From Candidatus Limnocylindria bacterium (GTDB lineage: Bacteria; Chloroflexota; Limnocylindria; QHBO01): 64,000 nt of DNA. The position numbers and the translations under genes were made by a program. The notes beneath the pieces were generated by a model. The model saw nothing but the letters and a program-made list of their open reading frames with translations, did no database searches and was not told the DNA's origin. The stretch spans positions 1,514 through 65,513 of the forward strand of contig JBBQXD010000012.1 in the NCBI GenBank assembly GCA_038209995.1, in the 5' to 3' direction. Positions 1 through 64,000 of the stretch are shown piece after piece (the first letter of the stretch is position 1; the number at the start of each line of letters is the position of its first letter).

Positions 1-2
1 TC

Positions 3-1526
<1,524 letters not shown>

Positions 1527-1546
1527 GCCCGGAGGAGAGGAGCGCG

Positions 1547-2233
1547 ATGACTTCGGACCTCCGCGTGCTCGTGGAGCAGGGCCCCAAGGGGAAGCGCTGG
1601 GTGGCCGTCGCAGCCGACTGGCCAGGGCTGGAACGGAGCGGGCGGGACGAGGACGCGGCGGTCGCGAAGCTCCGCGTCTACGTCCCGCGCTACCTCCGGG
1701 TCGCCGAGCGTGCCGGACTCGGGCAGGAGCTCCGAGGCGACCCGAAGCTCAGCGTGATCGGGCATTACACGGGCACGGGATCGACCGACTTCTGGGGCAT
1801 CTCGTTTGCCCCGTCCGACCTGGATCGGGTGCCGTTCGACGAGGCGACCTTCGAGCGCCAGGTGAGCCTGCTGCGGGCCGCGTGGGCCGAGTTCGACGCG
1901 ATCGCCGATCGTGTCTCCGCCGACCTCCGCCCCGGCCCGCGTGGCGGCGGGCGGGACCGGGGTCGCATCGTCCGCCACGTCCTGGGCACGGAGGGCGGTG
2001 ACTTCTCGAAGCGGGTCAAGGTGCCCGCGGAGCTCGAGGAGCTGTCAACCCCGACGGGGCTCGCGGCCCACCGGGACCGTTACGTGGACGCGATGCGCGC
2101 CTGGTATGCCTCGGGTCAGCCGCTCGGCAACTGGACGATCCCGTACCTGCTCCGTCACAGCGCGTACCACACGCTGGACCACGCATGGGAGATGGAGGAC
2201 CGGGACCTCACGAACGAGGCCGGCGTGGGCTGA
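1547..2233 (+). CDS. hypothetical protein, DinB-superfamily-like C-terminus
   Basis: 228-aa ORF starting 21 nt after the previous stop. C-terminal YLLRHSAYHTLDHAWEMEDRDL resembles the His-rich helix of DinB-like proteins. The function call is weak. Confidence 0.55.
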   Translation: MTSDLRVLVEQGPKGKRWVAVAADWPGLERSGRDEDAAVAKLRVYVPRYLRVAERAGLGQELRGDPKLSVIGHYTGTGSTDFWGISFAPSDLDRVPFDEATFERQVSLLRAAWAEFDAIADRVSADLRPGPRGGGRDRGRIVRHVLGTEGGDFSKRVKVPAELEELSTPTGLAAHRDRYVDAMRAWYASGQPLGNWTIPYLLRHSAYHTLDHAWEMEDRDLTNEAGVG

Positions 2234-2428
2234 GCCCGCGACCAGGCCGCGGCAGGTCCTTCGGTTCATCCGAAGCGCCAAATCTCTGGGCCAGGACGGG
2301 CGGCTATGGCTCCGATCCACGCGGCCACCATGGATCGCGAGAAGCCGACCAACCGGGCGCCGAAAGCGGCCGATGGTATCCTTCTTGCGATCAACGAGGC
2401 ATTCACGCATTTTGAGGGAATGACGCGC

Positions 2429-2740
2429 ATGTTCAGCCGCGTGCGAATTGCCATCCGATTCTTCTTCATGGGCCTTGCGGTCGGCATCCTGCTCGCTCCG
2501 CGCAGCGGCGCCCAGACGCGTCAGCTGGTTCGCGAGAAGGCGGACCAGCTTCTGAACGACGTCCTGGACGCCGCGACGCTCGGATCGGTCGACGACGGCT
2601 CGGCGCGCTCCGCCGGCACACGCGGCGCAACCGCCGACGCCGCAACCGTCGACGCCGCGAACGCCGACGACGGCGAGACCACGCCGCGATCGCGCAACGG
2701 GCGCGGCCGGAGCCGGGCGGCGGGCGCCGCCCAGGCATGA
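2429..2740 (+). CDS. YtxH-domain-like small membrane/stress protein
   Basis: FFFMGLAVGILLAPRSGAQTRQLVREKADQLLNDVLD matches the YtxH pattern (TM helix, then APxSG, then an amphipathic helix). GAGGGA lies 9 nt upstream of the ATG at 2429. The ORF opens at 2306, so the start is uncertain. Confidence 0.55.
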   Translation: MFSRVRIAIRFFFMGLAVGILLAPRSGAQTRQLVREKADQLLNDVLDAATLGSVDDGSARSAGTRGATADAATVDAANADDGETTPRSRNGRGRSRAAGAAQA

Positions 2741-2758
2741 CGCGAAGGGCCCAGCGGG

Positions 2759-3478
2759 ATGCGCTGGCGCCCCTTCCAGCGTCGACCTGACCCGGACCCA
2801 GCCGACCGCACCGATGCCGCCGCGCGGCGGCGGATGGTCGAGGAGCAGATCCGCGACCGTGGCATCACCGATCCCGAGCTCCTTCGCGCCCTGAGCGCCG
2901 TTCCCCGCCATGCCTTCGTGGGGCCCGATGAAATGGCCGCGGCCTACAGCGACCGCGCCCTGGGAATCGGTTCGGGGCAGACGATCTCCCAGCCCTACGT
3001 CGTCGCCGCGATGACGCGTGCGGCGCAGCCCAGCCGCGGGTGGCGCGGCGCGCGCGTGCTGGAAGTGGGAACGGGGAGTGGCTACCAGGCAGCGGTGCTC
3101 GCTGAGCTGGCGGCGCAGGTGACGAGCATCGAGCGGCACGACAGGCTGGCCACCGAGGCGACACGGCGCCTGCGCGCCGCCGGCTACGGGGAGCGCGTGC
3201 GTGTCGTCGTGGGAGACGGCACCGCCGGACTGCCGGACGAGGCACCGTTCGATGCGATCCTCGTGACCGCGGGCGGGCCCGCGATCCCACCCCCGTTGAT
3301 CGAGCAGCTCAGTCGCGACGGCGGACGCCTCGTCATGCCAGTCGGCACGCGCGAGGGGCAGATGCTCACCCTGGTCGAGCGACGCGGCCACGAGGTCACC
3401 ATGCGGCAGATCGAACGGGTCGTGTTCGTGCCGCTCATCGGTGCGCATGGCTTCGAGGCATCGGTCAGCGAGGACTGA
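2759..3478 (+). CDS. pcm: protein-L-isoaspartate O-methyltransferase
   Basis: GIGSGQTISQPYVVAAMT and the SAM-binding motif VLEVGTGSGYQAAVLAEL. Length (239 aa) and RGITDPELLRALSAVPRHAFV are typical of Pcm. Confidence 0.9.
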   Translation: MRWRPFQRRPDPDPADRTDAAARRRMVEEQIRDRGITDPELLRALSAVPRHAFVGPDEMAAAYSDRALGIGSGQTISQPYVVAAMTRAAQPSRGWRGARVLEVGTGSGYQAAVLAELAAQVTSIERHDRLATEATRRLRAAGYGERVRVVVGDGTAGLPDEAPFDAILVTAGGPAIPPPLIEQLSRDGGRLVMPVGTREGQMLTLVERRGHEVTMRQIERVVFVPLIGAHGFEASVSED

Positions 3479-3578
3479 GCAAGCGCCGAGCAGGCGCTGG
3501 CACGCGGCATGCTTCTCCATGTCATCTGGCGCTCGCTTGCCGCGCAGTCGCCGACACTCGTATGGAGGAATTCTTCGC

Positions 3579-4043
3579 ATGACCTACGGTGACGAACGGG
3601 TCGAGACCGATGACACCGGCGTCGTGGAGCGCGAACGTGTTGTCGAGCGCGAGATCCCCGCGGCGACCACCCCTGCCGCACCGGCCAGCGGGGTGAACGT
3701 CAACTCCGCCGGATACGCGACCGCCGGGCCTGGGCCGCTCTACTACGTGCGCCGCACCGTGATCCTCATATTCGGGATCATCCTGGTGCTGATCGCCATT
3801 CGCTTCATCCTGCTCGCCCTCGGCGCGAACAGCGGCAACGCGCTGGTCGACGGCGTCTACAACATCTCCGAATGGTTCGTGGCGCCGTTCCGCGGCGTCT
3901 TCAACCTAGACCAATACTCGCCGAACGGCGTTTCGAGATTCGACGTGAGCGCGATCGTCGCGTTCTTCGGCTGGCTGCTCATCGAGGTCCTGTTGCTCGC
4001 GATCCTGCGCGTGGGAGATGGCTCGCGGCGTATGGCCGCGTAG
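3579..4043 (+). CDS. YggT-family-like membrane protein
   Basis: ATG at 3579 preceded by GGAGGA (3564-3569). Two TM helices flank ISEWFVAPFRGVF...SRFDVSAIVAFFGWLLI, which resembles the YggT TEPxLxPxR / DxSp pattern. Confidence 0.55.
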   Translation: MTYGDERVETDDTGVVERERVVEREIPAATTPAAPASGVNVNSAGYATAGPGPLYYVRRTVILIFGIILVLIAIRFILLALGANSGNALVDGVYNISEWFVAPFRGVFNLDQYSPNGVSRFDVSAIVAFFGWLLIEVLLLAILRVGDGSRRMAA

Positions 4044-4074
4044 CTCCGTCTCCTTTTCGTCGCCGGCCGAACAG

Positions 4075-4095
4075 CGACCGAGTCCCCCTCGGTCG
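4075..4095 (+). terminator. candidate stem-loop terminator after the YggT-like gene
   Basis: CGACCGAG (4075-4082), loop TCCCC, CTCGGTCG (4088-4095): a perfect 8-bp stem 32 nt after the stop. It has no clean T-tract. Confidence 0.3.
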
Positions 4096-4225
4096 TCAAT
4101 TGTGCGGTACGAATGCCGGACGCTACCGCGCCGCCGGGAGCGGTCCTCGGTCGTCGCATGCGAGCTGCGCGGACGCTGAGGCAGGGCTCGACGGAGCTCG
4201 CGAGCGGCAGAGGCCCCGCCAACGC

Positions 4226-5470
4226 CTAGAGCGGCGGCACCTCGAGGGCGCCGCGGTCCCGGGGATGGGCGCGCGAGCCGCGACTGGGGAACGGCGACGA
4301 TCCCGGCGCTGACCCCGCCCTGACCGAGGGCCGCGTGGGGCGCACGCCGGCACGTGCCAGCTCCTCCTCGTAGACCGATTCCACCCGCCGCACCATGGCA
4401 TCGATGCTGAAGCGCTCGGCGACCGTGCGGCGCCCGGCCGCGCCGAGGGTTGCCCGCAGCTCCGGGGAGCGCGCGAGGCGAACGAGCGCGTCGGCGAGGG
4501 ACGGCGGCGAGGCAGGCGGCACGAGCAAACCGTCGACGCCATCGGTGATGACCTCGGGGATGCCGCCGACCGCGGACGCGACGACGGGGACGCCGCGTGC
4601 CATGGCCTCGAGGATGCTGATCCCCTGCGCCTCGCGGAGGGAGGGCAGGACCGCGACGGCGAGGTCGGCGGTCACCGCTGAGATGTCCTCGCGGCGGCCG
4701 GTGAGGATGACGCGCTCGCGCGCCGGCGACGGCAGCGCGGCGACCCGGGCGGCGAGCGACTCGCGCTCCGAGCCCTCGCCGACGAGCATGAGCCAGGCCT
4801 CGGGGACCGCGTCGATGATCGCGGGCATGGCCGCGACCAGGAAGCGGTGCCCCTTCTCCGGCTCGAGCCGCGCGACGACGCCCATGAGAAACGCGCTGCG
4901 CGGAATGCCGAGCTCGTTGCGCAGCGCGCAGAACGGCAGCGGGCTGGAGAAGCGCGACAGGTCGACGCCGTTGGGGATGACGCTGAACTCCGCGCCGGCG
5001 CGTCCCTCGCAGCGGACCTTGTGCTCGATGCTCGCGGACGGGACGATCAAGCGGTCCACCTGCGGCGTGAGCCGCGCCAGCTCGGCCTGGTCGGCATCGG
5101 AGCGGACGCGCGACGAGTGGACGGTGGCCATGATCACGGGCGTCGCGGCGGCGACCGCGGCCCGGATGCCGATGACCTCGGCGCGGAACATGTGGGCGTG
5201 GACGAGGTCGATCTCGTTGCGACGCAGCCAGGCGGCGAGCTCGCGGATGGCGAGCTCGTCATCGGTCTCGTCGAGGACGTCGACGGTGATGCCGAGGCGC
5301 CGCAGCCGCGCGACTGCGCTGCCGGCCGTGAGGGAGAGAGCGCGGACGTCGTAGCGCGTCCGGTCGAGGCGCAGGAGCAGCCCGGTGTAGCTCTCCTGGG
5401 CGCCTCCGTTGCCGCCGGTGGCCAGCAGCTGGAGGATCCGTGGCCGATCGTGCCCCCCGGACCGATGCAT
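4226..5470 (-). CDS. GT4-family (GT-B fold) glycosyltransferase
   Basis: ARLEPEKGHRFLV and EAMARGVPVVASAVGGIPEVITDGVDGLLVPP (E-x7-E type region). Start taken at MHRSGG (5470); the ORF opens at 5545. Confidence 0.85.
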   Translation of the reverse strand: MHRSGGHDRPRILQLLATGGNGGAQESYTGLLLRLDRTRYDVRALSLTAGSAVARLRRLGITVDVLDETDDELAIRELAAWLRRNEIDLVHAHMFRAEVIGIRAAVAAATPVIMATVHSSRVRSDADQAELARLTPQVDRLIVPSASIEHKVRCEGRAGAEFSVIPNGVDLSRFSSPLPFCALRNELGIPRSAFLMGVVARLEPEKGHRFLVAAMPAIIDAVPEAWLMLVGEGSERESLAARVAALPSPARERVILTGRREDISAVTADLAVAVLPSLREAQGISILEAMARGVPVVASAVGGIPEVITDGVDGLLVPPASPPSLADALVRLARSPELRATLGAAGRRTVAERFSIDAMVRRVESVYEEELARAGVRPTRPSVRAGSAPGSSPFPSRGSRAHPRDRGALEVPPL

Positions 5471-5676
5471 CCGCCGCTGCCGGCGGTACTCCGCACCGCC
5501 GATGGCACCTTCGTGATCCGGCGCTCGGCGCCGCCTGGGGGTCATGGGATGACCATCGTAGGAAGGGGCGCTTTGAAAGTCAAAGCGGGGTCGCTCGTGA
5601 CGGGGCAGCGACTGGGCAGCAGAAGGGACCCGCCGGAGATGCTCCTGCGGGTCCCTCGAGCGTGATGGGCGAGAGC

Positions 5677-6024
5677 TTATTCCGTGCCGTCAAACTCGTG
5701 ATTCGCATCAGGCGCATTCGGGTCGTCGGCATGGCCGCCACCCGGGAGCGCCGCGTCGCCCGGCTCTTCAGCGCCGGACTGCTCGGACGCCGTCTCGCCT
5801 GCCGCGGCCGCCGAATCGGGCGTCGTCTGATCGCCCTCCTGGATCGTGTCGGTGTCGGTGTCGGCGCCGGCTGGCTCCGCTGGCTCGCTGGCGGCCGCCG
5901 CCGGGCTGGCCGCCGTGGACGGCGACGCCGCCGACGTGCTGGCAGCGAACACGATTGCAGCCCCCGCGACCAGGCTCGCCGCCAGGGCGCCGAGCGCACG
6001 TTGTCGGATCTGCGTGATCCTCAT
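5677..6024 (-). CDS. small secreted acidic low-complexity protein (hypothetical)
   Basis: N-terminal signal-like MRITQIRQRALGALAASLVAGAAIVFAAS, followed by an Ala/Pro/Asp/Glu-rich tail. No family recognised. Confidence 0.4.
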   Translation of the reverse strand: MRITQIRQRALGALAASLVAGAAIVFAASTSAASPSTAASPAAAASEPAEPAGADTDTDTIQEGDQTTPDSAAAAGETASEQSGAEEPGDAALPGGGHADDPNAPDANHEFDGTE

Positions 6025-6161
6025 GATTCAGCTCCTTCGGTTGTGACCGGACGGATGTCCGATCTGCGGCCCCAGCCTGGCTCATGCACGTCAGACATCA
6101 GTAAGTCAGACTGGCGTCCCGATTCACCTTGCATTCATATTGCGGCTGCATCGTTGGTCCC

Positions 6162-6848
6162 ATGAAGGTTCTCTTGCTCGAAGATGACGTGCGGGTCGCT
6201 GGCCTCGTGGCACGCGGCCTGCGGCGGGATGGAACGGCAGTGGACATGGCCGGCACCGTCGAGGACGGGCGCTGGCTGGCGACCGAGTCCACGTACGACG
6301 TTCTGATTCTGGATGTGATGCTGCCCGACGGCGATGGCTTCGGCCTCTGTCGAGAACTCCGCTCGGTCGGCAACTGGACCCCAGTCCTGCTGCTCACGGC
6401 GCGCGACGCGATTGACGACCGTGTGCGAGGGCTGGACGTCGGAGCTGACGACTACCTCGTCAAGCCATTTGCCTTTGCGGAGCTTTCTGCTCGGCTGCGT
6501 GCCCTCGCCCGCCGAGGAGCAACGGAACGGCCCAGCGTGCTGAGTTGTGGAGACGTGTGGCTCGACCCCGCCACCCGACGGGTGAGCGCGGGCGGCGTCC
6601 CGATCGTCGCGATCGGCCGGGAGTTCACCCTGCTCGAGTACCTCCTGCGTCACCAGGATGAGGTGCTCAGCAGGTCGCGGATCATCGACGAGGTCTGGGA
6701 CTGGGCATTCGAGGGCACGCCGCGGATTGTCGACGTCTACATCGGAGCCCTGCGCGGCCGACTCGGCACTGGTCCGAAGCGGCCGCGGATCGAAACGGTG
6801 CGCGGCGTTGGGTATGCACTTCGCGGTCCTGCGACCGCGAACTCCTGA
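6162..6848 (+). CDS. OmpR-family response regulator
   Basis: MKVLLLEDDVRVAG, DVLILDVMLPDGDGF, VKPFAFAEL, winged-helix end ETVRGVGYALR. Confidence 0.9.
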   Translation: MKVLLLEDDVRVAGLVARGLRRDGTAVDMAGTVEDGRWLATESTYDVLILDVMLPDGDGFGLCRELRSVGNWTPVLLLTARDAIDDRVRGLDVGADDYLVKPFAFAELSARLRALARRGATERPSVLSCGDVWLDPATRRVSAGGVPIVAIGREFTLLEYLLRHQDEVLSRSRIIDEVWDWAFEGTPRIVDVYIGALRGRLGTGPKRPRIETVRGVGYALRGPATANS

Positions 6849-6860
6849 TCCCACGGCGCG

Positions 6861-8201
6861 ATGACGGTCCGGGTCCGGCTCGCATGTACGTATGTCGCGG
6901 CGATGCTGCTGACACTAGCCCTCGTTGGCACGCTCGTCTGGTGGCAGATGGGGGCGGCGTTGCGCTCGGCTCTCGACCAAACGCTGGAGACGCGCGCGGC
7001 CGCCGTGCTCAGCGCCATCGAGAACAATGGCCAATCCGGTCTCCAGGACGGTGACGTCGGCGGATCGTCAGGGGTGTTCGTCGCAATCTTCGACCGATCC
7101 GGACGAATCGTGGACGCGAGCACGGGAGCGCCCCATGGTCTGCGACCACCGCCTCCCGACGCGCACGCATCCGAGACGATCCTCGGATCCGCGACCTATG
7201 CCCTCCATACCGTGGCCGGCGGACCCGATCTCATCGTGGTGGCCGGCAGCAGCCTCGCATCGATCACTGCCACCCTGGACGGCTTGGCCCGCGTTCTCGC
7301 GGTCGTCGGGGGTCTGGCGGTCGGGGCCGCTCTGGCCGGCGGTTGGTGGATCGCGGGGCGCGCCCTTCGCCCCGTCGCCCTCATCACTGATCAGGCGCGC
7401 CTCATCAATGCCGCGCATATCGATCGCCGGCTCCCGGTGCCGTTCCGGCACGACGAGCTTCAAGAGCTCGCCACGACACTGAATGGCATGCTCGACCGGG
7501 TAGCGCAAGCGCTGCACAGCCAAGGTCGGTTCGTGGCGGCCGCCTCCCATGACCTGCGCACTCCGATCGCCGCGCTTCAGGCCGAGCTCGAGCTCGCGCA
7601 GCACCCGGAGACCACGGCCGTCGAGCTCCGGGCGGCCGTGCGCGCCGCCCACGCCGACGCCGTCCGCCTGGGCGACCTCGCCAGCGGCCTGCTCGACCTC
7701 GCTGCAGCCGACGCGGACGGGCGAAGGCTTGTCCGCGTGGCCGTTAGGATGGATCTGTTGCTGGAGTCCGTGGCGCGTCGCGCCAGTCCCGTGGCGCGGC
7801 AGCGTGACGTCGAGGTCACCCACCGGGCGTCGTCGAGAGTCGTCCGCATCGATCGCGTTCGCATTGAACAGGCGCTTACCAACCTGGTTGTGAATGCGGT
7901 CACGTATGGGCCTCGAGGCGCAGTGGTGGAGGTCGAGGCGCGCCTGGAGGAGCAGAGGCTGCGCGGAGCGGATCAGGGTCCGCAACTCGTCATCGACGTG
8001 CTCGACCGTGGGCCCGGCGTGCCCGCCGAGGTCGTCCGCAGTCTCTTCGAGCCCTTCCACCGCGGCCCGAACGCCACCGCCACCGGCTCCGGATTGGGCC
8101 TCGCTTCCGCGGCGGCCGCGGTTCGAGCGCATCACGGGACCATCGGGTCCGAGCCGCGCACCGGGGGCGGCACTCGATTCTGGATCAGGCTGCCACTCTG
8201 A
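6861..8201 (+). CDS. sensor histidine kinase (two TM helices, ~150-aa extracytoplasmic domain, HAMP, HisKA, HATPase_c)
   Basis: H-box FVAAASHDLRTPIAAL, N/G boxes NLVVNAVTYG, DRGPGVP, GSGLGLASAAAAVRAHHGTI. It sits immediately downstream of the response regulator. Confidence 0.9.
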   Translation: MTVRVRLACTYVAAMLLTLALVGTLVWWQMGAALRSALDQTLETRAAAVLSAIENNGQSGLQDGDVGGSSGVFVAIFDRSGRIVDASTGAPHGLRPPPPDAHASETILGSATYALHTVAGGPDLIVVAGSSLASITATLDGLARVLAVVGGLAVGAALAGGWWIAGRALRPVALITDQARLINAAHIDRRLPVPFRHDELQELATTLNGMLDRVAQALHSQGRFVAAASHDLRTPIAALQAELELAQHPETTAVELRAAVRAAHADAVRLGDLASGLLDLAAADADGRRLVRVAVRMDLLLESVARRASPVARQRDVEVTHRASSRVVRIDRVRIEQALTNLVVNAVTYGPRGAVVEVEARLEEQRLRGADQGPQLVIDVLDRGPGVPAEVVRSLFEPFHRGPNATATGSGLGLASAAAAVRAHHGTIGSEPRTGGGTRFWIRLPL

Positions 8202-8251
8202 CCGGGCATCGCCACGGCGATGGGGCGCGCGGTCGGGGAGGCCGCCGCGCC

Positions 8252-10981
8252 TCATCGCTCGCGCAGGGCGGCCATTACGTCGATCTGGCCCATCGCGCGA
8301 CCGGCGACGAGATACGCGATGGCGAGGCCGGCGACGACCGACATGAGCACGGCGCCGACGGCGACAAGCGGAACGCTGGGCAGCTCCGCGGGCGGATCGA
8401 AGACGCCGGCCAGGATCCCGAGCAGCGCCACCGCCACGAGTCCGCCCGTCATGAGCCCCGCCACGGCGCCGGCGATGCCGATCACTGTCGTCTCCCCGGC
8501 CACCACGGCCCGCAGCTGCGCCGGGTCGGCGCCGATCGCCGCCAGGGTCGCGAGCTCGCGCGTCCGCTCCCCGAGGCCGGCGAGCAGGAAGAGGGCCACG
8601 CCGAGGCTTGCGATGAGGATCGCGAACCCGATGTCGATGGTCACGAGCGCCGCGAGGTCCACCGATGTGACGCTGTTGGCCAGCCTCGCGCTCGCGGATC
8701 GCAGGTCGGTCACCGCCCACCCCGTGCCGAGCCGCTGCCCGAGCGCCGCGGCCGAGGGATCGCCCGTCGCAGAGGCAAGGACGAAGGAGATCGCGCGATT
8801 GCCCGTCTGCCGCGCCAGATAGTCGAGGTTCGCGACCAGGAACGCGTCCTTCGGCGCGGTCGGGAACTCAAGCGCGATGCCGGCCATGTGGAAGTCGACC
8901 TCGACAAGCCGCCCTTGCCCGTCGGGCGCCCGGATCCGGATCCGGTCACCGGCCACGATGCTGTAGTCCTTCGCCGTCTCGGCCGAGACGAGGATCGCGT
9001 CGGGCCGTGCAGCGAGCGCCTCCATGGCGCCGGCGGCGGTCACGCCCTGGAAGAAGCTGTCCGAGAGGCTCGCCACGCGCTGCAGGCTCACCGCATCCAC
9101 CGCGAGGAGGTCCTGGGCCTCCGAACCCACGTACACGACCCGGTCGACGAAGGGCGACACCGCGGCGACTCCCGGGCCCGCGACGGAGGACACAGCCGAG
9201 GCATCGACCGACGTCGTCGGCACGGCCTTGAGGTCGGCGCCCAGGGTGAGTGCCGCGTCCACGCGCTGCTGCTGGCGGTATGTCGCGTCGAACGTGAGCG
9301 TGCTGGTCGCGAACGACACGGCGAGCGCGAGGAGCACGACCGCCCGCGTCGCCGCATCGGCTCGCGAGGTGAGCGAGCGGCCCGCCAATTCCCCACCGGG
9401 ACCGAACGGCCGCGCCAGGACGGTCGAGAAGCGACCGCGGGACAGGACGCCGCCGACGAGGCGCAGCAGGAGCAGCGTCCCGCCCAGCCAGAGCAGGAGG
9501 GGCGCGAGGAACGACGTCAGGGCGAGCGTGACAGTCGGGTTCCCCTCGGCAGTCAGCACGGGATGCACGCTTGATCCCCCTACCAGCCAGTACACGATGC
9601 CGGCCGACGCGAGCGCGATCACGTCGAGGTAGAGACGCTGCCAGAGAGGACGCTGCAGTCGCCGCAGCTCGCGACGACCGGAGATGACCTCGTCTCGCAG
9701 CTGCTCGCGCAGCGGGAGGGCGGCGGTCAGCGTGGCGAGGAGGCTCGTGATGAGGACCGTGAACACGAGGGCGCCGATGACGGTGACCGCAGGATCGGCG
9801 GCGGCGAGCTCACTCCCAAAGACGAGGAAGGCAAGCCCGGTCCCGATGGCAGCGCCGGCCGCCGAGCCGAGCACCGCGACCACGAGCGTCGTACCGAGGA
9901 AGATCGTCAGCAGCCGGCGGTGTGACGCCCCACGGGCGCGGAGGAGCGCCGCGTGGCGGCGGGTCGCCTCGGCGCTCGACTCCGCCGCGAAGCGCGACAG
10001 CGCGATCGCGAGCGCCACGCCGGGGAGCGCCAGGAAGATGAACAGCACCTGCCCCCAGGCGAGATCCGCGGCGACCGGCTCGAGCGTGGCGCTCGCGTCA
10101 TCGGCCACCGTGATCGCGCCGGCACCTGCCCGTTCGATTCGGCGGCGGACGAGGTCGAGCCACGCCTGTGCGTCCGTCGGGTTGCCGGGCAGCAGCCCGT
10201 GGTCGTAGCGGACGAGGACCTCGTGGAGCGCGGCGGGCTCCGGCGCGAGGACCGGGCTCGGACCGCCGCCCGGATTTCCGCTGGCGCCGGGCGTTCCGCC
10301 GCTCGCCGCCGGGTCGGAGGCGACCGCCCCCGGCGGCAGCTGGGCCGCCAGCCGAGCAAGCGTGAGGCCATCGGTCACCGCAACGTTCACCGGGGGATTC
10401 GCCGCGACGGCACGGTGCGCAGCGTCAACGGGCCCGAGGAGCAGGTCAGCGCCAGTGACGTCGACGATGCCCGAGACGCGCAGGTTCGCATGCTGGCCGC
10501 CGGGCAGGGTGAAGGAGATGGTGTCACCCGGCGTCAGGCCCAGGTTGGTCGCGAAGTCGCGGCTGACGGCGATCTCCCCGGGCGCCATGCTGCCCGCCGA
10601 AAGGCCGAAGAGGCCGGTCACGGCATGGAAGTCGGGGGCCGTTCCCACGATCACGCCGCTGCTCGTCTCCGTGGCAGCACCCGCCTTCGAGAGGCTGGCG
10701 GCGTCGAAGTGCACCAGGTCGAAGGGCTGGGTCGCGACGACCGCGGGGTCGTCACGGATCAGCGCCGTCGCAGCGCTGGCGTCAGCGCCCCGAGCGAGGA
10801 CCGCCTGGGCATCGACGGGGACCGCGGTGAGGGCCCGTCGGGTGACGGTCGTGCCGGACGCAGAGCCGAAGAGCACGACGGACATCATCAGTGCCGCCGC
10901 GATCGCCACCCCGAGAGCCGCGGCAAGGGTGCGTCGCGGCTCTCGGACCACGAGCTGCCAGACGTGGACGCTGAGGTTCAC
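8252..10981 (-). CDS. large ABC-transporter permease with two FtsX-type modules (MacB/BceB-like)
   Basis: 909 aa. N-terminal VREPRRTLAAALGVAIAAALMMSVVLFG, then a long extracytoplasmic stretch, then clustered TM helices; this pattern repeats in the C-terminal half. GTGA overlap with the upstream ATPase gene. Confidence 0.8.
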   Translation of the reverse strand: MNLSVHVWQLVVREPRRTLAAALGVAIAAALMMSVVLFGSASGTTVTRRALTAVPVDAQAVLARGADASAATALIRDDPAVVATQPFDLVHFDAASLSKAGAATETSSGVIVGTAPDFHAVTGLFGLSAGSMAPGEIAVSRDFATNLGLTPGDTISFTLPGGQHANLRVSGIVDVTGADLLLGPVDAAHRAVAANPPVNVAVTDGLTLARLAAQLPPGAVASDPAASGGTPGASGNPGGGPSPVLAPEPAALHEVLVRYDHGLLPGNPTDAQAWLDLVRRRIERAGAGAITVADDASATLEPVAADLAWGQVLFIFLALPGVALAIALSRFAAESSAEATRRHAALLRARGASHRRLLTIFLGTTLVVAVLGSAAGAAIGTGLAFLVFGSELAAADPAVTVIGALVFTVLITSLLATLTAALPLREQLRDEVISGRRELRRLQRPLWQRLYLDVIALASAGIVYWLVGGSSVHPVLTAEGNPTVTLALTSFLAPLLLWLGGTLLLLRLVGGVLSRGRFSTVLARPFGPGGELAGRSLTSRADAATRAVVLLALAVSFATSTLTFDATYRQQQRVDAALTLGADLKAVPTTSVDASAVSSVAGPGVAAVSPFVDRVVYVGSEAQDLLAVDAVSLQRVASLSDSFFQGVTAAGAMEALAARPDAILVSAETAKDYSIVAGDRIRIRAPDGQGRLVEVDFHMAGIALEFPTAPKDAFLVANLDYLARQTGNRAISFVLASATGDPSAAALGQRLGTGWAVTDLRSASARLANSVTSVDLAALVTIDIGFAILIASLGVALFLLAGLGERTRELATLAAIGADPAQLRAVVAGETTVIGIAGAVAGLMTGGLVAVALLGILAGVFDPPAELPSVPLVAVGAVLMSVVAGLAIAYLVAGRAMGQIDVMAALRER

Positions 10982-11667
10982 GGCGCGCTCCGTTCGGTGA
11001 GGCGTCCGTCGCGCATCTGGAGGTGACGGTCGGCACGAGCAGCGCTCTGGGAGTCGTGGGTGACGAGGAGGAGCGTCGCGCCGCCAGTGCGACTCGCCTC
11101 CTGGAGCAGGCCGAACACCTGCGCAGCGTTCTCGTCGTCGAGGCTGCCGGCCGGCTCATCGGCCAGGATGAGGGAGGGTTGCGCGACGAGGGCGCGCGCC
11201 ACGCCGACGCGCTGGCGCTCGCCGCCCGAGAGCTCGTCGATGCGCGCCGCCTCGAAGCCCTCGAGCCCCACCTGTCCCAGCAGCGCGGTCGCCCGCCGCC
11301 GACGCTCATCGGGCGGCACCTCGTCTAGGGCCAGCGGCAGGGCGACGTTTTCGCCCGCGGTGAGCGAGCTGACGAGGCCGAACGCCTGGAACACGACGCC
11401 GATGGTCGAGCGCCGCAGGCGCGCGCGCTCGGTCGGGGAGAGCCTCGCGAGGTCGTGGCCGAGGACGCTCACCGACCCGGCGTCGGCACGATCGATCCCC
11501 GCCAGCAGGCCGAGCAGCGTCGATTTCCCGGAGCCGGACGGCCCCACGATGGCGACGAATTCGCCGGGACCGACCTCGAGGTTCACGCCATCGACCGCCT
11601 GCACGGGCGGCGAGCTCCCGTCACGGAACGTTCGGCTCGCGCCGACGCAGCGGATCACGGGCGTCAC
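10978..11667 (-). CDS. ABC transporter ATP-binding protein (MacB/LolD-type)
   Basis: Walker [12 protein letters not shown], signature LSGGERQRVGVARAL, Walker B LILADEPAGSLD. Confidence 0.9.
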   Translation of the reverse strand: MTPVIRCVGASRTFRDGSSPPVQAVDGVNLEVGPGEFVAIVGPSGSGKSTLLGLLAGIDRADAGSVSVLGHDLARLSPTERARLRRSTIGVVFQAFGLVSSLTAGENVALPLALDEVPPDERRRRATALLGQVGLEGFEAARIDELSGGERQRVGVARALVAQPSLILADEPAGSLDDENAAQVFGLLQEASRTGGATLLLVTHDSQSAARADRHLQMRDGRLTERSAP

Positions 11668-12416
11668 GGCGCGGCAGCCCCGTCCACGACCCGACCGTCG
11701 CGGAGCTCGATGATCCGATCCGCCGCCTGGGCGATCTCGCGGTCGTGCGTGACGAGGACAACGGTGGTGCCATCGGTGACGTGGGTCTCGCGCAGCAGCT
11801 GGAGCACGACGCTCGCGCTCGCGCGGTCGAGCTCGCCGGTGATCTCATCGGCCAGCAGCACGGCGGGCCGGGCCGCGATGACGCAGCCGAGCGCGGCGCG
11901 CTGCTGCTCGCCGCCGGAGAGCTGGGACGGCCGGTGGTCCGCGCGGTGCCCGAGCCCAACCCGCTGGAGGGCAGCGCGCACGGCGGTCGTGTCGAGCGGC
12001 CGACTGCAGAGCCAGGTCGCCAGCCGCACGTTCTCCACGAGCGACAGCATCGGCGCGAGATTCTGGCTCTGATACACGATGCCGATCTCGCGACCCCGAA
12101 GGGTGGCGCGCGTCATGTCGTCCGCCGTGGCGAGGTCTCGTCCGAGAAACTGGACGCGACCGGCGGTGGGTCGGTCGGAGCCGGCGAGCAGGTTGAGCAG
12201 CGTGCTCTTGCCCGAGCCCGAGCGCCCGACCACAGCCACGAACTCGCCGCGCGCGATGGCCAGGTCGACGCCCCGCAGGGCGATCGTCTCGACATCCGCC
12301 TCGCGATAGACGCGAATCACGTCGTTAAGTTGATAGATCGGACCGTCGGCCGCGCGCACATCGGCCGGGCCGCCGATCGTCCGCCGTCGGGGACGCTGGT
12401 GGGTGGTCACGTCCAT
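11664..12416 (-). CDS. second ABC transporter ATP-binding protein
   Basis: Walker [13 protein letters not shown], signature [16 protein letters not shown], Walker [13 protein letters not shown]. 4-nt overlap with the downstream ATPase gene. Confidence 0.9.
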
Positions 12417-13036
12417 CGGAGGCTCTCGATCATCTGGCGGAAAGCGTCGACGTTGTCCACGCCCTTCGGGGTGGCGAGCGAGACGATGGCAAGTCCGCGC
12501 GGGCCGGGGACGTAGTAACGGTCCGCGACGGAGGGCACCTGCTTGCCGGTCACCGGGTCGGGCGGCGAGAGGATCTCGTACGACAGGTGGATCAGGGCCT
12601 GGCCGTTGACGGGCACGGTGTCCTGCTTCAGGAGGCGGAACCCCGGCTCCGCGCCGAGTGCGGGCAGGTCGGTCCCAGAGACATAGGCTGCGACGTCAGA
12701 CGGAGCGGAAACGACCCGGATGACCTCGCTGCTGTCCTTGTCGCGGATCTCCACGCCGTCGGCGGTCGGCGAGACCTGCCAGCCCTCGACGTACTGGACG
12801 GAGAAGCCGTGCGCCTGGTTGGTGTGGGTCACGAAGACCGCGTTGTCGGGCACGTCACCGCTGGTGGTCCCGCCTCCCACGTCCTCGCTGGCGGAGGCGA
12901 TGCCGGATCCGGCCGCCACGCTGGACGTGGGGCTGGCGCTGGTTCCGAACGCGCAACCGGCAAGCGTGGCGGCGAGGACCGCGCACACCAGGAGCGAAGG
13001 CGTGCTGCGCAGGTGTCTGAATGGAAGCTTCGTCAT
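12407..13036 (-). CDS. lipoprotein of unknown function
   Basis: Signal peptide with lipobox LAATLAGCAFG. First gene of the ABC operon, overlapping the next gene by 10 nt. Start taken at MTKLPF (13036). Confidence 0.6.
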   Translation of the reverse strand: MTKLPFRHLRSTPSLLVCAVLAATLAGCAFGTSASPTSSVAAGSGIASASEDVGGGTTSGDVPDNAVFVTHTNQAHGFSVQYVEGWQVSPTADGVEIRDKDSSEVIRVVSAPSDVAAYVSGTDLPALGAEPGFRLLKQDTVPVNGQALIHLSYEILSPPDPVTGKQVPSVADRYYVPGPRGLAIVSLATPKGVDNVDAFRQMIESLRWT

Positions 13037-13140
13037 CTCAGCCTCGTGCTGGCCCACAGGAGCGGGGTGTCGTGCACCGGTGTACCCGCCCGACCTGAGC
13101 GCGACCTGAAGCGGCCTGTCGGCGGCGGCGGCGCGAGGCC

Positions 13141-14100
13141 CTAGCTGAAGCGCGGCAGGGAGAGCCGGAACCGGGCGCCAGACCCAGAACGCGACGAGAC
13201 CGTCAGGACTCCGCCATACCGATGCGCGAGCTCCGACGCGATCGCGAGCCCCAGCCCTGATCCGGGTGGCGCGGATGCATCCGCACGGACCCGGTAGAAC
13301 GCCTCGAAGATCCGCTCACCGTCCGCAATGGCGATGCCGGGCCCGTGATCGGCCACCTCGACGACGGCCATCCCCTCGCTCGCGAAGGTCCGCACCTCGA
13401 GCGGCTCGCGACCGTGGCGCACGGCGTTGTCGAGGAGGTTGCCGACGATGCGCGCCAGCCCGGCGCCGTCGGCGCGGGTGACGAGGTCCTCCGCCAGCGA
13501 GAGCAGCACGGTGCGCCGGACGTTGCCACTCGCCGCCTGGAAACGCTCCACCTCCTCGGCGACGACGACCGACAGGTCGACCGGCTCGAGGGGAGATGCC
13601 AGCACTCCCTCCTCGGTGCGAGCCAGCACGAGGAGGTCGCTCGTCAGTCGTCCCAGCCCGGCCGACGCATCAAGGATCGTTGCGAGGGCCTGCCGGCTGG
13701 TCGCGGGGTCGGCGGTCGGAGAGAGCGCCGCCTCCGCCGTGCTCTGGATCGCGGTGAGGGGACCGCGCATCTCGTGCGACGCATCGGCCACGAATCGGCG
13801 CTGGCGATCGTGTGCCTCCCGAATCGGTCGCAGGGTGCGATCCGCGAGGTAGTAGCCGGCCGCGCCGAGGACGGCGAGGACCGCGACGTCGGCAATGACC
13901 AGCGCCGCCGCGATGCGCTCCAGGGTCTGGCCATACGCGATGCGCGCCGCCTCCGCGTTCGAGACTTCGGGAGCGATGTCGAAGGCGGGTTGCAGGACTG
14001 CGGCCAGGACCACGAAGAAGACGAGGCTGAACGACAGCAGCGCGACCGTGAACAGGACGAGGTAGCGGACCGCGAGTCGCCGGCGCGCCCGGGCGAACAC
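13141..14100 (-). CDS. compact sensor histidine kinase with short extracytoplasmic loop (BceS-like architecture)
   Basis: Two N-terminal TM helices separated by ~27 aa. A short linker leads directly to the H-box FVADASHEMRGPLTAI. DHGPGIA, GSGLGLAIASELAHRYGG. Confidence 0.9.
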   Translation of the reverse strand: MFARARRRLAVRYLVLFTVALLSFSLVFFVVLAAVLQPAFDIAPEVSNAEAARIAYGQTLERIAAALVIADVAVLAVLGAAGYYLADRTLRPIREAHDRQRRFVADASHEMRGPLTAIQSTAEAALSPTADPATSRQALATILDASAGLGRLTSDLLVLARTEEGVLASPLEPVDLSVVVAEEVERFQAASGNVRRTVLLSLAEDLVTRADGAGLARIVGNLLDNAVRHGREPLEVRTFASEGMAVVEVADHGPGIAIADGERIFEAFYRVRADASAPPGSGLGLAIASELAHRYGGVLTVSSRSGSGARFRLSLPRFS

Positions 14101-14101
14101 G

Positions 14102-14788
14102 CTAGCCCGTCTCCTGGCCGTCGGGACGGAGGCGATAGCCCGCGCCGCGGATCGTCTCGATCAAGCCGTCCCGACGACCGCCGTCGATCTTGCGGCGGAG
14201 GCTCCGCACGTAGACCTCGACCACGTTCGACTCAGCGGCGAAGTCGGCATCCCAGACGGCCTGGATGAGGCGCTCCTGGGAGAACACCTGCCCCGGGTGG
14301 CGCGCCAGCACCTCCAGCAGCGCGAACTCCTTGCTCGTGAGGCGGATCCCGTGGCCGGCCCGGCGGACCTCCCGCGCCGCGGGGTCCAGCTCGAGGTCGC
14401 CGATCCGCACCACCGGCGCCGCGACCCCAACCCCTCGGCGGCGGAGCGCGCGCACCCGCGCGAGCAGCTCTGCGGCCGCGAAGGGCTTGGCGAGATAGTC
14501 GTCCGCTCCCGCATCGAGCCCCCTGACCCGATCATCGATCGCGTCGAGCGCGGTGAGCATCAGGATCGGCACCTTCGAGGCCCGCGCCCGCAACGCCCGA
14601 CAGACGCTCACGCCATCCATGCCGGGAAGGATGACGTCGAGGATCACGAGGTCATACGGGTAAACCTCCACCCACGCCAGCGCATCCGAGCCGTCGTCGG
14701 TGAGGTCCGCGGCATGTCCGGCGGTCTCGAGGATGGAGCGGATCGCCGCTGCGATGGCCCGGTCGTCTTCGACCACGAGAATCCGCAT
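14102..14788 (-). CDS. OmpR-family response regulator
   Basis: MRILVVEDDRAIAA, DLVILDVILPGMDG, AKPFAAAELLARV, ETIRGAGYRLR. Its stop abuts the kinase start. Confidence 0.9.
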   Translation of the reverse strand: MRILVVEDDRAIAAAIRSILETAGHAADLTDDGSDALAWVEVYPYDLVILDVILPGMDGVSVCRALRARASKVPILMLTALDAIDDRVRGLDAGADDYLAKPFAAAELLARVRALRRRGVGVAAPVVRIGDLELDPAAREVRRAGHGIRLTSKEFALLEVLARHPGQVFSQERLIQAVWDADFAAESNVVEVYVRSLRRKIDGGRRDGLIETIRGAGYRLRPDGQETG

Positions 14789-15138
14789 CGTCAGCGAGTT
14801 CCGCTGCCGACGATGTGGGGCACGAGGTCGCGCGATGATGGCATTCGGTCAAGGATAGGTCGCGGGCTGAACGCCACGTGAAAGGCGCCGGGCGGCACAC
14901 TGGGCGCGGAGGTGCCGCAACGGGGCGCGACGTATCGCTCATCTGGCGACGGAGCCGAGGCTTGGTCGTCATATGCGCGGTCTGTCGGTCCCCCCGGAGC
15001 GTGTGCACCGACCTGCGGCGCCGGTCAGGCTGGTTGGAACCGATCCATCGTCCATGTGACGACGGAGCGCTTGCTCGGTCGTCGTTCGGGCGCCAGGGCG
15101 ATCACGGCGCCGTGGCGATCACCGGGCGGCCAGCGCGG

Positions 15139-16236
15139 TCACCGGCGCGGGAAGGCGTGGCGCCGCAGCACCCGCAGGGTCATCCACACGGCGGACAACG
15201 CCGCGAGGCCGCCCGGCACGAAGAGGTCCGAGGATCCGCGCCCTGCCGGCGCACTGACCGATGCATTCGGCAACGTCGTGGGCGGCGGCACTGGCGCAGC
15301 GCAGCCGGCCACGGCAGCGGCCACGATCGTGCCGGGCGCATCGGCGACAACCTCGATGTGCATCCCACCTCGCACGCCCGAAGGGACCGAGGCAGCGGCC
15401 GTGAGCGGGAGCCCGTCAACCGTCACCATGCCGGCCGCCCCGGACCGGACGGCGCCGCAATGATCGAAGCCAACGGTCGCCTCTGCTGAGCTGACGATGT
15501 TGCCGGTGCTGGTATCGACGGTGCCGGCTGAGCGGATATCGGCGCACACAGCGTCGCCCGCGGTTTCGGCGATCGTCTCAGCTGCCAGGCCGTTCGCCGC
15601 GAGGACCCCGCTCGGGACCGTCGCAGGACCGATGTCCACGCTGCCATCCGGATGCGCAACCGGGTCGCCGCACACGCTCGTCGTCCCGCTGAACGCGGTG
15701 ATGACCCCGGCGGTGGTGTCGACCGTGAACGTCACGCAAACCTGGTCGCCGGTCGCGAACGACACGCCGAACAGGGCTTTGAACGCGACCTCGCTGTCCA
15801 CCAGGGCCGTCGGAATGATGAAGGCGCGCGCCACCACGTAGAAGTTGCCCGATGAATCGAGCTCCACCGTGCCGCAGACGGTGCCGCTCGGAGCGAAATC
15901 CAGCGAGGTGATGACGCCACCTGCGTCGGCGGTGATGCTGAGGCAGGTCGGCGAGGTGTTCAGGAGCGTCGGCACGCTCGCCGTAACGGCGGCAGAGATC
16001 GTGGCAGCGGCGGCGATCGTCTCAACCTGGTCAAGCCCGATCGTGATCGTCCCGTCGGTCGGGCCGGCGGGGTCAGGCGCGGTGTAGCTCGTGATCACGC
16101 CACAGGTGACTCCATCGGTCGCAGCCAGGCTGGGCGTGGTCGCGATCGGCAGCATCACGGAGCCGGCGAGCAGGAATGCGATACCGGCGAGGCGAGGCAT
16201 GGCGGAGAGGTGACGCAGCATGGGGGTCTCGATCAA
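15139..16236 (-). CDS. secreted Thr/Gly/Val-rich, Cys-containing repeat protein with C-terminal hydrophobic anchor
   Basis: N-terminal signal (RLAGIAFLLAGSVMLPIATTPSLAA). Recurring xxC-G/x segments (VTCGVIT, PTCLSIT, TVCGTVE, QVCVTFT, SVCGDPV, AVCADIR, DHCGAVR). C-terminus is LPNAS + spacer + LFVPGGLAALSAVWMTLRVL + RRHAFPRR. Confidence 0.6.
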   Translation of the reverse strand: MIETPMLRHLSAMPRLAGIAFLLAGSVMLPIATTPSLAATDGVTCGVITSYTAPDPAGPTDGTITIGLDQVETIAAAATISAAVTASVPTLLNTSPTCLSITADAGGVITSLDFAPSGTVCGTVELDSSGNFYVVARAFIIPTALVDSEVAFKALFGVSFATGDQVCVTFTVDTTAGVITAFSGTTSVCGDPVAHPDGSVDIGPATVPSGVLAANGLAAETIAETAGDAVCADIRSAGTVDTSTGNIVSSAEATVGFDHCGAVRSGAAGMVTVDGLPLTAAASVPSGVRGGMHIEVVADAPGTIVAAAVAGCAAPVPPPTTLPNASVSAPAGRGSSDLFVPGGLAALSAVWMTLRVLRRHAFPRR

Positions 16237-16363
16237 AGGGCGGTGTCGGCCGCCACTCTACCCCGGTGCCCCGGACGCTCACGCTCGGAACGCGCAGGTA
16301 CGATCGTCACCGTCCGAACGCGCAGCTGGCTGGAGGTGTGGCGGTCCGGCGCCGGCGAGACGG

Positions 16364-16762
16364 CTAACTGAGCAGCAGGATAGATGCGGTGTTCGTGGCG
16401 AAGCCGAGGAGCCCGAGGGCGGTGGCGGCGGCACCGCCCCAGACCAGGAGGCGAGGGTATCGGGCCGCGGTAGGCGCCAGCAGGCAGAGCGTGGCGACGA
16501 TGACCGCGGCCTTGACGATCAGGACGCCGGTGAGTCCGGAGGCGTTGTAGATCCCGGCCGCGAGCCCGTTGCTCTCGAGCTGGATGCCGAAGCGGCTCAC
16601 ACCGAGCGTGAAGGTGGCGGCATCGGCGAGCTGCGTCACGAGGAGGCCAAGCAGGATGTAGCGAGCGGTCGGCACGACGCGCTCAAATGCAGGATCCGCA
16701 CCCACCCGGACTCTCCCGGACCACTCCCCAGCGCCCGCCCTCCGGCTTCCAGCGCGTGCCAT
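16364..16762 (-). CDS. small multi-pass membrane protein (hypothetical)
   Basis: 132-aa ORF with 3-4 hydrophobic helices (YILLGLLVTQLADAATFTLGV, GVLIVKAAVIVATLCLLA, WGGAAATALGLLGFA). No family recognised. Confidence 0.45.
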   Translation of the reverse strand: MARAGSRRAGAGEWSGRVRVGADPAFERVVPTARYILLGLLVTQLADAATFTLGVSRFGIQLESNGLAAGIYNASGLTGVLIVKAAVIVATLCLLAPTAARYPRLLVWGGAAATALGLLGFATNTASILLLS

Positions 16763-17166
16763 CAGCGGCGCTCTGCCCGTAGGCTGAGGAAGAGCACCTC
16801 GAGATGGAGCGGACCTGTCAGAGCCACGCGATACCGATCGACCGTCTCGAGCTCGAGCGGCGGATGGGTTGCCGGCCGGTGGACAGCTTGAGTCCCACCA
16901 TGTCCCCTGCTACAGGAGCCCGATGCTAGGACTTTCGTACTCCCCCGCCTAGTACCTCGGGGGCCTCAAGTGCTCGAACGCACCACCGGAGTCGTTGGCG
17001 CCAACCATGCTTTCGTGATCCCGGGTGTTGTTCCCGTCGCCGCGATGCGGCCGGGCGGGACCGCGGGATGGCCCATCCGTCCCATGGTGCCCGAGCGCCG
17101 ATGGACACCATCCTCCCGACTCAGACGCCGCCTGCCCATGGGCGGCCAAGGATGGAGGGCATACCG

Positions 17167-17334
17167 ATGCCTGATCCGCAGCTGATCCTGATCGTGCTGC
17201 TGCTCGCGGCCGCCGTGATGTACGGCTACTTCTACTTCAAGCGCGCGCAGGCACGGACGGCGGACGCCGCCCCGATGTCGAGCCTCGCCTCTCGAGCACC
17301 AGCGGAGCCTCACGATCCTGCCGACGAGGACTAG
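17167..17334 (+). CDS. possible small single-pass membrane protein
   Basis: MPDPQLILIVLLLAAAVMYGYFYFKRAQ..., with GGAGGG 8-9 nt upstream of the ATG. Short ORF with no homology evidence. Confidence 0.35.
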   Translation: MPDPQLILIVLLLAAAVMYGYFYFKRAQARTADAAPMSSLASRAPAEPHDPADED

Positions 17335-17434
17335 TCTCGGCACGCCCGATCCCACCTCCGGTAGGGCGTCTGTCTTGGCGCTTTAGCGAGTCTTGCGCAA
17401 GAACCGGCGGCGCGGTCGGCTAGGCTCCCGCGCA

Positions 17435-18421
17435 ATGGACCTACGTGTGCTGCCCGCAGTGGTCCTTCTGACGACCGTTGCGCTAATCGCCTTCGGCGTG
17501 GCCCGACTAATCGAGCCTATCCAGTTGGCGAACATGTCCGATTGGATGAGCTACCACAACGGTGCGGCAAGGCTGGTTCTTGATGGCTCTCCGTACTCAG
17601 ACATGCAGTTCTCCGGCTACAAACTTGACCAAGCCGCGTGGGGCCGCGGGTTCGTCTATCCTCCGCCAGCCGCATTCCTGCTGTTCCCGACGCTTCTTGG
17701 CACTTGGACGTTCTGGGCGATCAACGCCGGCGCTGTGGTCTTTATTGGTGTTAGCGCACTAATCGCAGTCCGCGAAGGGCTGCCGTGGTACATGTGCGCG
17801 CTCGTGGCGGCGCTCGCATTCGCGCAACCCGGTCTCGCCGAGATCCGTGAAGGCCAACTCTCGCCGTGGATAGCTTCTGCCATAGGTCTCATGTGGCTGC
17901 GGAAATCTGCAGCAGGCTGGCTCTCAGTGTTGGCCGGCCTGATCAAGGTCTACCCGCTGCTAGGTCTGCTGTGGGCGTATCGACAACGCGCCGGGCTGCG
18001 TGGACCGCTTGCGCTTGCGCTGCTGTCCGTCGTCGTCCTCTTCCCGCTCTGGCTGGAGTGGGTTGCGGTGATGAGCAACGCACATGCAGGGTGTCCGAGT
18101 ATCTCGCTCCCGTCATTCACCTGCACCGCCGGTGCCGCGTGGCCGGGTTATGTAGCTGCGGCAGCGCTTGCGGTAGTAGCGCTTCGTGTTCGGTCTGATC
18201 GCGTCGCCTTTCTGGCTCTGTCATTGGCGATGATCGCGTCTGCGCCCGACATATACGTCGGGTATCTCCTGATTGTGTTCGTCGGGTTGCTGCCCACTCT
18301 TACGTTGCTGCTCGGCAAGATCGCGGCTATCCGCAACGGGAACCTGCCTCAGGCCACGGTGGATGACGAACGAAGCTCACCCACCCTCCCGCGTGCGTTT
18401 GAAGACATAACCACCAGCTAG
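17435..18421 (+). CDS. GT87/DUF2029-like polytopic membrane protein (putative polyprenyl-phosphate-sugar glycosyltransferase), lower-GC copy
   Basis: Shares the paralog motifs in order: DWMSYHNGAARLVLDGSPY, FVYPPPAAFLLFPTLL, LIKVYPLLGLLWAYRQR. About 9 TM helices. The ORF opens at TTG 17393; ATG at 17435. Confidence 0.65.
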   Translation: MDLRVLPAVVLLTTVALIAFGVARLIEPIQLANMSDWMSYHNGAARLVLDGSPYSDMQFSGYKLDQAAWGRGFVYPPPAAFLLFPTLLGTWTFWAINAGAVVFIGVSALIAVREGLPWYMCALVAALAFAQPGLAEIREGQLSPWIASAIGLMWLRKSAAGWLSVLAGLIKVYPLLGLLWAYRQRAGLRGPLALALLSVVVLFPLWLEWVAVMSNAHAGCPSISLPSFTCTAGAAWPGYVAAAALAVVALRVRSDRVAFLALSLAMIASAPDIYVGYLLIVFVGLLPTLTLLLGKIAAIRNGNLPQATVDDERSSPTLPRAFEDITTS

Positions 18422-19996
18422 CGCGACCTCGAGGCTGAATCGATAGTCGGATCGCAGGGACTCCACAAGAAGCGGGCAACAGTCTCCGTCCGTGATTCCC
18501 GGTCCAGGCCCTCGGGGAATGAATACGTAGTTAATTGACCGCTCCCAAGTGTCCGCCCAATGGACGAGACACTCGGCCGTGCCGTTTGAGCACGTCTCAA
18601 CCCCATCGGATGCGTCGACTGCAGCCCGCCAAGCGTCAGGGGTGGCAAACTCCAAGCCTTGAACCGTACCGACGCTTGATCTTCCCGCAAGAACCGGGAA
18701 CCACTCCGCAATGGCATCGACGGGCCAATCAGCACCAGTCACAACGAGAAATCGACTTCTCGCCGGAGTGTGGCCTTTAACCCATTCCATTGAATCCCGC
18801 TGCGGCCGAGAGACGCTGCTGAGCAGTCCGCCGGAAAGGTACGGGGCCCACAGGCTCACCAACACGCCTACGACACCAACGCTGAAGCTAGCCACCATTC
18901 GGCGGCGGGTTGACATTCTTCGCCCAAGTTCTTTTGCGGCAAGTGCGATCAACATTGCCAGCGGGGCCATCGCGTATGTGGGCGCGGCCCCGGGTACGAC
19001 GAGGAAGATGCTCACGAGCCACAGGGGAAGCCAGTACTTGCCTCGAGCAAGGCTAATAACGAGTCCCGCGCTACCGAAAATCGCGCCGATTGCAAAATAT
19101 GGCTCAGCCGTGAATCGAAAACTCAAGAGCAAGGCAAAAGCAAAGGGGAGCCAGAACCACCGAGATTGACCCGCAGCAAGCAGCGGCGCAGGTCCGTGGA
19201 CCACGATCACGTTGATCCACCATGGCGACGCGATGACAAGTCCGGCGACTGCAACCAGTGCTATGCGCCGGAGGGATGACATGCTGCGATCTCGGACGAG
19301 CCACGCAATTGCGAGCGTTACGAACACGAAACCGGCCCCCTCCAGATGAGACAGCAGCGTCAGTCCCGAGAACAGACTGCCGCCAATCCAATACGTCCGC
19401 TTCTGGTCTTGCAGGAGCCGTGTGATGAAGCCCACGGCGAGAAACGCGAACACCAGGCCCGGCGCTCTGGTGACTCCGCCTCCCGCTATAAGCCAAATCC
19501 ACGCGCGAGGAAGAACGGCCCAGGCGAACGTCGCAATAGAAGCGGACATTGGCCCAGTCCACGCGCGCGCCATGAAGTAAAACGCTGGCACCGATAGAAT
19601 CGCAAATGCCAGTGGAAGCACGCGGAGGGTTGTCTCTGGCCCGATGCCGACCACGGCGCGAATTACGGCGTCGAGATAGAGCCCAAACGGTGGATACGCG
19701 AATGGGATCCCGCCACCGTTGTAACTCGTGAATGCAGGCCAGGCGAGTTTTTTTGCAACGAGTTCCTGGCTCATTAGTGAGAAAAGCCCACCGTCATTCA
19801 AGATGAAGTCCGTGCCGAACACCGGCGCGCCCCGCACAATTACCCCGCATACCAGAGCGACAAAGAGGAGAAGACCGCCAGCGCGGGCAGCTTTCAACGG
19901 GTCCGCGACAACATCGGACCGCGTTAGCCGACGGTTGGCGGTAGTGTCAAACGCTTCGCCGGTCATCGTCGGCCGCCTCTTTTCGCTGGCGCTCAT
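18377..19996 (-). CDS. large GT-C-like polytopic membrane protein with C-terminal soluble domain, lower-GC copy
   Basis: FILNDGGLFSLMSQELVAKKLAWPAFTSYNGGGIPFAYPPFGLYLDA after TM1. More than 10 TM helices, then a ~150-aa C-terminal domain (YVFIPRGPGPGITDGDCCP). Paralog of the next gene. ATGA overlap with its stop at 19993-19996. Confidence 0.7.
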   Translation of the reverse strand: MSASEKRRPTMTGEAFDTTANRRLTRSDVVADPLKAARAGGLLLFVALVCGVIVRGAPVFGTDFILNDGGLFSLMSQELVAKKLAWPAFTSYNGGGIPFAYPPFGLYLDAVIRAVVGIGPETTLRVLPLAFAILSVPAFYFMARAWTGPMSASIATFAWAVLPRAWIWLIAGGGVTRAPGLVFAFLAVGFITRLLQDQKRTYWIGGSLFSGLTLLSHLEGAGFVFVTLAIAWLVRDRSMSSLRRIALVAVAGLVIASPWWINVIVVHGPAPLLAAGQSRWFWLPFAFALLLSFRFTAEPYFAIGAIFGSAGLVISLARGKYWLPLWLVSIFLVVPGAAPTYAMAPLAMLIALAAKELGRRMSTRRRMVASFSVGVVGVLVSLWAPYLSGGLLSSVSRPQRDSMEWVKGHTPARSRFLVVTGADWPVDAIAEWFPVLAGRSSVGTVQGLEFATPDAWRAAVDASDGVETCSNGTAECLVHWADTWERSINYVFIPRGPGPGITDGDCCPLLVESLRSDYRFSLEVALAGGYVFKRTREGG

Positions 19997-21525
19997 CGGG
20001 GGGATGTGTTCTTCGAAAGTGGCTCGAACACCCACGCCCCCTCGAGCTCCGCGACGCGATGGAATCGGTCATCGGTCGACAGGGCGAGCGCCAGCGAGTC
20101 GCAGCACGCGTCACCCTCGACCCCCGCCGTGCGGCCGCGTGGGATGAAGACGTAGTCGTAGCCGATGTTCCACTGCGTGCCCCAGTCGACGAGGCATTGC
20201 GCGGTGCCGGTGACGCACTCGTCGAGCGAGCCGGAGGCGAAGACGGCGTGCTCCCAGGCCTGCGAGGAGGTGAACTCCTTGCCCTGCACGGTGTTCGCGC
20301 TGCGGCGGTTGCTGAGGGTCGGGAACCATTCCGCGGTGGCGTCGATCGGCCAATAGGAGCCGGTCACGACGAGGAAGGTCGCGTCCGTCGGCGTGTTGTC
20401 GCCCGCCCAGGTCATCGCCGCGCGCTGCGCGGGTGAGACCGTGCTGAGCGGGTTGAGGTACTCGTAGCGCGCCCAGAGGCTGGATGCGAGTGCCACCACC
20501 AGCAGCACCGCACCGATCGTTAGCGCCCGACGCGGCGTCGCGAGCTCCACCAGCTTGCTGACCGCCAGCGCGATGAGCAGCGCCCAGGGCACCATGGCGT
20601 ACGTGGCCGCGCCCCCCGGCAGGGCGAAAAAGATGGCCACGATCCAGAGGGGCAGCCACCATCGGCCCGTGGCGACCGCGATCCCGAGACCGATGATCCC
20701 CAGGATGGCCCCCACCTCGACGAATGGTTCCGCCGTCCAGCGCAGGCTGACGAGGATGGCGAGCGCGATGTTCATGAACGCCGCCCGCGAGCCGCCGGCG
20801 GCAGTGAGCGGCGTCAGCCCGTGCTGCGCCACGATCGCCACGATCCAGGGTGAGGCGACCACGGCGGCCAGCAGCGCCACCACGGCCAACGTGCGCAGGC
20901 TCGCCAGGGACCGATGATGGACGAGCCACGCCACCCCGAGCGTGGCGCCCACGAAGGCCGCCGACTCGAGATGGGAGAGCGCGGTGAGGCCGGCGCAGAG
21001 GGGGGCGAGGATCCACCATCGGCGCTGAGGGGTCTCGAGCAGCCGGATCGTGGCCCCCACCGCGAGGAAGGCGAACAGCATGCCGAGCGAGCGCGTGAGG
21101 CCGCCCCCGCCGACCTGCCACATCCAGCTGCGCGGGATCACCGCCCAGGCCAACGTGGCGACCGCCGCCGTCGCGGGCGAGAACCAGCCGCGGACCATGA
21201 ACCAGAAGGCCGGGATGGTGAGGCACGTGATGAGCAGTGGCAGGACCCGCAGGCTGGCGCCATCGGTTCCGAACAGCGGACCGATGAGCGCGTTCAGGTA
21301 CAGCCCCAGCGGCGGGTAGCCGAACGGGATCTCACCGCCGTTGTAGCTCGTGGTGGCCGGCAGCAGGAAGCCGTTGTCCCGCAGGTCCCGGCTCATGACC
21401 GCGAACAGGCCGCCGTCATTGAGCGGGAAGTCAGCGGAGAGGACCGGCACGGCCCGGACGAGGATGCCGAAGCCAATGGCAGCCAGCAGGAGCAGGCCGG
21501 CCAGGCGGACGACGCCTGCCTGCAT
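19993..21525 (-). CDS. large GT-C-like polytopic membrane protein with C-terminal soluble domain
   Basis: FPLNDGGLFAVMSRDLRDNGFLLPATTSYNGGEIPFGYPPLGLYLNA, more than 10 TM helices, C-terminal YVFIPRGRTAGVEGDACCD. Start taken at MQAGVVRLAG (21525); GTG at 21567 is an alternative. Confidence 0.7.
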   Translation of the reverse strand: MQAGVVRLAGLLLLAAIGFGILVRAVPVLSADFPLNDGGLFAVMSRDLRDNGFLLPATTSYNGGEIPFGYPPLGLYLNALIGPLFGTDGASLRVLPLLITCLTIPAFWFMVRGWFSPATAAVATLAWAVIPRSWMWQVGGGGLTRSLGMLFAFLAVGATIRLLETPQRRWWILAPLCAGLTALSHLESAAFVGATLGVAWLVHHRSLASLRTLAVVALLAAVVASPWIVAIVAQHGLTPLTAAGGSRAAFMNIALAILVSLRWTAEPFVEVGAILGIIGLGIAVATGRWWLPLWIVAIFFALPGGAATYAMVPWALLIALAVSKLVELATPRRALTIGAVLLVVALASSLWARYEYLNPLSTVSPAQRAAMTWAGDNTPTDATFLVVTGSYWPIDATAEWFPTLSNRRSANTVQGKEFTSSQAWEHAVFASGSLDECVTGTAQCLVDWGTQWNIGYDYVFIPRGRTAGVEGDACCDSLALALSTDDRFHRVAELEGAWVFEPLSKNTSPR

Positions 21526-21677
21526 CTGGATGGAGTCACCCGCGTGGCGGGCTGTCACGACGTTCACGCGGCGGCAAGCATGCCGTATCGGAATCGCTGG
21601 GGGGATGGCCCATCTGGGCCATGTGGGGGCCGGTGGTATCCTCGCCCTCCCAGGTCGGCCAGGCACGGAGGAGGGCG

Positions 21678-22070
21678 ATGGCGCGGATCACGGTCGTCAA
21701 CGACAACCCCGAGTTCCTCGAGCTCGTGCGCGACATCCTCGAGGGGGATCGCTACGAGACCACCACGATCGACGGCGATCACCCCGACGCGCTGGCGGCC
21801 GTGCGCACATCCAGGCCGGATCTGCTGGTGATCGACCTGCGCATGGGGTCCGATGAGCTCCACGGCTGGGCGATCGGGCAGCAGGTGCGCAGGGATCCCG
21901 CGCTCGTCGGCCTGCCGATCCTGGTCTGCAGCGCCGACGTCCGCGCCCTTCGCGAGCTCGAAGAGGAGCTCGAGAGGGCACGCAACGTCCGAGCGCTCGT
22001 CAAGCCCTTCTCCATCGACGCGCTCACCGACGCGATCGACGGTCTGCTCGCCGAGCCGGCCTCGCAGTAG
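21678..22070 (+). CDS. stand-alone receiver-domain protein (single-domain response regulator)
   Basis: MARITVVNDNPEF, phospho-acceptor context LLVIDLRMG, LVKPFSIDAL. No output domain. GGAGGAG upstream of the ATG at 21678. Confidence 0.8.
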   Translation: MARITVVNDNPEFLELVRDILEGDRYETTTIDGDHPDALAAVRTSRPDLLVIDLRMGSDELHGWAIGQQVRRDPALVGLPILVCSADVRALRELEEELERARNVRALVKPFSIDALTDAIDGLLAEPASQ

Positions 22071-22085
22071 CACGACGAGGACCTC

Positions 22086-22547
22086 ATGGTGATCCGGCGG
22101 ATCATGGCCGCAGTGGTCGTCCTGCTCATGCTGGCTGCCTGCGACGAGGGGCCGACGCTGGTGCTGCCCTCGGGTGTGTCGACGTCGATCGTGCAGCTCG
22201 GCGAGGAGGACGGCACGCCCGCACCGCTCGGATCGTCGCTGCCGGTCGCCGACGCGGCTGCCGCCTGCATCACGCTCACGATCGTCGATAACCTGGTGGT
22301 GCTGCCGGACGAGTCACCGCCGGCCGAGAGCGTGGATCCCCAGCTGTTCGCGCTGCAGATCGGGACGCTGGCCGAGGACCTGCATCAGGTCGCGCTGCAG
22401 ACCACCGGCTCGGTGGCCGCGCAGGTGGAGACGATCTCGAAGGGGCTCCTGCAGGATAAGGCGGCGATCGCCGCCGGCCACGCTCCCGAGCGCGCCTGGC
22501 TGGACACATACGCCGCGCTGCACACGGACTTCGCCGGCTTCTGCTGA
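22086..22547 (+). CDS. lipoprotein of unknown function
   Basis: Signal/lipobox VVLLMLAACDEG. Starts 16 nt after the receiver gene. Confidence 0.55.
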   Translation: MVIRRIMAAVVVLLMLAACDEGPTLVLPSGVSTSIVQLGEEDGTPAPLGSSLPVADAAAACITLTIVDNLVVLPDESPPAESVDPQLFALQIGTLAEDLHQVALQTTGSVAAQVETISKGLLQDKAAIAAGHAPERAWLDTYAALHTDFAGFC

Positions 22548-22717
22548 GGCCGGCGTCGCGGGCCTCATCGGCGAGAGCAATCGGCGGGATGACGCGCACG
22601 GGCCTCGTGCCGCGACCTCTCGGAAACCCCGCGCCTGGGCACGACTCATGCGCAACAGGGCCGCGATGCATCGCCGAGACTCCACCCCAATTGCCGTTCG
22701 CGCGCGATTCGGGCGAT

Positions 22718-23590
22718 CTATCGCGGCGTGGCAGGTGGCGCAGCGGTTGGGGCCGGCGCAGCTGGCGCCTCCGCATCCTCGGCGGCACCGGCCGCGATCA
22801 GCGTGACGTCGTAGACGAAGAGGCGAGGCAGGGCGAGCACGGCCGCGGCGGCCGCCCCCAGGAGCGCGAAGCGGCTTGGGACGACCAGCACCCCAAGCAG
22901 CGCGGCACCTACCACCGCGACGTAGATGAGCGGGGAGACGCCGAGCAGCGAGGGCGCCGCGCCGGACTGCACGCCCGCCTTCGTGATCCCCATCAGCAGG
23001 CCGGGCACCAGCAGGACAGCCGCAAGCACGAGACTGGCAACGGCCTTCCACCACTCCCGCCGTACGATGTAGGCGGCGACCAGCAGGATCGGCGTGAACT
23101 TCATCGAGGCGGCGACCGCTACCGCCAGCGGCCCCCAGCGGCGATGGAAGCCAGCCACCAGCGCCAGGAGCATCAACGGCTGGACGTTGCCGCCGGCCGA
23201 GACCGCGAACAGCGGCGGCCCGACCAGCAGCGCGGCCACCACCCCCCAGCCGCCGCGCCGGGCAAGCAGCCACGCGACCGTCGCGGTGGCGACCAGCAAC
23301 ACTGCGCTCCAGCCGATCGCGACCACGATCCGCGGCAGCCAGGTCAGCGGAATCCAGGCCACCGCGTACCACGGCGCGTACCAGAACGAGTCGACGGCCA
23401 CGTCGCCCGGCACGTACAGCGCATGCCCATCACGGAGCCGCGTGGCGGCGGCGAGGTAGACGTCCATGTCGTGGAGCGGCCAGTCGCGGATCGCAAAGAC
23501 GATGTGGCTGATCCCGATCCCCACCAGCACCGCCAGCACGACCAGCCGCGCGGCCCGGGCGAGAAGGCCTGACGCGGCGGGCAGCGGCAT
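22718..23590 (-). CDS. GT87/DUF2029-like polytopic membrane protein
   Basis: DMDVYLAAATRLRDGHALY, FWYAPWYAVAWIPLTWLP, ASMKFTPILLVAAYIVRREWWKA. Start taken at MPLPAASG (23590). Confidence 0.7.
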   Translation of the reverse strand: MPLPAASGLLARAARLVVLAVLVGIGISHIVFAIRDWPLHDMDVYLAAATRLRDGHALYVPGDVAVDSFWYAPWYAVAWIPLTWLPRIVVAIGWSAVLLVATATVAWLLARRGGWGVVAALLVGPPLFAVSAGGNVQPLMLLALVAGFHRRWGPLAVAVAASMKFTPILLVAAYIVRREWWKAVASLVLAAVLLVPGLLMGITKAGVQSGAAPSLLGVSPLIYVAVVGAALLGVLVVPSRFALLGAAAAAVLALPRLFVYDVTLIAAGAAEDAEAPAAPAPTAAPPATPR

Positions 23591-23770
23591 CAGCGGTGTC
23601 GGCGGCAACACAGCGGCATCAGCGGCATCGGCGCGTCGGCGGCATCGGTCCAGTGTGCATGATGAACGGGTGAGCACGCGGCGGGTTCGGATGGCGACCG
23701 ATGCTCCGCTCCGCATGGGCGCGCTCCAGATTCAGCCCGCGCGAGATGGTCGGCGCGTCCGGGTGTCCCG

Positions 23771-24604
23771 GTGAGCTTCGCGAGCGCTGCGCTCGCGCGC
23801 ATCGGCTGGCTGCGCCTGGTGACGTGGGGCGCAATCATCGCCGTGATCGTCGAGGCCGCCTGGATCGTGGCTTTCAGTCCCGGTTCGGATGCCCATGCCT
23901 ATTGGGCCGCCTCATGGGACGCGCCCTACGCGATCGGTCGGGCCTACACCACGGACGCCTACCTCTATTCACCCGCGTTCCTTCAGGCCCTCACGCCCCT
24001 CCGGCTCCTCCCCTGGCCGATGTTCTGGGCGGCGTGGGTGACGGGCTCGACGCTCATCCTGGTGTGGCTCACGGGTCCGATCCTCGCCGCGATCGTGCTG
24101 ATCCCGACTCCGTTCAGCCCCGTGTTCACCGAGCTGTGGCATGGAAACGTCGTCATGCCGATGGCAGTCGTGCTGGCGCTCGGACTCCGGCACCCGGCGC
24201 TGTGGTCCTTCATGTTCCTGACGAAGGTGACGCCTGGCATCGGAATCATCTGGTTCGCCGTGCGCCGCGAGTGGCGTTCGCTGGCCATCGCGGTCGGCGC
24301 CACGGCTGCCATCGCCCTCCTCTCCTACGCCCTGGCGCCCGGGGCATGGGCTGATTGGGTCGCCACCCTTCGCCTCAACGCCGTCGCCCCCGAGATCGTG
24401 GCCGCCCACCTGCCGCCGCTGGGGTGGCGCCTGGCGATCGCCGCGATTCTCATCGGCACCGGGGCATGGTTCAACGAACGCCGCGTGCTTCCGCTCGCCA
24501 TCATCATTGCCCTGCCCGAGTTCTGGTACGCCTCGCTCAGCCTGCTGCTCGTCATGGTCTGGCAGCTGCGCGATGACCGTCGACATCGTCATGGCGATCC
24601 ATGA
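23771..24604 (+). CDS. GT87/DUF2029-like polytopic membrane protein (most divergent high-GC copy)
   Basis: DAHAYWAASWDAPYAIGRAY, YLYSPAFLQALTPLRLLP, LTKVTPGIGIIWFAVRREWRS. GTG start. ATGA overlap with the next paralog. Confidence 0.65.
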   Translation: MSFASAALARIGWLRLVTWGAIIAVIVEAAWIVAFSPGSDAHAYWAASWDAPYAIGRAYTTDAYLYSPAFLQALTPLRLLPWPMFWAAWVTGSTLILVWLTGPILAAIVLIPTPFSPVFTELWHGNVVMPMAVVLALGLRHPALWSFMFLTKVTPGIGIIWFAVRREWRSLAIAVGATAAIALLSYALAPGAWADWVATLRLNAVAPEIVAAHLPPLGWRLAIAAILIGTGAWFNERRVLPLAIIIALPEFWYASLSLLLVMVWQLRDDRRHRHGDP

Positions 24605-25566
24605 GCACGCGGCAGGTTCGGCTGGCGACGACGGTGGCGGCCGGCCTCGTCATCGGTCTGGGGGTGGCGAACCTTTGGTTCTCCGTCACGGGCTGGACGC
24701 TGAGCGACGCGTCGGCCTACTGGGCGGCGGCGCACCGCCTGCGGGAGGGCGGCGAGCTCTACCCCGCGGTCGCCAACGTCGAGGCGTCCGACGTGTACCG
24801 ATACGCCCCGTGGTTCGCCTGGCTGACCGTGCCGTTCACCTTCCTGCCGCGGTGGGTCGCCGGGGCGCTGTGGTCAGTCGTGCTGGTCGGCGCGTCGGTG
24901 GCGGCGGTGGTGCCGCTCGCGCGGCGGGGGGCCTGGATCCAGGTCGCGTTCTTCTTCCCGATCCTGATCGGCATCTCCGCGGTCGGCAACGCGCACGCGC
25001 TGATGGTCGCGTGGCTGGTGTGGGGCGTCGAGCGGCGGAGCGGCCCGTTCTGGGTGGCGCTGGCAGCGTCCTTGAAGGGAGTGCCGCTGCTGCTGGCGCT
25101 CGTGTACGTCGGGCGGCGCGAGTGGTGGCGGGCGCTGCTGTGCGTGGTCTTCACCGCCCTGCTCGTGGCGCCGGCGTTCCTCTACGACACGTCCCACTAC
25201 GTGACGAGCACGGGGCAGGCCGGGATGCTCGTCGAGCTGCCGTTCGTGTTCGGCGCGATCGTGGCGGCTGCGTGCGGCGCGACGATCTGGCTGGCGCGGG
25301 GCCGCTGGGGCTGGCTGGCCGGCGCCGCGACGCTCGTGCTGGCGACGCCGCGCTTCTTCGTCTACGACGTGACGTATCTGCTCGTGGGAGCGCCCGATGC
25401 CCACCCGGCGCGCCCCGGTGCACAGGACCTCGACGATGCGCCCCGCGGTGGTCAACCCGCCCGCCGCGACGCGGATGACGACGACTTTGCCGGATCGCTC
25501 GACGGCGGACCAACGACCCGTGCCCCGCTATCCTTGCCCGCGACCCAGAAGGCCACGCCCCCATGA
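24601..25566 (+). CDS. GT87/DUF2029-like polytopic membrane protein
   Basis: DASAYWAAAHRLREGGELY, VYRYAPWFAWLTVPFTFLP, ASLKGVPLLLALVYVGRREWWRA. Confidence 0.75.
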   Translation: MSTRQVRLATTVAAGLVIGLGVANLWFSVTGWTLSDASAYWAAAHRLREGGELYPAVANVEASDVYRYAPWFAWLTVPFTFLPRWVAGALWSVVLVGASVAAVVPLARRGAWIQVAFFFPILIGISAVGNAHALMVAWLVWGVERRSGPFWVALAASLKGVPLLLALVYVGRREWWRALLCVVFTALLVAPAFLYDTSHYVTSTGQAGMLVELPFVFGAIVAAACGATIWLARGRWGWLAGAATLVLATPRFFVYDVTYLLVGAPDAHPARPGAQDLDDAPRGGQPARRDADDDDFAGSLDGGPTTRAPLSLPATQKATPP

Positions 25567-25579
25567 GGATCCGCCAATC

Positions 25580-27706
25580 ATGACCACCGGCTCTCGGCTG
25601 CCCAGTGCGCACTCGAAGACCCAGCCGGTTGGTCCCTTGGCCGGCGACCGCGTTCAACTCCTGCTCACCAGCACGTGCCTCCTGTTCGCCGAGCTGACGC
25701 TGATCCGCTGGATCCCCTCGCTCGTCACCTATGTCGGTTTCTTCAGCAACTTCCTCCTCATGGCGAGCTTCCTGGGCATCGGCCTGGGAATCCTCCTGGG
25801 TCGCAACGGCGTGCACATGCCGGCGTCACCGTTCCCGTTCGTCCTGCTGGCAACCACGCTGCTTGTGACAAGTGCCCAGCTCAATGTGCAGGTGCGGGGC
25901 ACGGGGGAGATCTTCTTCGGCCTTGCGGAGAGCCACAGCGCCGACGTCAACTTCCTCGTGCTGCCCTTGATCGTGGTCCTGGTGATGGCGCTGATGACGA
26001 TGCTTGCCCTGCCGCTGGGCCCGCTGCTGCGATCAATGCCGCCGCTGCGAGCGTACGCCGTCGACATCAGTGGCTCCCTGCTCGGCATCGCGATGTTCGC
26101 GACCATGTCGATCCTGTCGACCCCGCCCGCGGCCTGGTTCGCGGTGATCGCCCTCCTGCTCGGCTTGATGGCGCTCGGACGCGGCTTCAGCGGGTGGTCG
26201 GTCATTGGTGGGGTCGCGATGCTGGCCGTGATCTACGGCGGGACGTTGACGCCAAAGGACGTCGAGCAGTTCTGGTCGCCGTACTACCGGATCGACGTGT
26301 TGAGCAGGACGCCGGGCACGGGCATCTCGGTGAACGGCATCCCGCACCAGACCATGACGAACACCAATAGCGCGCGGAGCCCGTTCTACGACCAGATCTA
26401 CAAGTGGTTCCCCGGGCGGGCGTTCCCGAAGGTGCTCATCGTGGGGGCCGGATCGGGGACCGACATGGCGATCGCGCTGCAGCGGGGCGAGGTCGAGTCC
26501 CTCGACGCGGTCGAGATCGACCCGGTCATTCAGCGGATCGGGATCCAGCGGCATCCGAATCGGCCGTACCAGAACCCGAAGGTCACCCGCTACCTCAACG
26601 ACGGGCGCGCCTTCCTGCGCACGAGCGACAAGCGGTACGACCTTGTCATCTTTGCCCTGCCGGACTCGCTGACCCTGGTGAGCAGCACGGCCAACCTCCG
26701 GCTCGAGTCGTTCCTGTTCACCGAGGAGGCGTTCGCCTCGGTCCGCGATCACCTGACCGATGGCGGCGTGTTCGTGCTCTACAACTACTACCGCGAGCCG
26801 TGGCTGATCACGAAGATCGCCTCCCAGCTGCGGGGCGCCTTCGGCCAGGAGCCGATCCTGCGGCTCTACAGCGGGAACCGCGGCGCATTCGCCGTGGGGC
26901 CGCTCGTCACCACGGTGGGGGGCAACCCACCGGGCGACGGGACCGATGCCATCCCGGATGACGGAGGGCCGGCGCCGAAGCACGCGACCGACGACTGGCC
27001 GTTCCTCTACCTCCGCCAGCCCTTCATCGCGCCCTATTACCTCGTTTCGTTGGCGTTCATGCTCGTGCTGGCCGTGGTGTCGGTTGGGCTGGCGGCGGCG
27101 CGCACCGGTGCGCGCGCGCGATCCTTCTCGCCCCATTTCTTTGCGCTGGGGGTCGCGTTCCTGTTGCTCGAGACGAAGAGCCTGGTGAGCTTCTCGCTGC
27201 TGTTCGGGACGACGTGGATCGTGAATGCCCTTGCGTTCTTCGCGATCCTGGTCAGCGTGCTCGCCGCAATCGGCGTGACCTCGTGGCTGAAGCCGAGGCG
27301 GGCATGGCCGTTCTATGCCGGATTGCTGCTCTCGCTGGGGCTCGCGTTCGCGCTGCCGCCGGAGCAGCTCCTCGTCGACCCGCCGGCGCTGCGCTACGCG
27401 CTCGCGGCGCTCGTCGCCTTCGCGCCCGTGTTCTTCGCCAACCTCGTGTTCACCTACTCGTTCCGCGACGTGGCGGCGGCCGACATGGCGTTCGCCTCGA
27501 ACCTCGTCGGCGCGATGGTCGGCGGCGTGCTCGAGTACCTCGCCCTGCTCACCGGCTACCGATGGCTGATCGTCGTGGTCGCGGTCGTGTACGGGGCTGC
27601 CTACCTGCTCGCGACGCGCTGGCGCTGGCTCGGCGATCGGCGGCTGGAGGCAATTGACGCCGATGGCAGGGCGCCGGCAGGCGTGGCGGCGGCCCTCGAG
27701 GGATGA
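25580..27706 (+). CDS. membrane-embedded spermidine-synthase-fold (class I SAM-dependent transferase) protein, TM bundles on both sides
   Basis: N-terminal ~7 TM helices. Central VLIVGAGSGTDMAIAL...LDAVEIDPVIQRIG...YDLVIFALPDS (SpeE-like Rossmann core). C-terminal ~6 TM helices. ATG at 25580, 14 nt after the previous stop. Confidence 0.8.
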   Translation: MTTGSRLPSAHSKTQPVGPLAGDRVQLLLTSTCLLFAELTLIRWIPSLVTYVGFFSNFLLMASFLGIGLGILLGRNGVHMPASPFPFVLLATTLLVTSAQLNVQVRGTGEIFFGLAESHSADVNFLVLPLIVVLVMALMTMLALPLGPLLRSMPPLRAYAVDISGSLLGIAMFATMSILSTPPAAWFAVIALLLGLMALGRGFSGWSVIGGVAMLAVIYGGTLTPKDVEQFWSPYYRIDVLSRTPGTGISVNGIPHQTMTNTNSARSPFYDQIYKWFPGRAFPKVLIVGAGSGTDMAIALQRGEVESLDAVEIDPVIQRIGIQRHPNRPYQNPKVTRYLNDGRAFLRTSDKRYDLVIFALPDSLTLVSSTANLRLESFLFTEEAFASVRDHLTDGGVFVLYNYYREPWLITKIASQLRGAFGQEPILRLYSGNRGAFAVGPLVTTVGGNPPGDGTDAIPDDGGPAPKHATDDWPFLYLRQPFIAPYYLVSLAFMLVLAVVSVGLAAARTGARARSFSPHFFALGVAFLLLETKSLVSFSLLFGTTWIVNALAFFAILVSVLAAIGVTSWLKPRRAWPFYAGLLLSLGLAFALPPEQLLVDPPALRYALAALVAFAPVFFANLVFTYSFRDVAAADMAFASNLVGAMVGGVLEYLALLTGYRWLIVVVAVVYGAAYLLATRWRWLGDRRLEAIDADGRAPAGVAAALEG

Positions 27707-27981
27707 GCCGGCGGTCTCCCACCACCAACTCGTGAGAGCCTCGGCTCGTGTCAGCACCAACTCGTGACAGCGTGCGTCACGAGCGGTGGTGACAGACGGG
27801 TGGCTCGGCCGAGTACGAGCCGGTTGCGGGGGTGCGCGCCGGCGCACCAAACACTGAGAAGTTGCTGACCAGCGCACCCAACTGAGAAGCCGGGCTGGAA
27901 TCAGGCCGATGTCGGCGTGTTTCGAGCGCTGTCGTGCGCACGGGCACACACCGAGACCAGGAACCGTGCTGATCTTCGCAG

Positions 27982-28848
27982 TTACGTGCTCTCCACTACA
28001 CGCGGTGGGAAAGGGACCACGTCGCGCGGCTCCTCTGCCAACGCCACCGTGGCGAAGCTGATCTCGTAGAGCAGGAACCGCGGCAGGCCGAGCATCATCG
28101 CCAGCGAGCCGAGCAGCCAGGCCCAGCGCGTACCCGCCCATCGGTATGCGGCCGCGACAGCGGCCATGGCAACGACGCCGAAGAGCACGGACGACACGGT
28201 GAGCAGGCTCAGCTGTCCTGAACCGATGTCGCGCGCGTAGCCGGACAGGTCGAACGCCAGCATGGGCGCCACCAGCGCCAGGAAGAGGGCAACTGTCCAC
28301 GCCGCGCGGGCCCATTCGCGGCGGCCGAGGTAGACCGCCACGAGCACGATCGGCACCAGCTTGAGCGAGGCGGCGAGCGCCACCCAGATCGGCCCGGAGC
28401 GGCGCGGCGCGCCCCACAGCAGCGCGATGACCAGCAGCGGCTGGACGTTGCCGTATGCCGCGCCCTCCAGGCCGAACGGCAGCAGAAAGGCCACAGCGGC
28501 CCAGCCGACCGGGCCAGCGCGCAGGAGCGGCGCCACTGCGGCAACCGCCGCTGCCAGGCACAAGGCCATCCAGCCGACGAGCACCGCCTCCTTCGGCAGG
28601 AAGGTGAGCGGCAGCCAGAGGACGGCGAACCACGGGGCGTAGCGGTACAGGTTCGAGTCGTTCGCCACGCCCGCGCGGTAGAGCGGCTCGCCATCGCGGA
28701 GGCGGAGCGCGGCATTCCAGTAGGCGTTCATGTCGCGGCCGTCGGCGAGCGAGGCAGCGTGGTTGAGCTCCGTCCAGGCCACCAGGCCGATGAGGACCGC
28801 GAGTGCCGCGGCGCCCGCCACGACGAGCGGCCGACGGCCGGCGATCAC
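27982..28848 (-). CDS. GT87/DUF2029-like polytopic membrane protein
   Basis: DMNAYWNAALRLRDGEPLY, LYRYAPWFAVLWLPLTFLP, ASLKLVPIVLVAVYLGRREWARA. GTG start at 28848 forms a GTGA overlap with the upstream gene's stop. Confidence 0.75.
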   Translation of the reverse strand: MIAGRRPLVVAGAAALAVLIGLVAWTELNHAASLADGRDMNAYWNAALRLRDGEPLYRAGVANDSNLYRYAPWFAVLWLPLTFLPKEAVLVGWMALCLAAAVAAVAPLLRAGPVGWAAVAFLLPFGLEGAAYGNVQPLLVIALLWGAPRRSGPIWVALAASLKLVPIVLVAVYLGRREWARAAWTVALFLALVAPMLAFDLSGYARDIGSGQLSLLTVSSVLFGVVAMAAVAAAYRWAGTRWAWLLGSLAMMLGLPRFLLYEISFATVALAEEPRDVVPFPPRVVEST

Positions 28849-30440
28849 CGGCGGACCGCCCAGATGCGGAGCCCCGGCACGTCGAGGGCGGGCATGTCCG
28901 CGAGGAAGGTCGGGTGGTTGCCGTCGACGTCCGTTCCGGCGGGGCCGTCCCACAGGCCGAGCGCGTCACGGGACGCCCCCTCGGGGAGCTGGACCATCAC
29001 CCAGTCGACCCCGTACGCATCGACGATCCGCCCCAGCACGTTGAACGGGTCGAACGATGGGGCCACGCCGGGGTTGCCGGAGAGGAGGGTCAGGGTCGCG
29101 GGATCGGTGTACATCACGACGTCACGCGTGGCCGCGTGCGAGCGAAAGAACGCCGCGCCCTCGAGGTCGAGGCGGTGGGATCGGTCCCACTCGTGCCAGA
29201 TGGTGAACGAGCCGATCACCGAGAGGACGACCGCGCCCGCGGTCGCCACCACCGCCAGGAACCGATGCGTCTGAGGGCGGCGCAGGAAGGGCCACCAGCG
29301 CCCGATGGCGGTCGCCACCGGCGGCAGCGAGGCGACGGCGAGCGGGATGGCGAACGGCAGCCACGCCGGGGCGGAGTGGTACCAGGCGCCGCGCGGGGCA
29401 TGGAAGGTGAAGATGCCGCCCATCACGACGAACAGCACGACGACGTAGGCGAGGAACGGCCACAGCTCGCGGCGACGGCGCGCCATCCACAGCCCGGGGA
29501 TGAAGGTCACGATGAACGTCCCGCCGAGGAGGACCGCGGTGCGGCCGATGAGCTCGAACCACGACTCGAGCTTGCTGCCGATGATCGCGCCCGGCCCCGA
29601 GGCGAGGTAGGTGCCGAGCGAGATCTCGTGGCCAATGCTGAACTGCTCGTTGTAGCTCGTGATCCATAGCGTGCTGCCGCCGGTCGAGGGCAGGGCGGCG
29701 CCGAAGGTGGCGAGGTTGCGAAGCAGCCACGGCGCCAGAACGGCGAGGAAGCCGGCGGCGCTCACCACGCCTGCCGCCCAGCCCGCGGGCCGCCGGAACT
29801 CGCCGCGCGCCAGCCAGGCGGTGGCGGGGGCGACGGCGAGGAGCGCGCCGTCGATGCGGGCAAGGGTCGCGGCGCCGGCGAGCAGGCCGCTGAGCACGAT
29901 CCACCGCCCGGGATGCGTGGCGCGCACCGCGTGCACGGAGGCCGCCAACGCGCCGGCGCCCAACGCGCCGAAGATCGCGAAGTTCTCGATCGTCGGGTAA
30001 TAGAGAAGGAGCGGCCCGGCGAACGTGGCGAGGATGCCGGACACGATCGCCACCCAGCGTCGCTCGAACAGCCATGCGGCGATGAGGGCGGTGGCGGGAA
30101 CGAGCGCAGCGGCGAGGAGGATGCTCGGCAGCTGGCCGGCGCGGTACCCCGGGCCGAGCAGCGCCATCGGTCCGGCGGCCAGGATCGAGGTGAGCGGCAT
30201 CCAGTGGCCGTTGCTCGGCACGGGGAGGAGCGCCGGGTCGGGGAGGCGGCTGCCGACCTCCAGGAAGCTCCAGATGGCCGGCACGGTGAACCCGTGGCCG
30301 GCGGCGAGGCGCTCGGCGACGAGCGTGTAGTACGCCGGATCGGTGTACGGCGCATAGTCGACCGGCAGGGCGGTCGCGAGGCGTGCGACGAGCCCGAGCA
30401 GCACCAGCCCGGAGAGGTCGCGGAGGGTGAGCCGGTCCAT
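28845..30440 (-). CDS. ArnT/PMT-like (GT39/GT83-type) GT-C glycosyltransferase candidate
   Basis: N-terminus LVLLGLVARLATALPVDYAPYTDPAYYTLVAERLAAGHGF (acidic/aromatic first loop). More than 10 TM helices. C-terminal soluble domain (VMYTDPATLTLLSGNPGVAPSFDPF). Confidence 0.7.
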   Translation of the reverse strand: MDRLTLRDLSGLVLLGLVARLATALPVDYAPYTDPAYYTLVAERLAAGHGFTVPAIWSFLEVGSRLPDPALLPVPSNGHWMPLTSILAAGPMALLGPGYRAGQLPSILLAAALVPATALIAAWLFERRWVAIVSGILATFAGPLLLYYPTIENFAIFGALGAGALAASVHAVRATHPGRWIVLSGLLAGAATLARIDGALLAVAPATAWLARGEFRRPAGWAAGVVSAAGFLAVLAPWLLRNLATFGAALPSTGGSTLWITSYNEQFSIGHEISLGTYLASGPGAIIGSKLESWFELIGRTAVLLGGTFIVTFIPGLWMARRRRELWPFLAYVVVLFVVMGGIFTFHAPRGAWYHSAPAWLPFAIPLAVASLPPVATAIGRWWPFLRRPQTHRFLAVVATAGAVVLSVIGSFTIWHEWDRSHRLDLEGAAFFRSHAATRDVVMYTDPATLTLLSGNPGVAPSFDPFNVLGRIVDAYGVDWVMVQLPEGASRDALGLWDGPAGTDVDGNHPTFLADMPALDVPGLRIWAVRR

Positions 30441-30452
30441 CGGTCCGCGAGT

Positions 30453-31280
30453 CTAGTCGGTGCGTCCGCGCACCAACAGGGGCCGAACGTACGGGCCTGG
30501 CCCGCCCGGCACGAGCGCCACGAGCAGCCACGACAGGTCATACGGCCAGAAGCGCGGCAGCGCCACGACGGCGAGCGCGCCGGCGGCCAGCCACGCCCAA
30601 CGCGTGCGCGCCAGCGCAACCGTGGCCACGACGCCCGCCGCGACGACCGGCACGTAGAGCGGCGTGCCCCACAGGATCGTCCGCTCGCCGGCGTCGGTCG
30701 GGTAGGCCGCGAGGTCGTAGGCGAGCATCGGTGCGACGGCGAGGGCAGTGATGACCGCGAAGAGCGCGAAGCTGCGCCACTGCCCGCGGCCGAGGTAGAC
30801 GAGCGCGAAGGCGGCCGGCACGGCCTTGATGCTGGCCGCGATCGCCACCCAGGCGGGGGCGGTCCATCTGTCCCGCGACCAGACGAGGCTCGCGACGAGA
30901 AGGGGCTGCACGTTGCCGTCCGAGACGCTGCCGAGCAGCGCACCGATGAGCAGGACGTTGACCGGCCACGCCTCTCGCACGCGCCATGCGACATAGGCGA
31001 CGGCCGCCACCGAGCTGACGAGCAGGAGCAGCCGCGAGCCGACGAGCGACCAGAGCGCCGCGAACCACGGGGCGTAGCGGTAGACGTCTGCGACGTTCAT
31101 GCTCCCCGGCGCGTAGAGCGACTCCCCGGCTCGCAGCCGAGCGGCGGCCGCGTCATACGCCGCCACGTCCGGCTGGCCCATGGCCGTCACCGCCCACCAG
31201 CCGAGGACGATGCCGAGGCCGACGCAGACGGCGGTGGCCGGGATGCGGAGCAGCGTCGCGCGAGCCATATGCGAGCGCAT
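30453..31280 (-). CDS. GT87/DUF2029-like polytopic membrane protein
   Basis: DVAAYDAAAARLRAGESLY, VYRYAPWFAALWSLV, ASIKAVPAAFALVYLGRGQWRS. Start uncertain (31280, 31268 or 31331). Confidence 0.7.
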   Translation of the reverse strand: MRSHMARATLLRIPATAVCVGLGIVLGWWAVTAMGQPDVAAYDAAAARLRAGESLYAPGSMNVADVYRYAPWFAALWSLVGSRLLLLVSSVAAVAYVAWRVREAWPVNVLLIGALLGSVSDGNVQPLLVASLVWSRDRWTAPAWVAIAASIKAVPAAFALVYLGRGQWRSFALFAVITALAVAPMLAYDLAAYPTDAGERTILWGTPLYVPVVAAGVVATVALARTRWAWLAAGALAVVALPRFWPYDLSWLLVALVPGGPGPYVRPLLVRGRTD

Positions 31281-31432
31281 GGTGGCACGCGCGTGGGCGC
31301 CTTCGAACCGCCGATGGTCATGGGTCTCCAAGGCTGACGGGCGGAAGGCGCCGATGCGCTACCGTTCGCGAGTGCAATCCCCGGCGACAGGGCCACCCGA
31401 TCCGCTGCGTCAGCTCCCGGCAGCCGTGCCGA

Positions 31433-32251
31433 ATGGCCAGCGCGTCTGACGCGGCCGCGCTCCTCGCCCATTTCCGCCAGCCCGATGGCGGCTTCGGGCC
31501 GTCCGCGCAGGCTCCCTCCGAGCCGGAGCCCACGGCGCTCGCGGCGCTCGCGCTCGACGACGAGCGGGCGCGGGCATGGCTCCTCGACCAGCAGGGCGAT
31601 GACGGGTCGTGGTTGATGGGACCGGCATCGGTCGGCAATGACGCCGCCACCTCATGGGCCGCGCTCGCGGTGGATGGCATTGCCCGTGAGCACGCGCTCG
31701 ACTACCTCGTCGCGCACCGCGCGGTGCAGGCCGGCGCCGACGACCGCGTCCCGCACGACATCGCCACCCGCGGCTGGAGCTGGACGCCGTCGATCTTCGG
31801 CTGGGTGGAGCCGACCTCCCGCGCCACGCTCGTCCTGAAGCTCCTCCGCCCCGCCGCCACCCCCGAGATCGCCGACGGGATCGCCGTGCTCGCAGATCGC
31901 GAATGCGTCGACGGCGGCTGGAACTACGGCAACCGCCGCGTGCTCGAGGTCGACCTTCCGCCCTTCCTTCAGACGAGCGCCGCGGGCCTGATGGCGGTCC
32001 ACGACGGCCCCGCCGATCTTCGCGCGCGGGGCGTGGCCACCGTCGAGCGGCTGTGGCGGGACGAGCAGGGCGGGCTCGGGTGGGCGATGGGTGTTGTGGC
32101 GCTGCGGCTCTCCGGCGAGGCGGTGACCGGCCACGCGGACGAGCTAGCGCGTCTCATCGACGACACCCGGCTCCTCGACGACACGGTCGCCCTGGCGTGG
32201 GCGACGCTCGCCCTCGGCGAGGGCTGGCAGCAGCTGCGCGTGGGCCGATGA
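31433..32251 (+). CDS. prenyltransferase/squalene-oxidase-repeat (terpenoid-cyclase-like alpha/alpha toroid) protein
   Basis: Repeated QxxDGGF/W-type motifs: FRQPDGGFG, QQGDDGSWL, CVDGGWNYGN, DEQGGLGW. ATGA overlap with the next gene. Confidence 0.55.
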   Translation: MASASDAAALLAHFRQPDGGFGPSAQAPSEPEPTALAALALDDERARAWLLDQQGDDGSWLMGPASVGNDAATSWAALAVDGIAREHALDYLVAHRAVQAGADDRVPHDIATRGWSWTPSIFGWVEPTSRATLVLKLLRPAATPEIADGIAVLADRECVDGGWNYGNRRVLEVDLPPFLQTSAAGLMAVHDGPADLRARGVATVERLWRDEQGGLGWAMGVVALRLSGEAVTGHADELARLIDDTRLLDDTVALAWATLALGEGWQQLRVGR

Positions 32252-33384
32252 GCGACGAGCGCATGGATGACGAGCCGCGCCACCTGCCCGGTGACGCGCC
32301 CGGCGACGCCGTCGAGCGCGTCCTGCGGCACCGCCTCTCCCGGCGGCGGTTCCTCATCCGCACGGCGCAGATCACCCTGGCCGCGGGCGCGGTCGGGATC
32401 GGTGTCGCGGGCTGGCTCGCCCAGCAGCGCCCGTCGCCGTGGAATCCGGCGAAGTTCGCGCCCCTCGGCCGCTCGAGGGTTGCCGTGCTCACCGCGTCCG
32501 GCTACGGCATCGACCTCGAGGCGCGGGTGCGCGACGCGCTCACGCTGCTCAACGTCGACGTGGCGCATCGGTCCATCCTCCTCAAGCCGAACATCGTCGA
32601 GTTCGATCCCCGTGCCGCGATCAATACCGACCCGCGCCTGGTGGCCGCCACGGTCGCCGCGATGCGGAGCATGGGCGCCAGCTCGGTCACCGTCGGCGAG
32701 GGATCCGGGCATAGGCGGGACACGCAGTACATCGCCTCGCGCTCGGGCCTGCTCGATTTGCTGCGCGACGTCGATGCGCCGTTCGTCGACCTCAACACGG
32801 CGCCGGTGCGGCGCGTGACGCTCGACTCGCAGTTCACGCGGCTCGGCGAGCTGTGGCTGCCGACGCCGATCCTCGATGCCGACCTCGTCGTCTCGATGCC
32901 GAAGCTCAAGACCCACCACTGGGGCGGTGTCACCCTCTCCCTGAAGAACTGCTTCGGGATGGTCCCGAGCCGCATCTACGGCTGGCCGAAGAACGTGCTC
33001 CACTGGGCGGGCCTCAACGGCTCGATCCTCGACGTCGCCGCGGCGGTGCGCCCCGGCCTGGCGATCGTGGACGGGATCGTCGGCATGCAGGGCAACGGGC
33101 CGATCCAGGGCGACCCGGTCAACGCGGGCGTCATCATCGTCGGGACCGATCCGGTGGCCGTCGACAGCACCGCGGCCCTGCTCATGGAGATCGACCCCGA
33201 GCGCGTCGAGTACCTCTTCGATGCCGGCCGCTTCCTCGGGCAGCTGCACCCCGAGCTCATCGACCAGGTCGGCGAGGACCTCGGACCGCTCGCCACCCCG
33301 TTCGCGCTGCTCCCGCAGTTCGCCGCGCTGCGGATCGGCGCGTTGCCGAGCCCGTCGGCCGCCAAATCGGACCCCGGGGCCTAG
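32248..33384 (+). CDS. DUF362-domain protein with Tat-type signal peptide
   Basis: Twin-arginine signal LSRRRFLIRTAQITLAAGAVG. DUF362 hallmarks ILLKPNIVEF, TVGEGSG, MPKLKTHHWGGVTLSLKNCFG, IVDGIVGMQGNGP. Confidence 0.8.
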   Translation: MSDERMDDEPRHLPGDAPGDAVERVLRHRLSRRRFLIRTAQITLAAGAVGIGVAGWLAQQRPSPWNPAKFAPLGRSRVAVLTASGYGIDLEARVRDALTLLNVDVAHRSILLKPNIVEFDPRAAINTDPRLVAATVAAMRSMGASSVTVGEGSGHRRDTQYIASRSGLLDLLRDVDAPFVDLNTAPVRRVTLDSQFTRLGELWLPTPILDADLVVSMPKLKTHHWGGVTLSLKNCFGMVPSRIYGWPKNVLHWAGLNGSILDVAAAVRPGLAIVDGIVGMQGNGPIQGDPVNAGVIIVGTDPVAVDSTAALLMEIDPERVEYLFDAGRFLGQLHPELIDQVGEDLGPLATPFALLPQFAALRIGALPSPSAAKSDPGA

Positions 33385-33388
33385 GGCG

Positions 33389-34828
33389 TCAACCCGCGGC
33401 GCAGCGGACGAGGAGCACCTTGCGGTCGTCGCGGTAGGCCTCGCACCACCCGTGGTCCGTGGCCCCGCCCCCCTTCGTGATCGGCGCCCCGGGCGGGAAG
33501 AGCATCGCCTCCACCCCGTAGCGGTCGACGAGCGCCTGCCATCCGGGATCCGCCGCTCGCACGTGCGAGTAGTCATCGAGGATGCGCTGGTCGTACATGT
33601 CGTTCCGCCCGTCCACGAAGACGCGCCCGCCCGACGGGTAGATACGGCTGATCGCGTAGCCGCCCCAGCCGTACTCGGCCATGAGACGGACCCGCGGCAG
33701 CTTCGCGCTCAGCACGTTGAGCGCGGCGGCGGGGTAGTCGTCCTCGCGGATCGCCGGCTTCGCGCCGGGCCACAGCACGGCGAACGCGACGATCACGACG
33801 AGCGCGGCGACGCCGGCCTCCATGAGCCGCCTTGCCCGCGCGGTGCGCGGCGGGCGCTCGCGCGGCGGGCCCGCGAAGCGCGACTCGATCCCGATCCCGA
33901 GCGCCGGCGCGGCGAGGATCGCGGCGAGCGGGATGTTGCGCAGCGAGGCGAGCCCGGCCACCACGCCGATCCAGCTCAGCAGGACGAGCCATCCCGGCGC
34001 GCGGCGACCGCCGTTCGCGATGAGCGCCACGATGAGGAGCAGGAACGCCCAGTGCGCCGGGTCGTGGAAGTTCGGCGACTGCCACTCCTGGATGTTCGCC
34101 AGGCCCCAGTCGCCGGCGTCGATGTAGCGCAGCGGGTAGAGGACGCCCGCCGGACCCGCCGGGGTGAGCATCGTGGCAAGGATCGAGAGACCGAAGACCA
34201 GGAGCATCCGGCCGCGGGCGGCGGCCATCGGGGTGCGGCCGGCGAGTGTGAACGTGGTGTAGACCGCGAGGACGCCGAGCCCCACCACCCACAGGCCGTG
34301 GAGATTCGCCCACGCCGCGAACAGCACCGGAATGAGGAGCGCTGCCCGCAAGCGGTCCGCGCGCAGGGCGTCGAGCCACGCGACGAGCCCCGCGAGCAGC
34401 GCCCACGACAGGGCCTGCGGCCGCACGGTGAGGAAGCTCGCCAGGATCCCCGCGGCGAGTACCACCGGCACCGCCACGGCCAGCGTCCGCGCCCCGCGGC
34501 GCGCGAGGAGGAAAGCGACGAGACCGAGGGTCACGAGGCCGAGGAGCCCGAAGGCGACGAGCGCGCCCATCGGTCCGACGGCGTCCTGCACGACGGTCAT
34601 GAGCACCTCGCCGAGCCATTCGTGCGGCGTCCACGGCTGGCCGGCCCAGGTGAAGGAGAACGGATCGACCGATGGGATGCCGCTGGTCGTGATGAGGTGC
34701 CCGACCGTCACGTGCCAGAAGTAGTCCGGGTCGTTGATCCCGCGACCGATGACGACGGCGAGCAGGATCAGCCCCGCGGCGGCGACGAGGATCACGGTCG
34801 GCGACGGCAGGGTGCGCAGTCGTGACAT
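33389..34828 (-). CDS. polytopic membrane protein with DxD first loop (GT-C-like candidate)
   Basis: MSRLRTLPSPTVILVAAAGLILLAVVIGRGINDPDYFWHVTVGHLITTSGIPSVDPFSFTWAGQPWTPHEWLGEVLM. More than 10 TM helices plus a C-terminal soluble domain. Paralog of the divergent neighbour. Confidence 0.7.
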   Translation of the reverse strand: MSRLRTLPSPTVILVAAAGLILLAVVIGRGINDPDYFWHVTVGHLITTSGIPSVDPFSFTWAGQPWTPHEWLGEVLMTVVQDAVGPMGALVAFGLLGLVTLGLVAFLLARRGARTLAVAVPVVLAAGILASFLTVRPQALSWALLAGLVAWLDALRADRLRAALLIPVLFAAWANLHGLWVVGLGVLAVYTTFTLAGRTPMAAARGRMLLVFGLSILATMLTPAGPAGVLYPLRYIDAGDWGLANIQEWQSPNFHDPAHWAFLLLIVALIANGGRRAPGWLVLLSWIGVVAGLASLRNIPLAAILAAPALGIGIESRFAGPPRERPPRTARARRLMEAGVAALVVIVAFAVLWPGAKPAIREDDYPAAALNVLSAKLPRVRLMAEYGWGGYAISRIYPSGGRVFVDGRNDMYDQRILDDYSHVRAADPGWQALVDRYGVEAMLFPPGAPITKGGGATDHGWCEAYRDDRKVLLVRCAAG

Positions 34829-34937
34829 CGCCGGTGAGTCTAGAGGCTGCCCATCACGGCGCGAGCGACCGAAGGTACCAGCGACGCACCGGCGCCCCGC
34901 GGAGATACCCTTGCCGCTCGTGAAGTCCCGACTCCCG

Positions 34938-36437
34938 ATGAGCGCGGTCGCCGTGGTGGCATTCTTCGCCCTCGTCGTCCTGCCCCGCACCTCCGTGCCG
35001 CTCCTCGACGGCGACGTGTGGTGGCACCTCCGCGCCGGCGAAACGGTGCTCGACACCGGGCACGTCCCGGCGGTCGATGCCTGGACGATCGTCGGCGAGG
35101 GGATGCGCTGGATCAGCCAGGACTGGCTGACGAACAGCATCATGGCCGCGGTCGTGCGGGCGGGCGGCGGGTCCGGGATGACGCTCCTGTCGCTGCTCTT
35201 CGCGGCGCTCGTGGTCGTCGCCGTCGCGCTCCTCTGGGCGGCCATCGGGCGGCGGGTACCGCGCGTCGGGTGGCTGGCGCGGATCGGCTGGCTGACCCTC
35301 GCCCTGATCGTCGCCGGACCGATCGCCGGGGTGCGCGTCCAGACCATCGACCTGCTGATGACCGCGCTGGCGGCCTGGGTCCTGTGGAGCTACCTCGCCG
35401 ATCGCCGGGCGCGCTGGCTCGTCGCCCTGCCACTCATCTCGGTGGCGTGGGTCAACCTCCACGCCGGCTGGCCGCTGCTCATGGCGCTCATCGGCGGGAT
35501 CGCCGTTGGGGAGGCCGGCGATCGGCTCGTTCCACGTGGAACGGCTGCATCCGGGCGCGAGCCGCTGACCTGGTCGCAGATTGGATGGCTGGCCTTGGCC
35601 GGCACTGCCGCGTTCGCGGTGGTGGCGATCAACCCGAACGGGCTGGCGATGTTCGGCTACCCGTTCGCGACCGCCTCGATCGCGTCCCACCGCGACTTCA
35701 TCTTTGAGTGGTCACGGCCCGACTTCGGCTCGTTCCCCGGGCAGATGGTCTTCGTCCTGCTGCTGGTGGCGGTCATCCCGACCCTCGTCGTCGCGCGCCG
35801 CACGATGCCGCTCGCCGACGCCCTGTGGCTCATTGGCCTCGCCGCGATGTCCCTGACCGCCATCCGCTTCGCGCTCCTCGCCGGGCCGATCTGCGCCGCC
35901 GTCGCCGCCGTCCATCTCTCGCCGCGGCTCGCGGCCTGGCGCCCGTTGCGCGGCGCGGCGATGGCAGCGGAACGCATGGAGCGGCAATCCCGCGGCGGGC
36001 TCGGCGCCGTGAACCTGGTCCTCGCCGGGCTCGTGCTCGTCTTTGGCGTGGCCATCTCGTACGGGCGCGTCACGCCGGCGGTCCAGGCGTCCGAGATCGC
36101 GGGCGCGATGCCCGTCGCCGCGGCGGCATGGCTTCGCGACCACGACCCGACGGCGCGCATCTTCAACGTCTACGCCTGGGGCGGCTACCTCGGTCGGGAG
36201 CTCCCGGCGGGCCGCGTCTACATCGACGGCCGCTCGGACATCTACGGCGACGGACCGATCCGGGCCTACGCGCGGGCCATCTCCCTGGAGACCGATCCGG
36301 CGCCGCTGCTCGCCGCGGCCGGCGTCGACGCGGTCGTCTTCTGGCCCGACTCCGCCCTGGCCGGCTGGCTCGATACTCACGGCTGGCGACGCGTCCACGC
36401 GGATCCGGTCGCCGCGATCTGGATGAGGCGCGTCTGA
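34938..36437 (+). CDS. polytopic membrane protein with DxD first loop (GT-C-like candidate), paralog of 33389-34828
   Basis: VVLPRTSVPLLDGDVWWHLRAGETVLDTGHVPAVDAWTIVGEGMRWISQDWLTNSIM parallels the neighbour's N-terminus. Similar C-terminal domain (IFNVYAWGGYLGRELPAGRVYIDGRSDIYGD versus MAEYGWGGYAISRIYPSGGRVFVDGRNDMYD). GTG at 34920 is an alternative start. Confidence 0.7.
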   Translation: MSAVAVVAFFALVVLPRTSVPLLDGDVWWHLRAGETVLDTGHVPAVDAWTIVGEGMRWISQDWLTNSIMAAVVRAGGGSGMTLLSLLFAALVVVAVALLWAAIGRRVPRVGWLARIGWLTLALIVAGPIAGVRVQTIDLLMTALAAWVLWSYLADRRARWLVALPLISVAWVNLHAGWPLLMALIGGIAVGEAGDRLVPRGTAASGREPLTWSQIGWLALAGTAAFAVVAINPNGLAMFGYPFATASIASHRDFIFEWSRPDFGSFPGQMVFVLLLVAVIPTLVVARRTMPLADALWLIGLAAMSLTAIRFALLAGPICAAVAAVHLSPRLAAWRPLRGAAMAAERMERQSRGGLGAVNLVLAGLVLVFGVAISYGRVTPAVQASEIAGAMPVAAAAWLRDHDPTARIFNVYAWGGYLGRELPAGRVYIDGRSDIYGDGPIRAYARAISLETDPAPLLAAAGVDAVVFWPDSALAGWLDTHGWRRVHADPVAAIWMRRV

Positions 36438-36514
36438 GGCGCGTGCGTCAGGGGGACCCGCCGGCACAATCCCGGGGCCGAGAGCGCTCGGAGCCTGCGT
36501 GACCTCGGCGCCTC

Positions 36515-36660
36515 TGTGCGCTCAGGAGCACCCAAACGCGGCGCAGCGGCTTGGTCGCGACCTCGCCGTGCACGGCAGCGCACACCGCGACTGCTCGATG
36601 CGGCCGGCGGTCATCGCCTGCCGCTTGCGTGCGCCTGGGCACACAACGGCCCCGGAAGGT
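36515..36660 (+). repeat. possible degenerate third copy of the intergenic element seen at 37438-37608 and 39913-40084
   Basis: Shares AACGCGGCGCAGCGGCTTGG (compare AACGGCGCAGCGTTGG), the exact 11-mer TTGCGTGCGCC, and GGCGCACAAC. Spacing differs by ~50 nt from the other copies. Confidence 0.35.
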
Positions 36661-36732
36661 GGGCTGAGGCGCACAACCCTCCCTAACCAGTAGCTAAGCG
36701 GCCGATAAGCGACGCAACTTCAGGATCGGTCC

Positions 36733-37386
36733 ATGTCGAACCGACCATTCGCCCGCCGCGATGCCAGCTTCGCGGCGAGGACCGCCCTTCTCGAGGCCGG
36801 GCGCGAGTTGCGCATCGGCCGGCTGACCGCCGGGTTGACCCAGCAGCAGGTCGCGGTGCAGCTCGGGCTTGACCGGTCACACGTCAGCCGCGTCGAGCGA
36901 GGCCGTCTCGGCGGTCTCGGCCTCATCTCCATCGCACGGCACGCCGCCATCGTCGGGTTGCGACCGTGGCTCCGCCTCTACCCGGCGAGCCGGCGCCCTC
37001 TCGACGGTCAACAACTCGCGTTGTTCGCAGCGTTCCGTACGAAGATCAGCCCGGCGTGGCAGGTGGCGATCGAAGTCCCCATGCCCATCGAACGCGACCT
37101 TCGCGCGGCCGACGCCGTGATCGCAATCGTCGGGTGCCGATGCATGGTGGAGGTCATCACGCGCCTCGCCGATCTGCAGGCCCAGCTCAGGGCGGCCCGC
37201 CGCAAGCAGCGGGACCTCGGCGCGGATCGACTCCTTCTCATCGTTCGTGGCACGGCAACGAATCGCCGCGCGGTTCGAGACGCCGGCCCCTGGATCGCGG
37301 ACGCGCTACCACTGGGCACACGGGCGTGCCTTCGCTCGCTCAGCGCGGGGATCGACCCTGGGGCCGATGGGCTCCTGCTCCTCTGA
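36733..37386 (+). CDS. XRE-family helix-turn-helix protein with uncharacterised C-terminal domain
   Basis: HTH LTQQQVAVQLGLDRSHVSRVERG. The C-terminal ~130 aa has no confident family assignment. Confidence 0.7.
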   Translation: MSNRPFARRDASFAARTALLEAGRELRIGRLTAGLTQQQVAVQLGLDRSHVSRVERGRLGGLGLISIARHAAIVGLRPWLRLYPASRRPLDGQQLALFAAFRTKISPAWQVAIEVPMPIERDLRAADAVIAIVGCRCMVEVITRLADLQAQLRAARRKQRDLGADRLLLIVRGTATNRRAVRDAGPWIADALPLGTRACLRSLSAGIDPGADGLLLL

Positions 37387-37437
37387 GGCGCTTTTGAGGC
37401 GCTCCCGCAGGTCGGCGCTGCGCCGGCCCATAATGTG

Positions 37438-37608
37438 GGCCGCGGCGCACGCAACGGCGAAGCGGGTGCCGTTGGGAAGCCGTCGTGAGCGCCTGAGCGC
37501 ACAACGGCGCAGCGTTGGAGCCCTGAACTGGCCTTGCTTCACAGTTGCGTGCGCCGTGCCGCACTCCGCCCCTCGAGATGTGCGCCCTACCGCACGCGAT
37601 CGGCGAAC
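37438..37608 (+). repeat. intergenic repeat element, copy A (upstream of the DegS-like kinase gene)
   Basis: Collinear with 39913-40084. Exact shared blocks in the same order: GCGCACAACGGCGCA, TTGGAGCCCT, TTGCTTCAC, GTTGCGTGCGC, GCCGCACTCC, ACCGCACGCGAT, plus an upstream block GCGGCGC(A/T)CGCAACGGCGA(A/T)GCGGG. Confidence 0.7.
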
Positions 37609-37772
37609 TGTGCCTTGAGCCCCAGCCGCGGGCGCCTGCGGATTCGTCGGGTAGTACGTTCGGCGCGCTTAGTACTGTTGACCGTACGCACACGGCGCCG
37701 ACAGGATGGCCGTCGCGTCCGGTACTGGTCCGGACCCCGTACCACCCGTCACTGGAGCCGTCTGCAGCACTC

Positions 37773-38804
37773 GTGTCGAACACTCCCTCCGATCCCACCG
37801 CCGCCCAGACATTCGAGCGCACCTACGCCGAAGCCACCGAGAGCGTCCGGCGCGAGGTCCTGCGCATGCGCGAGAAGGCCGAGCGCTTCCGCGAGCAGTA
37901 CCGCCGCCAGCTCGCCGACTGGATGGCGCTGCGCGCCAGCATCGACCATCGGGCGGGAGGGAGCACGACGCGCGGCACCGGCGAATCGCTGCGCTCCGAG
38001 CACGATCGCATCGGACGCGAGCTCGGCATCTTCCAGGCGCGCCTCAAGCGCCTCGATACCGCGGCCCGCGGCGTGGAGCTGCTCGCGAACTACCTCGACA
38101 ACCCTGATCCCGCGGCCGGCGAGCCATCGCTCGCCGACGCCGAGACGTCGCCCGCCGCGCAGACCCTGCGCGTCATCGCCGCCCAGGAGGCAGAGCGCCA
38201 GCGGCTCGCCGAGGAGGTGCACGACGGTCCGGCGCAGGTCCTCACCAACGCCATCTTCCAGATCGAGTACCTCGACCGCGTCCTCGAGAGCGAGCCGGTC
38301 ACCGCGCACGCCGAGCTCGCCTTCCTCCGCGACATGCTGCGGGAAGGGCTCGACGAGGTGCGCGGCTTCATCGCCGAGCTGCGGCCGCCGCCCGCGGACC
38401 TTGGCCTCGGCCAGGGGATCGCGACCGCCGCGACCGCGTTCAGCAACCGCACCGGGATCACTGTCAAGGTCGACGTGCCGGGCATCGATGCCCGGCTGAC
38501 GCCGGACGCGAAGGCATCGGTCCTGCGCATCGTCCAGGAGGCATTGCAGAACGTGCGCAAACACGCTGCCGCCAGCGAGGTGTCGATCAGCCTCGATGGG
38601 AATCACCTGGCGATCGCCGACAACGGCCGTGGCTTCGACGTCATGCGCCTGGCCAGCGGGGCGACCCGCAACTTCGGGCTCCAGTTCATGCGCCAACGCG
38701 CGGAGCTGATGGGCTCATCGCTGCAGATCGAATCCCGGCAGGGCGAGGGGACGCGAATCCTCGTTCGCCTGCCGGGCACATCCATCACGAAGGAGGAGTC
38801 ATGA
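37773..38804 (+). CDS. DegS-like cytoplasmic sensor histidine kinase (HisKA_3 / NarL-partner type)
   Basis: No TM helices. Coiled-coil N-terminus. IAAQEAERQRLAEEVHDGPAQVLTN (HisKA_3 H-box), IADNGRGFD, FGLQFMRQRAELMGSSLQIESRQGEGT. Start uncertain (GTG 37773 or ATG 37866; the ORF opens at 37545 inside the repeat). Confidence 0.85.
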   Translation: MSNTPSDPTAAQTFERTYAEATESVRREVLRMREKAERFREQYRRQLADWMALRASIDHRAGGSTTRGTGESLRSEHDRIGRELGIFQARLKRLDTAARGVELLANYLDNPDPAAGEPSLADAETSPAAQTLRVIAAQEAERQRLAEEVHDGPAQVLTNAIFQIEYLDRVLESEPVTAHAELAFLRDMLREGLDEVRGFIAELRPPPADLGLGQGIATAATAFSNRTGITVKVDVPGIDARLTPDAKASVLRIVQEALQNVRKHAAASEVSISLDGNHLAIADNGRGFDVMRLASGATRNFGLQFMRQRAELMGSSLQIESRQGEGTRILVRLPGTSITKEES

Positions 38805-39538
38805 CCGATACACAGCAGGAGCGACGGCGCGGAGGCGACCGCCGCAGCGGAGAGGGGACGCAGACGCGAGTCGTCATCGTCGACGGCCACACGCTGTTCC
38901 GGCGCGGGGTGCGCAACATCCTGGAGCTGGAGCCCGATCTCGAGGTCGTCGGCGAGGCCGGCACCGGCCGCGAGGCGCTCGAGGTGGTCCAGGAGCTGAC
39001 GCCCGACGTCGTCCTCATGGATCTCGGCCTGCCCGCCCCGAACGGGATCGAGACGACCCAGCGCCTGAAGCGCGAGCTGCCGCACACCGGCATCATCGTG
39101 CTCGCCAACAATGACGACGAGGACCAGCTCTTCGACGCCATCAAGGCCGGGGCGGCGGCGTACGTCCTCAAGGACATCGACCCGACCGACCTCATCGGCA
39201 TCATCCGCCGCGTCCGTTCCGGCGAGTACCTCATCAACGACAAGGTCTTCTCCAAGCCGGCCGTCGCCTCGCGCGTCCTCAAGGAGTTCCGCGAGCTGGC
39301 GGTCTACGGCAACGACGCGCAGCCGATCTTCGCGCCGCTGTCACCGCGCGAGGTCGAGATCCTCGACAACATCGCGCAGGGGATGACGAACAAGCAGGTC
39401 GCCTACGCGCTGTCGATCAGCGAGCAGACGGTGAAGAACCACATGAGCTCGATCCTCCGCAAGCTGTCGGTGAACGACCGCACCCAGGCCGTGGTGTATG
39501 CCATGCGCCAGGGCTGGATCAAGATCCCGGAGGATTGA
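38801..39538 (+). CDS. NarL/LuxR-family response regulator (DegU-like)
   Basis: RVVIVDGHTLFRRGV, DVVLMDLGLPAPNG, LuxR HTH LSPREVEILDNIAQGMTNKQVAYALSISEQTVKNHMSSILRKL. ATGA overlap with the kinase gene. Confidence 0.9.
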   Translation: MTDTQQERRRGGDRRSGEGTQTRVVIVDGHTLFRRGVRNILELEPDLEVVGEAGTGREALEVVQELTPDVVLMDLGLPAPNGIETTQRLKRELPHTGIIVLANNDDEDQLFDAIKAGAAAYVLKDIDPTDLIGIIRRVRSGEYLINDKVFSKPAVASRVLKEFRELAVYGNDAQPIFAPLSPREVEILDNIAQGMTNKQVAYALSISEQTVKNHMSSILRKLSVNDRTQAVVYAMRQGWIKIPED

Positions 39539-39734
39539 CCGAGGGGCGTGCGGCGTCCGAGCGCCGCACGTACCAAACGCGATCGGTACCGGAGTGCCAT
39601 GGCCTCCACCGCCGGCCGCGACGAAAATTTGCTCACGTCGATACGGGTATCCGCGACGACGTTCATCTTGACGGGGACCGGCTCGCGAGGCCGGGACCCG
39701 GGTCTCCTCCTCCGGTGCGGGAGCCGCGCAGCAG

Positions 39735-39820
39735 CAGGCGCGGCTCCCTTTTCTTTGCCCGCGTCGGATCGCGTGGCCAGGCGCGGCTCCCTTTTCTTTG
39801 CCCGCGTCGGATCGCGTGGT
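39735..39820 (+). repeat. perfect or near-perfect 43-bp tandem duplication
   Basis: CAGGCGCGGCTCCCTTTTCTTTGCCCGCGTCGGATCGCGTGG occurs at 39735-39776 and again at 39778-39819. Confidence 0.9.
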
Positions 39821-39849
39821 CGTGCGCGTGCGCGCGTTCGAATTCATCT

Positions 39850-39903
39850 GCGCGACGCGCCGCCCAGCTGTCAATGGCGCGACGCGCCGCCCAGCTGTCA
39901 ATG
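39850..39903 (+). repeat. perfect 27-bp tandem duplication
   Basis: GCGCGACGCGCCGCCCAGCTGTCAATG at 39850-39876 and at 39877-39903. Confidence 0.9.
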
Positions 39904-39912
39904 CGCCGCCCG

Positions 39913-40084
39913 TGCGCGGCGGCGCTCGCAACGGCGATGCGGGACACACATGAACGCCAAGGTGCGCGCTACGGCGCACAACGGCGCACAGTTGGAGCCC
40001 TAAAACGGCATTGCTTCACCGTTGCGTGCGCAGGGCCGCACTCCACCGTCGAGGCGGCGCGACCCACCGCACGCGATGGCGAGC
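39913..40084 (+). repeat. intergenic repeat element, copy B (upstream of the flp pilin gene)
   Basis: See copy A. By eye roughly three quarters identical over the ~111-nt core (39974-40084 versus 37497-37608). Confidence 0.7.
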
Positions 40085-40316
40085 GGCCCCCAACAAGGGA
40101 GCGTGCGGAGAGCCGCACGCAATGACGAAGGGAGTCCGTAATGCCACGGGCACTCGATCGCGCATGCGCACCAGAACCTCAGCGCAGGTGCGAGAGCGGC
40201 CTTGACAAGGCGGGATGACTACCCGCAAGGTACGCCCCTGCATGGGTGGAGTAGGACCAACGGGCCATGTTCAGGCTCGTGAGGCCCCGATACGCTGCCG
40301 CTCGCAATCCTTCAGG

Positions 40317-40325
40317 AAAGGAGGT
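40317..40325 (+). promoter_or_regulatory. strong Shine-Dalgarno sequence for flp
   Basis: AAAGGAGGT ends 9 nt before the ATG at 40335. Confidence 0.6.
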
Positions 40326-40334
40326 CCCGCACAC

Positions 40335-40532
40335 ATGCTTCCCATTGTTCAGGCGTACATCAGCAATCTTCTCGCCAAGTTCCGGAGTGACGATGAGGAG
40401 GGTCAGACGCTCGTCGAGTACGGTCTGCTCCTCGCCCTCATCGCGATCATCGTGATCGTCGCCCTGCTCTTCCTGGGCCCGATCGTCAGCCGCATCTTCC
40501 AGAACGTCGGCTCGAACCTGGCAGGCAGCTAG
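40335..40532 (+). CDS. flp: Flp-family type IVb pilin
   Basis: 65 aa. Leader, then the G/QTLVEYGLLLALIAIIVIVAL Flp motif (Gly cleavage site, conserved E-Y, hydrophobic helix). Confidence 0.85.
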   Translation: MLPIVQAYISNLLAKFRSDDEEGQTLVEYGLLLALIAIIVIVALLFLGPIVSRIFQNVGSNLAGS

Positions 40533-40559
40533 ACCTCCTGCTGGTCGACCAGTCTCACC

Positions 40560-40587
40560 GAGCCCCCGGGAGCCATCCCGGGGGCTC
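40560..40587 (+). terminator. perfect 11-bp stem-loop just downstream of flp (terminator/attenuator candidate)
   Basis: GAGCCCCCGGG (40560-40570), loop AGCCAT, CCCGGGGGCTC (40577-40587), followed by CTTCGTTCC. It lies 28 nt after the flp stop and ~185 nt before cpaB. Confidence 0.55.
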
Positions 40588-40772
40588 CTTCGTTCCCGGC
40601 GTGCGACTGCCCGCGTCGCGCGCCTGACGGGGCGCGTAGTACTCGCGGGTAGCCCACAAGTCCACTCGTCCAGCGGTTCTCGGCCGCCCTAGACTGTTGA
40701 CCGCAGGCACAATGCTGCCAGCACCGCGATCTCATCCGTAATCCTCTCCCCGAGCTGCAAAGGGAACGTTTC

Positions 40773-41651
40773 GTGAAGCGATCCAATCGACTGATCATCC
40801 TCGTGGGCGTGCTGCTGGCCGTGCTCGCTTTCGTCGGCATCGTCGTCGTCCTGAATGGCCAGGGAGGCACGGGGCCCAGCAACCAGGCGCCCGTCGGCAA
40901 GATCCTGGTGGCCAAGGCCGCCATCGCCATCGGCGATCCAATCACCCCGGACAAGGTCCTGGTCAAGGACGTCGACCCGACCGCGGTCCCGCCGAACGCC
41001 CTCCATGACACGTCGGAGGTCGGTGGCCAGGCGGCACTCCTCAACGTCCCCGCCGGCAGCCAGGTGACGAAGGCCACCATCGGTACCGACAACACGGTGC
41101 CGGTCGACCTCAGCGCCGGCCTCAAGCCCGGCGAGCGCGCCGTCGGCTTCCAGGTCGACCGCGTCACCGGACTCGACTTCCTCGTGCAGCCGGGCGACTA
41201 CGTCGACGTCGTCCTGCAGCAGCGCATCAACGTGCTGCAGCGCACCACCGACTCCGCCGCGGACCCGAACTCGCCCGCGCGTTTCGAGACCATCCCGGGG
41301 CTCGAATCGTCCCGAACGGTCAAGACGGTGCTCCAGAACCGCCGCGTCCTCTACGTGAGCGCGCAGCGCACGGCCCAGCCGCAGACCGTCGAGGGTCAGG
41401 CGCAGCCGTCGCAGGCGCCCGCCGCGATCGAGAACGTGATCATCGTGTTCGCCGGCTCCGACCAGGACGCCGAGGTCATCAAGTTCGTCCAGAACAACGT
41501 GGGCGAGATCGGTGACCTGACGGCCATCGTGCGCAGCGGCGCGGACAGCGAGGCACCGGCCGTGACGACCAAGGGCGTCACCATCGACCTGCTCATCAGC
41601 CAGTTCGGTGTGCCGATTCCCGACATCGTCCAGAAGCTGAAGACCCCCTAG
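40773..41651 (+). CDS. cpaB: Flp pilus assembly protein CpaB/RcpC-like
   Basis: N-terminal anchor MKRSNRLIILVGVLLAVLAFVGIVVVL. SAF-like segment ILVAKAAIAIGDPITPDKV. Its position directly after flp is typical. Confidence 0.8.
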   Translation: MKRSNRLIILVGVLLAVLAFVGIVVVLNGQGGTGPSNQAPVGKILVAKAAIAIGDPITPDKVLVKDVDPTAVPPNALHDTSEVGGQAALLNVPAGSQVTKATIGTDNTVPVDLSAGLKPGERAVGFQVDRVTGLDFLVQPGDYVDVVLQQRINVLQRTTDSAADPNSPARFETIPGLESSRTVKTVLQNRRVLYVSAQRTAQPQTVEGQAQPSQAPAAIENVIIVFAGSDQDAEVIKFVQNNVGEIGDLTAIVRSGADSEAPAVTTKGVTIDLLISQFGVPIPDIVQKLKTP

Positions 41652-41684
41652 CGACCGCGTGAGCGGCCAGCCGAGGAACCACCC

Positions 41685-42911
41685 GTGATCAAGGTCCTCA
41701 TCGTCGATGACATTCCCGAGACGCGCGACCACCTGGCGAAGCTCCTGGGCTTCGAGCAGGAGATCGACGTGGCGGGAAGCGCCGGCTCCGGCGAGGATGC
41801 GATTCGCATGGCGATGGAGCTCCGGCCCGATGTCCTCGTCATGGACATCAACATGCCGGGCATGGATGGCGTGGCAGCCGCCGAGATCATCTCGCAGCGT
41901 CTGCCCACCAGCCCGATCATCATGATGAGCGTCCACGGTGAGGCAGAGCAGCTCCGTCGAGCCATCGCGGCCGGCGCACGGGAGTTCCTCGTCAAGCCGT
42001 TCAGCGCGGATGAGTTCAGCACCACCATCAAGCGCGTCTACGAGCGGGAGCTCGGCCGCCGCGAGCAGCTCCAGGCGGTCATCCCCGCACCCGTCACCGG
42101 TGCCTCGGCACCGGAGACCGCGATGGAGGACCACCAGGTGGTGGCCATCTTCAGCCCCAAGGGCGGCGCCGGCCGCACCACGATCGCCACGAATGTCGCG
42201 CTTGCGCTTCAGCGCGAGACGGGCGGTCGGGTCTGCCTCGTCGATGCGAACCTCCAGTTCGGCGACGTCGGCGTGCTGCTGAACCTCAACCCGAAGAATC
42301 GGTCCGTCCTCGACGCGGTCGAGGGCGGTGAGCCCGACGCGGACCTCCTCAACTCGGTGGTCATCGACCACTCGACAGGGATCCGGGTCCTCCTCGCGCC
42401 GCCCTCACCCGAGGGCGCCGACCTCATCACCCCGGTCTACCTCCGCAAGATGCTCGACCTGCTGCGCCAGTCCCACGACTGGGTGGTGGTCGACCTGCCG
42501 CCGAGCCTGACCGATCACTCCCTGGGCGTCATGGATGCCGCGGACCAGATCGTCATCCTGGCGGCGCTCGAGATCACGACCATCAAGAACGTCCGCCTCT
42601 TCCTCGAGGTGGCCGACCAGCTCGAGTACGACCGCAGCAAGCTGCGGCTCGTCATCAACCGATCCGACTCGTCGCAGGGAATCCGCATCTCCGACGTCGA
42701 GGCGTCCATCCGCCGACCCATCGATGGAACGGTCGTTTCCGATGGTCGCCTCGCCGTGCTGGCGGTGAACCGCGGCGTGCCATTTGTCGTATCCCATCCC
42801 GACGCCGCGCTCTCGCGCGATATCACCCGGCTCGCTCGCACTCTCGCCGGTGAGCCCGAAACCGCCAATGCCACGGAGAAGCCCCGCAAGGGCCTCTTCG
42901 CCCGCCGTTAA
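41685..42911 (+). CDS. cpaE: CpaE/TadZ-like ParA/MinD-family ATPase with N-terminal receiver domain
   Basis: Receiver: VLIVDDIPETRDHL, DVLVMDINMPGMDG, VKPF. Deviant Walker A: FSPKGGAGRTTIATNVALAL. Confidence 0.85.
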   Translation: MIKVLIVDDIPETRDHLAKLLGFEQEIDVAGSAGSGEDAIRMAMELRPDVLVMDINMPGMDGVAAAEIISQRLPTSPIIMMSVHGEAEQLRRAIAAGAREFLVKPFSADEFSTTIKRVYERELGRREQLQAVIPAPVTGASAPETAMEDHQVVAIFSPKGGAGRTTIATNVALALQRETGGRVCLVDANLQFGDVGVLLNLNPKNRSVLDAVEGGEPDADLLNSVVIDHSTGIRVLLAPPSPEGADLITPVYLRKMLDLLRQSHDWVVVDLPPSLTDHSLGVMDAADQIVILAALEITTIKNVRLFLEVADQLEYDRSKLRLVINRSDSSQGIRISDVEASIRRPIDGTVVSDGRLAVLAVNRGVPFVVSHPDAALSRDITRLARTLAGEPETANATEKPRKGLFARR

Positions 42912-42931
42912 GGGGAAGGACCGCCGCCACC

Positions 42932-44398
42932 ATGTCATTGCTCAAGAGGATCGAGCGGGCTCGGCCCGCAGAGGGGACCACCGAGACTCCGAACACGCCG
43001 TCCGTTCCCGCACCGGCCGGCCCTACGCCCCCTGCTCCGCAGGCAAGCGCGTCGGCGTCCATCGCCCCCGCCACCCCTCCGAGCTCGCCGACCCATGCGG
43101 GCGGCGCCGGGCGCGCGTTCCTCGGCTCACTCCCCGCGCGCGAGTCGTTCCGGGAGGCGAAGTACCGCGTCCAGAACCGGCTCATCAACGAGCTGGACCC
43201 CAAGCTCGACCTCACGAACCAGGTCGAGGTGCGGCGCCAGATCGAGCAGCTGTTCGGCAAGATCGCCGACGAGGAGGGGCTCGCCCTGACGCGCGCCGAG
43301 CGCGTGCGGATGCTCGAGCAGATCACCGACGAGATCCTCGGCCTCGGGCCGCTCGAGCCGCTCCTGCGGGACGAGACGATCACCGAGGTGATGGTCAACG
43401 GGCCGCAGCAGGTCTACATCGAGCGCGAGGGGCGCCTGGAGCTCACGAACGTGACGTTCCAGAACGACGAGCACGTGATGAAGATCATCCAGCGCATCAT
43501 CGCGCCGATCGGCCGCCGCGTGGACGAGTCGAGCCCGATGGTCGATGCCCGGCTGGCCGATGGCTCCCGCGTCAACGCCATCATCCCGCCGCTGAGCCTC
43601 GTCGGGCCGGTCATCACCATCCGGAAGTTCTCCGCCACGCCGTTCACGGTCGAGGATCTCGTCCGCTTCGGGACGGCGACCCCGGAGATGTTCGAGTTCC
43701 TCGAGGCCTGCGTGCAGGCCCGCCTCAACATCTTCGTCTCCGGCGGCACCGGCTCCGGCAAGACCACGATGCTCAACATCCTCTCGTCGTTCATCCCCGA
43801 CGACGAGCGGATCGTGACCATCGAGGACGCGGCCGAGCTCCAGCTCCGCCAGGAGCACGTGGTGACGCTCGAGGCGCGACCATCGAACATCGAGGGCAAG
43901 GGCGCCATCCCGATCCGCGAGCTTGTGCGCAACGCGCTGCGCATGCGCCCCGATCGCATCATCGTCGGTGAGTGCCGCTCGGGCGAGGCGCTGGACATGC
44001 TACAGGCCATGAACACCGGCCACGACGGCAGCATGAGCACCGGCCACGCCAACGCCCCGCGCGACATGCTCAGCCGCCTCGAGACGATGGTGCTCATGGC
44101 GGGCATGGACCTGCCTCTGCGCGCCATCCGCGAGCAGATCTCCTCGGCGGTCGACCTGATCGTCCATCAGAATCGTCTGAAGGACGGTACGCGCAAGATC
44201 ACGAACATCACCGAGGTGCAGGGCATGGAGGGGGACGTCATCGTCATGCAGGACATCTTCGTGTTCGAGCAGACGGGCGTCATCGAGGGCAAGATCCAGG
44301 GCCGGCTGCGACCGACCGGGATCCGGCCAAAGTTCGTCGAGAAGTTCGAGACGTCGGGCATCCACCTGCCGCCGAACGTCTTCGGCTCACCGTTCTAG
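42932..44398 (+). CDS. cpaF: CpaF/TadA secretion ATPase
   Basis: Walker A VSGGTGSGKTTMLN, IVTIEDAAEL, RPDRIIVGECRSGEALDMLQAMNTGHDGSMSTGHAN. Confidence 0.95.
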   Translation: MSLLKRIERARPAEGTTETPNTPSVPAPAGPTPPAPQASASASIAPATPPSSPTHAGGAGRAFLGSLPARESFREAKYRVQNRLINELDPKLDLTNQVEVRRQIEQLFGKIADEEGLALTRAERVRMLEQITDEILGLGPLEPLLRDETITEVMVNGPQQVYIEREGRLELTNVTFQNDEHVMKIIQRIIAPIGRRVDESSPMVDARLADGSRVNAIIPPLSLVGPVITIRKFSATPFTVEDLVRFGTATPEMFEFLEACVQARLNIFVSGGTGSGKTTMLNILSSFIPDDERIVTIEDAAELQLRQEHVVTLEARPSNIEGKGAIPIRELVRNALRMRPDRIIVGECRSGEALDMLQAMNTGHDGSMSTGHANAPRDMLSRLETMVLMAGMDLPLRAIREQISSAVDLIVHQNRLKDGTRKITNITEVQGMEGDVIVMQDIFVFEQTGVIEGKIQGRLRPTGIRPKFVEKFETSGIHLPPNVFGSPF

Positions 44399-44414
44399 GA
44401 GCGAGAGGACACCG

Positions 44415-45398
44415 ATGCCGATCATCATCGCGGCCGTCGCCGCGCTCGCGGTCCTGATCATCGCGGTCGGCGTCGCCATGTCCGGTGGCGGCAGCGGCTC
44501 GGTGGCCACCCGGCTCGAGCGGTACGCCTCGGCACAGGGCGACCTGCCCACCGACGAGGGAATCCGCGAGTCCGCCATCGTCGGCGGCCTGTCGCGGGTC
44601 ATCGAGGGGCAGGACTTCAACACCCGCCTCTCCACGGAGCTGGCGCGCGCCGACCTCAAGCTGCGGCCCGCCGAGTTCCTCCTCTTCTGGGGGATCTCTC
44701 CCGTCCTGTTCGTGGCCGCCGCCTACATGTTCGGCATCGTCTTCTCCGGCCTGCAGAACCCGGTCGCCCTCACGGGCGCCGCGATCCTGGGCCTCTACTT
44801 CCCGCGCTTCTACCTCAAGCGCCGCCAGGGCAAGCGCCTCCAGGCCTTCAAGGATCAGCTGCCTGACACGATCACCCTACTCGCCAACTCGCTGCGCGCC
44901 GGCTCCTCGTTCCTCCAGGGCATCGAGCTGGTCACTCGCGAGGCCCAGCCGCCGATCGGCGTCGAGTTCGAGCGGGTCGTCCGCGAGATGAGCCTCGGCA
45001 TGGCGCTCCAGCCTGCCCTGAACAACCTCGCGCGCCGCGTGGCGAGCGAGGATCTCGAGCTCATGGTCACCGCCATCAACATCCAGTCGCAGGTCGGCGG
45101 CAACCTCGCCACCATCCTCGACTCGATCGCGTTCACGATCCGTGAGCGAATCAGGATCCAGGGTGAGATCCAGACCCTGACCGCCATGCAGCGCTACAGT
45201 GGCTACGTCATCACGCTGCTGCCGGTCGGCCTTGCCGGTCTCCTGTTCCTCATCAGCCCCACCTACATCAGCGCCATGCTCAACAATCCGCCGGGCCTGT
45301 TCGGATTGCCGATGGGCGTCATCTTCTTCGCCATCGGCCTCATCAGCATGGGCTTCGGGTACCTCTTCATCCGCCGCATCGTCGACATCAAGGTCTGA
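44415..45398 (+). CDS. tadB: TadB-like (T2SS F-domain) inner-membrane platform protein
   Basis: T2SSF pattern: FKDQLPDTITLLANSLRAGSSFLQGIELV...QVGGNLATILD, with flanking TM helices. Confidence 0.85.
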   Translation: MPIIIAAVAALAVLIIAVGVAMSGGGSGSVATRLERYASAQGDLPTDEGIRESAIVGGLSRVIEGQDFNTRLSTELARADLKLRPAEFLLFWGISPVLFVAAAYMFGIVFSGLQNPVALTGAAILGLYFPRFYLKRRQGKRLQAFKDQLPDTITLLANSLRAGSSFLQGIELVTREAQPPIGVEFERVVREMSLGMALQPALNNLARRVASEDLELMVTAINIQSQVGGNLATILDSIAFTIRERIRIQGEIQTLTAMQRYSGYVITLLPVGLAGLLFLISPTYISAMLNNPPGLFGLPMGVIFFAIGLISMGFGYLFIRRIVDIKV

Positions 45399-45403
45399 TC
45401 GCC

Positions 45404-46324
45404 ATGCAACCAGAGATTCTCATCGCCGTCGTGGCGGCGCTCGCCGTCCTCCTCATCACCTTCGGCCTGGCCTGGGCGCCGGGCCAGGATGCCGTGCAGC
45501 AGCGGCTGAGCGCGCTCGTCGTCCAACCGAAGACGCTGGAGGAGTACGAGCTCCAGCAGCCGTTCTATGAGCGCACCGTTCGACCGCTCATCAAGCGCCT
45601 CTCGAGGTTCGGGCGCCGGGCCGACCAGGGCGGCGTCATCGCGCGCACCGATGCCAAGCTCGAGCAGGCCGGCTACCCGGGCGGGCTCCGCGGCGCGGAC
45701 TGGATGGGGGTCAAGATCCTGTCGGGGATCGCGTTCGCCATCATCGTCTTCCTGCTCGGCACCCTGCTCCTCCAGGAGCCTGCGATCGGCATCCTCCTCG
45801 GACTGCTCGGCATCGGCATCGGATTCGTCGCGCCGGAGTTCTGGCTCGGCCGCCGCATCCGGGCGCGGGCCGAAGCCATGATCCTGCAGCTCCCGGACGC
45901 GCTCGACCTGCTGACGATCTCGGTGGAGGCAGGGCTCGGCTTCGATGCCGCGCTCGCCAAGGTGGTCGAGAAGATGAACGGGCCGCTGGTGGACGAGTTC
46001 CGCCAGGCGCTCGCCGAGGTGCGCATGGGTCGCACCCGCCGCGAGGCGCTGCGCGACATCGTCAAGCGTGCCGACGCACCGCCCATTTCGAACTTCATCG
46101 GCGCCATCGTGCAGGCCGAGCAGCTCGGTGTGCCGATCGCGAAGGTGCTCCAGATCCAGTCGCAGCAGCTCCGCATCCTGCGCCGCCAGCGTGCCGAGGA
46201 GGCGGCGGCGAAGGCCCCGGTGAAGATGCTCTTCCCGATGGTCGGCTGCATCTTCCCCACGATCTTCATCGTCATCCTCGGTCCCGCGGTCGTGACCGTC
46301 ATGGGAGGCGGCACGGGGCTGTAG
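45404..46324 (+). CDS. tadC: TadC-like (T2SS F-domain) inner-membrane platform protein
   Basis: QLPDALDLLTISVEAGLGFDAALAKV...QAEQLGVPIAKVL, with TM helices at both ends. Confidence 0.85.
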   Translation: MQPEILIAVVAALAVLLITFGLAWAPGQDAVQQRLSALVVQPKTLEEYELQQPFYERTVRPLIKRLSRFGRRADQGGVIARTDAKLEQAGYPGGLRGADWMGVKILSGIAFAIIVFLLGTLLLQEPAIGILLGLLGIGIGFVAPEFWLGRRIRARAEAMILQLPDALDLLTISVEAGLGFDAALAKVVEKMNGPLVDEFRQALAEVRMGRTRREALRDIVKRADAPPISNFIGAIVQAEQLGVPIAKVLQIQSQQLRILRRQRAEEAAAKAPVKMLFPMVGCIFPTIFIVILGPAVVTVMGGGTGL

Positions 46325-46334
46325 CCGGCAGCCG

Positions 46335-47033
46335 ATGAGCAACCGCCTCCGACCCTCCCTCCTCGTCGTCGACGACGACACGACCCTGCTGTCGGTCGTG
46401 GCGCGACGACTGATCCGGGAGGGCTACGAGGTCAGAACGGCTGGGTCCGGTACCGGCGCGCTCGCCGCCATGGAGCGCGGCTGGCCGGACCTGCTGATCA
46501 TCGATCTCATGATGCCCGGCATGGATGGCTTCGAGCTGGCACGTCGGGTGAAGCGGCTGGCGGATCTCCCGATCATCGTCCTATCCGCCGTCGACGCCTC
46601 GGAGGCGAAGGTCGCCGCGCTCCAGCAATACGCAGAGGATTATGTCACCAAGCCCTTCGACGCCGAGGAGCTGGTGGCTCGGGTAGAGCGCGTCCTCAAG
46701 CGCTCCGCGGGCGGCACCGCATCGATCACGCTCGGCGACGGCGAGGTGGAGATCGACCTCGCCATGAAGCGCCTGACGACGCCCGGCGGCAGCCACGTCC
46801 TCACCCCGATCGAGACCCGGCTGCTCCAGATGTTCATCGGCTCCCCCGACCGCATCATTCCCACCGAGAGCATCCTGGACCGGGTCTGGTCGGAGGCGGA
46901 CGGCGCGGACCCGTCGTACGTGTGGGTCACGATCCGGCGGTTGCGGCGCAAGCTCGAGCCGGATCCGGACCGGCCCCGATTCCTTCTGACCGAGCGCGGC
47001 ATCGGCTACCGACTCAGCTCGACCGGACGCTGA
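46335..47033 (+). CDS. OmpR-family response regulator (within the tad operon)
   Basis: LLVVDDDTTLL, DLLIIDLMMPGMDGF, TKPFDAEELVARV, TERGIGYRL. Starts 11 nt after tadC. Confidence 0.9.
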   Translation: MSNRLRPSLLVVDDDTTLLSVVARRLIREGYEVRTAGSGTGALAAMERGWPDLLIIDLMMPGMDGFELARRVKRLADLPIIVLSAVDASEAKVAALQQYAEDYVTKPFDAEELVARVERVLKRSAGGTASITLGDGEVEIDLAMKRLTTPGGSHVLTPIETRLLQMFIGSPDRIIPTESILDRVWSEADGADPSYVWVTIRRLRRKLEPDPDRPRFLLTERGIGYRLSSTGR

Positions 47034-47036
47034 AGC

Positions 47037-48521
47037 ATGGGACGCCGCGGGGCGCAGCTCTTCTGGCTGATGCTGGCGGTGGCACTGCCCCCGCTCGTGG
47101 CGCTGGCAATCGTCGAGGTGGCCGGTCGAGATGTGGTGGCCAGCCTTGGTCCGGGGACCTCGCTGGCCATCGCCGCGGGCCTGACCGTCGTGTGGGCCGG
47201 CATCGTCACGGTTATGGGTTCGCGGCTGCTGGACATCGACGCTCGCGGCATGCTGGAGGTCGCCGAACGCGGCGAGCCGGCGGCCGCTGAGCGGCAACTG
47301 GTCGAGGCCGGTGGTGAGGTACGGCGTCGCCTCTCCGCTGCGCTCGACGAGCGGAATCGTCAGATCGCCGAGTTGGCGAGGCAGGCGAGGCAAGCACCGA
47401 TCAACCAGGATGCCGCCACGGTGGCGCACGTGATGGCCGCTGCCGCGCGGTCGATCGCCGGGGACGAAACCTGGACGATCGCCATCATGCGTGCCGCCGA
47501 ACCCGAGTCCCTGGCAGGCGTGTACGGCGCTGCGCCAGACGAGGTGACGGCCATCGAGGAGGTGCATCGCTGGGCCTCGACACTCGAAGCCGAGCCGGGC
47601 GACGTGGCCCCCGTTCGGTATGGCACCGGCCCCTGGGGGGCGTTCGTGGCGGTCGAGGTGGCGCGCTCGGACGAAATCCAGGCAGTGCTCATGGCCCCGT
47701 GGGAGGGCCGGCCGGCGCCCACACCGGCCGAACGCGAACTCCTGGGCCTGGTCGGGCAGCACGCGGGCATGGCACTCGAGCATGCGCTCATCTATGCGCG
47801 CGTTCGCCGGCAGGCCGAGGAGCTGGATCGACTGGCGACGGTCCAGGCCGACTTCCTGCGAGCCGTGAGCCACGACCTCCAGTCGCCCCTGACGAGCATC
47901 CGCGCGCTGGCCGCGGAGGTCGCTGCGTCGCCGGCGCTCGATCCCGCGGCCCGTGACGATCTCGGCGCCATGGTGCACCAGGCGGACCGCCTCGGGCGCA
48001 TGGTCGTCCAGCTCCTGACCATGTCGCGTCTCGAGGCGGGGGTCCTGACTCCGGCGAGCGAGGTCTTCCGCGTGGAGCCGATCATCGAGCGGACCTGGAA
48101 GGCGCTCCGCATCGATCGGCCGTTCACCCTCCGTACAGAGAGCGGGCAGTACCTCGCCGTGGGCGATGCCGATCGATTCGAGCAGGCCCTGTGGGCCATC
48201 CTCGGCAACGCGGTCAAGTATTCGCCTGATGCCTCCCCGATCTCGGTGACGGTCGCGCCGGTCTCGCCCGAGCTGCTGGCGGTGGCGGTCACCGACGCAG
48301 GACGTGGCATGAGCCCGGAGACACAGGCTCGGGCCTTCGACCAGTTCTTCCGTTCGACCGATGCTCGCGCCGCGGTGCCGGATGGGAGTGGCATCGGGCT
48401 CTACACGGCGCGTGGGCTCCTGCGCGCTATGGGCGGCGACGTGACCGTGAGCAGCCGTTTGGCTGGAGGCACGACGTTGACAGTCCTGCTGCCTGCAGAG
48501 GCTACCCGGGACCCCGAGTAA
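47037..48521 (+). CDS. sensor histidine kinase with membrane anchor and GAF-like middle domain
   Basis: H-box FLRAVSHDLQSPLTSI, DAGRGMS, GSGIGLYTARGLLRAMGGDV. ~200 aa lie between the TM region and the H-box. Confidence 0.85.
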   Translation: MGRRGAQLFWLMLAVALPPLVALAIVEVAGRDVVASLGPGTSLAIAAGLTVVWAGIVTVMGSRLLDIDARGMLEVAERGEPAAAERQLVEAGGEVRRRLSAALDERNRQIAELARQARQAPINQDAATVAHVMAAAARSIAGDETWTIAIMRAAEPESLAGVYGAAPDEVTAIEEVHRWASTLEAEPGDVAPVRYGTGPWGAFVAVEVARSDEIQAVLMAPWEGRPAPTPAERELLGLVGQHAGMALEHALIYARVRRQAEELDRLATVQADFLRAVSHDLQSPLTSIRALAAEVAASPALDPAARDDLGAMVHQADRLGRMVVQLLTMSRLEAGVLTPASEVFRVEPIIERTWKALRIDRPFTLRTESGQYLAVGDADRFEQALWAILGNAVKYSPDASPISVTVAPVSPELLAVAVTDAGRGMSPETQARAFDQFFRSTDARAAVPDGSGIGLYTARGLLRAMGGDVTVSSRLAGGTTLTVLLPAEATRDPE

Positions 48522-48553
48522 GCCGGGCGCTTCGTCTCCGGGCCCTGTCGGGG

Positions 48554-49618
48554 CTACCTGACCAGCTGAATCGAGACGGGCGACACCCCCGCGGGAAGGG
48601 GCGGCTGGCCATCGGGCGACGTGAAGATGCCCGATCGCCAAATGCCCTCGATGTCCTTGCCGCCCTTGCACTTGGTGATCTCGAGTCCGGCGAAGCCAAC
48701 GATGTGATAGGCGGCGTTAGAACCGTTGCCCGTTGCGTAGTCCCAGACGGGAACGGTCACGATGACGTGGTTGTTGATGTACCAGTCGCAGTCGGCGCTT
48801 GCCGTGTTGCCTGGCAGACTGCCGATAAGATCCGCACTGCCGGTTATCCCAACACGGGTACAGCAGCCGTAGCTGTTGCCTGGGGGCGTGTTCGCTCCGT
48901 TGTCATGACCGATCTCGTCCTGGAGGAATCCGGCGTTGTTATCGCATCCACCGGCCGACCCTTGACCGAGGCCATAGCCAGAGCACCCGAACTTCAGCCA
49001 CGACTTTGCACCCGGACGATTGTTGCCGCCGTCGGTGAACGCGGTGGTCTGGCAGCCAGCGGCCGGCGTCTGGAAGGGGCAGAGGACCATGTGACCCGGC
49101 AGTGATTGATCGAAGCTCGCAGCCGAGATGCCTGCCGGAAACACGCCGGCTCGAGGCGGTGCTTGGTTGCGCACCCCGCGGGCAGTGGCCACTGCTGTTG
49201 TGCTCCACGTGTTCATCCCGATGATGCGGGCAACGAACGGAGTCCATGAGCGCGAGGTTGGGACCTGGACGCCTGCGGCGACGGCTGGAACACTGCCACT
49301 GCCGACGAATGTCAAGGCGGCGCCGGCCTTGTCGACGTATTGAGGACCGGAGGAACCGAATGTGACGGTTCCGCGGTTGCTCTGCACCGTCGCGAGGATG
49401 GCACTTCGAACGCTGGAATCGGTGGCTCCGACGCTGATCGCTCGGGCGCCGGCGAGCGCGCCGAGGTCCGCGGCGTTCTGCGCGGCTCGCCGCTGGCCGA
49501 AGCCGTAGCCGCCATCGATGACGAGCCCAGCCAGGAAGAGCAGACCGATCAGCAGGAATGGAAAGATGATGATGATCTGGCCGCGGTTGATTCGTCGTTC
49601 TCCAAGTGTGACAACCAT
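48554..49618 (-). CDS. TadG-like (Tad_N domain) putative minor pilin / pilus-associated protein
   Basis: NRGQIIIIFPFLLIGLLFLAGLVIDGGYGFGQRRAAQNAADLGALAGAR matches the TadG N-terminal pattern. The rest is a Gly/Cys-rich extracellular region. Confidence 0.75.
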   Translation of the reverse strand: MVVTLGERRINRGQIIIIFPFLLIGLLFLAGLVIDGGYGFGQRRAAQNAADLGALAGARAISVGATDSSVRSAILATVQSNRGTVTFGSSGPQYVDKAGAALTFVGSGSVPAVAAGVQVPTSRSWTPFVARIIGMNTWSTTAVATARGVRNQAPPRAGVFPAGISAASFDQSLPGHMVLCPFQTPAAGCQTTAFTDGGNNRPGAKSWLKFGCSGYGLGQGSAGGCDNNAGFLQDEIGHDNGANTPPGNSYGCCTRVGITGSADLIGSLPGNTASADCDWYINNHVIVTVPVWDYATGNGSNAAYHIVGFAGLEITKCKGGKDIEGIWRSGIFTSPDGQPPLPAGVSPVSIQLVR

Positions 49619-49628
49619 GGTCGTCCTT

Positions 49629-50156
49629 TCAGTTGATCACCATTGTTGCCACGCCCTGGCGGTCGATGGGGCCGATGATCTCCGTGAGGATCGGCGTGAT
49701 AGATGAATAGGTGAATCGGATGCGAATCGAGACAACGTTGCCGAGTGCTCCGCTCGAGCAGGACACCAGAGGCGCCTTCGCATCCCATGCTGCGACGCTC
49801 GTCGGCTGGCTGCCCAAGGCGTCACAACTCATCGAGACAGTCGTGATCGTCCCGCCAAGACCGCTGGTCATCCGGTTTGCGGCCGCCTGGGCATCCGTGG
49901 CAACGAGCGCCGCCGACGCTCTGCAGACCGGCCCTCCGGCCGCGTTGCAGCCGGGGTCGTCACTGGTGGTCTTCCCGATCCAGCTCGCCTCAACGGCTGC
50001 GACACGAGCGGCTTCCCTGGCTGCCTGGGACAGGACGCTGTCCGTGAATACGTACCGCGCCCCGTCAATCAACACAAACACGAACAGGAGGAAGATCGGG
50101 AGCACAAAGGCGAACTCCACCAGACTCTGGCCGCGCGTCTCATGCCTGATGTTCAT
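49629..50156 (-). CDS. TadE-like pseudopilin
   Basis: MNIRHETRGQSLVEFAFVLPIFLLFVFVLIDGARY. ATGA overlap with the upstream gene. Confidence 0.75.
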   Translation of the reverse strand: MNIRHETRGQSLVEFAFVLPIFLLFVFVLIDGARYVFTDSVLSQAAREAARVAAVEASWIGKTTSDDPGCNAAGGPVCRASAALVATDAQAAANRMTSGLGGTITTVSMSCDALGSQPTSVAAWDAKAPLVSCSSGALGNVVSIRIRFTYSSITPILTEIIGPIDRQGVATMVIN

Positions 50157-50797
50157 CGTGAAGGCCGATAGTGGAAGGTCACGGGCGTGGTGCTGGCATT
50201 CACGCAGCTGCCTGCGCTGGGCGTTTGAGGAGACACGACCTGGTTCTTCGTGCCTGTCGTGAGATCGTCGATGCCATTGGGTACAAGACCTGCCGCTTCC
50301 ACCGCGGCTATCGCCTGATCTCGCGTCATGTTGACCACGTTCGGAACGGTCGCGCACGCCGGCGGGCTCGCCGGAAGTCCAGCCGCGCCCAGCGAAACCG
50401 AGGTGGCCGATGCGGTTATGGTGAGGTTACCGACGATGCCTCCGACCGCCGGCGTCAGGAAAGTGAACGGCTCCGAGACCGTGACCAACACGTTGTGCGG
50501 TGTTGCGGCGGTATACGCGGTGGCGCAATCACCCGGGGAGCAGACGACCGTGACTGCGAGCGCAGCCTCTCCCGTCTGCCATTGCACGTTCGTCTCTTGC
50601 CCGGCTCGCGCCCTGATGCCGGCGGCATCGTTGGGATGCGCGATGGCATACGCCGCTCCCTCGCGGGCGGCATTGTTGATCTGGATATATGAGAACAGCA
50701 CGCGCCCGAAATCGGCCGCAACAAGAAAGACCAGGATCAATACGGGCGCGAGGATCGCGAACTCCACCAATGACTGCCCTCGCCTGGAGCGTGACAT
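50153..50797 (-). CDS. TadE-like pseudopilin with C-terminal PASTA-like domain
   Basis: N-terminus MSRSRRGQSLVEFAILAPVLILVFLVAADFGR. C-terminus VPNVVNMTRDQAIAAVEAAGLVPNGIDDLTTGTKNQVVSPQTPSAGSCVNASTTPVTFHY follows the PASTA consensus (VPdvvG...A...L...GL......G.V..Q.P.aG..v....V.l). Confidence 0.7.
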   Translation of the reverse strand: MSRSRRGQSLVEFAILAPVLILVFLVAADFGRVLFSYIQINNAAREGAAYAIAHPNDAAGIRARAGQETNVQWQTGEAALAVTVVCSPGDCATAYTAATPHNVLVTVSEPFTFLTPAVGGIVGNLTITASATSVSLGAAGLPASPPACATVPNVVNMTRDQAIAAVEAAGLVPNGIDDLTTGTKNQVVSPQTPSAGSCVNASTTPVTFHYRPSR

Positions 50798-51013
50798 GCC
50801 ACGCGCGCCCAAACCCCGCCGAAGGAATCTGGCCAAGGGGTTCGGGCGGCTCGTCGGCCGTTGGGCGTCATGACGGATGGGCACGCGGAGGAGCCTCTGC
50901 AGCAGGAGATCGCAACCCGACTCTAGAGGGCGGACCTTGCAGATCACCTTGCAGTCCACCCATGCCCCGGCCTCGATCGGTCGGGTCAGCGCAGTGCGGG
51001 TTGCTCGAATGGA

Positions 51014-51397
51014 GTGAGTACCATCAGGATCGAGATGACCCTTGCCGCTCTCCACAACCGTACCGGCGCAACGACCCTCGCAACGAGATGCCGTGTGGCG
51101 ACCTCTCTTCGTGACCGCACCGTGGGTCTGCTCGGCCGGTCGCACCTCGACGAGGGTGAAGGGCTGTACATCGAGCGCTCCCCGTCCATCCACATGTTCT
51201 TCATGCGCTTCCCGATCGATGCGGTATTCGTTGCCCCGGGCGGACGCGTGACGAAGATCGTGGAGAACCTGAAGCCGTGGCGGCTGGTGCTCTGGGCGCG
51301 TGGCGCCCGGGACTGCATCGAGCTTCCCGTGGGAGCTGTGGCCGCCTCCAACACGCAGGTCGGCGACGTGCTCGAGGTCGTGCCAGCCACCTCCTGA
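51014..51397 (+). CDS. DUF192-family protein
   Basis: RTVGLLGRSHLDEGEGLYIERSPSIHMFFMRFPIDAVFV...ELPVG matches the DUF192 (COG1430) pattern. Confidence 0.7.
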   Translation: MSTIRIEMTLAALHNRTGATTLATRCRVATSLRDRTVGLLGRSHLDEGEGLYIERSPSIHMFFMRFPIDAVFVAPGGRVTKIVENLKPWRLVLWARGARDCIELPVGAVAASNTQVGDVLEVVPATS

Positions 51398-51467
51398 GGG
51401 CGGCCGCGAGGTACGAACGTACTGCGCTCGTACCCCCAACCTGGCAAGGGACATCGCAAGGTTGCCG

Positions 51468-52094
51468 ATGCACCCTGCGGTCATGCATCACCTCCGATGG
51501 CCGCGACGACCCGCGACGAGCCCCGCCGAGTCCGGCCAGGCGCTCGTCGAGTTCGCGCTCATCTTCCCCATCTTCATGCTGCTGGTCATCGGGATGATCG
51601 AGTTCGCGGTCGCCTTCGGCGTCCAGCTGAACATCAACTACGCCAGCCGCGACGCGGCCCTGCTCGCCGCCGAGGCGGGGAACGGCCAGGGCGCGGACTG
51701 CGTGATTCTCGCGAACATCGAATCCACCGTCTCCAGCCCGAGCAATAAGACCGCCATCTCCCAGGTCCGGGTCTACTGGTCCGATGGGAACGGCGTCGAG
51801 AAGCCCGGCAGGGTCAACGTCTACACGCGGTCGAGCAGCACCTCCTGCACCCTCCAGGACGGCACCGTCCTGACGGTTCCCTACTCGATCAGCGGCATCC
51901 CCGGCTACCCGGAGACCGACCGATGCGCCGTTCTCGCCGGATGCCCCGGCGGCCATCCCAGCGTCGACCAGATCGGCGTCACGATCACCTATCAGCACCG
52001 CTGGATGACGCCCCTTCCGTCGATCGTCACCCTGCCCGTCGGTGGCGTGACCGTCACCCGCAGCAATGCCATGCGCATGGAGCCGATCCTGTGA
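51468..52094 (+). CDS. TadE-like pseudopilin
   Basis: ESGQALVEFALIFPIFMLLVIGMIEFAVAF. Start ATG at 51468 or 51483. Confidence 0.75.
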   Translation: MHPAVMHHLRWPRRPATSPAESGQALVEFALIFPIFMLLVIGMIEFAVAFGVQLNINYASRDAALLAAEAGNGQGADCVILANIESTVSSPSNKTAISQVRVYWSDGNGVEKPGRVNVYTRSSSTSCTLQDGTVLTVPYSISGIPGYPETDRCAVLAGCPGGHPSVDQIGVTITYQHRWMTPLPSIVTLPVGGVTVTRSNAMRMEPIL

Positions 52095-52699
52095 TCCGCC
52101 TGCGCGGCCTCCGCCGCCGAACATCTCGCGGCCAGTCGATGGTGGAGATGGCCCTCCTCCTTCCGGTGCTGCTGACCATCGTGGCCGGCACCCTCGAGTT
52201 CGGCTTCGCGTTCGATCATCACCTCACCCTCCAGTACGCGTCGCGCGAGGGCGCGCGGGTGGGGTCGGCCATGGTCAACGGCGGCGGGACTCTCGGCTGC
52301 GGGGGAGGGCAGAGTCCGAATGCCGCCGTCGTGGACCAGACCATCGTGGCCGCCGTCGAGCGGGTTTTGGCCAGCACCAGCTCGCCGATCGCCCTGAACC
52401 GCGTGAGCGAGATCAGGATCTACAAGTCCAACGCCAATGGCGGCGAGGTGGGTCCGGTGAATAGCTGGATCTATGCCGCAGGCGGCGGTCCCGTCGTGGA
52501 CGGCAAGGCCCTTGACTTCAAGACGACGGCCCCACAGACCTGGAGCGCGTGCTCCCGCGTCAACGGGGTGACACCTGACTCGATCGGCGTGAGCGTCGCC
52601 TACACCTACGACCTCCGCACCCCGCTGAAGGCCCTCTTCGCGTGGGCAACCATCGGGATGGGCGATCACACCGTCATGTCGATGAATCCGACCAACTGA
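52091..52699 (+). CDS. TadE-like pseudopilin
   Basis: SRGQSMVEMALLLPVLLTIVAGTLEFGFAF. The GTG start overlaps the previous stop (GTGA). Confidence 0.75.
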   Translation: MIRLRGLRRRTSRGQSMVEMALLLPVLLTIVAGTLEFGFAFDHHLTLQYASREGARVGSAMVNGGGTLGCGGGQSPNAAVVDQTIVAAVERVLASTSSPIALNRVSEIRIYKSNANGGEVGPVNSWIYAAGGGPVVDGKALDFKTTAPQTWSACSRVNGVTPDSIGVSVAYTYDLRTPLKALFAWATIGMGDHTVMSMNPTN

Positions 52700-54885
52700 T
52701 GAGGCCTGAGATCATGTCGCGCTCCCCGAGCTGCGCCACCACGTCACTTTCCACCCAGGACGAAGCCCCGAGCCTGGCGCGCGACGCATCGAGGGGAGCG
52801 CCGCGCGGCCAGATTCTTCTCATCTTCGCTTCGATGCTCGTGCTTCTCCTCACCGTCTCCGCGCTCGCGGTCGACCTCGGGTGGCTGTGGACGAACGCCC
52901 TGCGCGTGCAGCGCGCCGCGGACGCGGCGGCCCTGGCCGGCGTGGTCCACCTTCCCGGCGACATCCCGGGCGCCTATTCGACGGCCCGCGGCGAGGCCCA
53001 GAAGAACGGCTACGTCGACGGGACGGGCGGGATCACCGTGACCCCGGTCAAGGACCTGGCCCTGCCGCGTCGGCTCGACGTCACTGTTCAGGCGCCGGTG
53101 CGCACCTTTTTCCTGGGCCTGATCGGCATGCCGACCATCAACATCACCCGCATCGCGCAGGCTGACTACGTGCTGCCGGTACCGATGGGCAGCCCGCAGA
53201 ACTACTACGGCGTCGGCGACTTCCGGAAGGTGGCGGCCGGCGCGACGTCCAACACCGGCACGATCGCTCCGACCGGTTCGGATGCGTCGGGAACGCAATG
53301 GACAAATCCGTCCAACGCCTACGCGAGTGGCGGCGGTGTCGCGACGGTCGTCGGCTCCAATAAGACGCACATCTTCAAGAACTTCAACTTCAGCGTCCCC
53401 GCCGGCAACTCGATTCTCGGAATCGAGGTGAAGTTCAGGGCCACGTCGACCGCCACGAACTGCCAGATGGGCATCGAGCTCAGCGACAACGGTGGCTCGA
53501 CGTGGACGACCCAGCAGAAGACCGCCGCCAACGTCGACGGCTCGCTCACGACCTACACGCTCGGCAGCTCGGTCGACCTGTGGGGAGGCACGTGGGCCCA
53601 GACCGACTTCACGAACGCCAACTTCCGGCTGCGCGTCCAGAGCCTGGATCCCGGCAGCAACTGCGCCGACACAGATACCTGGTCGCTCGACTTCGTGAAC
53701 GCGAACGTGTTCTCGCAGGCGCCGGCCGCTGACACGATCCAGGAGGTCACCGGACCGTCCGGCCCGCTGTGCACGCCCGTGCCGCCGCGTACGTCCTGCA
53801 GCCAGGGCTTCTGGGGCGCGGTGTTCACCAAGGGCGGCGTCCGGCAGAACGGCGACCGCTATGCACCCGCCAACTGGTCGGGTGGCAGCTCGGCCGCGAA
53901 CCCCGACTACGACAGCAACGGCTACGACTACAGCGTCGAGGTGGGTTCCAGCGGCGAGGTATGGCTCTACGACCCCACGTTCTGTGGAACGGGGCAGACC
54001 GCGTTCGGAGGCTGGTACGGGGCCGGCGATCACTGGACCAGCCTTCCCAAGCCGCCAGGCGGGACCGGGTATGGAGCAGTCACCACTCGGTATCGGCTCT
54101 ATGACACCCGCGGCACCGACTACAGCCTGGGCGACGACGTCCTCGTCCCCGGTGCCGATTCGGGAGCGCTGTTCGCGAACAAGTTCCAGACCGATCAGAG
54201 CGGCACCTTCGGGTCGCCCCAGAAGACGGCCGCCGACGGGGCCGCGAACTGCGCCAGCGATCCGTACCACAACGGGTGGTACCGCATCGCGAGCGGGATC
54301 GCCTCCGGCAAGTATCGGCTCAACGTGAACACCAGCGACCCGGCGAACAACAGCGTGGCCGCCGAGAACCTGTTCTCGATCTACACCAATTCGGCTGGCA
54401 AGCCCCGTGTCTACGGTGGCGGACGGATGGCCGCCTACACGAATTTGGCGGCCGGCACGCAGACGTTCTACCTGGCCCAGATCGGCCCGGAGCACGCCGG
54501 CAAGACGATGGACATCACGCTCTTCGACCCCGGCGACGTCCAAGGCCCAGCGTTCCTCCGCATCCTCTCGCCGGACGGCAACGCCTACAACTACGCGACC
54601 TTCTCGTATTCCGCTGACGCGCAGTGCAGCGGTTCGAGCGACGCGTGCAGCGCCTCGGGGCGCACGCAGATCGAGACGAACAACGGCGGAAGCAGCGCGT
54701 TCGATAATTCCGTGCTCGTGATCAACATTCCGCTGCCCACGACGTACGGCAGCGTTGGCCTGACGCCCGCCGGCGAGACCGAGGCCGGATGGTGGAAGAT
54801 CGAGTACGAGGTCGCCGGCGGCAACGACACCACGACGTGGGAGGTCAGCATCCGCGGCAACCCGGTCCGGCTCGTCGTCCCGTAG
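52699..54885 (+). CDS. large TadG-like protein (Tad_N N-terminus plus ~600-aa extracellular region; candidate tip adhesin)
   Basis: PRGQILLIFASMLVLLLTVSALAVDLGWLWTNALRVQRAADAAALAG...TVQAPVRTFFLGLIGMPTINI. Start overlaps the previous stop (TGATG). The long C-terminal region is rich in Gly/Thr/Ser/Asn. Confidence 0.8.
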   Translation: MRPEIMSRSPSCATTSLSTQDEAPSLARDASRGAPRGQILLIFASMLVLLLTVSALAVDLGWLWTNALRVQRAADAAALAGVVHLPGDIPGAYSTARGEAQKNGYVDGTGGITVTPVKDLALPRRLDVTVQAPVRTFFLGLIGMPTINITRIAQADYVLPVPMGSPQNYYGVGDFRKVAAGATSNTGTIAPTGSDASGTQWTNPSNAYASGGGVATVVGSNKTHIFKNFNFSVPAGNSILGIEVKFRATSTATNCQMGIELSDNGGSTWTTQQKTAANVDGSLTTYTLGSSVDLWGGTWAQTDFTNANFRLRVQSLDPGSNCADTDTWSLDFVNANVFSQAPAADTIQEVTGPSGPLCTPVPPRTSCSQGFWGAVFTKGGVRQNGDRYAPANWSGGSSAANPDYDSNGYDYSVEVGSSGEVWLYDPTFCGTGQTAFGGWYGAGDHWTSLPKPPGGTGYGAVTTRYRLYDTRGTDYSLGDDVLVPGADSGALFANKFQTDQSGTFGSPQKTAADGAANCASDPYHNGWYRIASGIASGKYRLNVNTSDPANNSVAAENLFSIYTNSAGKPRVYGGGRMAAYTNLAAGTQTFYLAQIGPEHAGKTMDITLFDPGDVQGPAFLRILSPDGNAYNYATFSYSADAQCSGSSDACSASGRTQIETNNGGSSAFDNSVLVINIPLPTTYGSVGLTPAGETEAGWWKIEYEVAGGNDTTTWEVSIRGNPVRLVVP

Positions 54886-55307
54886 CCGACGCGGTCGACC
54901 GTCGGGCCAGCGCCCGGAAAATTGGAAGGGCCCCATCGATGGGGGCCCTTCCGCGTGGCGAGTTCGATGCGTGATCTGCGCTGGCGTCGCCCAGCGGCGA
55001 ACCGGCCGATCACGAGGACCGGTGCGGCCAGCCCCGTCAGAAGCATGAACCCGATGATCACCAGGTTGCCTGCGCCGTCCGAGCTCGCCGCTATTGCGGT
55101 GTTCGGAAGCGGCTCGGGCGTGCCTGTCGCGGCTGCAACGGACTGCTCGGGCGTCTGGCTGGCGACCGGGGTCTCCGAGACCGAGGTAACCGGCGTGGGG
55201 GTCGGGGTCGGCGTCAGGGTGGACGTCCCCTCGACCGGCGTCGGGGTCGGCGTGGGCGTTGGCGTTGGCGTTGGCGTGGGGGTCGGGGTCGGCTCGGCGA
55301 CCGTCAC
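54591..55307 (-). CDS. uncertain ORF: (Thr-Pro)n repeat protein with LPNTA motif, TM helix and basic stretch; no stop codon before the terminator hairpin
   Basis: High GC3 across EPTPTPTPTPTPTPTPTPTPVEG...LPNTAIAASSDGAGNLVIIGFMLLTGLAAPVLVIGRFAAGRRQRR. Possible GTG start at 55307 with GGAG 3 nt upstream. The formal stop is only at 54591, antisense inside the tadG-like gene, so the 3' end is suspect. Confidence 0.3.
   Translation of the reverse strand: MTVAEPTPTPTPTPTPTPTPTPTPVEGTSTLTPTPTPTPVTSVSETPVASQTPEQSVAAATGTPEPLPNTAIAASSDGAGNLVIIGFMLLTGLAAPVLVIGRFAAGRRQRRSRIELATRKGPHRWGPSNFPGAGPTVDRVGYGTTSRTGLPRMLTSHVVVSLPPATSYSIFHHPASVSPAGVRPTLPYVVGSGMLITSTELSNALLPPLFVSICVRPEALHASLEPLHCASAEYEKVA
54924..54952. 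terminator. perfect 11-bp GC hairpin between convergent genes
   Basis: GGAAGGGCCCC (54924-54934), loop ATCGATG, GGGGCCCTTCC (54942-54952). A T-run (AATTTTCC) follows it on the minus strand only. Confidence 0.6.
55192..55293 (-). repeat. hexanucleotide (ACN-CCN) coding repeat encoding (Thr-Pro)n
   Basis: Plus strand reads GGCGTGGGGGTCGGGGTCGGCGTC ... GGCGTCGGGGTCGGCGTGGGCGTTGGCGTTGGCGTTGGCGTGGGGGTCGGGGTCGGC. Confidence 0.85.
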
Positions 55308-55449
55308 CGTCTCCTGATCCTTGGCCGTGAAGCTGTTGCCCCGATATTCCCCGCTGGCCGGTACCGATGGCGCGCGATGGCGCGCCGCGGATTGCGGGTG
55401 ATAACGCGCCGCTAACGGACCGCAAAGAGGCCCGCACGAACATTGGCTG

Positions 55450-56109
55450 GTGACGTTCAGCGATCTCCTCCAGGTCCTTCTCCCGCCGGGGTGCGCGGGA
55501 TGTGGCCGCTTCGGGGCCCTGCTGTGCGCCGGATGCCGAGCCGGCATGCGCCCGGCGGTCGATCCCCGGACCGCATTCCTGGCGGCTGATCCCGCGACGA
55601 TTTCGGGGAGCGGCCTGGAGCTCGCGGTCGCGGCGCTTCGGCACGACGGCGTCGTGCGGCGCTGCCTTCAGCGACTGAAGTACGGGGGCGCATCGCGGCT
55701 CGCGGCGGTCCTGGCAGTCGAGGCATTGCCCACGCTCGATCACCTGCTCGCATTGAGCGGACCCGCCACGCTCGTCCCCGTGCCGATCCATCCCATCCGG
55801 CGCCGGGAGCGCGGGTACAACCAGGCTGAGCTCCTGGCGGGGAGGCTGGCTTCAGCGCGTCACCTGCGGATGGCCGATCTCCTCTTCCGCGGCCGCGAGA
55901 CACAGCGCCAGCACCGGCTCGACCGAGCGGCGCGGCTGCGGAACATGCGTGCCGCGATCCGCATGCGCCCGGGAGTCCTGGCACCGGGGCGGGTCATTCT
56001 GGTGGATGACATCCTGACCACCGGCGCAACCTTCGAGGCGTGCGCCGCGGTGCTGCGCGAGTCGGGGAGCGTGGAGGTCTTCGGACTGGCGATCGCACGC
56101 GAAATCTGA
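55450..56109 (+). CDS. comF: ComF-family protein (phosphoribosyltransferase-type domain)
   Basis: N-terminal Cys pairs PPGCAGCGRFGALLCAGCRAG. PRTase motif VILVDDILTTGATF. Confidence 0.8.
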   Translation: MTFSDLLQVLLPPGCAGCGRFGALLCAGCRAGMRPAVDPRTAFLAADPATISGSGLELAVAALRHDGVVRRCLQRLKYGGASRLAAVLAVEALPTLDHLLALSGPATLVPVPIHPIRRRERGYNQAELLAGRLASARHLRMADLLFRGRETQRQHRLDRAARLRNMRAAIRMRPGVLAPGRVILVDDILTTGATFEACAAVLRESGSVEVFGLAIAREI

Positions 56110-56130
56110 GCTCGGGAAATCTGAGCTCGG
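56101..56130 (+). repeat. 15-bp tandem duplication spanning the comF stop codon
   Basis: GAAATCTGAGCTCGG at 56101-56115 and at 56116-56130. Confidence 0.85.
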
Positions 56131-56202
56131 CGAAAGCTCGGCCAATGCGGGCGAGTGCTAGGCTGGGATCTGTCAGCCGCACCGGAGCCCCGCCCCGTGA
56201 GG

Positions 56203-56766
56203 ATGAACGTCAAGGCGCGTAACCTGGTCCTCACCGAGCAGCTTCGGGCGCAGGTCGAGCGCAAGCTCCGACGCCTCGAGCGCATCGCGCATCCCGATGC
56301 CGAGGTCGACCTCGAGCTCATCGCTACTTTCTCGCGCGCGGCCGATGCCTCGCACGTCGCCGAGGCCACCATCGTCTCGAACGGGGCCGTCCTGCGCTCG
56401 ACCGCGTCGGGCGTCACGCCGATCACCGCCGTGGACGCGCTCCTCGACAAGCTCGAGCGGCAGGTCATCCGATCGCGGCAGCGGCCGCGCAGCGTTCGCG
56501 AGCGACAGGCCGATGAGGCGTCCGCCGTCTTGGCCCGTGAGGCGCGCGGCACCGTGTCGCCGGACGAGGTGCCGGCAACGACGTCGGTCGTCGAGATCAA
56601 GCGGTTCGACATCGAGCCGATGTTCCAGGAGGACGCGATCGCCCGCATGGAGGAGCTGGGCCATGCGTTCTTCATCTTCCTCAACGCCGAGACGAACGAC
56701 GTCTGCGTCCTCTACCGCCGGCGAGACGGGAACTACGGGGTCATCGAGCCGGTCGTGGGTCGCTGA
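56203..56766 (+). CDS. hpf: ribosome hibernation-promoting factor, long form
   Basis: MNVKARNLVLTEQLRAQVERKLRRLERI (S30AE/RaiA N-domain). C-terminal dimerisation domain EIKRFDIEPMFQEDAIARMEELGHAFFIFLNAETNDVCVLYRRRDGNYGVIEP. Confidence 0.9.
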   Translation: MNVKARNLVLTEQLRAQVERKLRRLERIAHPDAEVDLELIATFSRAADASHVAEATIVSNGAVLRSTASGVTPITAVDALLDKLERQVIRSRQRPRSVRERQADEASAVLAREARGTVSPDEVPATTSVVEIKRFDIEPMFQEDAIARMEELGHAFFIFLNAETNDVCVLYRRRDGNYGVIEPVVGR

Positions 56767-56780
56767 GTGCGACGTCGCGG

Positions 56781-56942
56781 TCAGGAGCGCCCGAGCATCG
56801 GCAGGACCAGGAGCGCCGCGACGATGACGATGAGCGCCACGAAGAAGACGACGAGCGCGATCGTCAGCGGATCAGCCTTGACGCGGCGCCCCTCCGATGG
56901 CTCCTCGACCCCCGGCTCGCGCTGATCCGCGTCGTCCTCCAT
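56781..56942 (-). CDS. possible small acidic-N-terminus single-pass membrane protein
   Basis: MEDDADQREPGVEEPSEGRRVKADPLTIALVVFFVALIVIVAALLVLPMLGRS. Very high GC3. Its start codon overlaps the divergent nfo start (CATG). Confidence 0.4.
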   Translation of the reverse strand: MEDDADQREPGVEEPSEGRRVKADPLTIALVVFFVALIVIVAALLVLPMLGRS

Positions 56943-57942
56943 GGGCCGCACCGTAGCACGCCCCGAGCCGCGTCGGCGGCTCAGCTGGCCTGACCACGCG
57001 CCGCCGGTAGGGATCCATCTGAGCGTCGCCGGTGGCCTGCTCAAGGCCGGGCGGCGGGCTCGCCAGATCGGGGCGCGGGCGCTCCAGATCTTCAGTGACA
57101 ACCCCACCGCCTGGCGCCGGCGCCCGGCTCCGCCGACCGATGCCGGCGCGTTCGTCGAGTACGCCGCACGGTCCGGCATCGGTCCCATCGCGATTCACGC
57201 CAGCTACCTCATCAACCTCGCCGGTCGAGCCGAGACCTTCGCCACACAGTCGCGGGCCGGCCTCGTCACCGAGCTGCGCCGGGCCGGCGACTACGGCGCC
57301 ACGCTCGTGAACACGCACATCGGCTCGCACCTCGGGGAGGGGCGGGCGGATGGGCTGCGGCGCGTCGCCGCCACCATCACGGCGGTGCTGGCCGAGACAC
57401 CGGATGCGGCGATCCTCGTCCTCGAGAACTCGGCGGGTGGTGGCGGCACGCTCGGCACGACGATCGAGGAGCTGGCGACGATCCTCGAGGGAGTCACCGG
57501 CGACGCGTCGCGGCTCGCGTTCTGCCTCGACACCGCCCATCGGTGGGGCGCCGGCTACGACGTCGGAAGCGCCGACGGGGCTGCGGCGGTCATCGACCGC
57601 TTCGACGAGCTCATCGGTCTCGAGCGCCTGCGGCTGGTCCATCTCAATGACTCGAAGTCGCTCCGCCGCTCCCGGTCGGATCGCCACGAGCACCTCGGCG
57701 CGGGGCGCATCGGGCCGGCCGGCCTCGGCACGCTGCTTCGCGATCCGCGGCTGCGCCGCACGGCGTTTGTGCTCGAGACGCCCGGAGTCGACGAGGGCTA
57801 CGACGCGGTCAACGTCCGGCGCGCGCGACTGCTGTTCGATGGGGCGCAGGCGCTGCCCGATCTGCCACCGCGGGCGTTCCGGCTCAACCGGCGATCGACG
57901 CGCGGAGGCATCGGGCGGGCGATGAAACCCGGCGAGGGCTAG
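56941..57942 (+). CDS. nfo: endonuclease IV (AP endonuclease, TIM-barrel)
   Basis: GIHLSVAGG, IHASYLINLA, HIGSH, LENSAGGG, CLDTAH, HLNDSK, DRHEHLGAGRIG: the metal-ligand pattern of Nfo. Confidence 0.9.
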   Translation: MGRTVARPEPRRRLSWPDHAPPVGIHLSVAGGLLKAGRRARQIGARALQIFSDNPTAWRRRPAPPTDAGAFVEYAARSGIGPIAIHASYLINLAGRAETFATQSRAGLVTELRRAGDYGATLVNTHIGSHLGEGRADGLRRVAATITAVLAETPDAAILVLENSAGGGGTLGTTIEELATILEGVTGDASRLAFCLDTAHRWGAGYDVGSADGAAAVIDRFDELIGLERLRLVHLNDSKSLRRSRSDRHEHLGAGRIGPAGLGTLLRDPRLRRTAFVLETPGVDEGYDAVNVRRARLLFDGAQALPDLPPRAFRLNRRSTRGGIGRAMKPGEG

Positions 57943-58346
57943 GCGCCTCGGCTCAGCCCGTTCTGGGGGGCGCCATTCTCGCCATTGCCATTGCGCATGC
58001 GGCGGGTGCGGACCGTCAGGTAGGCGTGCATCAGCTCGCGAACATCGGACTCGGTGAGGAGGTCGTCACCGCGCAGGGAGTACTCGACGCGCGTGGTCGG
58101 CAGGAGCTGACGGCTGTTGAGGCTGGCGAAGTACGCGGGGCCGTCCGCCTCGTCGCCGATCTCGCGGAGGCCGCGTGCCAGCTTGGTGGCGGTGCCGAGC
58201 GACGGCATGCGATCACCCTTGATGAGCCGCGAGATGGTGGAGTGGTCAACCCCGGACTGCAAGGCGAGTTGCCGCTGGCTCATCTTCTTCTCCTTCAGCT
58301 GGCTGCGAAGCCAGGAGTTGAAGGAGCGGGGGTTCTCGAAGCTCAT
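57939..58346 (-). CDS. XRE-family helix-turn-helix transcriptional regulator
   Basis: MSQRQLALQSGVDHSTISRLIKGDR. Start taken at MSFENPR (58346). Confidence 0.75.
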   Translation of the reverse strand: MSFENPRSFNSWLRSQLKEKKMSQRQLALQSGVDHSTISRLIKGDRMPSLGTATKLARGLREIGDEADGPAYFASLNSRQLLPTTRVEYSLRGDDLLTESDVRELMHAYLTVRTRRMRNGNGENGAPQNGLSRGA

Positions 58347-58466
58347 GCACTCTGTCCGTATGCCGTGACGCCACCGCCCACTCAAGGCACGGTCGGTGGT
58401 GCGTCCGAGCAACCGGATCGTCGCAGCAGGGGAAACGCCCCTCAATGACCCAAAGGTACCGATGCG

Positions 58467-59630
58467 TCAGCGGCTCGCCGGATGTCCCGCGGGGCGCGCA
58501 CCGGTGCCGTGCGCACGGCGCACGAGCGGGCTCACCGCATAGAACATGCCGCCGAGGATGATGACGGTCACGATGCTGATCGCGCGGTCGGTGAGCGCCA
58601 CCGCGGTGGCAGGCTCGTTCGGCACCCCGTAGATGAGGAGCACGCCCGCGATGGCGAGCTCGACGAAGCCCACGCCGGCGGGCGTGAGCGGGATGGCGGT
58701 CACCAGCGCCGCCGCAAGCGCGACGAAGACCGCGCTGCTGATGCCGAGATGGCTCACCTGTGGCAGGTCGAGGGCGCGGATCACGAAGAAAACGCGCACC
58801 CCTTCGAGAATCCAGATGAGGACCGTCAGACCGATGATGATCGGCACGCTGCGGGCCGTCAGAGCAGCGGTGCTGCCCTCGTGGAACCGCTCCCACAGTG
58901 ATGCGAAGCGCTGCGGCAGGAACCGGGTCAGGCGGTGGCCCGCGAAGCGCAGCGCGATGACGAAGGCGATGAGAGCCACGGCCGCCACGAAGCCGATCGC
59001 GAAGATGGTGTCCACCTCCGGCCGGTTCCGGCCCCGGAACGACCAGAAGCCGGCGGCGAGGGCCAGGGAGGCGATGACGATCACGTCGGCGATGCGCTCG
59101 ATGAAGATGGTGCCGATGGTGCGCGAGGTCGAGCCGCCGAAGTTGCCGCGCAGCAGGAAGGCGCGGTACAGGTCGCCGAGCTTGGCCGGCACGATGCAGT
59201 TCACGAACCACGACAGGAAGAGCATCCCGGTCGCGGCAGGGTACGGGACATGGGTCCCCACCTTGCGCAGCACGTACCACCAGCGCAGCCCGCGCAGCGG
59301 GAACGTCGCGTAGTAGGCGCCGAGCGCCACGAGCAGGAGGAGCGGATTGGCGCCGATGATGTGCGACCACATCTGGCCCCAGTTGATCTTGAGCACGAAC
59401 GCGAAGAGGAAGACGAGGATGCCGATCCCGAAGACGATCGAGGCGATCGTCCGCCAGTTCAGGAAGCGGGACCCCAGGCTGACCTCGCCCTCGGGGATCT
59501 GCTCGCCGGGCGCGGCATCCAGGAACTCGGTCGGCTCGTAGAGCGAGTGCCCATGCTCGGCGTGCGCCGCCGGCTGCTCCGCGCGCCTCTGCTCGTCGGG
59601 AATCCGCTCGTCCGGACGCCCCTCAGCCAC
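58467..59630 (-). CDS. UPF0104 / lysyl-phosphatidylglycerol-synthase-TM-region-like (flippase-like) membrane protein
   Basis: WRTIASIVFGIGILVFLFAFVLKINWGQMWSHIIGANPLLLLVALGAYYATFPLRGLRWWYVLRKVG and ~8 TM helices. GTG start at 59630 overlaps the upstream stop by 8 nt. Confidence 0.7.
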   Translation of the reverse strand: MAEGRPDERIPDEQRRAEQPAAHAEHGHSLYEPTEFLDAAPGEQIPEGEVSLGSRFLNWRTIASIVFGIGILVFLFAFVLKINWGQMWSHIIGANPLLLLVALGAYYATFPLRGLRWWYVLRKVGTHVPYPAATGMLFLSWFVNCIVPAKLGDLYRAFLLRGNFGGSTSRTIGTIFIERIADVIVIASLALAAGFWSFRGRNRPEVDTIFAIGFVAAVALIAFVIALRFAGHRLTRFLPQRFASLWERFHEGSTAALTARSVPIIIGLTVLIWILEGVRVFFVIRALDLPQVSHLGISSAVFVALAAALVTAIPLTPAGVGFVELAIAGVLLIYGVPNEPATAVALTDRAISIVTVIILGGMFYAVSPLVRRAHGTGARPAGHPASR

Positions 59631-60510
59631 GCTCCTGGGCCTCTGGATCGTTCGGCTCGGGAAGCTCGGCGGGCGCCGGCCGGCTGACGGGCTCCTTCTC
59701 GACGGTCGCGGGCCTCTCCGGCCCGAGGATCGGTCCGGTCGCGGTCCGCTTCCCGCGCCAGCCGTCGAAGATGTTGCGCCACACCGCCCAGCGGGTGGTG
59801 AGGTGGATGAGGACCGTCGAGCGCGACCCGTGCCAGTCGTTGGTGCGCAGCGCGGCCCGGAGGGTAGCGGCATCGTCGAACGCGACCAGCGCGTTGAAGC
59901 TCATCGCGATCTCGAAGCGCGAGTGGGAGTCACTGGCGGCGATCGCGGGGATCCGGTGGCGTGCCGCAAACTCTGCCGCCGCCTCGTTGTGGCGCTGGAG
60001 CGTCACGCGGCTGTTGAAGACCTCGACCATGTCGATCTTGCCGGCCGCCGCGAGCGCGATGAGCGGCGCCTCCCGGATGTGCGAGGCGCGGAACGGATCG
60101 TACGGGTGCGGGATGCTCACCAGGCCGCCCTGGGCGTGGATCGCATCGGCCGTGGCGTCCGCCGTCAGCCCGCGCGGGATCGTGCGAGTGAGGAAGATCC
60201 CGACCACCTCACCGTCGCTGGTGCTGACCTCCTCCCCCAAGATGACGGTCAGCTCATCGGCCAGGCCCAGCTCGGCGACCTTGTCGCGGACCGCGATCGC
60301 GCCCTCCACGTTGTTGTGGTTCGTGATCGCGACGTGGGTCAACCCGCGCTCGATGGCGGTGCGGATGAAGCGCTCCTCGCCGAGGATCGAATCGCGCGAG
60401 AAGCGGGTGTGGATGTGGAAGTCGGCGAACGTGGTCGGAACCTCCGCCGCCCCTCCGGTCCGCTCCTTCAATGCCGCGCGCAGGTCGGTCGCCGACGCGG
60501 CGACCGTCAC
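59623..60510 (-). CDS. PHP-domain metal-dependent phosphoesterase
   Basis: [44 protein letters not shown]...SIPHPYDP...ASDSHS. The GTG start forms a GTGA overlap with the mreB stop. Confidence 0.8.
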
Positions 60511-61502
60511 GAAGAGCTCACGAGGCTCTTGCGGAACGTGCTGAAGTGCTCGAGCGCCAGGCCGGTGCCGACGGCCACGCTGTTCAGGGCGTTCTCGGCG
60601 ACGTGGCACGGGATCCCGGTGACCTGGGTCAGGAGGGTGTCCAGGTTCCTGAGCAGCGAGCCGCCGCCGGACATCACCATCCCCTTGTCGATGATGTCGC
60701 TCGACAGCTCGGGAGGCGTCTGCTCGAGGACGTTGCGCACCGCGGTCACGATCTGCTGGAGCGGCTGCTCGATCGCCTCGGTGATCTCGGTCGAGGTGAT
60801 CGGGATCGTGCGCGGCAGGCCGGCGATCATGTCCCGGCCCTTGACCTCCATCGTGAGCGGCTCGTCGAGCGGCAGCGCCGAGCCGATCTGGATCTTGACA
60901 TCCTCGGCGGTGCGGTCGCCGATCATGAGGTTGTACTTGCGCCGGATGTAGTTGGCGATCGCCTCGTCGAACCGATTGCCGCCGACGCGGACGCTGTCCG
61001 CGACCACGATCCCGCCGAGGGCGATGACCGCGATCTCGCTCGTCCCGCCGCCGATGTCGATGATCATGTTCCCCGACGGCCCCGAGATCGGGACGTTGGC
61101 GCCGATCGCCGCAGCGAGCGGCTCCTCGATGAGGTAGGCCTCTCTGGCCCCGGCCTTGAGGGCAGCGTCGCGGACGGCGCGCTTCTCGACGCTCGTGACG
61201 CCGGACGGGACGCTGATCATGACGTCGGGCTTGAAGAGGCGGACGCGAGCGACCTTGTTGAGGACGTACTTCAGCATCGCCTCGGTGATGAGGTAGTCGG
61301 CGATCACGCCGTCGCGCATCGGCCGGATGGCCCGCACGTTGCCCGGGGTGCGCCCGATCATCTCGCGCGCCTCCTCGCCCACCGCCACGAGCCGGTTGTC
61401 GTCGTCACTGATCGCCACGACCGAGGGCTCGTTGAGGACGACGCCCTTGCCCTTGACGTAGACGAGGATGTTGGCGGTGCCGAGGTCGATGCCGATCTTC
61501 AT
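60507..61502 (-). CDS. mreB: rod-shape-determining actin homolog MreB
   Basis: [31 protein letters not shown]...[20 protein letters not shown]...[14 protein letters not shown]. Confidence 0.95.
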
Positions 61503-61612
61503 GCGTGCGCTTACCGGTCCGTACGGGCGTGGGGCGCCCGAAGTATACCGATCGGAAGGCGGCCCCGGCCGCGAGTCGGGGTCTCTCGTGGCCCGCGACA
61601 CACGGGACGTGT

Positions 61613-61732
61613 CAAGGGGCGCTCGGGGCGCGGCTGGGCGCGGCTGGGCGCGGCTGGGCGCGTGAGCAAGCCATGGTCCTGCGGCCGCGGCACAGGAGAC
61701 CGGCCAAGGGGCGCTCAGGGCGCGGCTGGGCT
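61613..61732. repeat. direct repeats in the mreB/nei divergent intergenic region
   Basis: CAAGGGGCGCTC(G/A)GGGCGCGGCTGGG at 61613-61640 and at 61705-61732. The first copy is followed by the decamer CGGCTGGGCG x3 (61631-61660). Confidence 0.8.
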
Positions 61733-61983
61733 CGTTCTCAGGCCATCCCCGCACTCAGGATCTGCCAGATGCCGCCTCAATGGCGCGATGGCACGCCAGG
61801 CGGGCCGTTTGGGCGCAGGCCCTGGGTCGCGATGGCCCGTTACCCAGGCTCAGCTCCAGGCCCGGGACCCGCAAAGCACCGCCGCCGTACCGATGCCAGG
61901 CGGCCGATCACCGGCGCCTTGGCGGTGAGTTGTCGCCATCGCGCCGAGCGGCGGACTTTCGGCATCGCGGCGACAATGAGCCG

Positions 61984-62778
61984 ATGCCCGAAGGCGACAC
62001 GATCTTCCGCACCGCCACCGTCCTGCGCGCGGCGCTCGTGGGGGGCGTGGTGACCGCCGCGCGCGCTCAGCCGCGGCCCGGCATCCGGCGCGTGCCGGAC
62101 CTGACGTCGCTCGTCGGATCGCGGGTCGAGCGCGTCGAGCCGCGCGGCAAGCACCTGCTCATCGGGTTCGAGGGTGGCCGGACGCTGCATACCCACCTTC
62201 GGATGAGCGGCTCGTGGCATCGGTACCGGCCCGGCGAGGCATGGCGCCGGCCGGCGTCGCAGGCGAGCGTGATCCTCGAGACCGCGGAAAGCGTCGCCGT
62301 CTGCTTCAACGCGCCGAGCGTCGAGCTCCTCTCCGAGCGCGAGGTCGACCGGCATCGGGCCCTGACAGGGCTCGGCCCCGACCTGCTCGGGCGCACCTTC
62401 GACACCGATGCCGCGCTCGCCCGGCTCCGCGAGCGCCATGGGATACCGCTCGGCGAGGCGCTCCTCGACCAGCGCGCGGTGGCGGGGATCGGCAACGTCT
62501 ACAAGAGCGAGATCTGCTTCCTCGAGCGGCTCGACCCGTGGGCGCCGGTCGGCGACGTCGAAGACGAGGCGCTGCGCCATGCGCTTGGCACCGCCCGCCG
62601 CCTCATGCGCGCGAACGTGCGTGGCGGTGCGCGCCAGACGCGCGCCGAGGGCGGCCTCTGGGTCTACGGCCGCGCCGGGCGGCCATGCCGCCGATGTGGG
62701 ACGCGCATCGAGGTGCGGCGCCAGGGGGAGCTGGCGCGCCTCACGTACTGGTGCCCTCGCTGCCAGGGGATCGGCTGA
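61984..62778 (+). CDS. nei: Fpg/Nei-family DNA glycosylase (endonuclease VIII-like)
   Basis: Catalytic N-terminus MPEGDTIF. H2TH region GIGNVYKSEICF. Zinc finger CRRCGTRIEVRRQGELARLTYWCPRCQ. Confidence 0.85.
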   Translation: MPEGDTIFRTATVLRAALVGGVVTAARAQPRPGIRRVPDLTSLVGSRVERVEPRGKHLLIGFEGGRTLHTHLRMSGSWHRYRPGEAWRRPASQASVILETAESVAVCFNAPSVELLSEREVDRHRALTGLGPDLLGRTFDTDAALARLRERHGIPLGEALLDQRAVAGIGNVYKSEICFLERLDPWAPVGDVEDEALRHALGTARRLMRANVRGGARQTRAEGGLWVYGRAGRPCRRCGTRIEVRRQGELARLTYWCPRCQGIG

Positions 62779-62840
62779 GCGACAACATGCGCGCAGCGGT
62801 GCGCGGTCGCGCACCATGGGCTCTTCGCAGCGCTAGGAAG

Positions 62841-63299
62841 ATGACCGTGAAATGGATCACTCGCGAGCACGTCAAGGTCGATCGCGTGGCCTGTCCCTGG
62901 TTGATTCGCCACTACATCGACCCCGCCGCCGAGTTCCTCTTCGTTCCCGCCTCGGACGTTGACGCAACCGCCGAGCGGGAGGGCGCGACCGCGTTCGACA
63001 CGCCAGGGGTGAGGCTCGGCCATCGCGACGGGCAGTGCAGCTTCGAGACGATCATCGCCGAGTACGGGCTCCTGGAGCGCGAACCGGCCCTGGCGCGGCT
63101 GGCGAGCATCGTGCACGGCGCCGATGTCGCGGCCGACATCGATTCCGTCCCCGAGTCGCGGGGCCTGAAGGCGATCGCCGAAGGCTTCGGGATGATCCTG
63201 GCCGACGACCGCGCGATCCTCCAGGCCGAGTTCCCGGTCTACGACGCCCTCCTGGCGTGGTGCGCCCACCAGGACGCGCAGGGTCGCGGGCCCGCCTGA
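62841..63299 (+). CDS. chromate-resistance (ChrB C-terminal domain)-like protein
   Basis: KWITREHVKVDRVACPWLIRHYIDPAAEFLFVP resembles the Chrome_Resist family signature. Confidence 0.65.
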   Translation: MTVKWITREHVKVDRVACPWLIRHYIDPAAEFLFVPASDVDATAEREGATAFDTPGVRLGHRDGQCSFETIIAEYGLLEREPALARLASIVHGADVAADIDSVPESRGLKAIAEGFGMILADDRAILQAEFPVYDALLAWCAHQDAQGRGPA

Positions 63300-63317
63300 C
63301 CTCTGCCGACGGCCCGG

Positions 63318-63797
63318 TCAGGAACCGCGGAGCGCCGCCAGGGCACGCGCCAGGCGCGCCGCCCTCGTCTCCGGCCGCTTCGCGTCGGCGATGGGGCCCG
63401 CGAGCTCGCGGCGCCGCGTGAACGCGAGTCCATCGAAGCGCTCGCGCAGTGCCGGCTCAGCCGCGAACGCGGCCTCGAGCTCCGCCTGCAGCTCGAGCAC
63501 GCGAGGCGCGTCGTCGCGCGCCACCTCGAGGGTCGCCTCGTCGCCGATCTCCCCTCCCACCGCCTCCCGGGTCGCCTTGTGGACGCCGATGCACAGGCGA
63601 CCGCCACCCATCGGCATCGTGCTGGAACGGAACGGCAGCCCGTTGAGCGTCCCGACGACGCGCATCTGCTTCAGGCCGCCGAGGCCGGCGATGAGGTCGA
63701 CGGGCACCTCGACGAGCGCACCGCCGCCGCGCGAGCCATCGGCACGTACGCTGCCCGCCGCGATGATCGGGCCGGCGAAGCGGATCGTGTCGCTCAT
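63318..63797 (-). CDS. YdeI/DUF1905-family protein
   Basis: GGGALVEVPVDL...MRVVGTLNGLPFRSSTMPMGGGRLCIGV (DUF1905-like). The C-terminal FTRRRELAGPIADAKRPETRAARLARAL is YdeI-like. Confidence 0.65.
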   Translation of the reverse strand: MSDTIRFAGPIIAAGSVRADGSRGGGALVEVPVDLIAGLGGLKQMRVVGTLNGLPFRSSTMPMGGGRLCIGVHKATREAVGGEIGDEATLEVARDDAPRVLELQAELEAAFAAEPALRERFDGLAFTRRRELAGPIADAKRPETRAARLARALAALRGS

Positions 63798-64000
63798 GCG
63801 TCGATCCGGTGGATCTGCGCGCCGAGCGCGACGAGCTTCGACTCGATCTGCTCGTAGCCGCGGTCGACGTGCTCGACGCCGCTGATGACGCTCGACTCCT
63901 GCGCCGCGAGGGCGGCCAGGATGAGCGTGGCGCCGGCGCGGAGGTCGGCGATCTCGACCTCGCGGCCATGGAGCTCGCTCGGGCCGGCGATCCGGGCGTG
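63794..64000 (-). CDS. murA: UDP-N-acetylglucosamine 1-carboxyvinyltransferase, C-terminal fragment (continues beyond window)
   Basis: Manual translation of the minus strand gives ...[50 protein letters not shown]. ATGA overlap with the downstream gene. It is not in the ORF track because the start lies outside the window. Confidence 0.8.
   Translation of the reverse strand, partial: [68 protein letters not shown]

What the first reader, a model, noticed from the sequence alone, without database searches (positions are those of the whole stretch)
17393..36437. Island of about twelve polytopic GT-C-like membrane proteins, including six GT87/DUF2029-like paralogs: candidate uncharacterised extracytoplasmic glycan/lipoglycan assembly system
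From 17.4 to 36.4 kb almost every gene encodes a multi-pass membrane protein. Six 280-330-aa paralogs lie at 17435-18421, 22718-23590, 23771-24604, 24601-25566, 27982-28848 and 30453-31280. They share three motifs in the same order. First, a loop motif after TM1: DMDVYLAAATRLRDGHALY / DASAYWAAAHRLREGGELY / DMNAYWNAALRLRDGEPLY / DVAAYDAAAARLRAGESLY. Second, YRYAPWFA. Third, AS(L/M/I)KxxP...YxGRREW(W/A)RA. Three 530-540-aa proteins have ArnT/PMT-like N-termini and C-terminal soluble domains (18377-19996, 19993-21525, 28845-30440). Two more paralogs carry a DxD immediately after TM1 (33389-34828, 34938-36437). The island also holds a membrane-embedded SpeE-fold protein. An acidic residue in the first extracytoplasmic loop is the hallmark of GT-C enzymes that use polyprenyl-phosphate sugar donors (PimE/GT87, ArnT/GT83, PMT/GT39, PglB). 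The locus has no interleaved cytoplasmic GT-A/GT-B enzymes, Wzx/Wzy, or ABC exporter, so it does not look like a standard O-antigen, EPS or teichoic-acid locus. It resembles the dispersed mycobacterial LM/LAM/arabinogalactan GT-C set condensed into one place. The product and acceptor are unknown.
Basis: partly seen in the sequence, partly recalled or inferred. Interest (0 to 1): 0.78.

Follow-up and report, generated by a model that had tools for sequence, protein, structure and literature searches.

The report
Membrane sugar-transferase gene island, uncultured Chloroflexota
A 19-kb stretch from an uncultured soil and freshwater bacterium (Candidatus Limnocylindria) encodes eleven membrane sugar-transferases of the kind that build cell-envelope glycans on the outer face of the membrane; the gene families are known, but this pathway and its product are not.

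Summary
Between 17.4 and 36.4 kb, 12 of 15 genes encode polytopic membrane proteins, and 11 are GT-C glycosyltransferases.

- **GT87 (six genes):** G5, G7, G9 and G11 are close paralogs (35-47% identity). G1 and G6 are distant members. A profile of all six hits the solved PimE structure (E=3.6e-8). It aligns the catalytic Asp58, Tyr62, Tyr92, Gln163 and Lys195 of PimE with invariant residues.
- **PMT_2 type (three genes):** G2 and G3 match Pfam directly. G10 matches only through its homologues.
- **No Pfam model (two genes):** G14 and G15 form a separate family. The AlphaFold model (pLDDT 91.5) matches STT3, PglB, DPY19, AftD and ArnT.
- **G8:** a 14-helix membrane protein with a central spermidine-synthase-fold domain.

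Charge bias places the conserved Asp loops outside the cytoplasm.

Relatives are all Candidatus Limnocylindria (Chloroflexota) genomes assembled from metagenomes. The island always lies between sigma-54 regulator/PCMT/GT4 genes and a two-component system plus Flp/Tad pilus genes. Its glycosyltransferase content varies from genome to genome.

Most likely it assembles or decorates an envelope glycoconjugate from polyprenyl-phosphate sugars. The acceptor, sugars and donor synthases remain unknown. I rate it a new variant of a known kind, of moderate interest.

The parts
17393..18421 (+). G1, distant GT87-like GT-C (start probably 17435)
   Evidence: GT87 at 23.3 bits, E=6e-5, just below the cut-off. 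It keeps the D..Y, Y-P-P, G-Q and K..P skeleton. It lies in a 58-64% GC islet. An orthologue was seen only in L024.
18377..20035 (-). G2, PMT_2-type GT-C with a C-terminal soluble domain of about 150 aa containing 4 Cys
   Evidence: PMT_2 at 32.7 bits. 50% identical to G3. Located in the low-GC islet. Cys count.
19993..21666 (-). G3, PMT_2-type GT-C with a C-terminal soluble domain containing 4 Cys (start may be 21525)
   Evidence: PMT_2 at 47.6 bits. Relatives at 31-61% identity in 10 loci.
22086..22547 (+). G4, small predicted lipoprotein (signal peptide ending LAAC)
   Evidence: Translation. No Pfam or NCBIfam hit. Not found in relatives.
22718..23716 (-). G5, short GT87 glycosyltransferase (start probably 23590)
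   Evidence: GT87 at 25.0 bits. Matches NF009915 (PimE-type mannosyltransferase) at E=2.5e-6, far below its cut-off. Orthologues at 53-78% identity in close relatives.
23771..24604 (+). G6, GT87 glycosyltransferase, distant from the G5/7/9/11 subfamily
   Evidence: GT87 at 48 bits over 216 of 237 profile positions. BLASTP to G7 and G9 only about 5e-3.
24601..25566 (+). G7, short GT87 glycosyltransferase; overlaps the G6 stop by 4 nt
   Evidence: GT87 at 28.7 bits. At least 847 metagenomic homologues. The G7-orthologue profile hits GPI mannosyltransferase I at E=1.6e-5. The AF2 model is only pLDDT 67.8, but its top Foldseek hit is PimE 9dm7 with probability 0.98.
25580..27706 (+). G8, 14-helix membrane protein with a central spermidine-synthase-fold domain (residues about 222-486)
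   Evidence: Spermine_synth at 37.7 bits. Matches Thermus SpeE 1uir at E=5e-8. Helix map and charge bias. More than 7500 homologues, all with automatic names only. Syntenic in 12 of 30 relative loci.
27982..28953 (-). G9, short GT87 glycosyltransferase (start probably 28848, overlapping the G10 stop)
   Evidence: GT87 at 43.9 bits. NF009915 at E=1e-6. Orthologues in 21 of 30 loci.
28845..30440 (-). G10, divergent PMT_2-like GT-C with a C-terminal soluble domain of about 120 aa
   Evidence: No direct Pfam hit. 1460 family representatives. 35 of 50 homologues match PMT_2. Invariant D34, R195, D197 and H355. No PDB sequence hit.
30453..31331 (-). G11, short GT87 glycosyltransferase (start probably 31280)
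   Evidence: GT87 at only 16.6 bits. It is 44% identical to G7 (E=1e-30) and scores 190 bits against the G7-orthologue profile.
31433..32251 (+). G12, soluble protein of unknown function; membership in the system is uncertain
   Evidence: No Pfam or PDB hit. The G12-G13 pair is conserved in L001 and L003.
32267..33384 (+). G13, DUF362 protein with a twin-arginine-like N-terminus (SRRRFLI); membership in the system is uncertain
   Evidence: DUF362 at 174 bits. Translation.
33389..34828 (-). G14, GT-C-fold enzyme of a family with no Pfam model; DxD after the first helix; C-terminal alpha/beta domain
   Evidence: AF2 pLDDT 91.5 and pTM 0.90. Foldseek hits STT3 8age at E=1.6e-7 (TM-score 0.62), then PglB, DPY19, AftD and ArnT. 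No consistent Pfam family among 35 members. Invariant D33, D35, W38, H39, R136, Q138, W173, N175, H177, E248 and W249.
34938..36437 (+). G15, paralog of G14, transcribed divergently
   Evidence: 27% identical to G14 over 483 aa, E=1e-21. The G14-G15 pair is conserved in at least 10 relative loci.
4226..5689 (-). GT4 cytoplasmic glycosyltransferase, the conserved upstream flank of the island and a possible primer of the pathway
   Evidence: Glycos_transf_1 and Glyco_transf_4. 63-71% identical and located 1.5-8 kb upstream of the G7 orthologue (positions: 1.7 kb in L041, 2.4 kb in L043, 2.5 kb in L010, up to 8.3 kb in L016; L008 about 10 kb, GT4 cut at the locus edge) in 11 relatives. Only generic NCBIfam matches.
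37545..39538 (+). HisKA_3 histidine kinase plus LuxR-type response regulator, the conserved downstream flank
   Evidence: Pfam hits. The regulator is 88-94% identical and adjacent to the G10 and G15 orthologues in L037, L053, L057 and L058.

Best explanation
The island is the variable core of an envelope-glycan locus that is conserved across the uncultured class Candidatus Limnocylindria (Chloroflexota).

**Components.** It encodes eleven GT-C glycosyltransferases:
- six GT87 enzymes (G5, G7, G9 and G11, plus the distant G1 and G6);
- three PMT_2-type enzymes with soluble C-terminal domains facing outward (G2, G3, G10);
- two members of an undescribed family that resembles STT3, PglB and ArnT (G14, G15).

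**Proposed mechanism.** Each enzyme sits in the cytoplasmic membrane with its N-terminus inside. A conserved Asp, or DxD, lies in the first outside loop. Each takes a sugar from a polyprenyl-phosphate-linked donor that was made in the cytoplasm and flipped outward. Each then adds the sugar, one linkage type per enzyme, to a glycan growing on the outer face of the membrane.

The most likely product is a branched heteroglycan, possibly mannose-rich, anchored to a lipid or to the wall. That would be a functional analogue of actinobacterial lipomannan, lipoarabinomannan or arabinogalactan. The syntenic cytoplasmic GT4 possibly primes it. The PMT_2-type and STT3-like enzymes would do the initiating, attaching or capping steps through their outside C-terminal domains. 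G8 is a conserved accessory membrane protein of unknown role.

**Shown here:** family membership, conservation of the catalytic residues, the orientation of the first loop (by charge bias), the GT-C fold of G14, and synteny and variability across genomes.

**Inferred:** donor type, sugar identity, acceptor, and the claim that all eleven enzymes serve one product.
For: - **GT87 membership.** GT87 HMM hits. The six-paralog profile hits PimE (9dm5, 9dm7, 9mjb) at E=3.6e-8.
- **Catalytic residues.** The invariant residues D36, Y40, Y75, G140-N/Q and K171 align with PimE D58, Y62, Y92, G162-Q163 and K195. Mutagenesis shows these PimE residues are essential for catalysis or for phosphate binding (PMC12041525).
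- **Related fold.** The profiles also hit GPI mannosyltransferase I, another enzyme that uses a polyprenyl-phosphate-mannose donor.
- **PMT_2.** Direct hits for G2 and G3. 35 of 50 G10 homologues match.
- **G14.** The model has pLDDT 91.5, and all fourteen PDB matches with E of 0.001 or lower are GT-C enzymes. hhalign aligns the DxD of G14 with the invariant Asp of G10.
- **Topology.** Net positive charge before the first helix and net negative charge after it, in most members of all four families. G2 and G3 have 4 Cys each in their C-terminal domains.
- **Functional unit.** The same gene families co-occur around G7 orthologues in 30 loci from Limnocylindria genomes, between the same flanks. 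Distinct orthologues of G5, G7, G9, G10 and G11 at 67-90% identity in close relatives show that the paralogs are old and specialised.
- **Gene coupling.** Four-nucleotide overlaps join G6 to G7 and G10 to G9.
Against: - No donor synthase (Ppm1/DPM1-like GT2 or UbiA-type), flippase or glycan exporter was found in the window. The rest of the genome could not be searched.
- The genes lie in at least six transcription units on both strands. Content varies between genomes, with 2-7 GT87 ORFs per 20 kb. The enzymes may therefore serve several products.
- G1 and G11 fall below the Pfam cut-off on their own.
- The C-terminal W319/H321/H322 motif of PimE is not aligned, and the proteins are about 130 residues shorter than PimE.
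- The G7 structure model is poor (pLDDT 67.8; TM-score to PimE 0.31).
- The G10 profile has no PDB match.
- Topology rests on hydropathy and charge bias only.
Confidence: 0.55

Rival explanations
1. This is a protein glycosylation system. The PMT_2-type enzymes (G2, G3, G10) start O-glycosylation of secreted or surface proteins. The GT87 enzymes extend the chains. The STT3-like G14 and G15 transfer glycans to protein en bloc. Targets could be surface-anchored proteins, an S-layer, or the Flp pilin encoded next door.
For: - PMT_2 includes the actinobacterial protein O-mannosyltransferases (established knowledge of the family).
- The best structural matches of G14 are oligosaccharyltransferases and the protein C-mannosyltransferase DPY19.
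- A secreted Ala/Thr-rich protein with a Pro/Thr/Ser linker and a C-terminal anchor lies at 15139-16236.
- The order island, two-component system, Flp pilin, Tad genes is conserved in L037, L057 and L058.
Against: - Every characterised GT87 enzyme acts on glycolipid or polysaccharide acceptors (own knowledge, plus PMC12041525).
- G14 and G15 lack the WWDYG motif of oligosaccharyltransferases. The corresponding region reads YGWGGY.
- Foldseek also matches AftD and ArnT, which act on a polysaccharide and on a lipid respectively.
- Adjacency to the pilus genes may only reflect a conserved chromosomal backbone.
Confidence: 0.25
2. This is not one pathway but a hot spot of the genome. Independent GT-C modules accumulate there. 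Each one adds a side-branch sugar to a different envelope glycan after polymerisation, like the Gtr-type or GT136 three-component systems.
For: - Gene content between the conserved flanks differs in nearly every genome.
- G1 and G2 sit in a 58-64% GC islet within DNA of about 70% GC, and they have orthologues in only one relative.
- There are at least six transcription units in both orientations.
- Extracytoplasmic glycosylation by single GT-C enzymes after polymerisation is a widespread strategy (PMC11127046).
Against: - The donor synthase and flippase that define three-component modules are absent next to the GT-C genes.
- A core set (orthologues of G7, G9, G8, G14, G15 and G10) recurs together across genomes. 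This argues for a shared pathway with variable additions.
Confidence: 0.15
3. The GT87-like proteins are not active glycosyltransferases. They could be scaffold subunits like PIGU, or transporters.
For: - PimE resembles PIGU, a non-glycosyltransferase, in structure (PMC12041525).
- The proteins are about 130 residues shorter than PimE and lack its C-terminal His motif in the alignment.
Against: - The catalytic Asp, its partner Tyr and the phosphate-binding Lys and Gln/Asn are invariant in all six paralogs.
- The same residues are invariant in 25 G7 orthologues.
Confidence: 0.04

Closest known systems
Mycobacterial and corynebacterial GT-C machinery for PIM, lipomannan, lipoarabinomannan and arabinogalactan (PimE, MptA-D, AftA-D, EmbA-C)
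   Same: - Multiple GT-C enzymes act in series on the outer face of the membrane, using polyprenyl-phosphate sugars.
- The GT87 family is shared, and the catalytic residues of PimE are conserved.
- A cytoplasmic GT4 is linked, as PimA and PimB are in mycobacteria.
- PAP2 phosphatase genes flank the island in two relatives. This recalls Rv3807c in the mycobacterial arabinogalactan cluster (own knowledge).
   Different: - The phylum differs: Chloroflexota, not Actinomycetota.
- No Emb, AftA, AftB or AftD family members were detected.
- The GT87 proteins are about 275-290 aa against 415 aa for PimE, and the W-x-H-H motif is not aligned.
- Eleven GT-C genes are packed into 19 kb.
- The island includes a new STT3-like family and a membrane protein with a SpeE fold.
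- No donor-synthesis genes were seen.
Oligosaccharyltransferases STT3, PglB and AglB (GT66)
   Same: - The G14 model superposes best on STT3 and PglB (E=1.6e-7, TM-score 0.62).
- It has a DxD in the first outside loop.
- It has a soluble alpha/beta domain after the last helix.
   Different: - There is no sequence similarity to any PDB chain.
- The WWDYG motif is absent, replaced by YGWGGY.
- The protein has about 11 helices and 480 aa, against 13 helices and more than 700 aa.
- There is no Pfam STT3 match.
PMT/ArnT-type GT-C enzymes (Pfam PMT_2; CAZy GT39 and GT83)
   Same: - G2 and G3 pass the PMT_2 cut-off.
- Most G10 homologues match PMT_2.
- They have an acidic residue in loop 1 and a C-terminal domain facing outward.
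   Different: - No NCBIfam equivalog matches them.
- Profiles and single sequences do not reach ArnT or Pmt structures.
- The acceptor class (lipid A, protein or glycan) is unknown.
Three-component extracytoplasmic glycan modification systems (GtrABC; the GT136 pentofuranose system, PMC11127046)
   Same: - A GT-C enzyme with a C-terminal binding domain adds sugars from a polyprenyl-phosphate donor outside the cytoplasm.
- The gene content is variable and may be driven by surface diversity.
   Different: - Those systems pair one GT-C with its own synthase and flippase.
- Here eleven GT-C genes occur with no adjacent synthase or flippase.
Membrane-anchored spermidine-synthase-like proteins (NCBIfam 'fused MFS/spermidine synthase' NF037959; PRK03612)
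   Same: - G8 has the SpeE fold. The conserved VEID and NDG motifs correspond, by my own reading of SpeE structures, to nucleotide contacts.
- It combines that fold with a membrane domain.
   Different: - All scores are far below the family cut-offs.
- The soluble domain sits between two blocks of 7 helices each.
- The sequence reads GAGSGT in place of GGG(D/E)G.
- Charge bias predicts that the domain faces outward.
- No member of the G8 family has a tested function.

Membership tests
GT87 (Pfam PF09594; PimE-like) | Sequence matches the family HMM at or above the curated cut-off of 25 bits | tested here: met
   G6 48.0, G9 43.9, G7 28.7 and G5 25.0 bits pass. G1 (23.3) and G11 (16.6) do not pass on their own. 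G11 is tied to the family through 44% identity to G7. G1 is tied only through the near-threshold hit and the shared catalytic skeleton.
GT87 (Pfam PF09594; PimE-like) | Catalytic Asp at the start of the first outside helix (PimE D58), with its hydrogen-bond partner Tyr (Y62) | tested here: met
   In the HMM alignment to 9dm5, D36 and Y40 align with D58 and Y62. Both are invariant in the six paralogs and in 25 G7 orthologues. Residue roles are taken from PMC12041525.
GT87 (Pfam PF09594; PimE-like) | Residues that bind the donor phosphate (PimE Y92, Q163, K195) | tested here: met
   Y75, N/Q141 and K171 align with them. K and Y are invariant. The Q163 position is Asn in five paralogs and Gln in G1.
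GT87 (Pfam PF09594; PimE-like) | C-terminal W319/H321/H322 motif of PimE | tested here: inconclusive
   The HMM alignment stops at PimE residue 230. The paralogs carry a conserved P-R-F-x-x-Y-D motif near the C-terminus instead. Equivalence could not be tested.
GT87 (Pfam PF09594; PimE-like) | GT-C fold similar to the solved PimE structure | tested here: inconclusive
   The G7 model has only pLDDT 67.8. PimE 9dm7 is still the top Foldseek hit (probability 0.98), but with E=0.055 and TM-score 0.31.
GT87 (Pfam PF09594; PimE-like) | Uses polyprenyl-phosphate-mannose as donor | not testable with these tools
   This needs enzyme assays. No donor synthase was found in the window.
PMT_2 (Pfam PF13231; GT39/GT83-like GT-C) | Sequence matches the family HMM at or above the cut-off of 26.1 bits | tested here: met
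   G2 32.7 and G3 47.6 bits. G10 itself does not match, but 35 of 50 homologues do, with a best E of 3.7e-12.
PMT_2 (Pfam PF13231; GT39/GT83-like GT-C) | Acidic residue in the first extracytoplasmic loop | tested here: met
   G2 and G3 have (T/A)DF.LNDGG directly after the first helix. D34 of G10 is invariant in 50 homologues. Charge bias puts this loop outside in 44 of 50.
Oligosaccharyltransferase (STT3/PglB/AglB, GT66), considered for G14 and G15 | Overall fold | tested here: met
   Foldseek E from 1.6e-7 to 1e-4 and TM-score 0.54-0.62 against STT3 and PglB.
Oligosaccharyltransferase (STT3/PglB/AglB, GT66), considered for G14 and G15 | WWDYG motif in the C-terminal domain, and detectable sequence homology | tested here: not met
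   There is no WWD motif. The nearly invariant sequence at that place is YGWGGY. There is no PDB or Pfam sequence match. G14 and G15 are therefore filed as GT-C fold with family unassigned, not as GT66.
GT-C superfamily (G14/G15) | Multi-helix core with an acidic motif in the first outside loop, and a remote profile relationship to another GT-C family | tested here: met
   D33-x-D35 is invariant. All fourteen PDB matches with E of 0.001 or lower are GT-C enzymes. hhalign against the G10 family gives E=1.8e-4 over 404 columns, but only 49% probability.
Spermidine synthase / aminopropyltransferase (G8) | SpeE fold with the GGG(D/E)G motif and catalytic D-x-x-D-P, scoring at equivalog level | tested here: not met
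   The fold is matched (37.7 bits; 1uir at E=5e-8). However, the motifs read GAGSGT and ALPDS, and all NCBIfam scores are far below their cut-offs (46.5 against 260). G8 has the SpeE fold but is not shown to be a spermidine synthase.

The most novel reading that the evidence does not exclude
Candidatus Limnocylindria is an abundant, uncultured class of soil and freshwater bacteria with small genomes. In this reading, it builds a major envelope lipoglycan or wall heteroglycan almost entirely outside the cytoplasm with GT-C enzymes. That would be an independent counterpart, in Chloroflexota, of the mycobacterial LM/LAM/arabinogalactan strategy.

The pathway would use a previously undescribed STT3-like GT-C family (G14 and G15). 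It would also use a 14-helix protein whose SpeE-fold domain faces outward and does something other than SAM or dcSAM chemistry. The locus would be hypervariable between fixed flanks, as O-antigen loci are, which implies selection for surface diversity.
Probability: 0.25. Interest if true: 0.75.

Novelty: new variant of a known kind. Interest (0 to 1): 0.55.

Why it matters
Limnocylindria (formerly Ellin6529) are widespread in soils and lakes. They have no cultured representative, and nothing is known about their envelope.

- **Envelope biology.** A class-wide locus of about 19 kb is close to 1% of a genome of about 2.4 Mb. If it is devoted to extracytoplasmic glycosyltransferases, a complex surface glycan is probably central to their biology.
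- **Reach of GT87 chemistry.** The locus would extend PimE-type chemistry, so far studied only in Corynebacteriales, to another phylum.
- **New families to test.** It offers a compact 'minimal' GT87 of about 280 aa, and a confidently modelled GT-C family with no Pfam model, for structural and enzymatic study.
- **Strain typing.** Variable content between fixed flanks could serve as a marker for surface diversity among strains.

Tried and rejected
- **Single-sequence PDB searches.** Searches with G9, G3, G10 and G14 found nothing meaningful. Only profiles reached PimE and PIG-M. Profiles of the G14 and G10 families found no PDB sequence.
- **NCBIfam.** It gave no equivalog for any island protein.
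- **G7 structure.** The model built from 25 close orthologues was too shallow (pLDDT 67.8) for a decisive fold comparison.
- **G12.** No Pfam or PDB hit was found. My impression of terpene-cyclase-like repeats stays untested.
- **ORF 16220-16891.** I first counted it as a gene. Its translation looks like wrong-frame, high-GC sequence, so I dropped it.
- **Actinobacterial origin.** I considered this because of the 70% GC content. I rejected it because all relatives are Limnocylindria or Chloroflexota genomes and the window carries a sigma-54 activator.
- **Literature.** Searches for GT-C, DUF2029 or GT87 in Chloroflexota, and for membrane SpeE-like proteins, found nothing relevant.
- **RNA genes.** There are no tRNA or Rfam features in the window.

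Full report
**1. What is there**

The window is about 70% GC. I separated real genes from the many spurious ORFs by codon-position GC. Between 17.4 and 36.4 kb I accept 15 genes:

| Gene | Coordinates | Strand |
|---|---|---|
| G1 | 17393-18421 | + |
| G2 | 18377-20035 | - |
| G3 | 19993-21666 | - |
| G4 | 22086-22547 | + |
| G5 | 22718-23716 | - |
| G6 | 23771-24604 | + |
| G7 | 24601-25566 | + |
| G8 | 25580-27706 | + |
| G9 | 27982-28953 | - |
| G10 | 28845-30440 | - |
| G11 | 30453-31331 | - |
| G12 | 31433-32251 | + |
| G13 | 32267-33384 | + |
| G14 | 33389-34828 | - |
| G15 | 34938-36437 | + |

Public gene calls agree exactly for G7, G8 and G14 (100% hits of equal length). Twelve of the 15 genes are polytopic membrane proteins. 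G4 is a small lipoprotein, G12 is soluble, and G13 is a DUF362 protein with a twin-arginine-like N-terminus. Four-nucleotide overlaps join G6 to G7 and G10 to G9. There are at least six transcription units.

**2. The GT87 group**

Pfam GT87 is matched by G6 (48.0 bits), G9 (43.9), G7 (28.7) and G5 (25.0, the cut-off). G1 (23.3) and G11 (16.6) fall below the cut-off.

The 'six paralogs' are really four close ones plus two distant members. G5, G7, G9 and G11 are 35-47% identical, with E of 1e-14 or lower. G6 and G1 are distant. All six share an invariant skeleton.

A profile of the six hits the solved M. abscessus PimE (9dm5, 9dm7, 9mjb) at E=3.6e-8, and GPI mannosyltransferase I at about 2e-4. 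Counting through that alignment gives these correspondences:

| Island paralogs (invariant) | PimE |
|---|---|
| D36 | D58 |
| Y40 | Y62 |
| Y75 | Y92 |
| G140-N/Q | G162-Q163 |
| K171 | K195 |

In PimE, D58 is the proposed catalytic base. Mutating D58, Y62, Y92, Q163 or K195 to alanine abolishes activity (PMC12041525).

The island proteins are about 275-290 aa, against 415 aa for PimE. The C-terminal W319/H321/H322 region of PimE is not aligned. A conserved P-R-F-x-x-Y-D motif occupies the C-terminal part instead, and its equivalence is untested.

My AlphaFold model of G7 was weak (pLDDT 67.8). PimE was still the top PDB hit, but not significantly.

**3. The PMT_2 group**

G2 and G3 pass the PMT_2 cut-off and are 50% identical to each other. 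G10 has no direct hit. Its family has 1460 representatives, and 35 of 50 homologues match PMT_2. In the G10 family, D34 in the first loop is invariant, together with R195, D197 and H355.

**4. G14 and G15**

G14 and G15 are 27% identical. They have no Pfam family, even at E up to 1 across 35 members, and no PDB sequence match.

The AlphaFold model of G14 is confident (pLDDT 91.5, pTM 0.90). All fourteen PDB matches with E of 0.001 or lower are GT-C enzymes:
- STT3, at E=1.6e-7 and TM-score 0.62;
- PglB;
- DPY19;
- AftD;
- ArnT.

D33-x-D35 directly after the first helix is invariant. So are R136, Q138, W173, N175, H177, E248 and W249.

The WWDYG motif of oligosaccharyltransferases is absent. 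The sequence at that place reads YGWGGY. I therefore file the pair as GT-C fold with family unassigned, not as GT66.

Profile-profile comparison with the G10 family aligns the two loop-1 Asp motifs (E=1.8e-4, 49% probability).

**5. Topology**

No dedicated predictor was available. I used hydropathy and the positive-inside rule. The segment before the first helix is net positive and the segment after it is net negative in these fractions of each family:
- 5 of 6 island GT87 paralogs;
- 19 of 25 G7 orthologues;
- 32 of 35 G14-family members;
- 44 of 50 G10-family members.

The N-terminal tails of G1, G2, G3, G5 and G9 carry 8-12 Arg or Lys residues. The conserved acidic loops are therefore predicted to lie outside, as in GT-C enzymes.

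**6. G8**

The central domain of G8 has the spermidine-synthase fold (Thermus SpeE at E=5e-8). Three points argue against it being a spermidine synthase:
- It reads GAGSGT where aminopropyltransferases have GGG(D/E)G.
- It reads ALPDS where they have D-x-x-D-P.
- All NCBIfam scores are far below their cut-offs.

The family is very large, with more than 7500 relatives, and carries only automatic names.

Family-averaged hydropathy gives 7 helices, the soluble domain, then 7 more helices. Conserved Lys and Arg residues fall in alternate loops in a pattern that puts the soluble domain outside the cytoplasm. That is hard to reconcile with the conserved VEID and NDG motifs, which I read as the nucleotide contacts of SpeE. 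I leave this unexplained.

**7. Origin and conservation**

All close homologues are metagenomic. A scan of one genome per species returned 53 loci. Nearly all come from Candidatus Limnocylindria or Chloroflexota genomes assembled from metagenomes. This class has genomes of about 2.4 Mb and 69% GC, and no cultured member (PMC10608941).

Mapping the window's proteins onto 30 loci of at least 14 kb shows a fixed backbone:
- upstream: sigma-54 regulator, PCMT and GT4;
- then the GT-C island;
- downstream: HisKA_3 kinase, LuxR regulator, Flp pilin, RcpC, CpaE and CpaF.

Inside the island, orthologues of G7, G9, G8, G14, G15, G10 and G5 recur. Numbers and order differ, with 2-7 GT87 ORFs per 20 kb. 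Close relatives have separate orthologues of G5, G7, G9, G10 and G11 at 67-90% identity, so the paralogs are old and specialised.

Three further points on variation:
- In this window about 10 kb sits between GT4 and the island. It holds two two-component systems, an FtsX permease and a surface protein.
- G1 and G2 lie in a 58-64% GC islet and have orthologues in only one relative.
- Relatives add other genes at the island edges: PAP2 phosphatases, methyltransferases, a protein with methyltransferase and sulfatase domains, GT2 and Wzy_C.

**8. Interpretation**

The best-supported reading is an extracytoplasmic system for glycan assembly or decoration. It would run on polyprenyl-phosphate sugars, each GT-C making one linkage. 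The product would be a lipid- or wall-anchored heteroglycan (confidence 0.55).

The rivals are:
- protein glycosylation (0.25);
- a hot spot of independent modification modules (0.15);
- non-enzymatic proteins (0.04).

The donor, the sugars and the acceptor are inferred, not shown. No donor synthase or flippase is in the window.

**9. Novelty**

The families GT87 and PMT_2, the GT-C fold and the general mechanism are all known. The new elements are:
- the phylum;
- the density of eleven GT-C genes in 19 kb;
- short GT87 enzymes of about 280 aa;
- a confidently modelled GT-C family with no Pfam model;
- the conserved 14-helix SpeE-fold partner;
- variable content between fixed flanks.

No literature on any of this was found. 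I rate it a new variant of a known kind, with interest 0.55.

Noticed in passing
window 17200-20000: G1 and G2 are convergent, with 3' ends overlapping at 18377-18421. They lie in a 58-64% GC islet within DNA of about 70% GC. Orthologues occur only in L024. This looks like an accessory module, possibly acquired.
   Followed up: partly
window 40215-54885; L037, L057, L058: A Flp pilin ORF (ending ...EEGQTLVEYGLLLALIA...) lies within 40215-40532. It is followed by genes for RcpC/CpaB, a CpaE-like protein, CpaF, TadB/C, TadE and a TadG-like protein. The order GT-C island, HisKA_3 kinase, LuxR regulator, Flp, Tad is conserved in three other Limnocylindria genomes. A functional link, such as pilin glycosylation or shared regulation, is untested.
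   Followed up: partly
window 25580-27706 (G8): The positive-inside rule on 16 homologues predicts that the SpeE-fold domain, which sits between two blocks of 7 helices, faces outside the cytoplasm. Yet the VEID and NDG motifs, which I read as nucleotide contacts, are conserved. Helix 1 (LLFAELTLIRW) and helix 9 (AFLLLETKSLV) look like an internal repeat.
   Followed up: partly
window 15139-16236 (- strand): This gene encodes a 365-aa Ala/Thr/Gly/Val-rich secreted protein. It has a signal peptide, a Pro/Thr/Ser linker (PPPTTLPNASVS), a C-terminal hydrophobic helix and an Arg-rich tail. It is a candidate surface-anchored protein, possibly glycosylated, next to the island. It has no Pfam hit.
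   Followed up: no
window 5700-15000: About 10 kb lies between the GT4 gene and the island here. It holds a response regulator (6129-6848), a kinase (6861-8201), an FtsX permease (8252-10981), and a kinase/regulator pair (13141-14848). Most relatives have GT4 only 1.5-8 kb upstream of the G7 orthologue, so this looks like an insertion into the conserved backbone.
   Followed up: partly
L057 18605-19507; L058 19087-21072; L003 6151-8862; L001 1373-6277 and 10921-11595: Relatives carry extra genes at the island edges that are absent from this window. These are PAP2 and PAP2_3 phosphatases, class I and FkbM methyltransferases, a 903-aa protein with methyltransferase and sulfatase domains, a GT2, and a Wzy_C protein.
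   Followed up: partly
window 31433-33384: G12 has no family match. It has DGGFG and DGSW repeats that reminded me of prenyltransferase or terpene-cyclase repeats. G13 is a DUF362 protein with an SRRRFLI twin-arginine-like signal. The two form a conserved pair inside the island in L001 and L003, and their role is unknown.
   Followed up: partly
window 16220-17390: The ORF at 16220-16891 translates to Arg/Gly-rich sequence that looks non-coding. The stretch of about 1.1 kb upstream of G1 seems to lack a convincing gene.
   Followed up: no
window 58467-59900 (- strand): This gene encodes an LPG_synthase_TM / TIGR00374 'flippase-like domain' membrane protein, 22 kb from the island. It is a conceivable lipid-linked-sugar flippase, but it is not linked to the island by synteny.
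   Followed up: no
L011, L029, L038, L039, L040, L045: Six loci have G7 orthologues at 49-63% identity, and three of them (L038, L039, L045) also show GT87-rich gene content, with a G14 orthologue in L039. They sit in genome bins titled Steroidobacteraceae, Zixiibacteriota or Gemmatimonadales. This is probably mis-binning of Limnocylindria contigs rather than true occurrence in those groups.
   Followed up: no
window 3-1526 and 60507-61754: The window carries a sigma-54-dependent response regulator and MreB. The sigma-54 regulator argues against actinobacterial DNA despite the 70% GC (absence of sigma-54 from Actinobacteria is my own knowledge, as is reading MreB as indicating a rod shape).
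   Followed up: no

What the first reader, a model, noticed from the sequence alone, without database searches (positions are those of the whole stretch)
50168..50347. PASTA-like domain fused to a TadE-like pseudopilin
The 214-aa protein at 50153-50797 starts with a typical TadE prepilin N-terminus. It ends with VPNVVNMTRDQAIAAVEAAGLVPNGIDDLTTGTKNQVVSPQTPSAGSCVNASTTPVTFHY, which tracks the PASTA consensus (VPxVVG, A..L...GL, G.V..Q.P.AG..V....V.L). PASTA domains are known from PBP2x-type penicillin-binding proteins and PknB-type kinases, where they are implicated in binding peptidoglycan fragments. I am not aware of a PASTA module on a pilus subunit. It could tether or guide the Tad fibre through the cell wall, or sense muropeptides.
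Basis: partly seen in the sequence, partly recalled or inferred. Interest (0 to 1): 0.65.

Follow-up and report, generated by a model that had tools for sequence, protein, structure and literature searches.

The report
Tad minor pilin carrying PASTA domain
A small pilus subunit of an uncultured soil bacterium (Candidatus Limnocylindria, Chloroflexota) really does end in a PASTA domain, a module otherwise known from cell-wall enzymes and kinases. Related bacteria carry other modules, mostly PKD domains, at the same position, so it is most likely one of several exchangeable binding heads shown at the pilus tip.

Summary
The 214-aa protein at 50153-50797 (-) has a TadE prepilin N-terminus (Pfam 53.3 bits) and one genuine C-terminal PASTA domain (31.9 bits, cut-off 23.2). 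In the AlphaFold2 model the tail superposes on PASTA units of PknB, StkP and PBP1.

The fusion is not unique. It belongs to a family of TadE minor pilins in Candidatus Limnocylindria (Chloroflexota) MAGs. In this family a conserved pilin core carries a variable tail.

The gene opens a three-gene operon (modular TadE, TadE, TadG-like) that recurs in about 30 of 48 species loci. Across those loci the tail is usually two PKD domains. Less often it is this PASTA type ("A") or a diverged PASTA-like type ("B"), in one to three copies. The same type-A tail also sits on unrelated pilin cores, so the module has been shuffled.

A second TadE/TadE/TadG triplet lies divergently next to it, beside a full flp-cpaB-tadZ-tadA-tadB-tadC locus. 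The genome has no secretin.

This matches the published picture of modular pilins and interchangeable Tad "Tip" complexes. The PASTA is most likely a tip-displayed binding module. Its ligand is untested; peptidoglycan is a guess. I rate it a new variant of a known kind, of moderate interest.

The parts
50153..50797 (-). Gene for the 214-aa TadE-PASTA minor pilin, stop codon included.
   Evidence: Translation. Pfam TadE and PASTA. Homologues.
50777..50797 (-). Predicted leader peptide MSRSRRG. Cleavage is predicted after G7 (G|QSLVEF, Glu at +5).
   Evidence: Read from the sequence. The same G-Q junction occurs in Flp (EEG|QTLVEY) and in the other TadE/TadG proteins of the window. An A24 prepilin peptidase is present elsewhere in the genome. 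Cleavage itself is inferred.
50654..50779 (-). TadE domain (residues 7-48), the hydrophobic alpha-1 helix of the pilin.
   Evidence: Pfam PF07811, 53.3 bits. The model shows a helix at 6-53.
50378..50653 (-). Globular pilin core (residues 49-140). It is a small beta sheet with a Cys86/Cys91 pair; Cys86 is nearly invariant across homologues.
   Evidence: AF2 model strands at 81-87, 101-111 and 125-135. Conservation.
50357..50377 (-). Short Ala/Pro-rich linker (residues 141-147). In homologues it is often expanded to long Pro/Thr/Ser runs.
   Evidence: pLDDT falls to about 64 here. Alignment gaps and insertions.
50162..50356 (-). PASTA domain (residues 148-212). Cys148 and Cys198 are invariant across type-A tails. 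The DLTTGxKN loop and the C-terminal YHYRP are also conserved.
   Evidence: Pfam 31.9 bits. Foldseek PASTA hits. Profile hit to PknB. Tail alignment A3. A disulfide between the two Cys is inferred, not shown.
49629..50159 (-). Second TadE minor pilin (176 aa) of the same operon. Its ATG overlaps the stop of the PASTA pilin (ATGA).
   Evidence: Pfam TadE 57.6 bits. Overlap seen. An ortholog lies directly downstream in about 31 loci.
48554..49618 (-). TadG-like large minor pilin (354 aa), third gene of the operon.
   Evidence: Pfam Tad PF13400, 45.5 bits. Orthologs follow TadE2 in about 30 loci. The AF2 model is poor, pLDDT 57.5.
51014..51397 (+). DUF192 protein at the head of the divergent second minor-pilin operon.
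   Evidence: Pfam PF02643, 62.9 bits.
51459..52094 (+). TadE minor pilin of the second triplet. The start codon is approximate.
   Evidence: Pfam TadE 49.3 bits. Leader motif.
52133..52699 (+). TadE minor pilin of the second triplet. The start codon is approximate.
   Evidence: Pfam TadE 53.3 bits. Leader motif.
52642..54885 (+). Large TadG-like minor pilin (up to 747 aa) of the second triplet. The start codon is approximate.
   Evidence: Pfam Tad 32.3 bits. An 86%-identical ortholog sits in the same divergent position in L024.
40335..40532 (+). Flp major pilin (65 aa, G|QTLVEY).
   Evidence: Pfam Flp_Fap 30.7 bits, just under the cut-off of 32.2. Sequence.
40773..46324 (+). Tad machinery genes: cpaB/rcpC, receiver-tadZ/cpaE, tadA/cpaF, tadB and tadC.
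   Evidence: Pfam RcpC, Response_reg+AAA_31/ParA, T2SSE and T2SSF twice.
46335..48521 (+). OmpR-type response regulator and histidine kinase, placed between tadC and the minor-pilin genes.
   Evidence: Pfam hits.

Best explanation
The protein is a modular TadE-family minor pilin of a monoderm-type Chloroflexota Tad (Flp) pilus. After the prepilin peptidase removes a 7-residue leader, the N-terminal helix and the small beta core would insert like any pilin.

The protein probably joins the next two gene products (a plain TadE and a TadG-like large pilin) in the complex that primes Flp polymerisation. That complex then stays at the distal tip.

A short flexible linker holds a single C-terminal PASTA domain, probably stapled by a disulfide, outside the pilin bundle. 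The domain would therefore be displayed at the pilus tip as a ligand-binding head.

The head is an exchangeable cassette. Orthologous operons in related species carry two PKD domains, a diverged PASTA-like module, or one to three PASTA-like repeats in the same place. A second TadE/TadE/TadG triplet next door would give an alternative tip. Given what PASTA domains bind elsewhere, the most plausible target is a peptidoglycan-type ligand on exposed cell walls of kin or other bacteria.

Shown here: domain identity, fold, family distribution, conserved operon, module shuffling.
Inferred: leader cleavage, heterotrimer formation, tip location, disulfide, ligand.
For: Identity and fold:
- Pfam finds TadE and PASTA, both above cut-off.
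- The AF2 model shows a pilin helix, a beta core, a lower-confidence linker and a confident PASTA-type tail.
- The top 20 Foldseek PDB hits are all PASTA units. The tail profile hits PknB at E 8e-12.

Exchangeable tail:
- Among 47 species loci plus the query, 47 proteins match TadE, 20 match PKD and 3 match Pfam PASTA. DUF5979, Big_13 and CarboxypepD_reg each occur once.
- Type-B tails relate to type-A tails at hhalign probability 95.8%, E 8e-9.
- Core and tail identities to the query are discordant. P0162, P0164 and P0242 have cores at 34-37% but tails at 60-64%. P0014, P0016 and P0017 have cores at 55-58% but tails at about 30% or a PKD tail. P0251 has a Flp-like leader with the same tail at 50%.
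- Tandem forms exist: P0272 (type B then type A), P0330 and P0313 (three modules each).

Conserved triplet:
- TadE2 and TadG1 orthologs lie directly downstream of the modular TadE in about 30 of 48 loci, whatever the tail type.
- The PASTA pilin's stop overlaps the next start as ATGA.
- The divergent second triplet is conserved in L024 and L001.

Machinery:
- The flp-cpaB-tadZ-tadA-tadB-tadC genes are adjacent.
- An A24 peptidase is present in the genome. No secretin is found in a 95%-complete genome.

Published framework:
- TadE/F/G-like minor pilins are predicted to form heterotrimeric Tip complexes that expose variable domains. Paralogous triplets act as interchangeable tips and prime pilus extension in Myxococcus (PMC12075869).
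Against:
- In the Myxococcus and pathogen models the large TadG/KilN subunit is described as the one carrying the main modular domain. Here the module is on a small TadE.
- No ligand was tested. Some PASTA domains mediate protein-protein contacts rather than peptidoglycan binding, for example B. subtilis PBP2B with DivIB (PMC7654742).
- PKD and PASTA could both be passive spacers.
- Before extension, the tip complex sits in the membrane with the PASTA in the wall zone, so contact with the cell's own wall cannot be excluded.
- The organism is uncultured, and expression was not examined.
Confidence: 0.55

Rival explanations
1. Engagement of the cell's own wall. The PASTA domain binds the cell's own peptidoglycan or lipid II while the priming complex sits in the membrane. 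It would position the assembly site at zones of wall synthesis, guide the nascent fibre through the thick wall of a monoderm, or anchor the pilin at the base.
For: - PASTA domains of PrkC/PknB-type kinases bind peptidoglycan fragments (PMC5786024 abstract).
- The genome lacks a secretin, so the wall is the barrier a pilus must cross.
- The same genome uses PASTA on two Ser/Thr kinases, so a PASTA ligand is likely present in its envelope.
Against: - Orthologous operons work with PKD or other Ig-like tails instead. A wall-transit role would be expected to be conserved, not swapped.
- 279 of 301 genomes of the class have a TadE of this subfamily. At least 38 of them have a match that runs through the PASTA(-like) tail; this is a lower bound from the listed matches.
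- The second triplet in the same locus has no such tail.
- The tail sits on a flexible linker at the pilin C-terminus, which points outward in assembled filaments (PMC8179133).
Confidence: 0.18
2. Structural or protein-protein module. The PASTA and PKD tails have no external ligand. They would stabilise the minor-pilin complex, contact the TadG-like partner, act as a spacer, or act as a stopper that limits retraction.
For: - PASTA domains can act through protein contacts (PBP2B-DivIB, PMC7654742).
- The nearest non-pilin relatives of the tail are proteins built of 5 to 29 tandem PASTA units, where the domain looks like a generic extracellular building block.
- PKD domains are also common spacers.
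Against: - Type-A tails keep a strongly conserved loop (DLTTGxKN) and a C-terminal YHYRP beyond the structural PASTA signature. This suggests a functional surface.
- The same tail is found on several unrelated pilin cores, including a Flp-like one. That is hard to reconcile with a co-evolved contact to one partner.
Confidence: 0.2
3. Muropeptide sensor. The pilin-borne PASTA detects wall fragments and passes the signal to the adjacent two-component system or to the receiver domain on TadZ, which control piliation.
For: - A response regulator and histidine kinase lie between tadC and the minor-pilin genes, and TadZ carries a receiver domain.
- PASTA kinases sense muropeptides (PMC5786024).
Against: - The pilin has no cytoplasmic output domain.
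- Nothing links it to the kinase.
- The tail is replaced by PKD in most orthologs while the regulators were not examined for co-variation.
Confidence: 0.05

Closest known systems
Modular type IV pilins, such as Streptococcus sanguinis PilB (vWA module) and PilC (lectin module) (Raynaud et al. 2021, PMC8179133)
   Same: A small pilin module is joined by a short linker to an independently folding C-terminal module. The module is thought to be presented at the filament tip to bind ligands. Many architectures exist across bacteria.
   Different: Those pilins carry the IPR012902 N-methylation-type leader of type IVa/b and Com systems. This one is a TadE (PF07811) pseudopilin of a type IVc (Tad/Flp) system. 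The module here is PASTA, and no function has been tested.
Tad 'Tip' complexes of Myxococcus xanthus (KilL/KilM/KilN, four paralogous triplets) and TadE/F/G of other bacteria (Herrou et al. 2025, PMC12075869)
   Same: Triplets of TadE-, TadF- and TadG-like minor pilins are encoded together. There is more than one triplet per Tad system. Variable modular domains are proposed to be exposed at the pilus extremity.
   Different: In the published models the large TadG/KilN subunit is described as the backbone and carries a C-terminal modular domain. Here a small TadE carries a recognisable domain. The host is a monoderm-type Chloroflexota without a secretin. There is no evidence for predation.
PASTA domains of PknB/PrkC/StkP kinases and PBP2x/PBP1/PonA2
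   Same: The sequence signature (VPxVxG, A..L..aG, Q.P.aG..V) and the one-helix-plus-beta-strands fold are shared. Location is extracytoplasmic.
   Different: The domain is not attached to a kinase or a transpeptidase. There is a single copy. It is bracketed by a conserved Cys pair and has a family-specific loop and C-terminus. Sequence identity to solved PASTA units is only 20-27%.
TadE/TadF pseudopilins of Aggregatibacter actinomycetemcomitans
   Same: The TadE N-terminal domain, the G/xxxxE(F/Y) processing motif, and a location in a tad locus with flp, tadA, tadB, tadC and tadZ are shared.
   Different: The classical TadE and TadF proteins, as I recall, are small and lack an added recognisable domain.

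Membership tests
PASTA domain (Pfam PF03793) | Profile HMM score above the curated gathering threshold | tested here: met
   31.9 bits in the whole protein and 35.5 bits for the tail alone, against a cut-off of 23.2.
PASTA domain (Pfam PF03793) | Small globular fold of one alpha helix packed against a beta sheet, superposable on solved PASTA units | tested here: met
   The AF2 tail has pLDDT 72-91. Foldseek matches include 3ouv (TM 0.75), 5e0y (TM 0.67, rmsd 2.6 A) and 7o4c (rmsd 2.0 A). The top 20 hits are all PASTA.
PASTA domain (Pfam PF03793) | Extracytoplasmic location | tested here: inconclusive
   Inferred from its position C-terminal to a prepilin leader and helix, and from the conserved Cys pair. 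No experimental topology is available.
PASTA domain (Pfam PF03793) | Binding of peptidoglycan fragments, lipid II or beta-lactams (shown only for some members) | not testable with these tools
   Requires recombinant protein and binding assays.
TadE-family pseudopilin (Pfam PF07811) | TadE N-terminal domain above threshold | tested here: met
   53.3 bits against a cut-off of 22.9, residues 7-48.
TadE-family pseudopilin (Pfam PF07811) | Prepilin processing motif G/xxxxE(F/Y) followed by a hydrophobic helix | tested here: met
   RRG|QSLVEFAILAPVLILVFLV. The same junction occurs in Flp and in the other five TadE/TadG proteins of the window.
TadE-family pseudopilin (Pfam PF07811) | Encoded with Tad machinery genes, and a prepilin peptidase is available | tested here: met
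   flp, cpaB, tadZ, tadA, tadB and tadC lie within 10 kb. An A24 peptidase is at contig C4:79186-79494.
TadE-family pseudopilin (Pfam PF07811) | Cleavage by the TadV-type peptidase and a requirement for piliation | not testable with these tools
   Needs genetics or biochemistry. The organism is uncultured.
Modular pilin (sensu Raynaud et al. 2021) | Pilin module plus a separate module of a family not specific to pilus biology, joined by a short linker | tested here: met
   The model shows two confident domains and a linker of lower pLDDT. The tail also occurs on other pilin cores and in non-pilin proteins.
Modular pilin (sensu Raynaud et al. 2021) | The module has a direct role in a pilus function and is presented by the filament | not testable with these tools
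   Requires labelling, microscopy and adhesion assays.
Tad Tip complex (sensu Herrou et al. 2025) | Co-encoded TadE-, TadF- and TadG-like triplet, with paralogous triplets per system | tested here: met
   There are two triplets in the window. The triplet order is conserved in about 30 loci.
Tad Tip complex (sensu Herrou et al. 2025) | Confidently predicted or demonstrated heterotrimer with a bundle of three alpha-1 helices | not tested
   Only single-chain prediction was available. The TadG-like partner alone modelled poorly, pLDDT 57.5.

The most novel reading that the evidence does not exclude
The PASTA head makes this Tad pilus a peptidoglycan-seeking grappling hook. A monoderm Chloroflexota would display a single disulfide-stapled PASTA domain at the pilus tip to latch onto exposed cell wall of kin (aggregation) or of other Gram-positive-type cells (epibiosis or predation). 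Swapping PASTA and PKD heads between species, and between the two tip triplets, would retarget the pilus. If so, it would be the first PASTA domain acting as an adhesin. It would also be a minimal stand-alone system for settling what PASTA domains actually bind.
Probability: 0.2. Interest if true: 0.65.

Novelty: new variant of a known kind. Interest (0 to 1): 0.4.

Why it matters
PASTA domains have been studied almost only as appendages of penicillin-binding proteins and PknB-type kinases, and what they bind is still debated. Here a single PASTA unit sits on a carrier with no enzymatic or signalling output. If it has a ligand, binding is its whole job, which makes it a clean case for testing PASTA ligand specificity.

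The finding also extends the 'modular pilin' and 'adaptable Tad tip' ideas to the small TadE subunit and to an abundant, uncultured, monoderm-type soil and freshwater lineage. It shows that tip heads (PKD, PASTA, PASTA-like repeats) are exchanged like cassettes within one conserved operon.

Practically, public gene calls truncate the leader and name these proteins only 'TadG', 'PKD repeat protein' or 'hypothetical', so the architecture is easy to miss.

Tried and rejected
- phmmer of the tail alone against PDB sequences found nothing at E<=1. Only the 15-sequence profile reached PknB.
- The region-restricted word-indexed homolog search (residues 145-214) returned only the window's own protein, so it was uninformative.
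- The AF2 model of the TadG-like partner (48554-49618) from a 15-sequence alignment had mean pLDDT 57.5. That is too poor for a fold search, so the nature of its Cys-rich C-terminal region stays open.
- NCBIfam gave only sub-threshold hits: PknB_PASTA_kin at 16.3 bits for the tail, and TadE_Rv3655c for neighbours.
- Literature searches for 'PASTA domain' with 'TadE' returned nothing. A search with PASTA, pilin, Tad pilus and Chloroflexi gave no relevant paper.
- I considered a chance match to low-complexity Ala/Gly/Pro sequence and rejected it. The match is above the gathering threshold, the fold is recovered independently, and the tail is conserved at 50-66% identity across homologues.
- I considered recent capture of the domain from the genome's own PASTA kinases (contigs C2 and C4) but did not test it by direct comparison. 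The nearest non-pilin relatives in the global search are multi-PASTA repeat proteins at 33-43% identity.
- I looked for other PASTA-like pilin tails in the window's own genome and found none. Same-genus genomes do have three-module versions.

Full report
**1. What is at the site**

Pfam finds TadE (PF07811) at residues 7-48, with 53.3 bits. It finds PASTA (PF03793) at residues 150-207, with 31.9 bits against a gathering cut-off of 23.2 and E 1.3e-7. The tail scanned alone scores 35.5 bits. Residues 150-207 correspond to window 50177-50350, which agrees with the reported 50168-50347.

The public gene call for this protein (P0002, 204 aa) starts at V11 and removes the prepilin motif. The ATG at 50797 restores RRG|QSLVEF, which every full-length homologue has. 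The stop of this gene overlaps the ATG of the next TadE gene as ATGA.

**2. Is the PASTA assignment real?**

Four independent lines say yes.

- A phmmer search of the 70-residue tail against 1.84 billion representative proteins returned 493 hits at E<=1e-3. The strongest are proteins with many matching stretches. Those I scanned are made of 5 to 15 Pfam PASTA units.
- A profile of 15 tails from homologues hits the PknB PASTA region (2kui) at E 8e-12. It also hits other PknB, S. aureus kinase and PBP1 PASTA entries.
- An AlphaFold2 model built on 23 homologues has mean pLDDT 84. It shows a long N-terminal helix (6-53), a small beta core, a linker of lower confidence (about 64) and a confident C-terminal unit. 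That unit has strand 148-150, helix 159-168 and strands at 172-177, 184-187, 198-200 and 205-212.
- A Foldseek search of the whole model against the PDB gave PASTA entries as the top 20 hits. They include PknB PASTA3 (3ouv, target TM 0.75), PknB PASTA4 (5e0y, TM 0.67, rmsd 2.6 A over 66 columns, 26% identity), S. aureus PBP1 (7o4c, rmsd 2.0 A) and StkP PASTA4 (5nod). E-values were 5e-3 to 1e-1 because the query was the whole two-domain model. The probabilities were mostly 0.84-1.00, lower for some full-length PBP2x entries.

The single-sequence search of the tail against PDB sequences found nothing, so the domain is a diverged PASTA.

**3. The family it belongs to**

Homologues come from MAGs labelled Candidatus Limnocylindria/Limnocylindrales, Chloroflexia or Chloroflexota. 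A few are labelled Thermoleophilia or Gaiellaceae.

The pilin core is well conserved, but the C-terminal extension varies. Among 47 species-level loci plus the query, 47 proteins match TadE. Twenty match PKD domains and three match Pfam PASTA. DUF5979, Big_13 and CarboxypepD_reg each occur once.

Reading the sequences shows two tail types that begin with a conserved Cys-x-VPN motif.

- Type A is this protein's type, with consensus CxxVPNVxG...A..AI.AAGLVPNG..DLTTGTKN.V..Q.P.AGTCV..GSTVTYHYRP.
- Type B has consensus CTVPNFVG...A...WT.AGF...NLTNN......QSL.AG....C...

Pfam does not detect type B. It matches type A by profile-profile comparison at 95.8% probability, E 8e-9. It also weakly matches the PonA2 PASTA domain, E 0.017.

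Forms with several modules exist. P0272 has type B followed by type A. P0330 and P0313 have three modules each. Two same-genus genomes have three-module versions.

In a sample of 301 genomes of the class, 279 have a TadE of this subfamily. At least 38 have a match that runs through the tail. This is a lower bound counted from the listed matches. Strong type-A orthologs are few: G029, G041, G212, the split G159 and the window's own genome.

In the protein database, at least 14 clusters carry precomputed TadE+PASTA. JGI names two of them 'beta-lactam-binding protein with PASTA domain'. The others are named TadG, PKD repeat protein or hypothetical.

**4. The tail is a shuffled cassette**

Identity to the query was computed separately for the core (residues 1-140) and the tail (residues 147-214).

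| Protein | Core identity | Tail identity |
|---|---|---|
| P0162 | 37% | 64% |
| P0164 | 34% | 60% |
| P0242 | 35% | 60% |
| P0251 (Flp-like leader plus a PKD domain; core not comparable) | - | 50% |
| P0014, P0016 | 55-56% | about 30% (type B) |
| P0017 | 58% | PKD tail instead |

The same tail therefore sits on different pilin cores, and the same core carries different tails.

**5. Genomic setting**

The gene is first in a three-gene operon on the minus strand: TadE-PASTA, then TadE (49629-50159), then a TadG-like protein (48554-49618).

tblastn with the second and third proteins finds their orthologs directly downstream of the modular TadE in about 30 of the 48 loci. This holds whether the first gene ends in PKD, type A or type B. 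Examples:

- L004 (PKD): 6001-7029, 7056-7532, 7574-8623.
- L005 (type B): 3242-3976, 3981-4490, 4525-5619.
- L001 (type A): 6001-6663, 6708-7184, 7213-8268.

A second set lies divergently: DUF192 (51014-51397), TadE, TadE and a TadG-like protein of up to 747 aa. This arrangement is conserved in L024 and L001.

Upstream on the plus strand are flp (40335-40532, G|QTLVEY), cpaB/rcpC, a receiver-tadZ fusion, tadA/cpaF, tadB and tadC, followed by an OmpR-type regulator and a histidine kinase.

The genome is 2.25 Mb and 95% complete. It has one A24 prepilin peptidase on another contig and no secretin. It has two PASTA Ser/Thr kinases and no other PASTA-like pilin tail.

**6. How it most likely works**

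Two published frameworks fit. Raynaud et al. (PMC8179133) defined modular pilins as a pilin module linked by a short loop to a functional module, probably tip-exposed. They found 264 architectures, searching only pilins with the IPR012902 leader. Herrou et al. (PMC12075869) showed that four paralogous KilL/M/N (TadE/F/G-like) triplets prime the Myxococcus Tad pilus. These triplets are modelled as interchangeable heterotrimeric Tips that expose variable domains. The authors propose that TadE/F/G in other bacteria do the same.

The window shows exactly such triplets. There are two of them, and a recognisable variable domain sits on the first TadE of one. I therefore read the PASTA as a tip-displayed binding head.

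The ligand is unknown. Peptidoglycan-type ligands are the obvious candidates by analogy with PrkC/PknB (PMC5786024). In a secretin-less, monoderm-type lineage, exposed wall would be an accessible target on kin or neighbours. This step is inference only. Other PASTA domains act through protein contacts (PMC7654742).

**7. Rivals**

It is not excluded. It is weakened because orthologous operons use PKD heads, and because the listed matches show the PASTA-type tail in only a minority of genomes of the class.
- A purely structural or partner-binding role is possible. The conserved family-specific loop (DLTTGxKN) and terminus (YHYRP), and the tail's occurrence on unrelated cores, argue for an autonomous functional surface.
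- A sensing role lacks any output path.

**8. Novelty and verdict**

The fusion is real, recurrent in one uncultured class and auto-annotated in a few database entries. It is absent from the searchable literature. The 2021 census lists one PASTA-containing architecture among IPR012902 pilins (the identity of IPR005543 as PASTA is from my memory).

Conceptually it is a new variant (PASTA head, carried by a small TadE, in a monoderm-type Chloroflexota) of known kinds (modular pilins, adaptable Tad tips). Interest is moderate. A specialist would find it neat rather than startling. It does offer a minimal system for asking what a stand-alone PASTA domain binds.

**9. What did not work**

- The TadG-like partner modelled poorly, pLDDT 57.5.
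- The region-restricted homolog search returned only the window's own protein.

Noticed in passing
window 50768-50797 (-): The public gene call for this protein (P0002, 204 aa) starts at V11. It removes the leader and the G|QSLVEF junction. Several homologues in the databases look truncated at the N-terminus in the same way (for example P0003 and P0006-P0008).
   Followed up: partly
L024 6001-6745 (also G159:C3:407631-408250): The closest ortholog (66% identity, probably the same genus, from a long-read MAG) is split by a frameshift near residue 75. Its tail is called separately as a 125-aa protein (P0009). This could be an assembly indel or a real pseudogene.
   Followed up: no
P0251, P0272, P0330, P0313; L052 7464-8576 (-); L053 2344-3456 (-): Other pilin architectures use the same cassette. 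Examples are a Flp-like leader plus PKD plus a type-A PASTA tail, a TadE with type B then type A, and TadE with three tandem PASTA-like modules each bracketed by Cys pairs. Two genomes of the window's own genus have the three-module form. The window's genome has none of these.
   Followed up: partly
P0122-P0134: The nearest non-pilin relatives of the tail are large proteins made almost entirely of PASTA repeats. They reach 29 matching stretches (P0124, 2161 aa) and 2633 aa in length (P0122). One (P0125) has 15 Pfam PASTA units plus DUF7927. Their function and organisms were not examined.
   Followed up: no
window 51014-51397 (+): A DUF192 (COG1430) protein heads the second minor-pilin operon, between the two divergent TadE sets.
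   Followed up: no
G000 contig C4: 75601-76947 (L051 602-1948) and 79186-79494 (L049): The genome's only A24 prepilin peptidase lies about 2.3 kb from a 448-aa Ser/Thr kinase with a single PASTA domain. It is far from the tad locus.
   Followed up: no
window 48554-49618 (-): The TadG-like partner has a strongly conserved Cys- and Gly-rich block (invariant C180, C189, C212, C225, C252-C253). Pfam does not assign it, and AlphaFold2 models it poorly (pLDDT below 50 over residues 210-262).
   Followed up: partly
window 52642-54885 (+): The second TadG-like protein (up to 747 aa) has about 600 residues with no Pfam assignment. It is 86% identical to its L024 ortholog and 67-69% identical to those in L006 and L007.
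   Followed up: no
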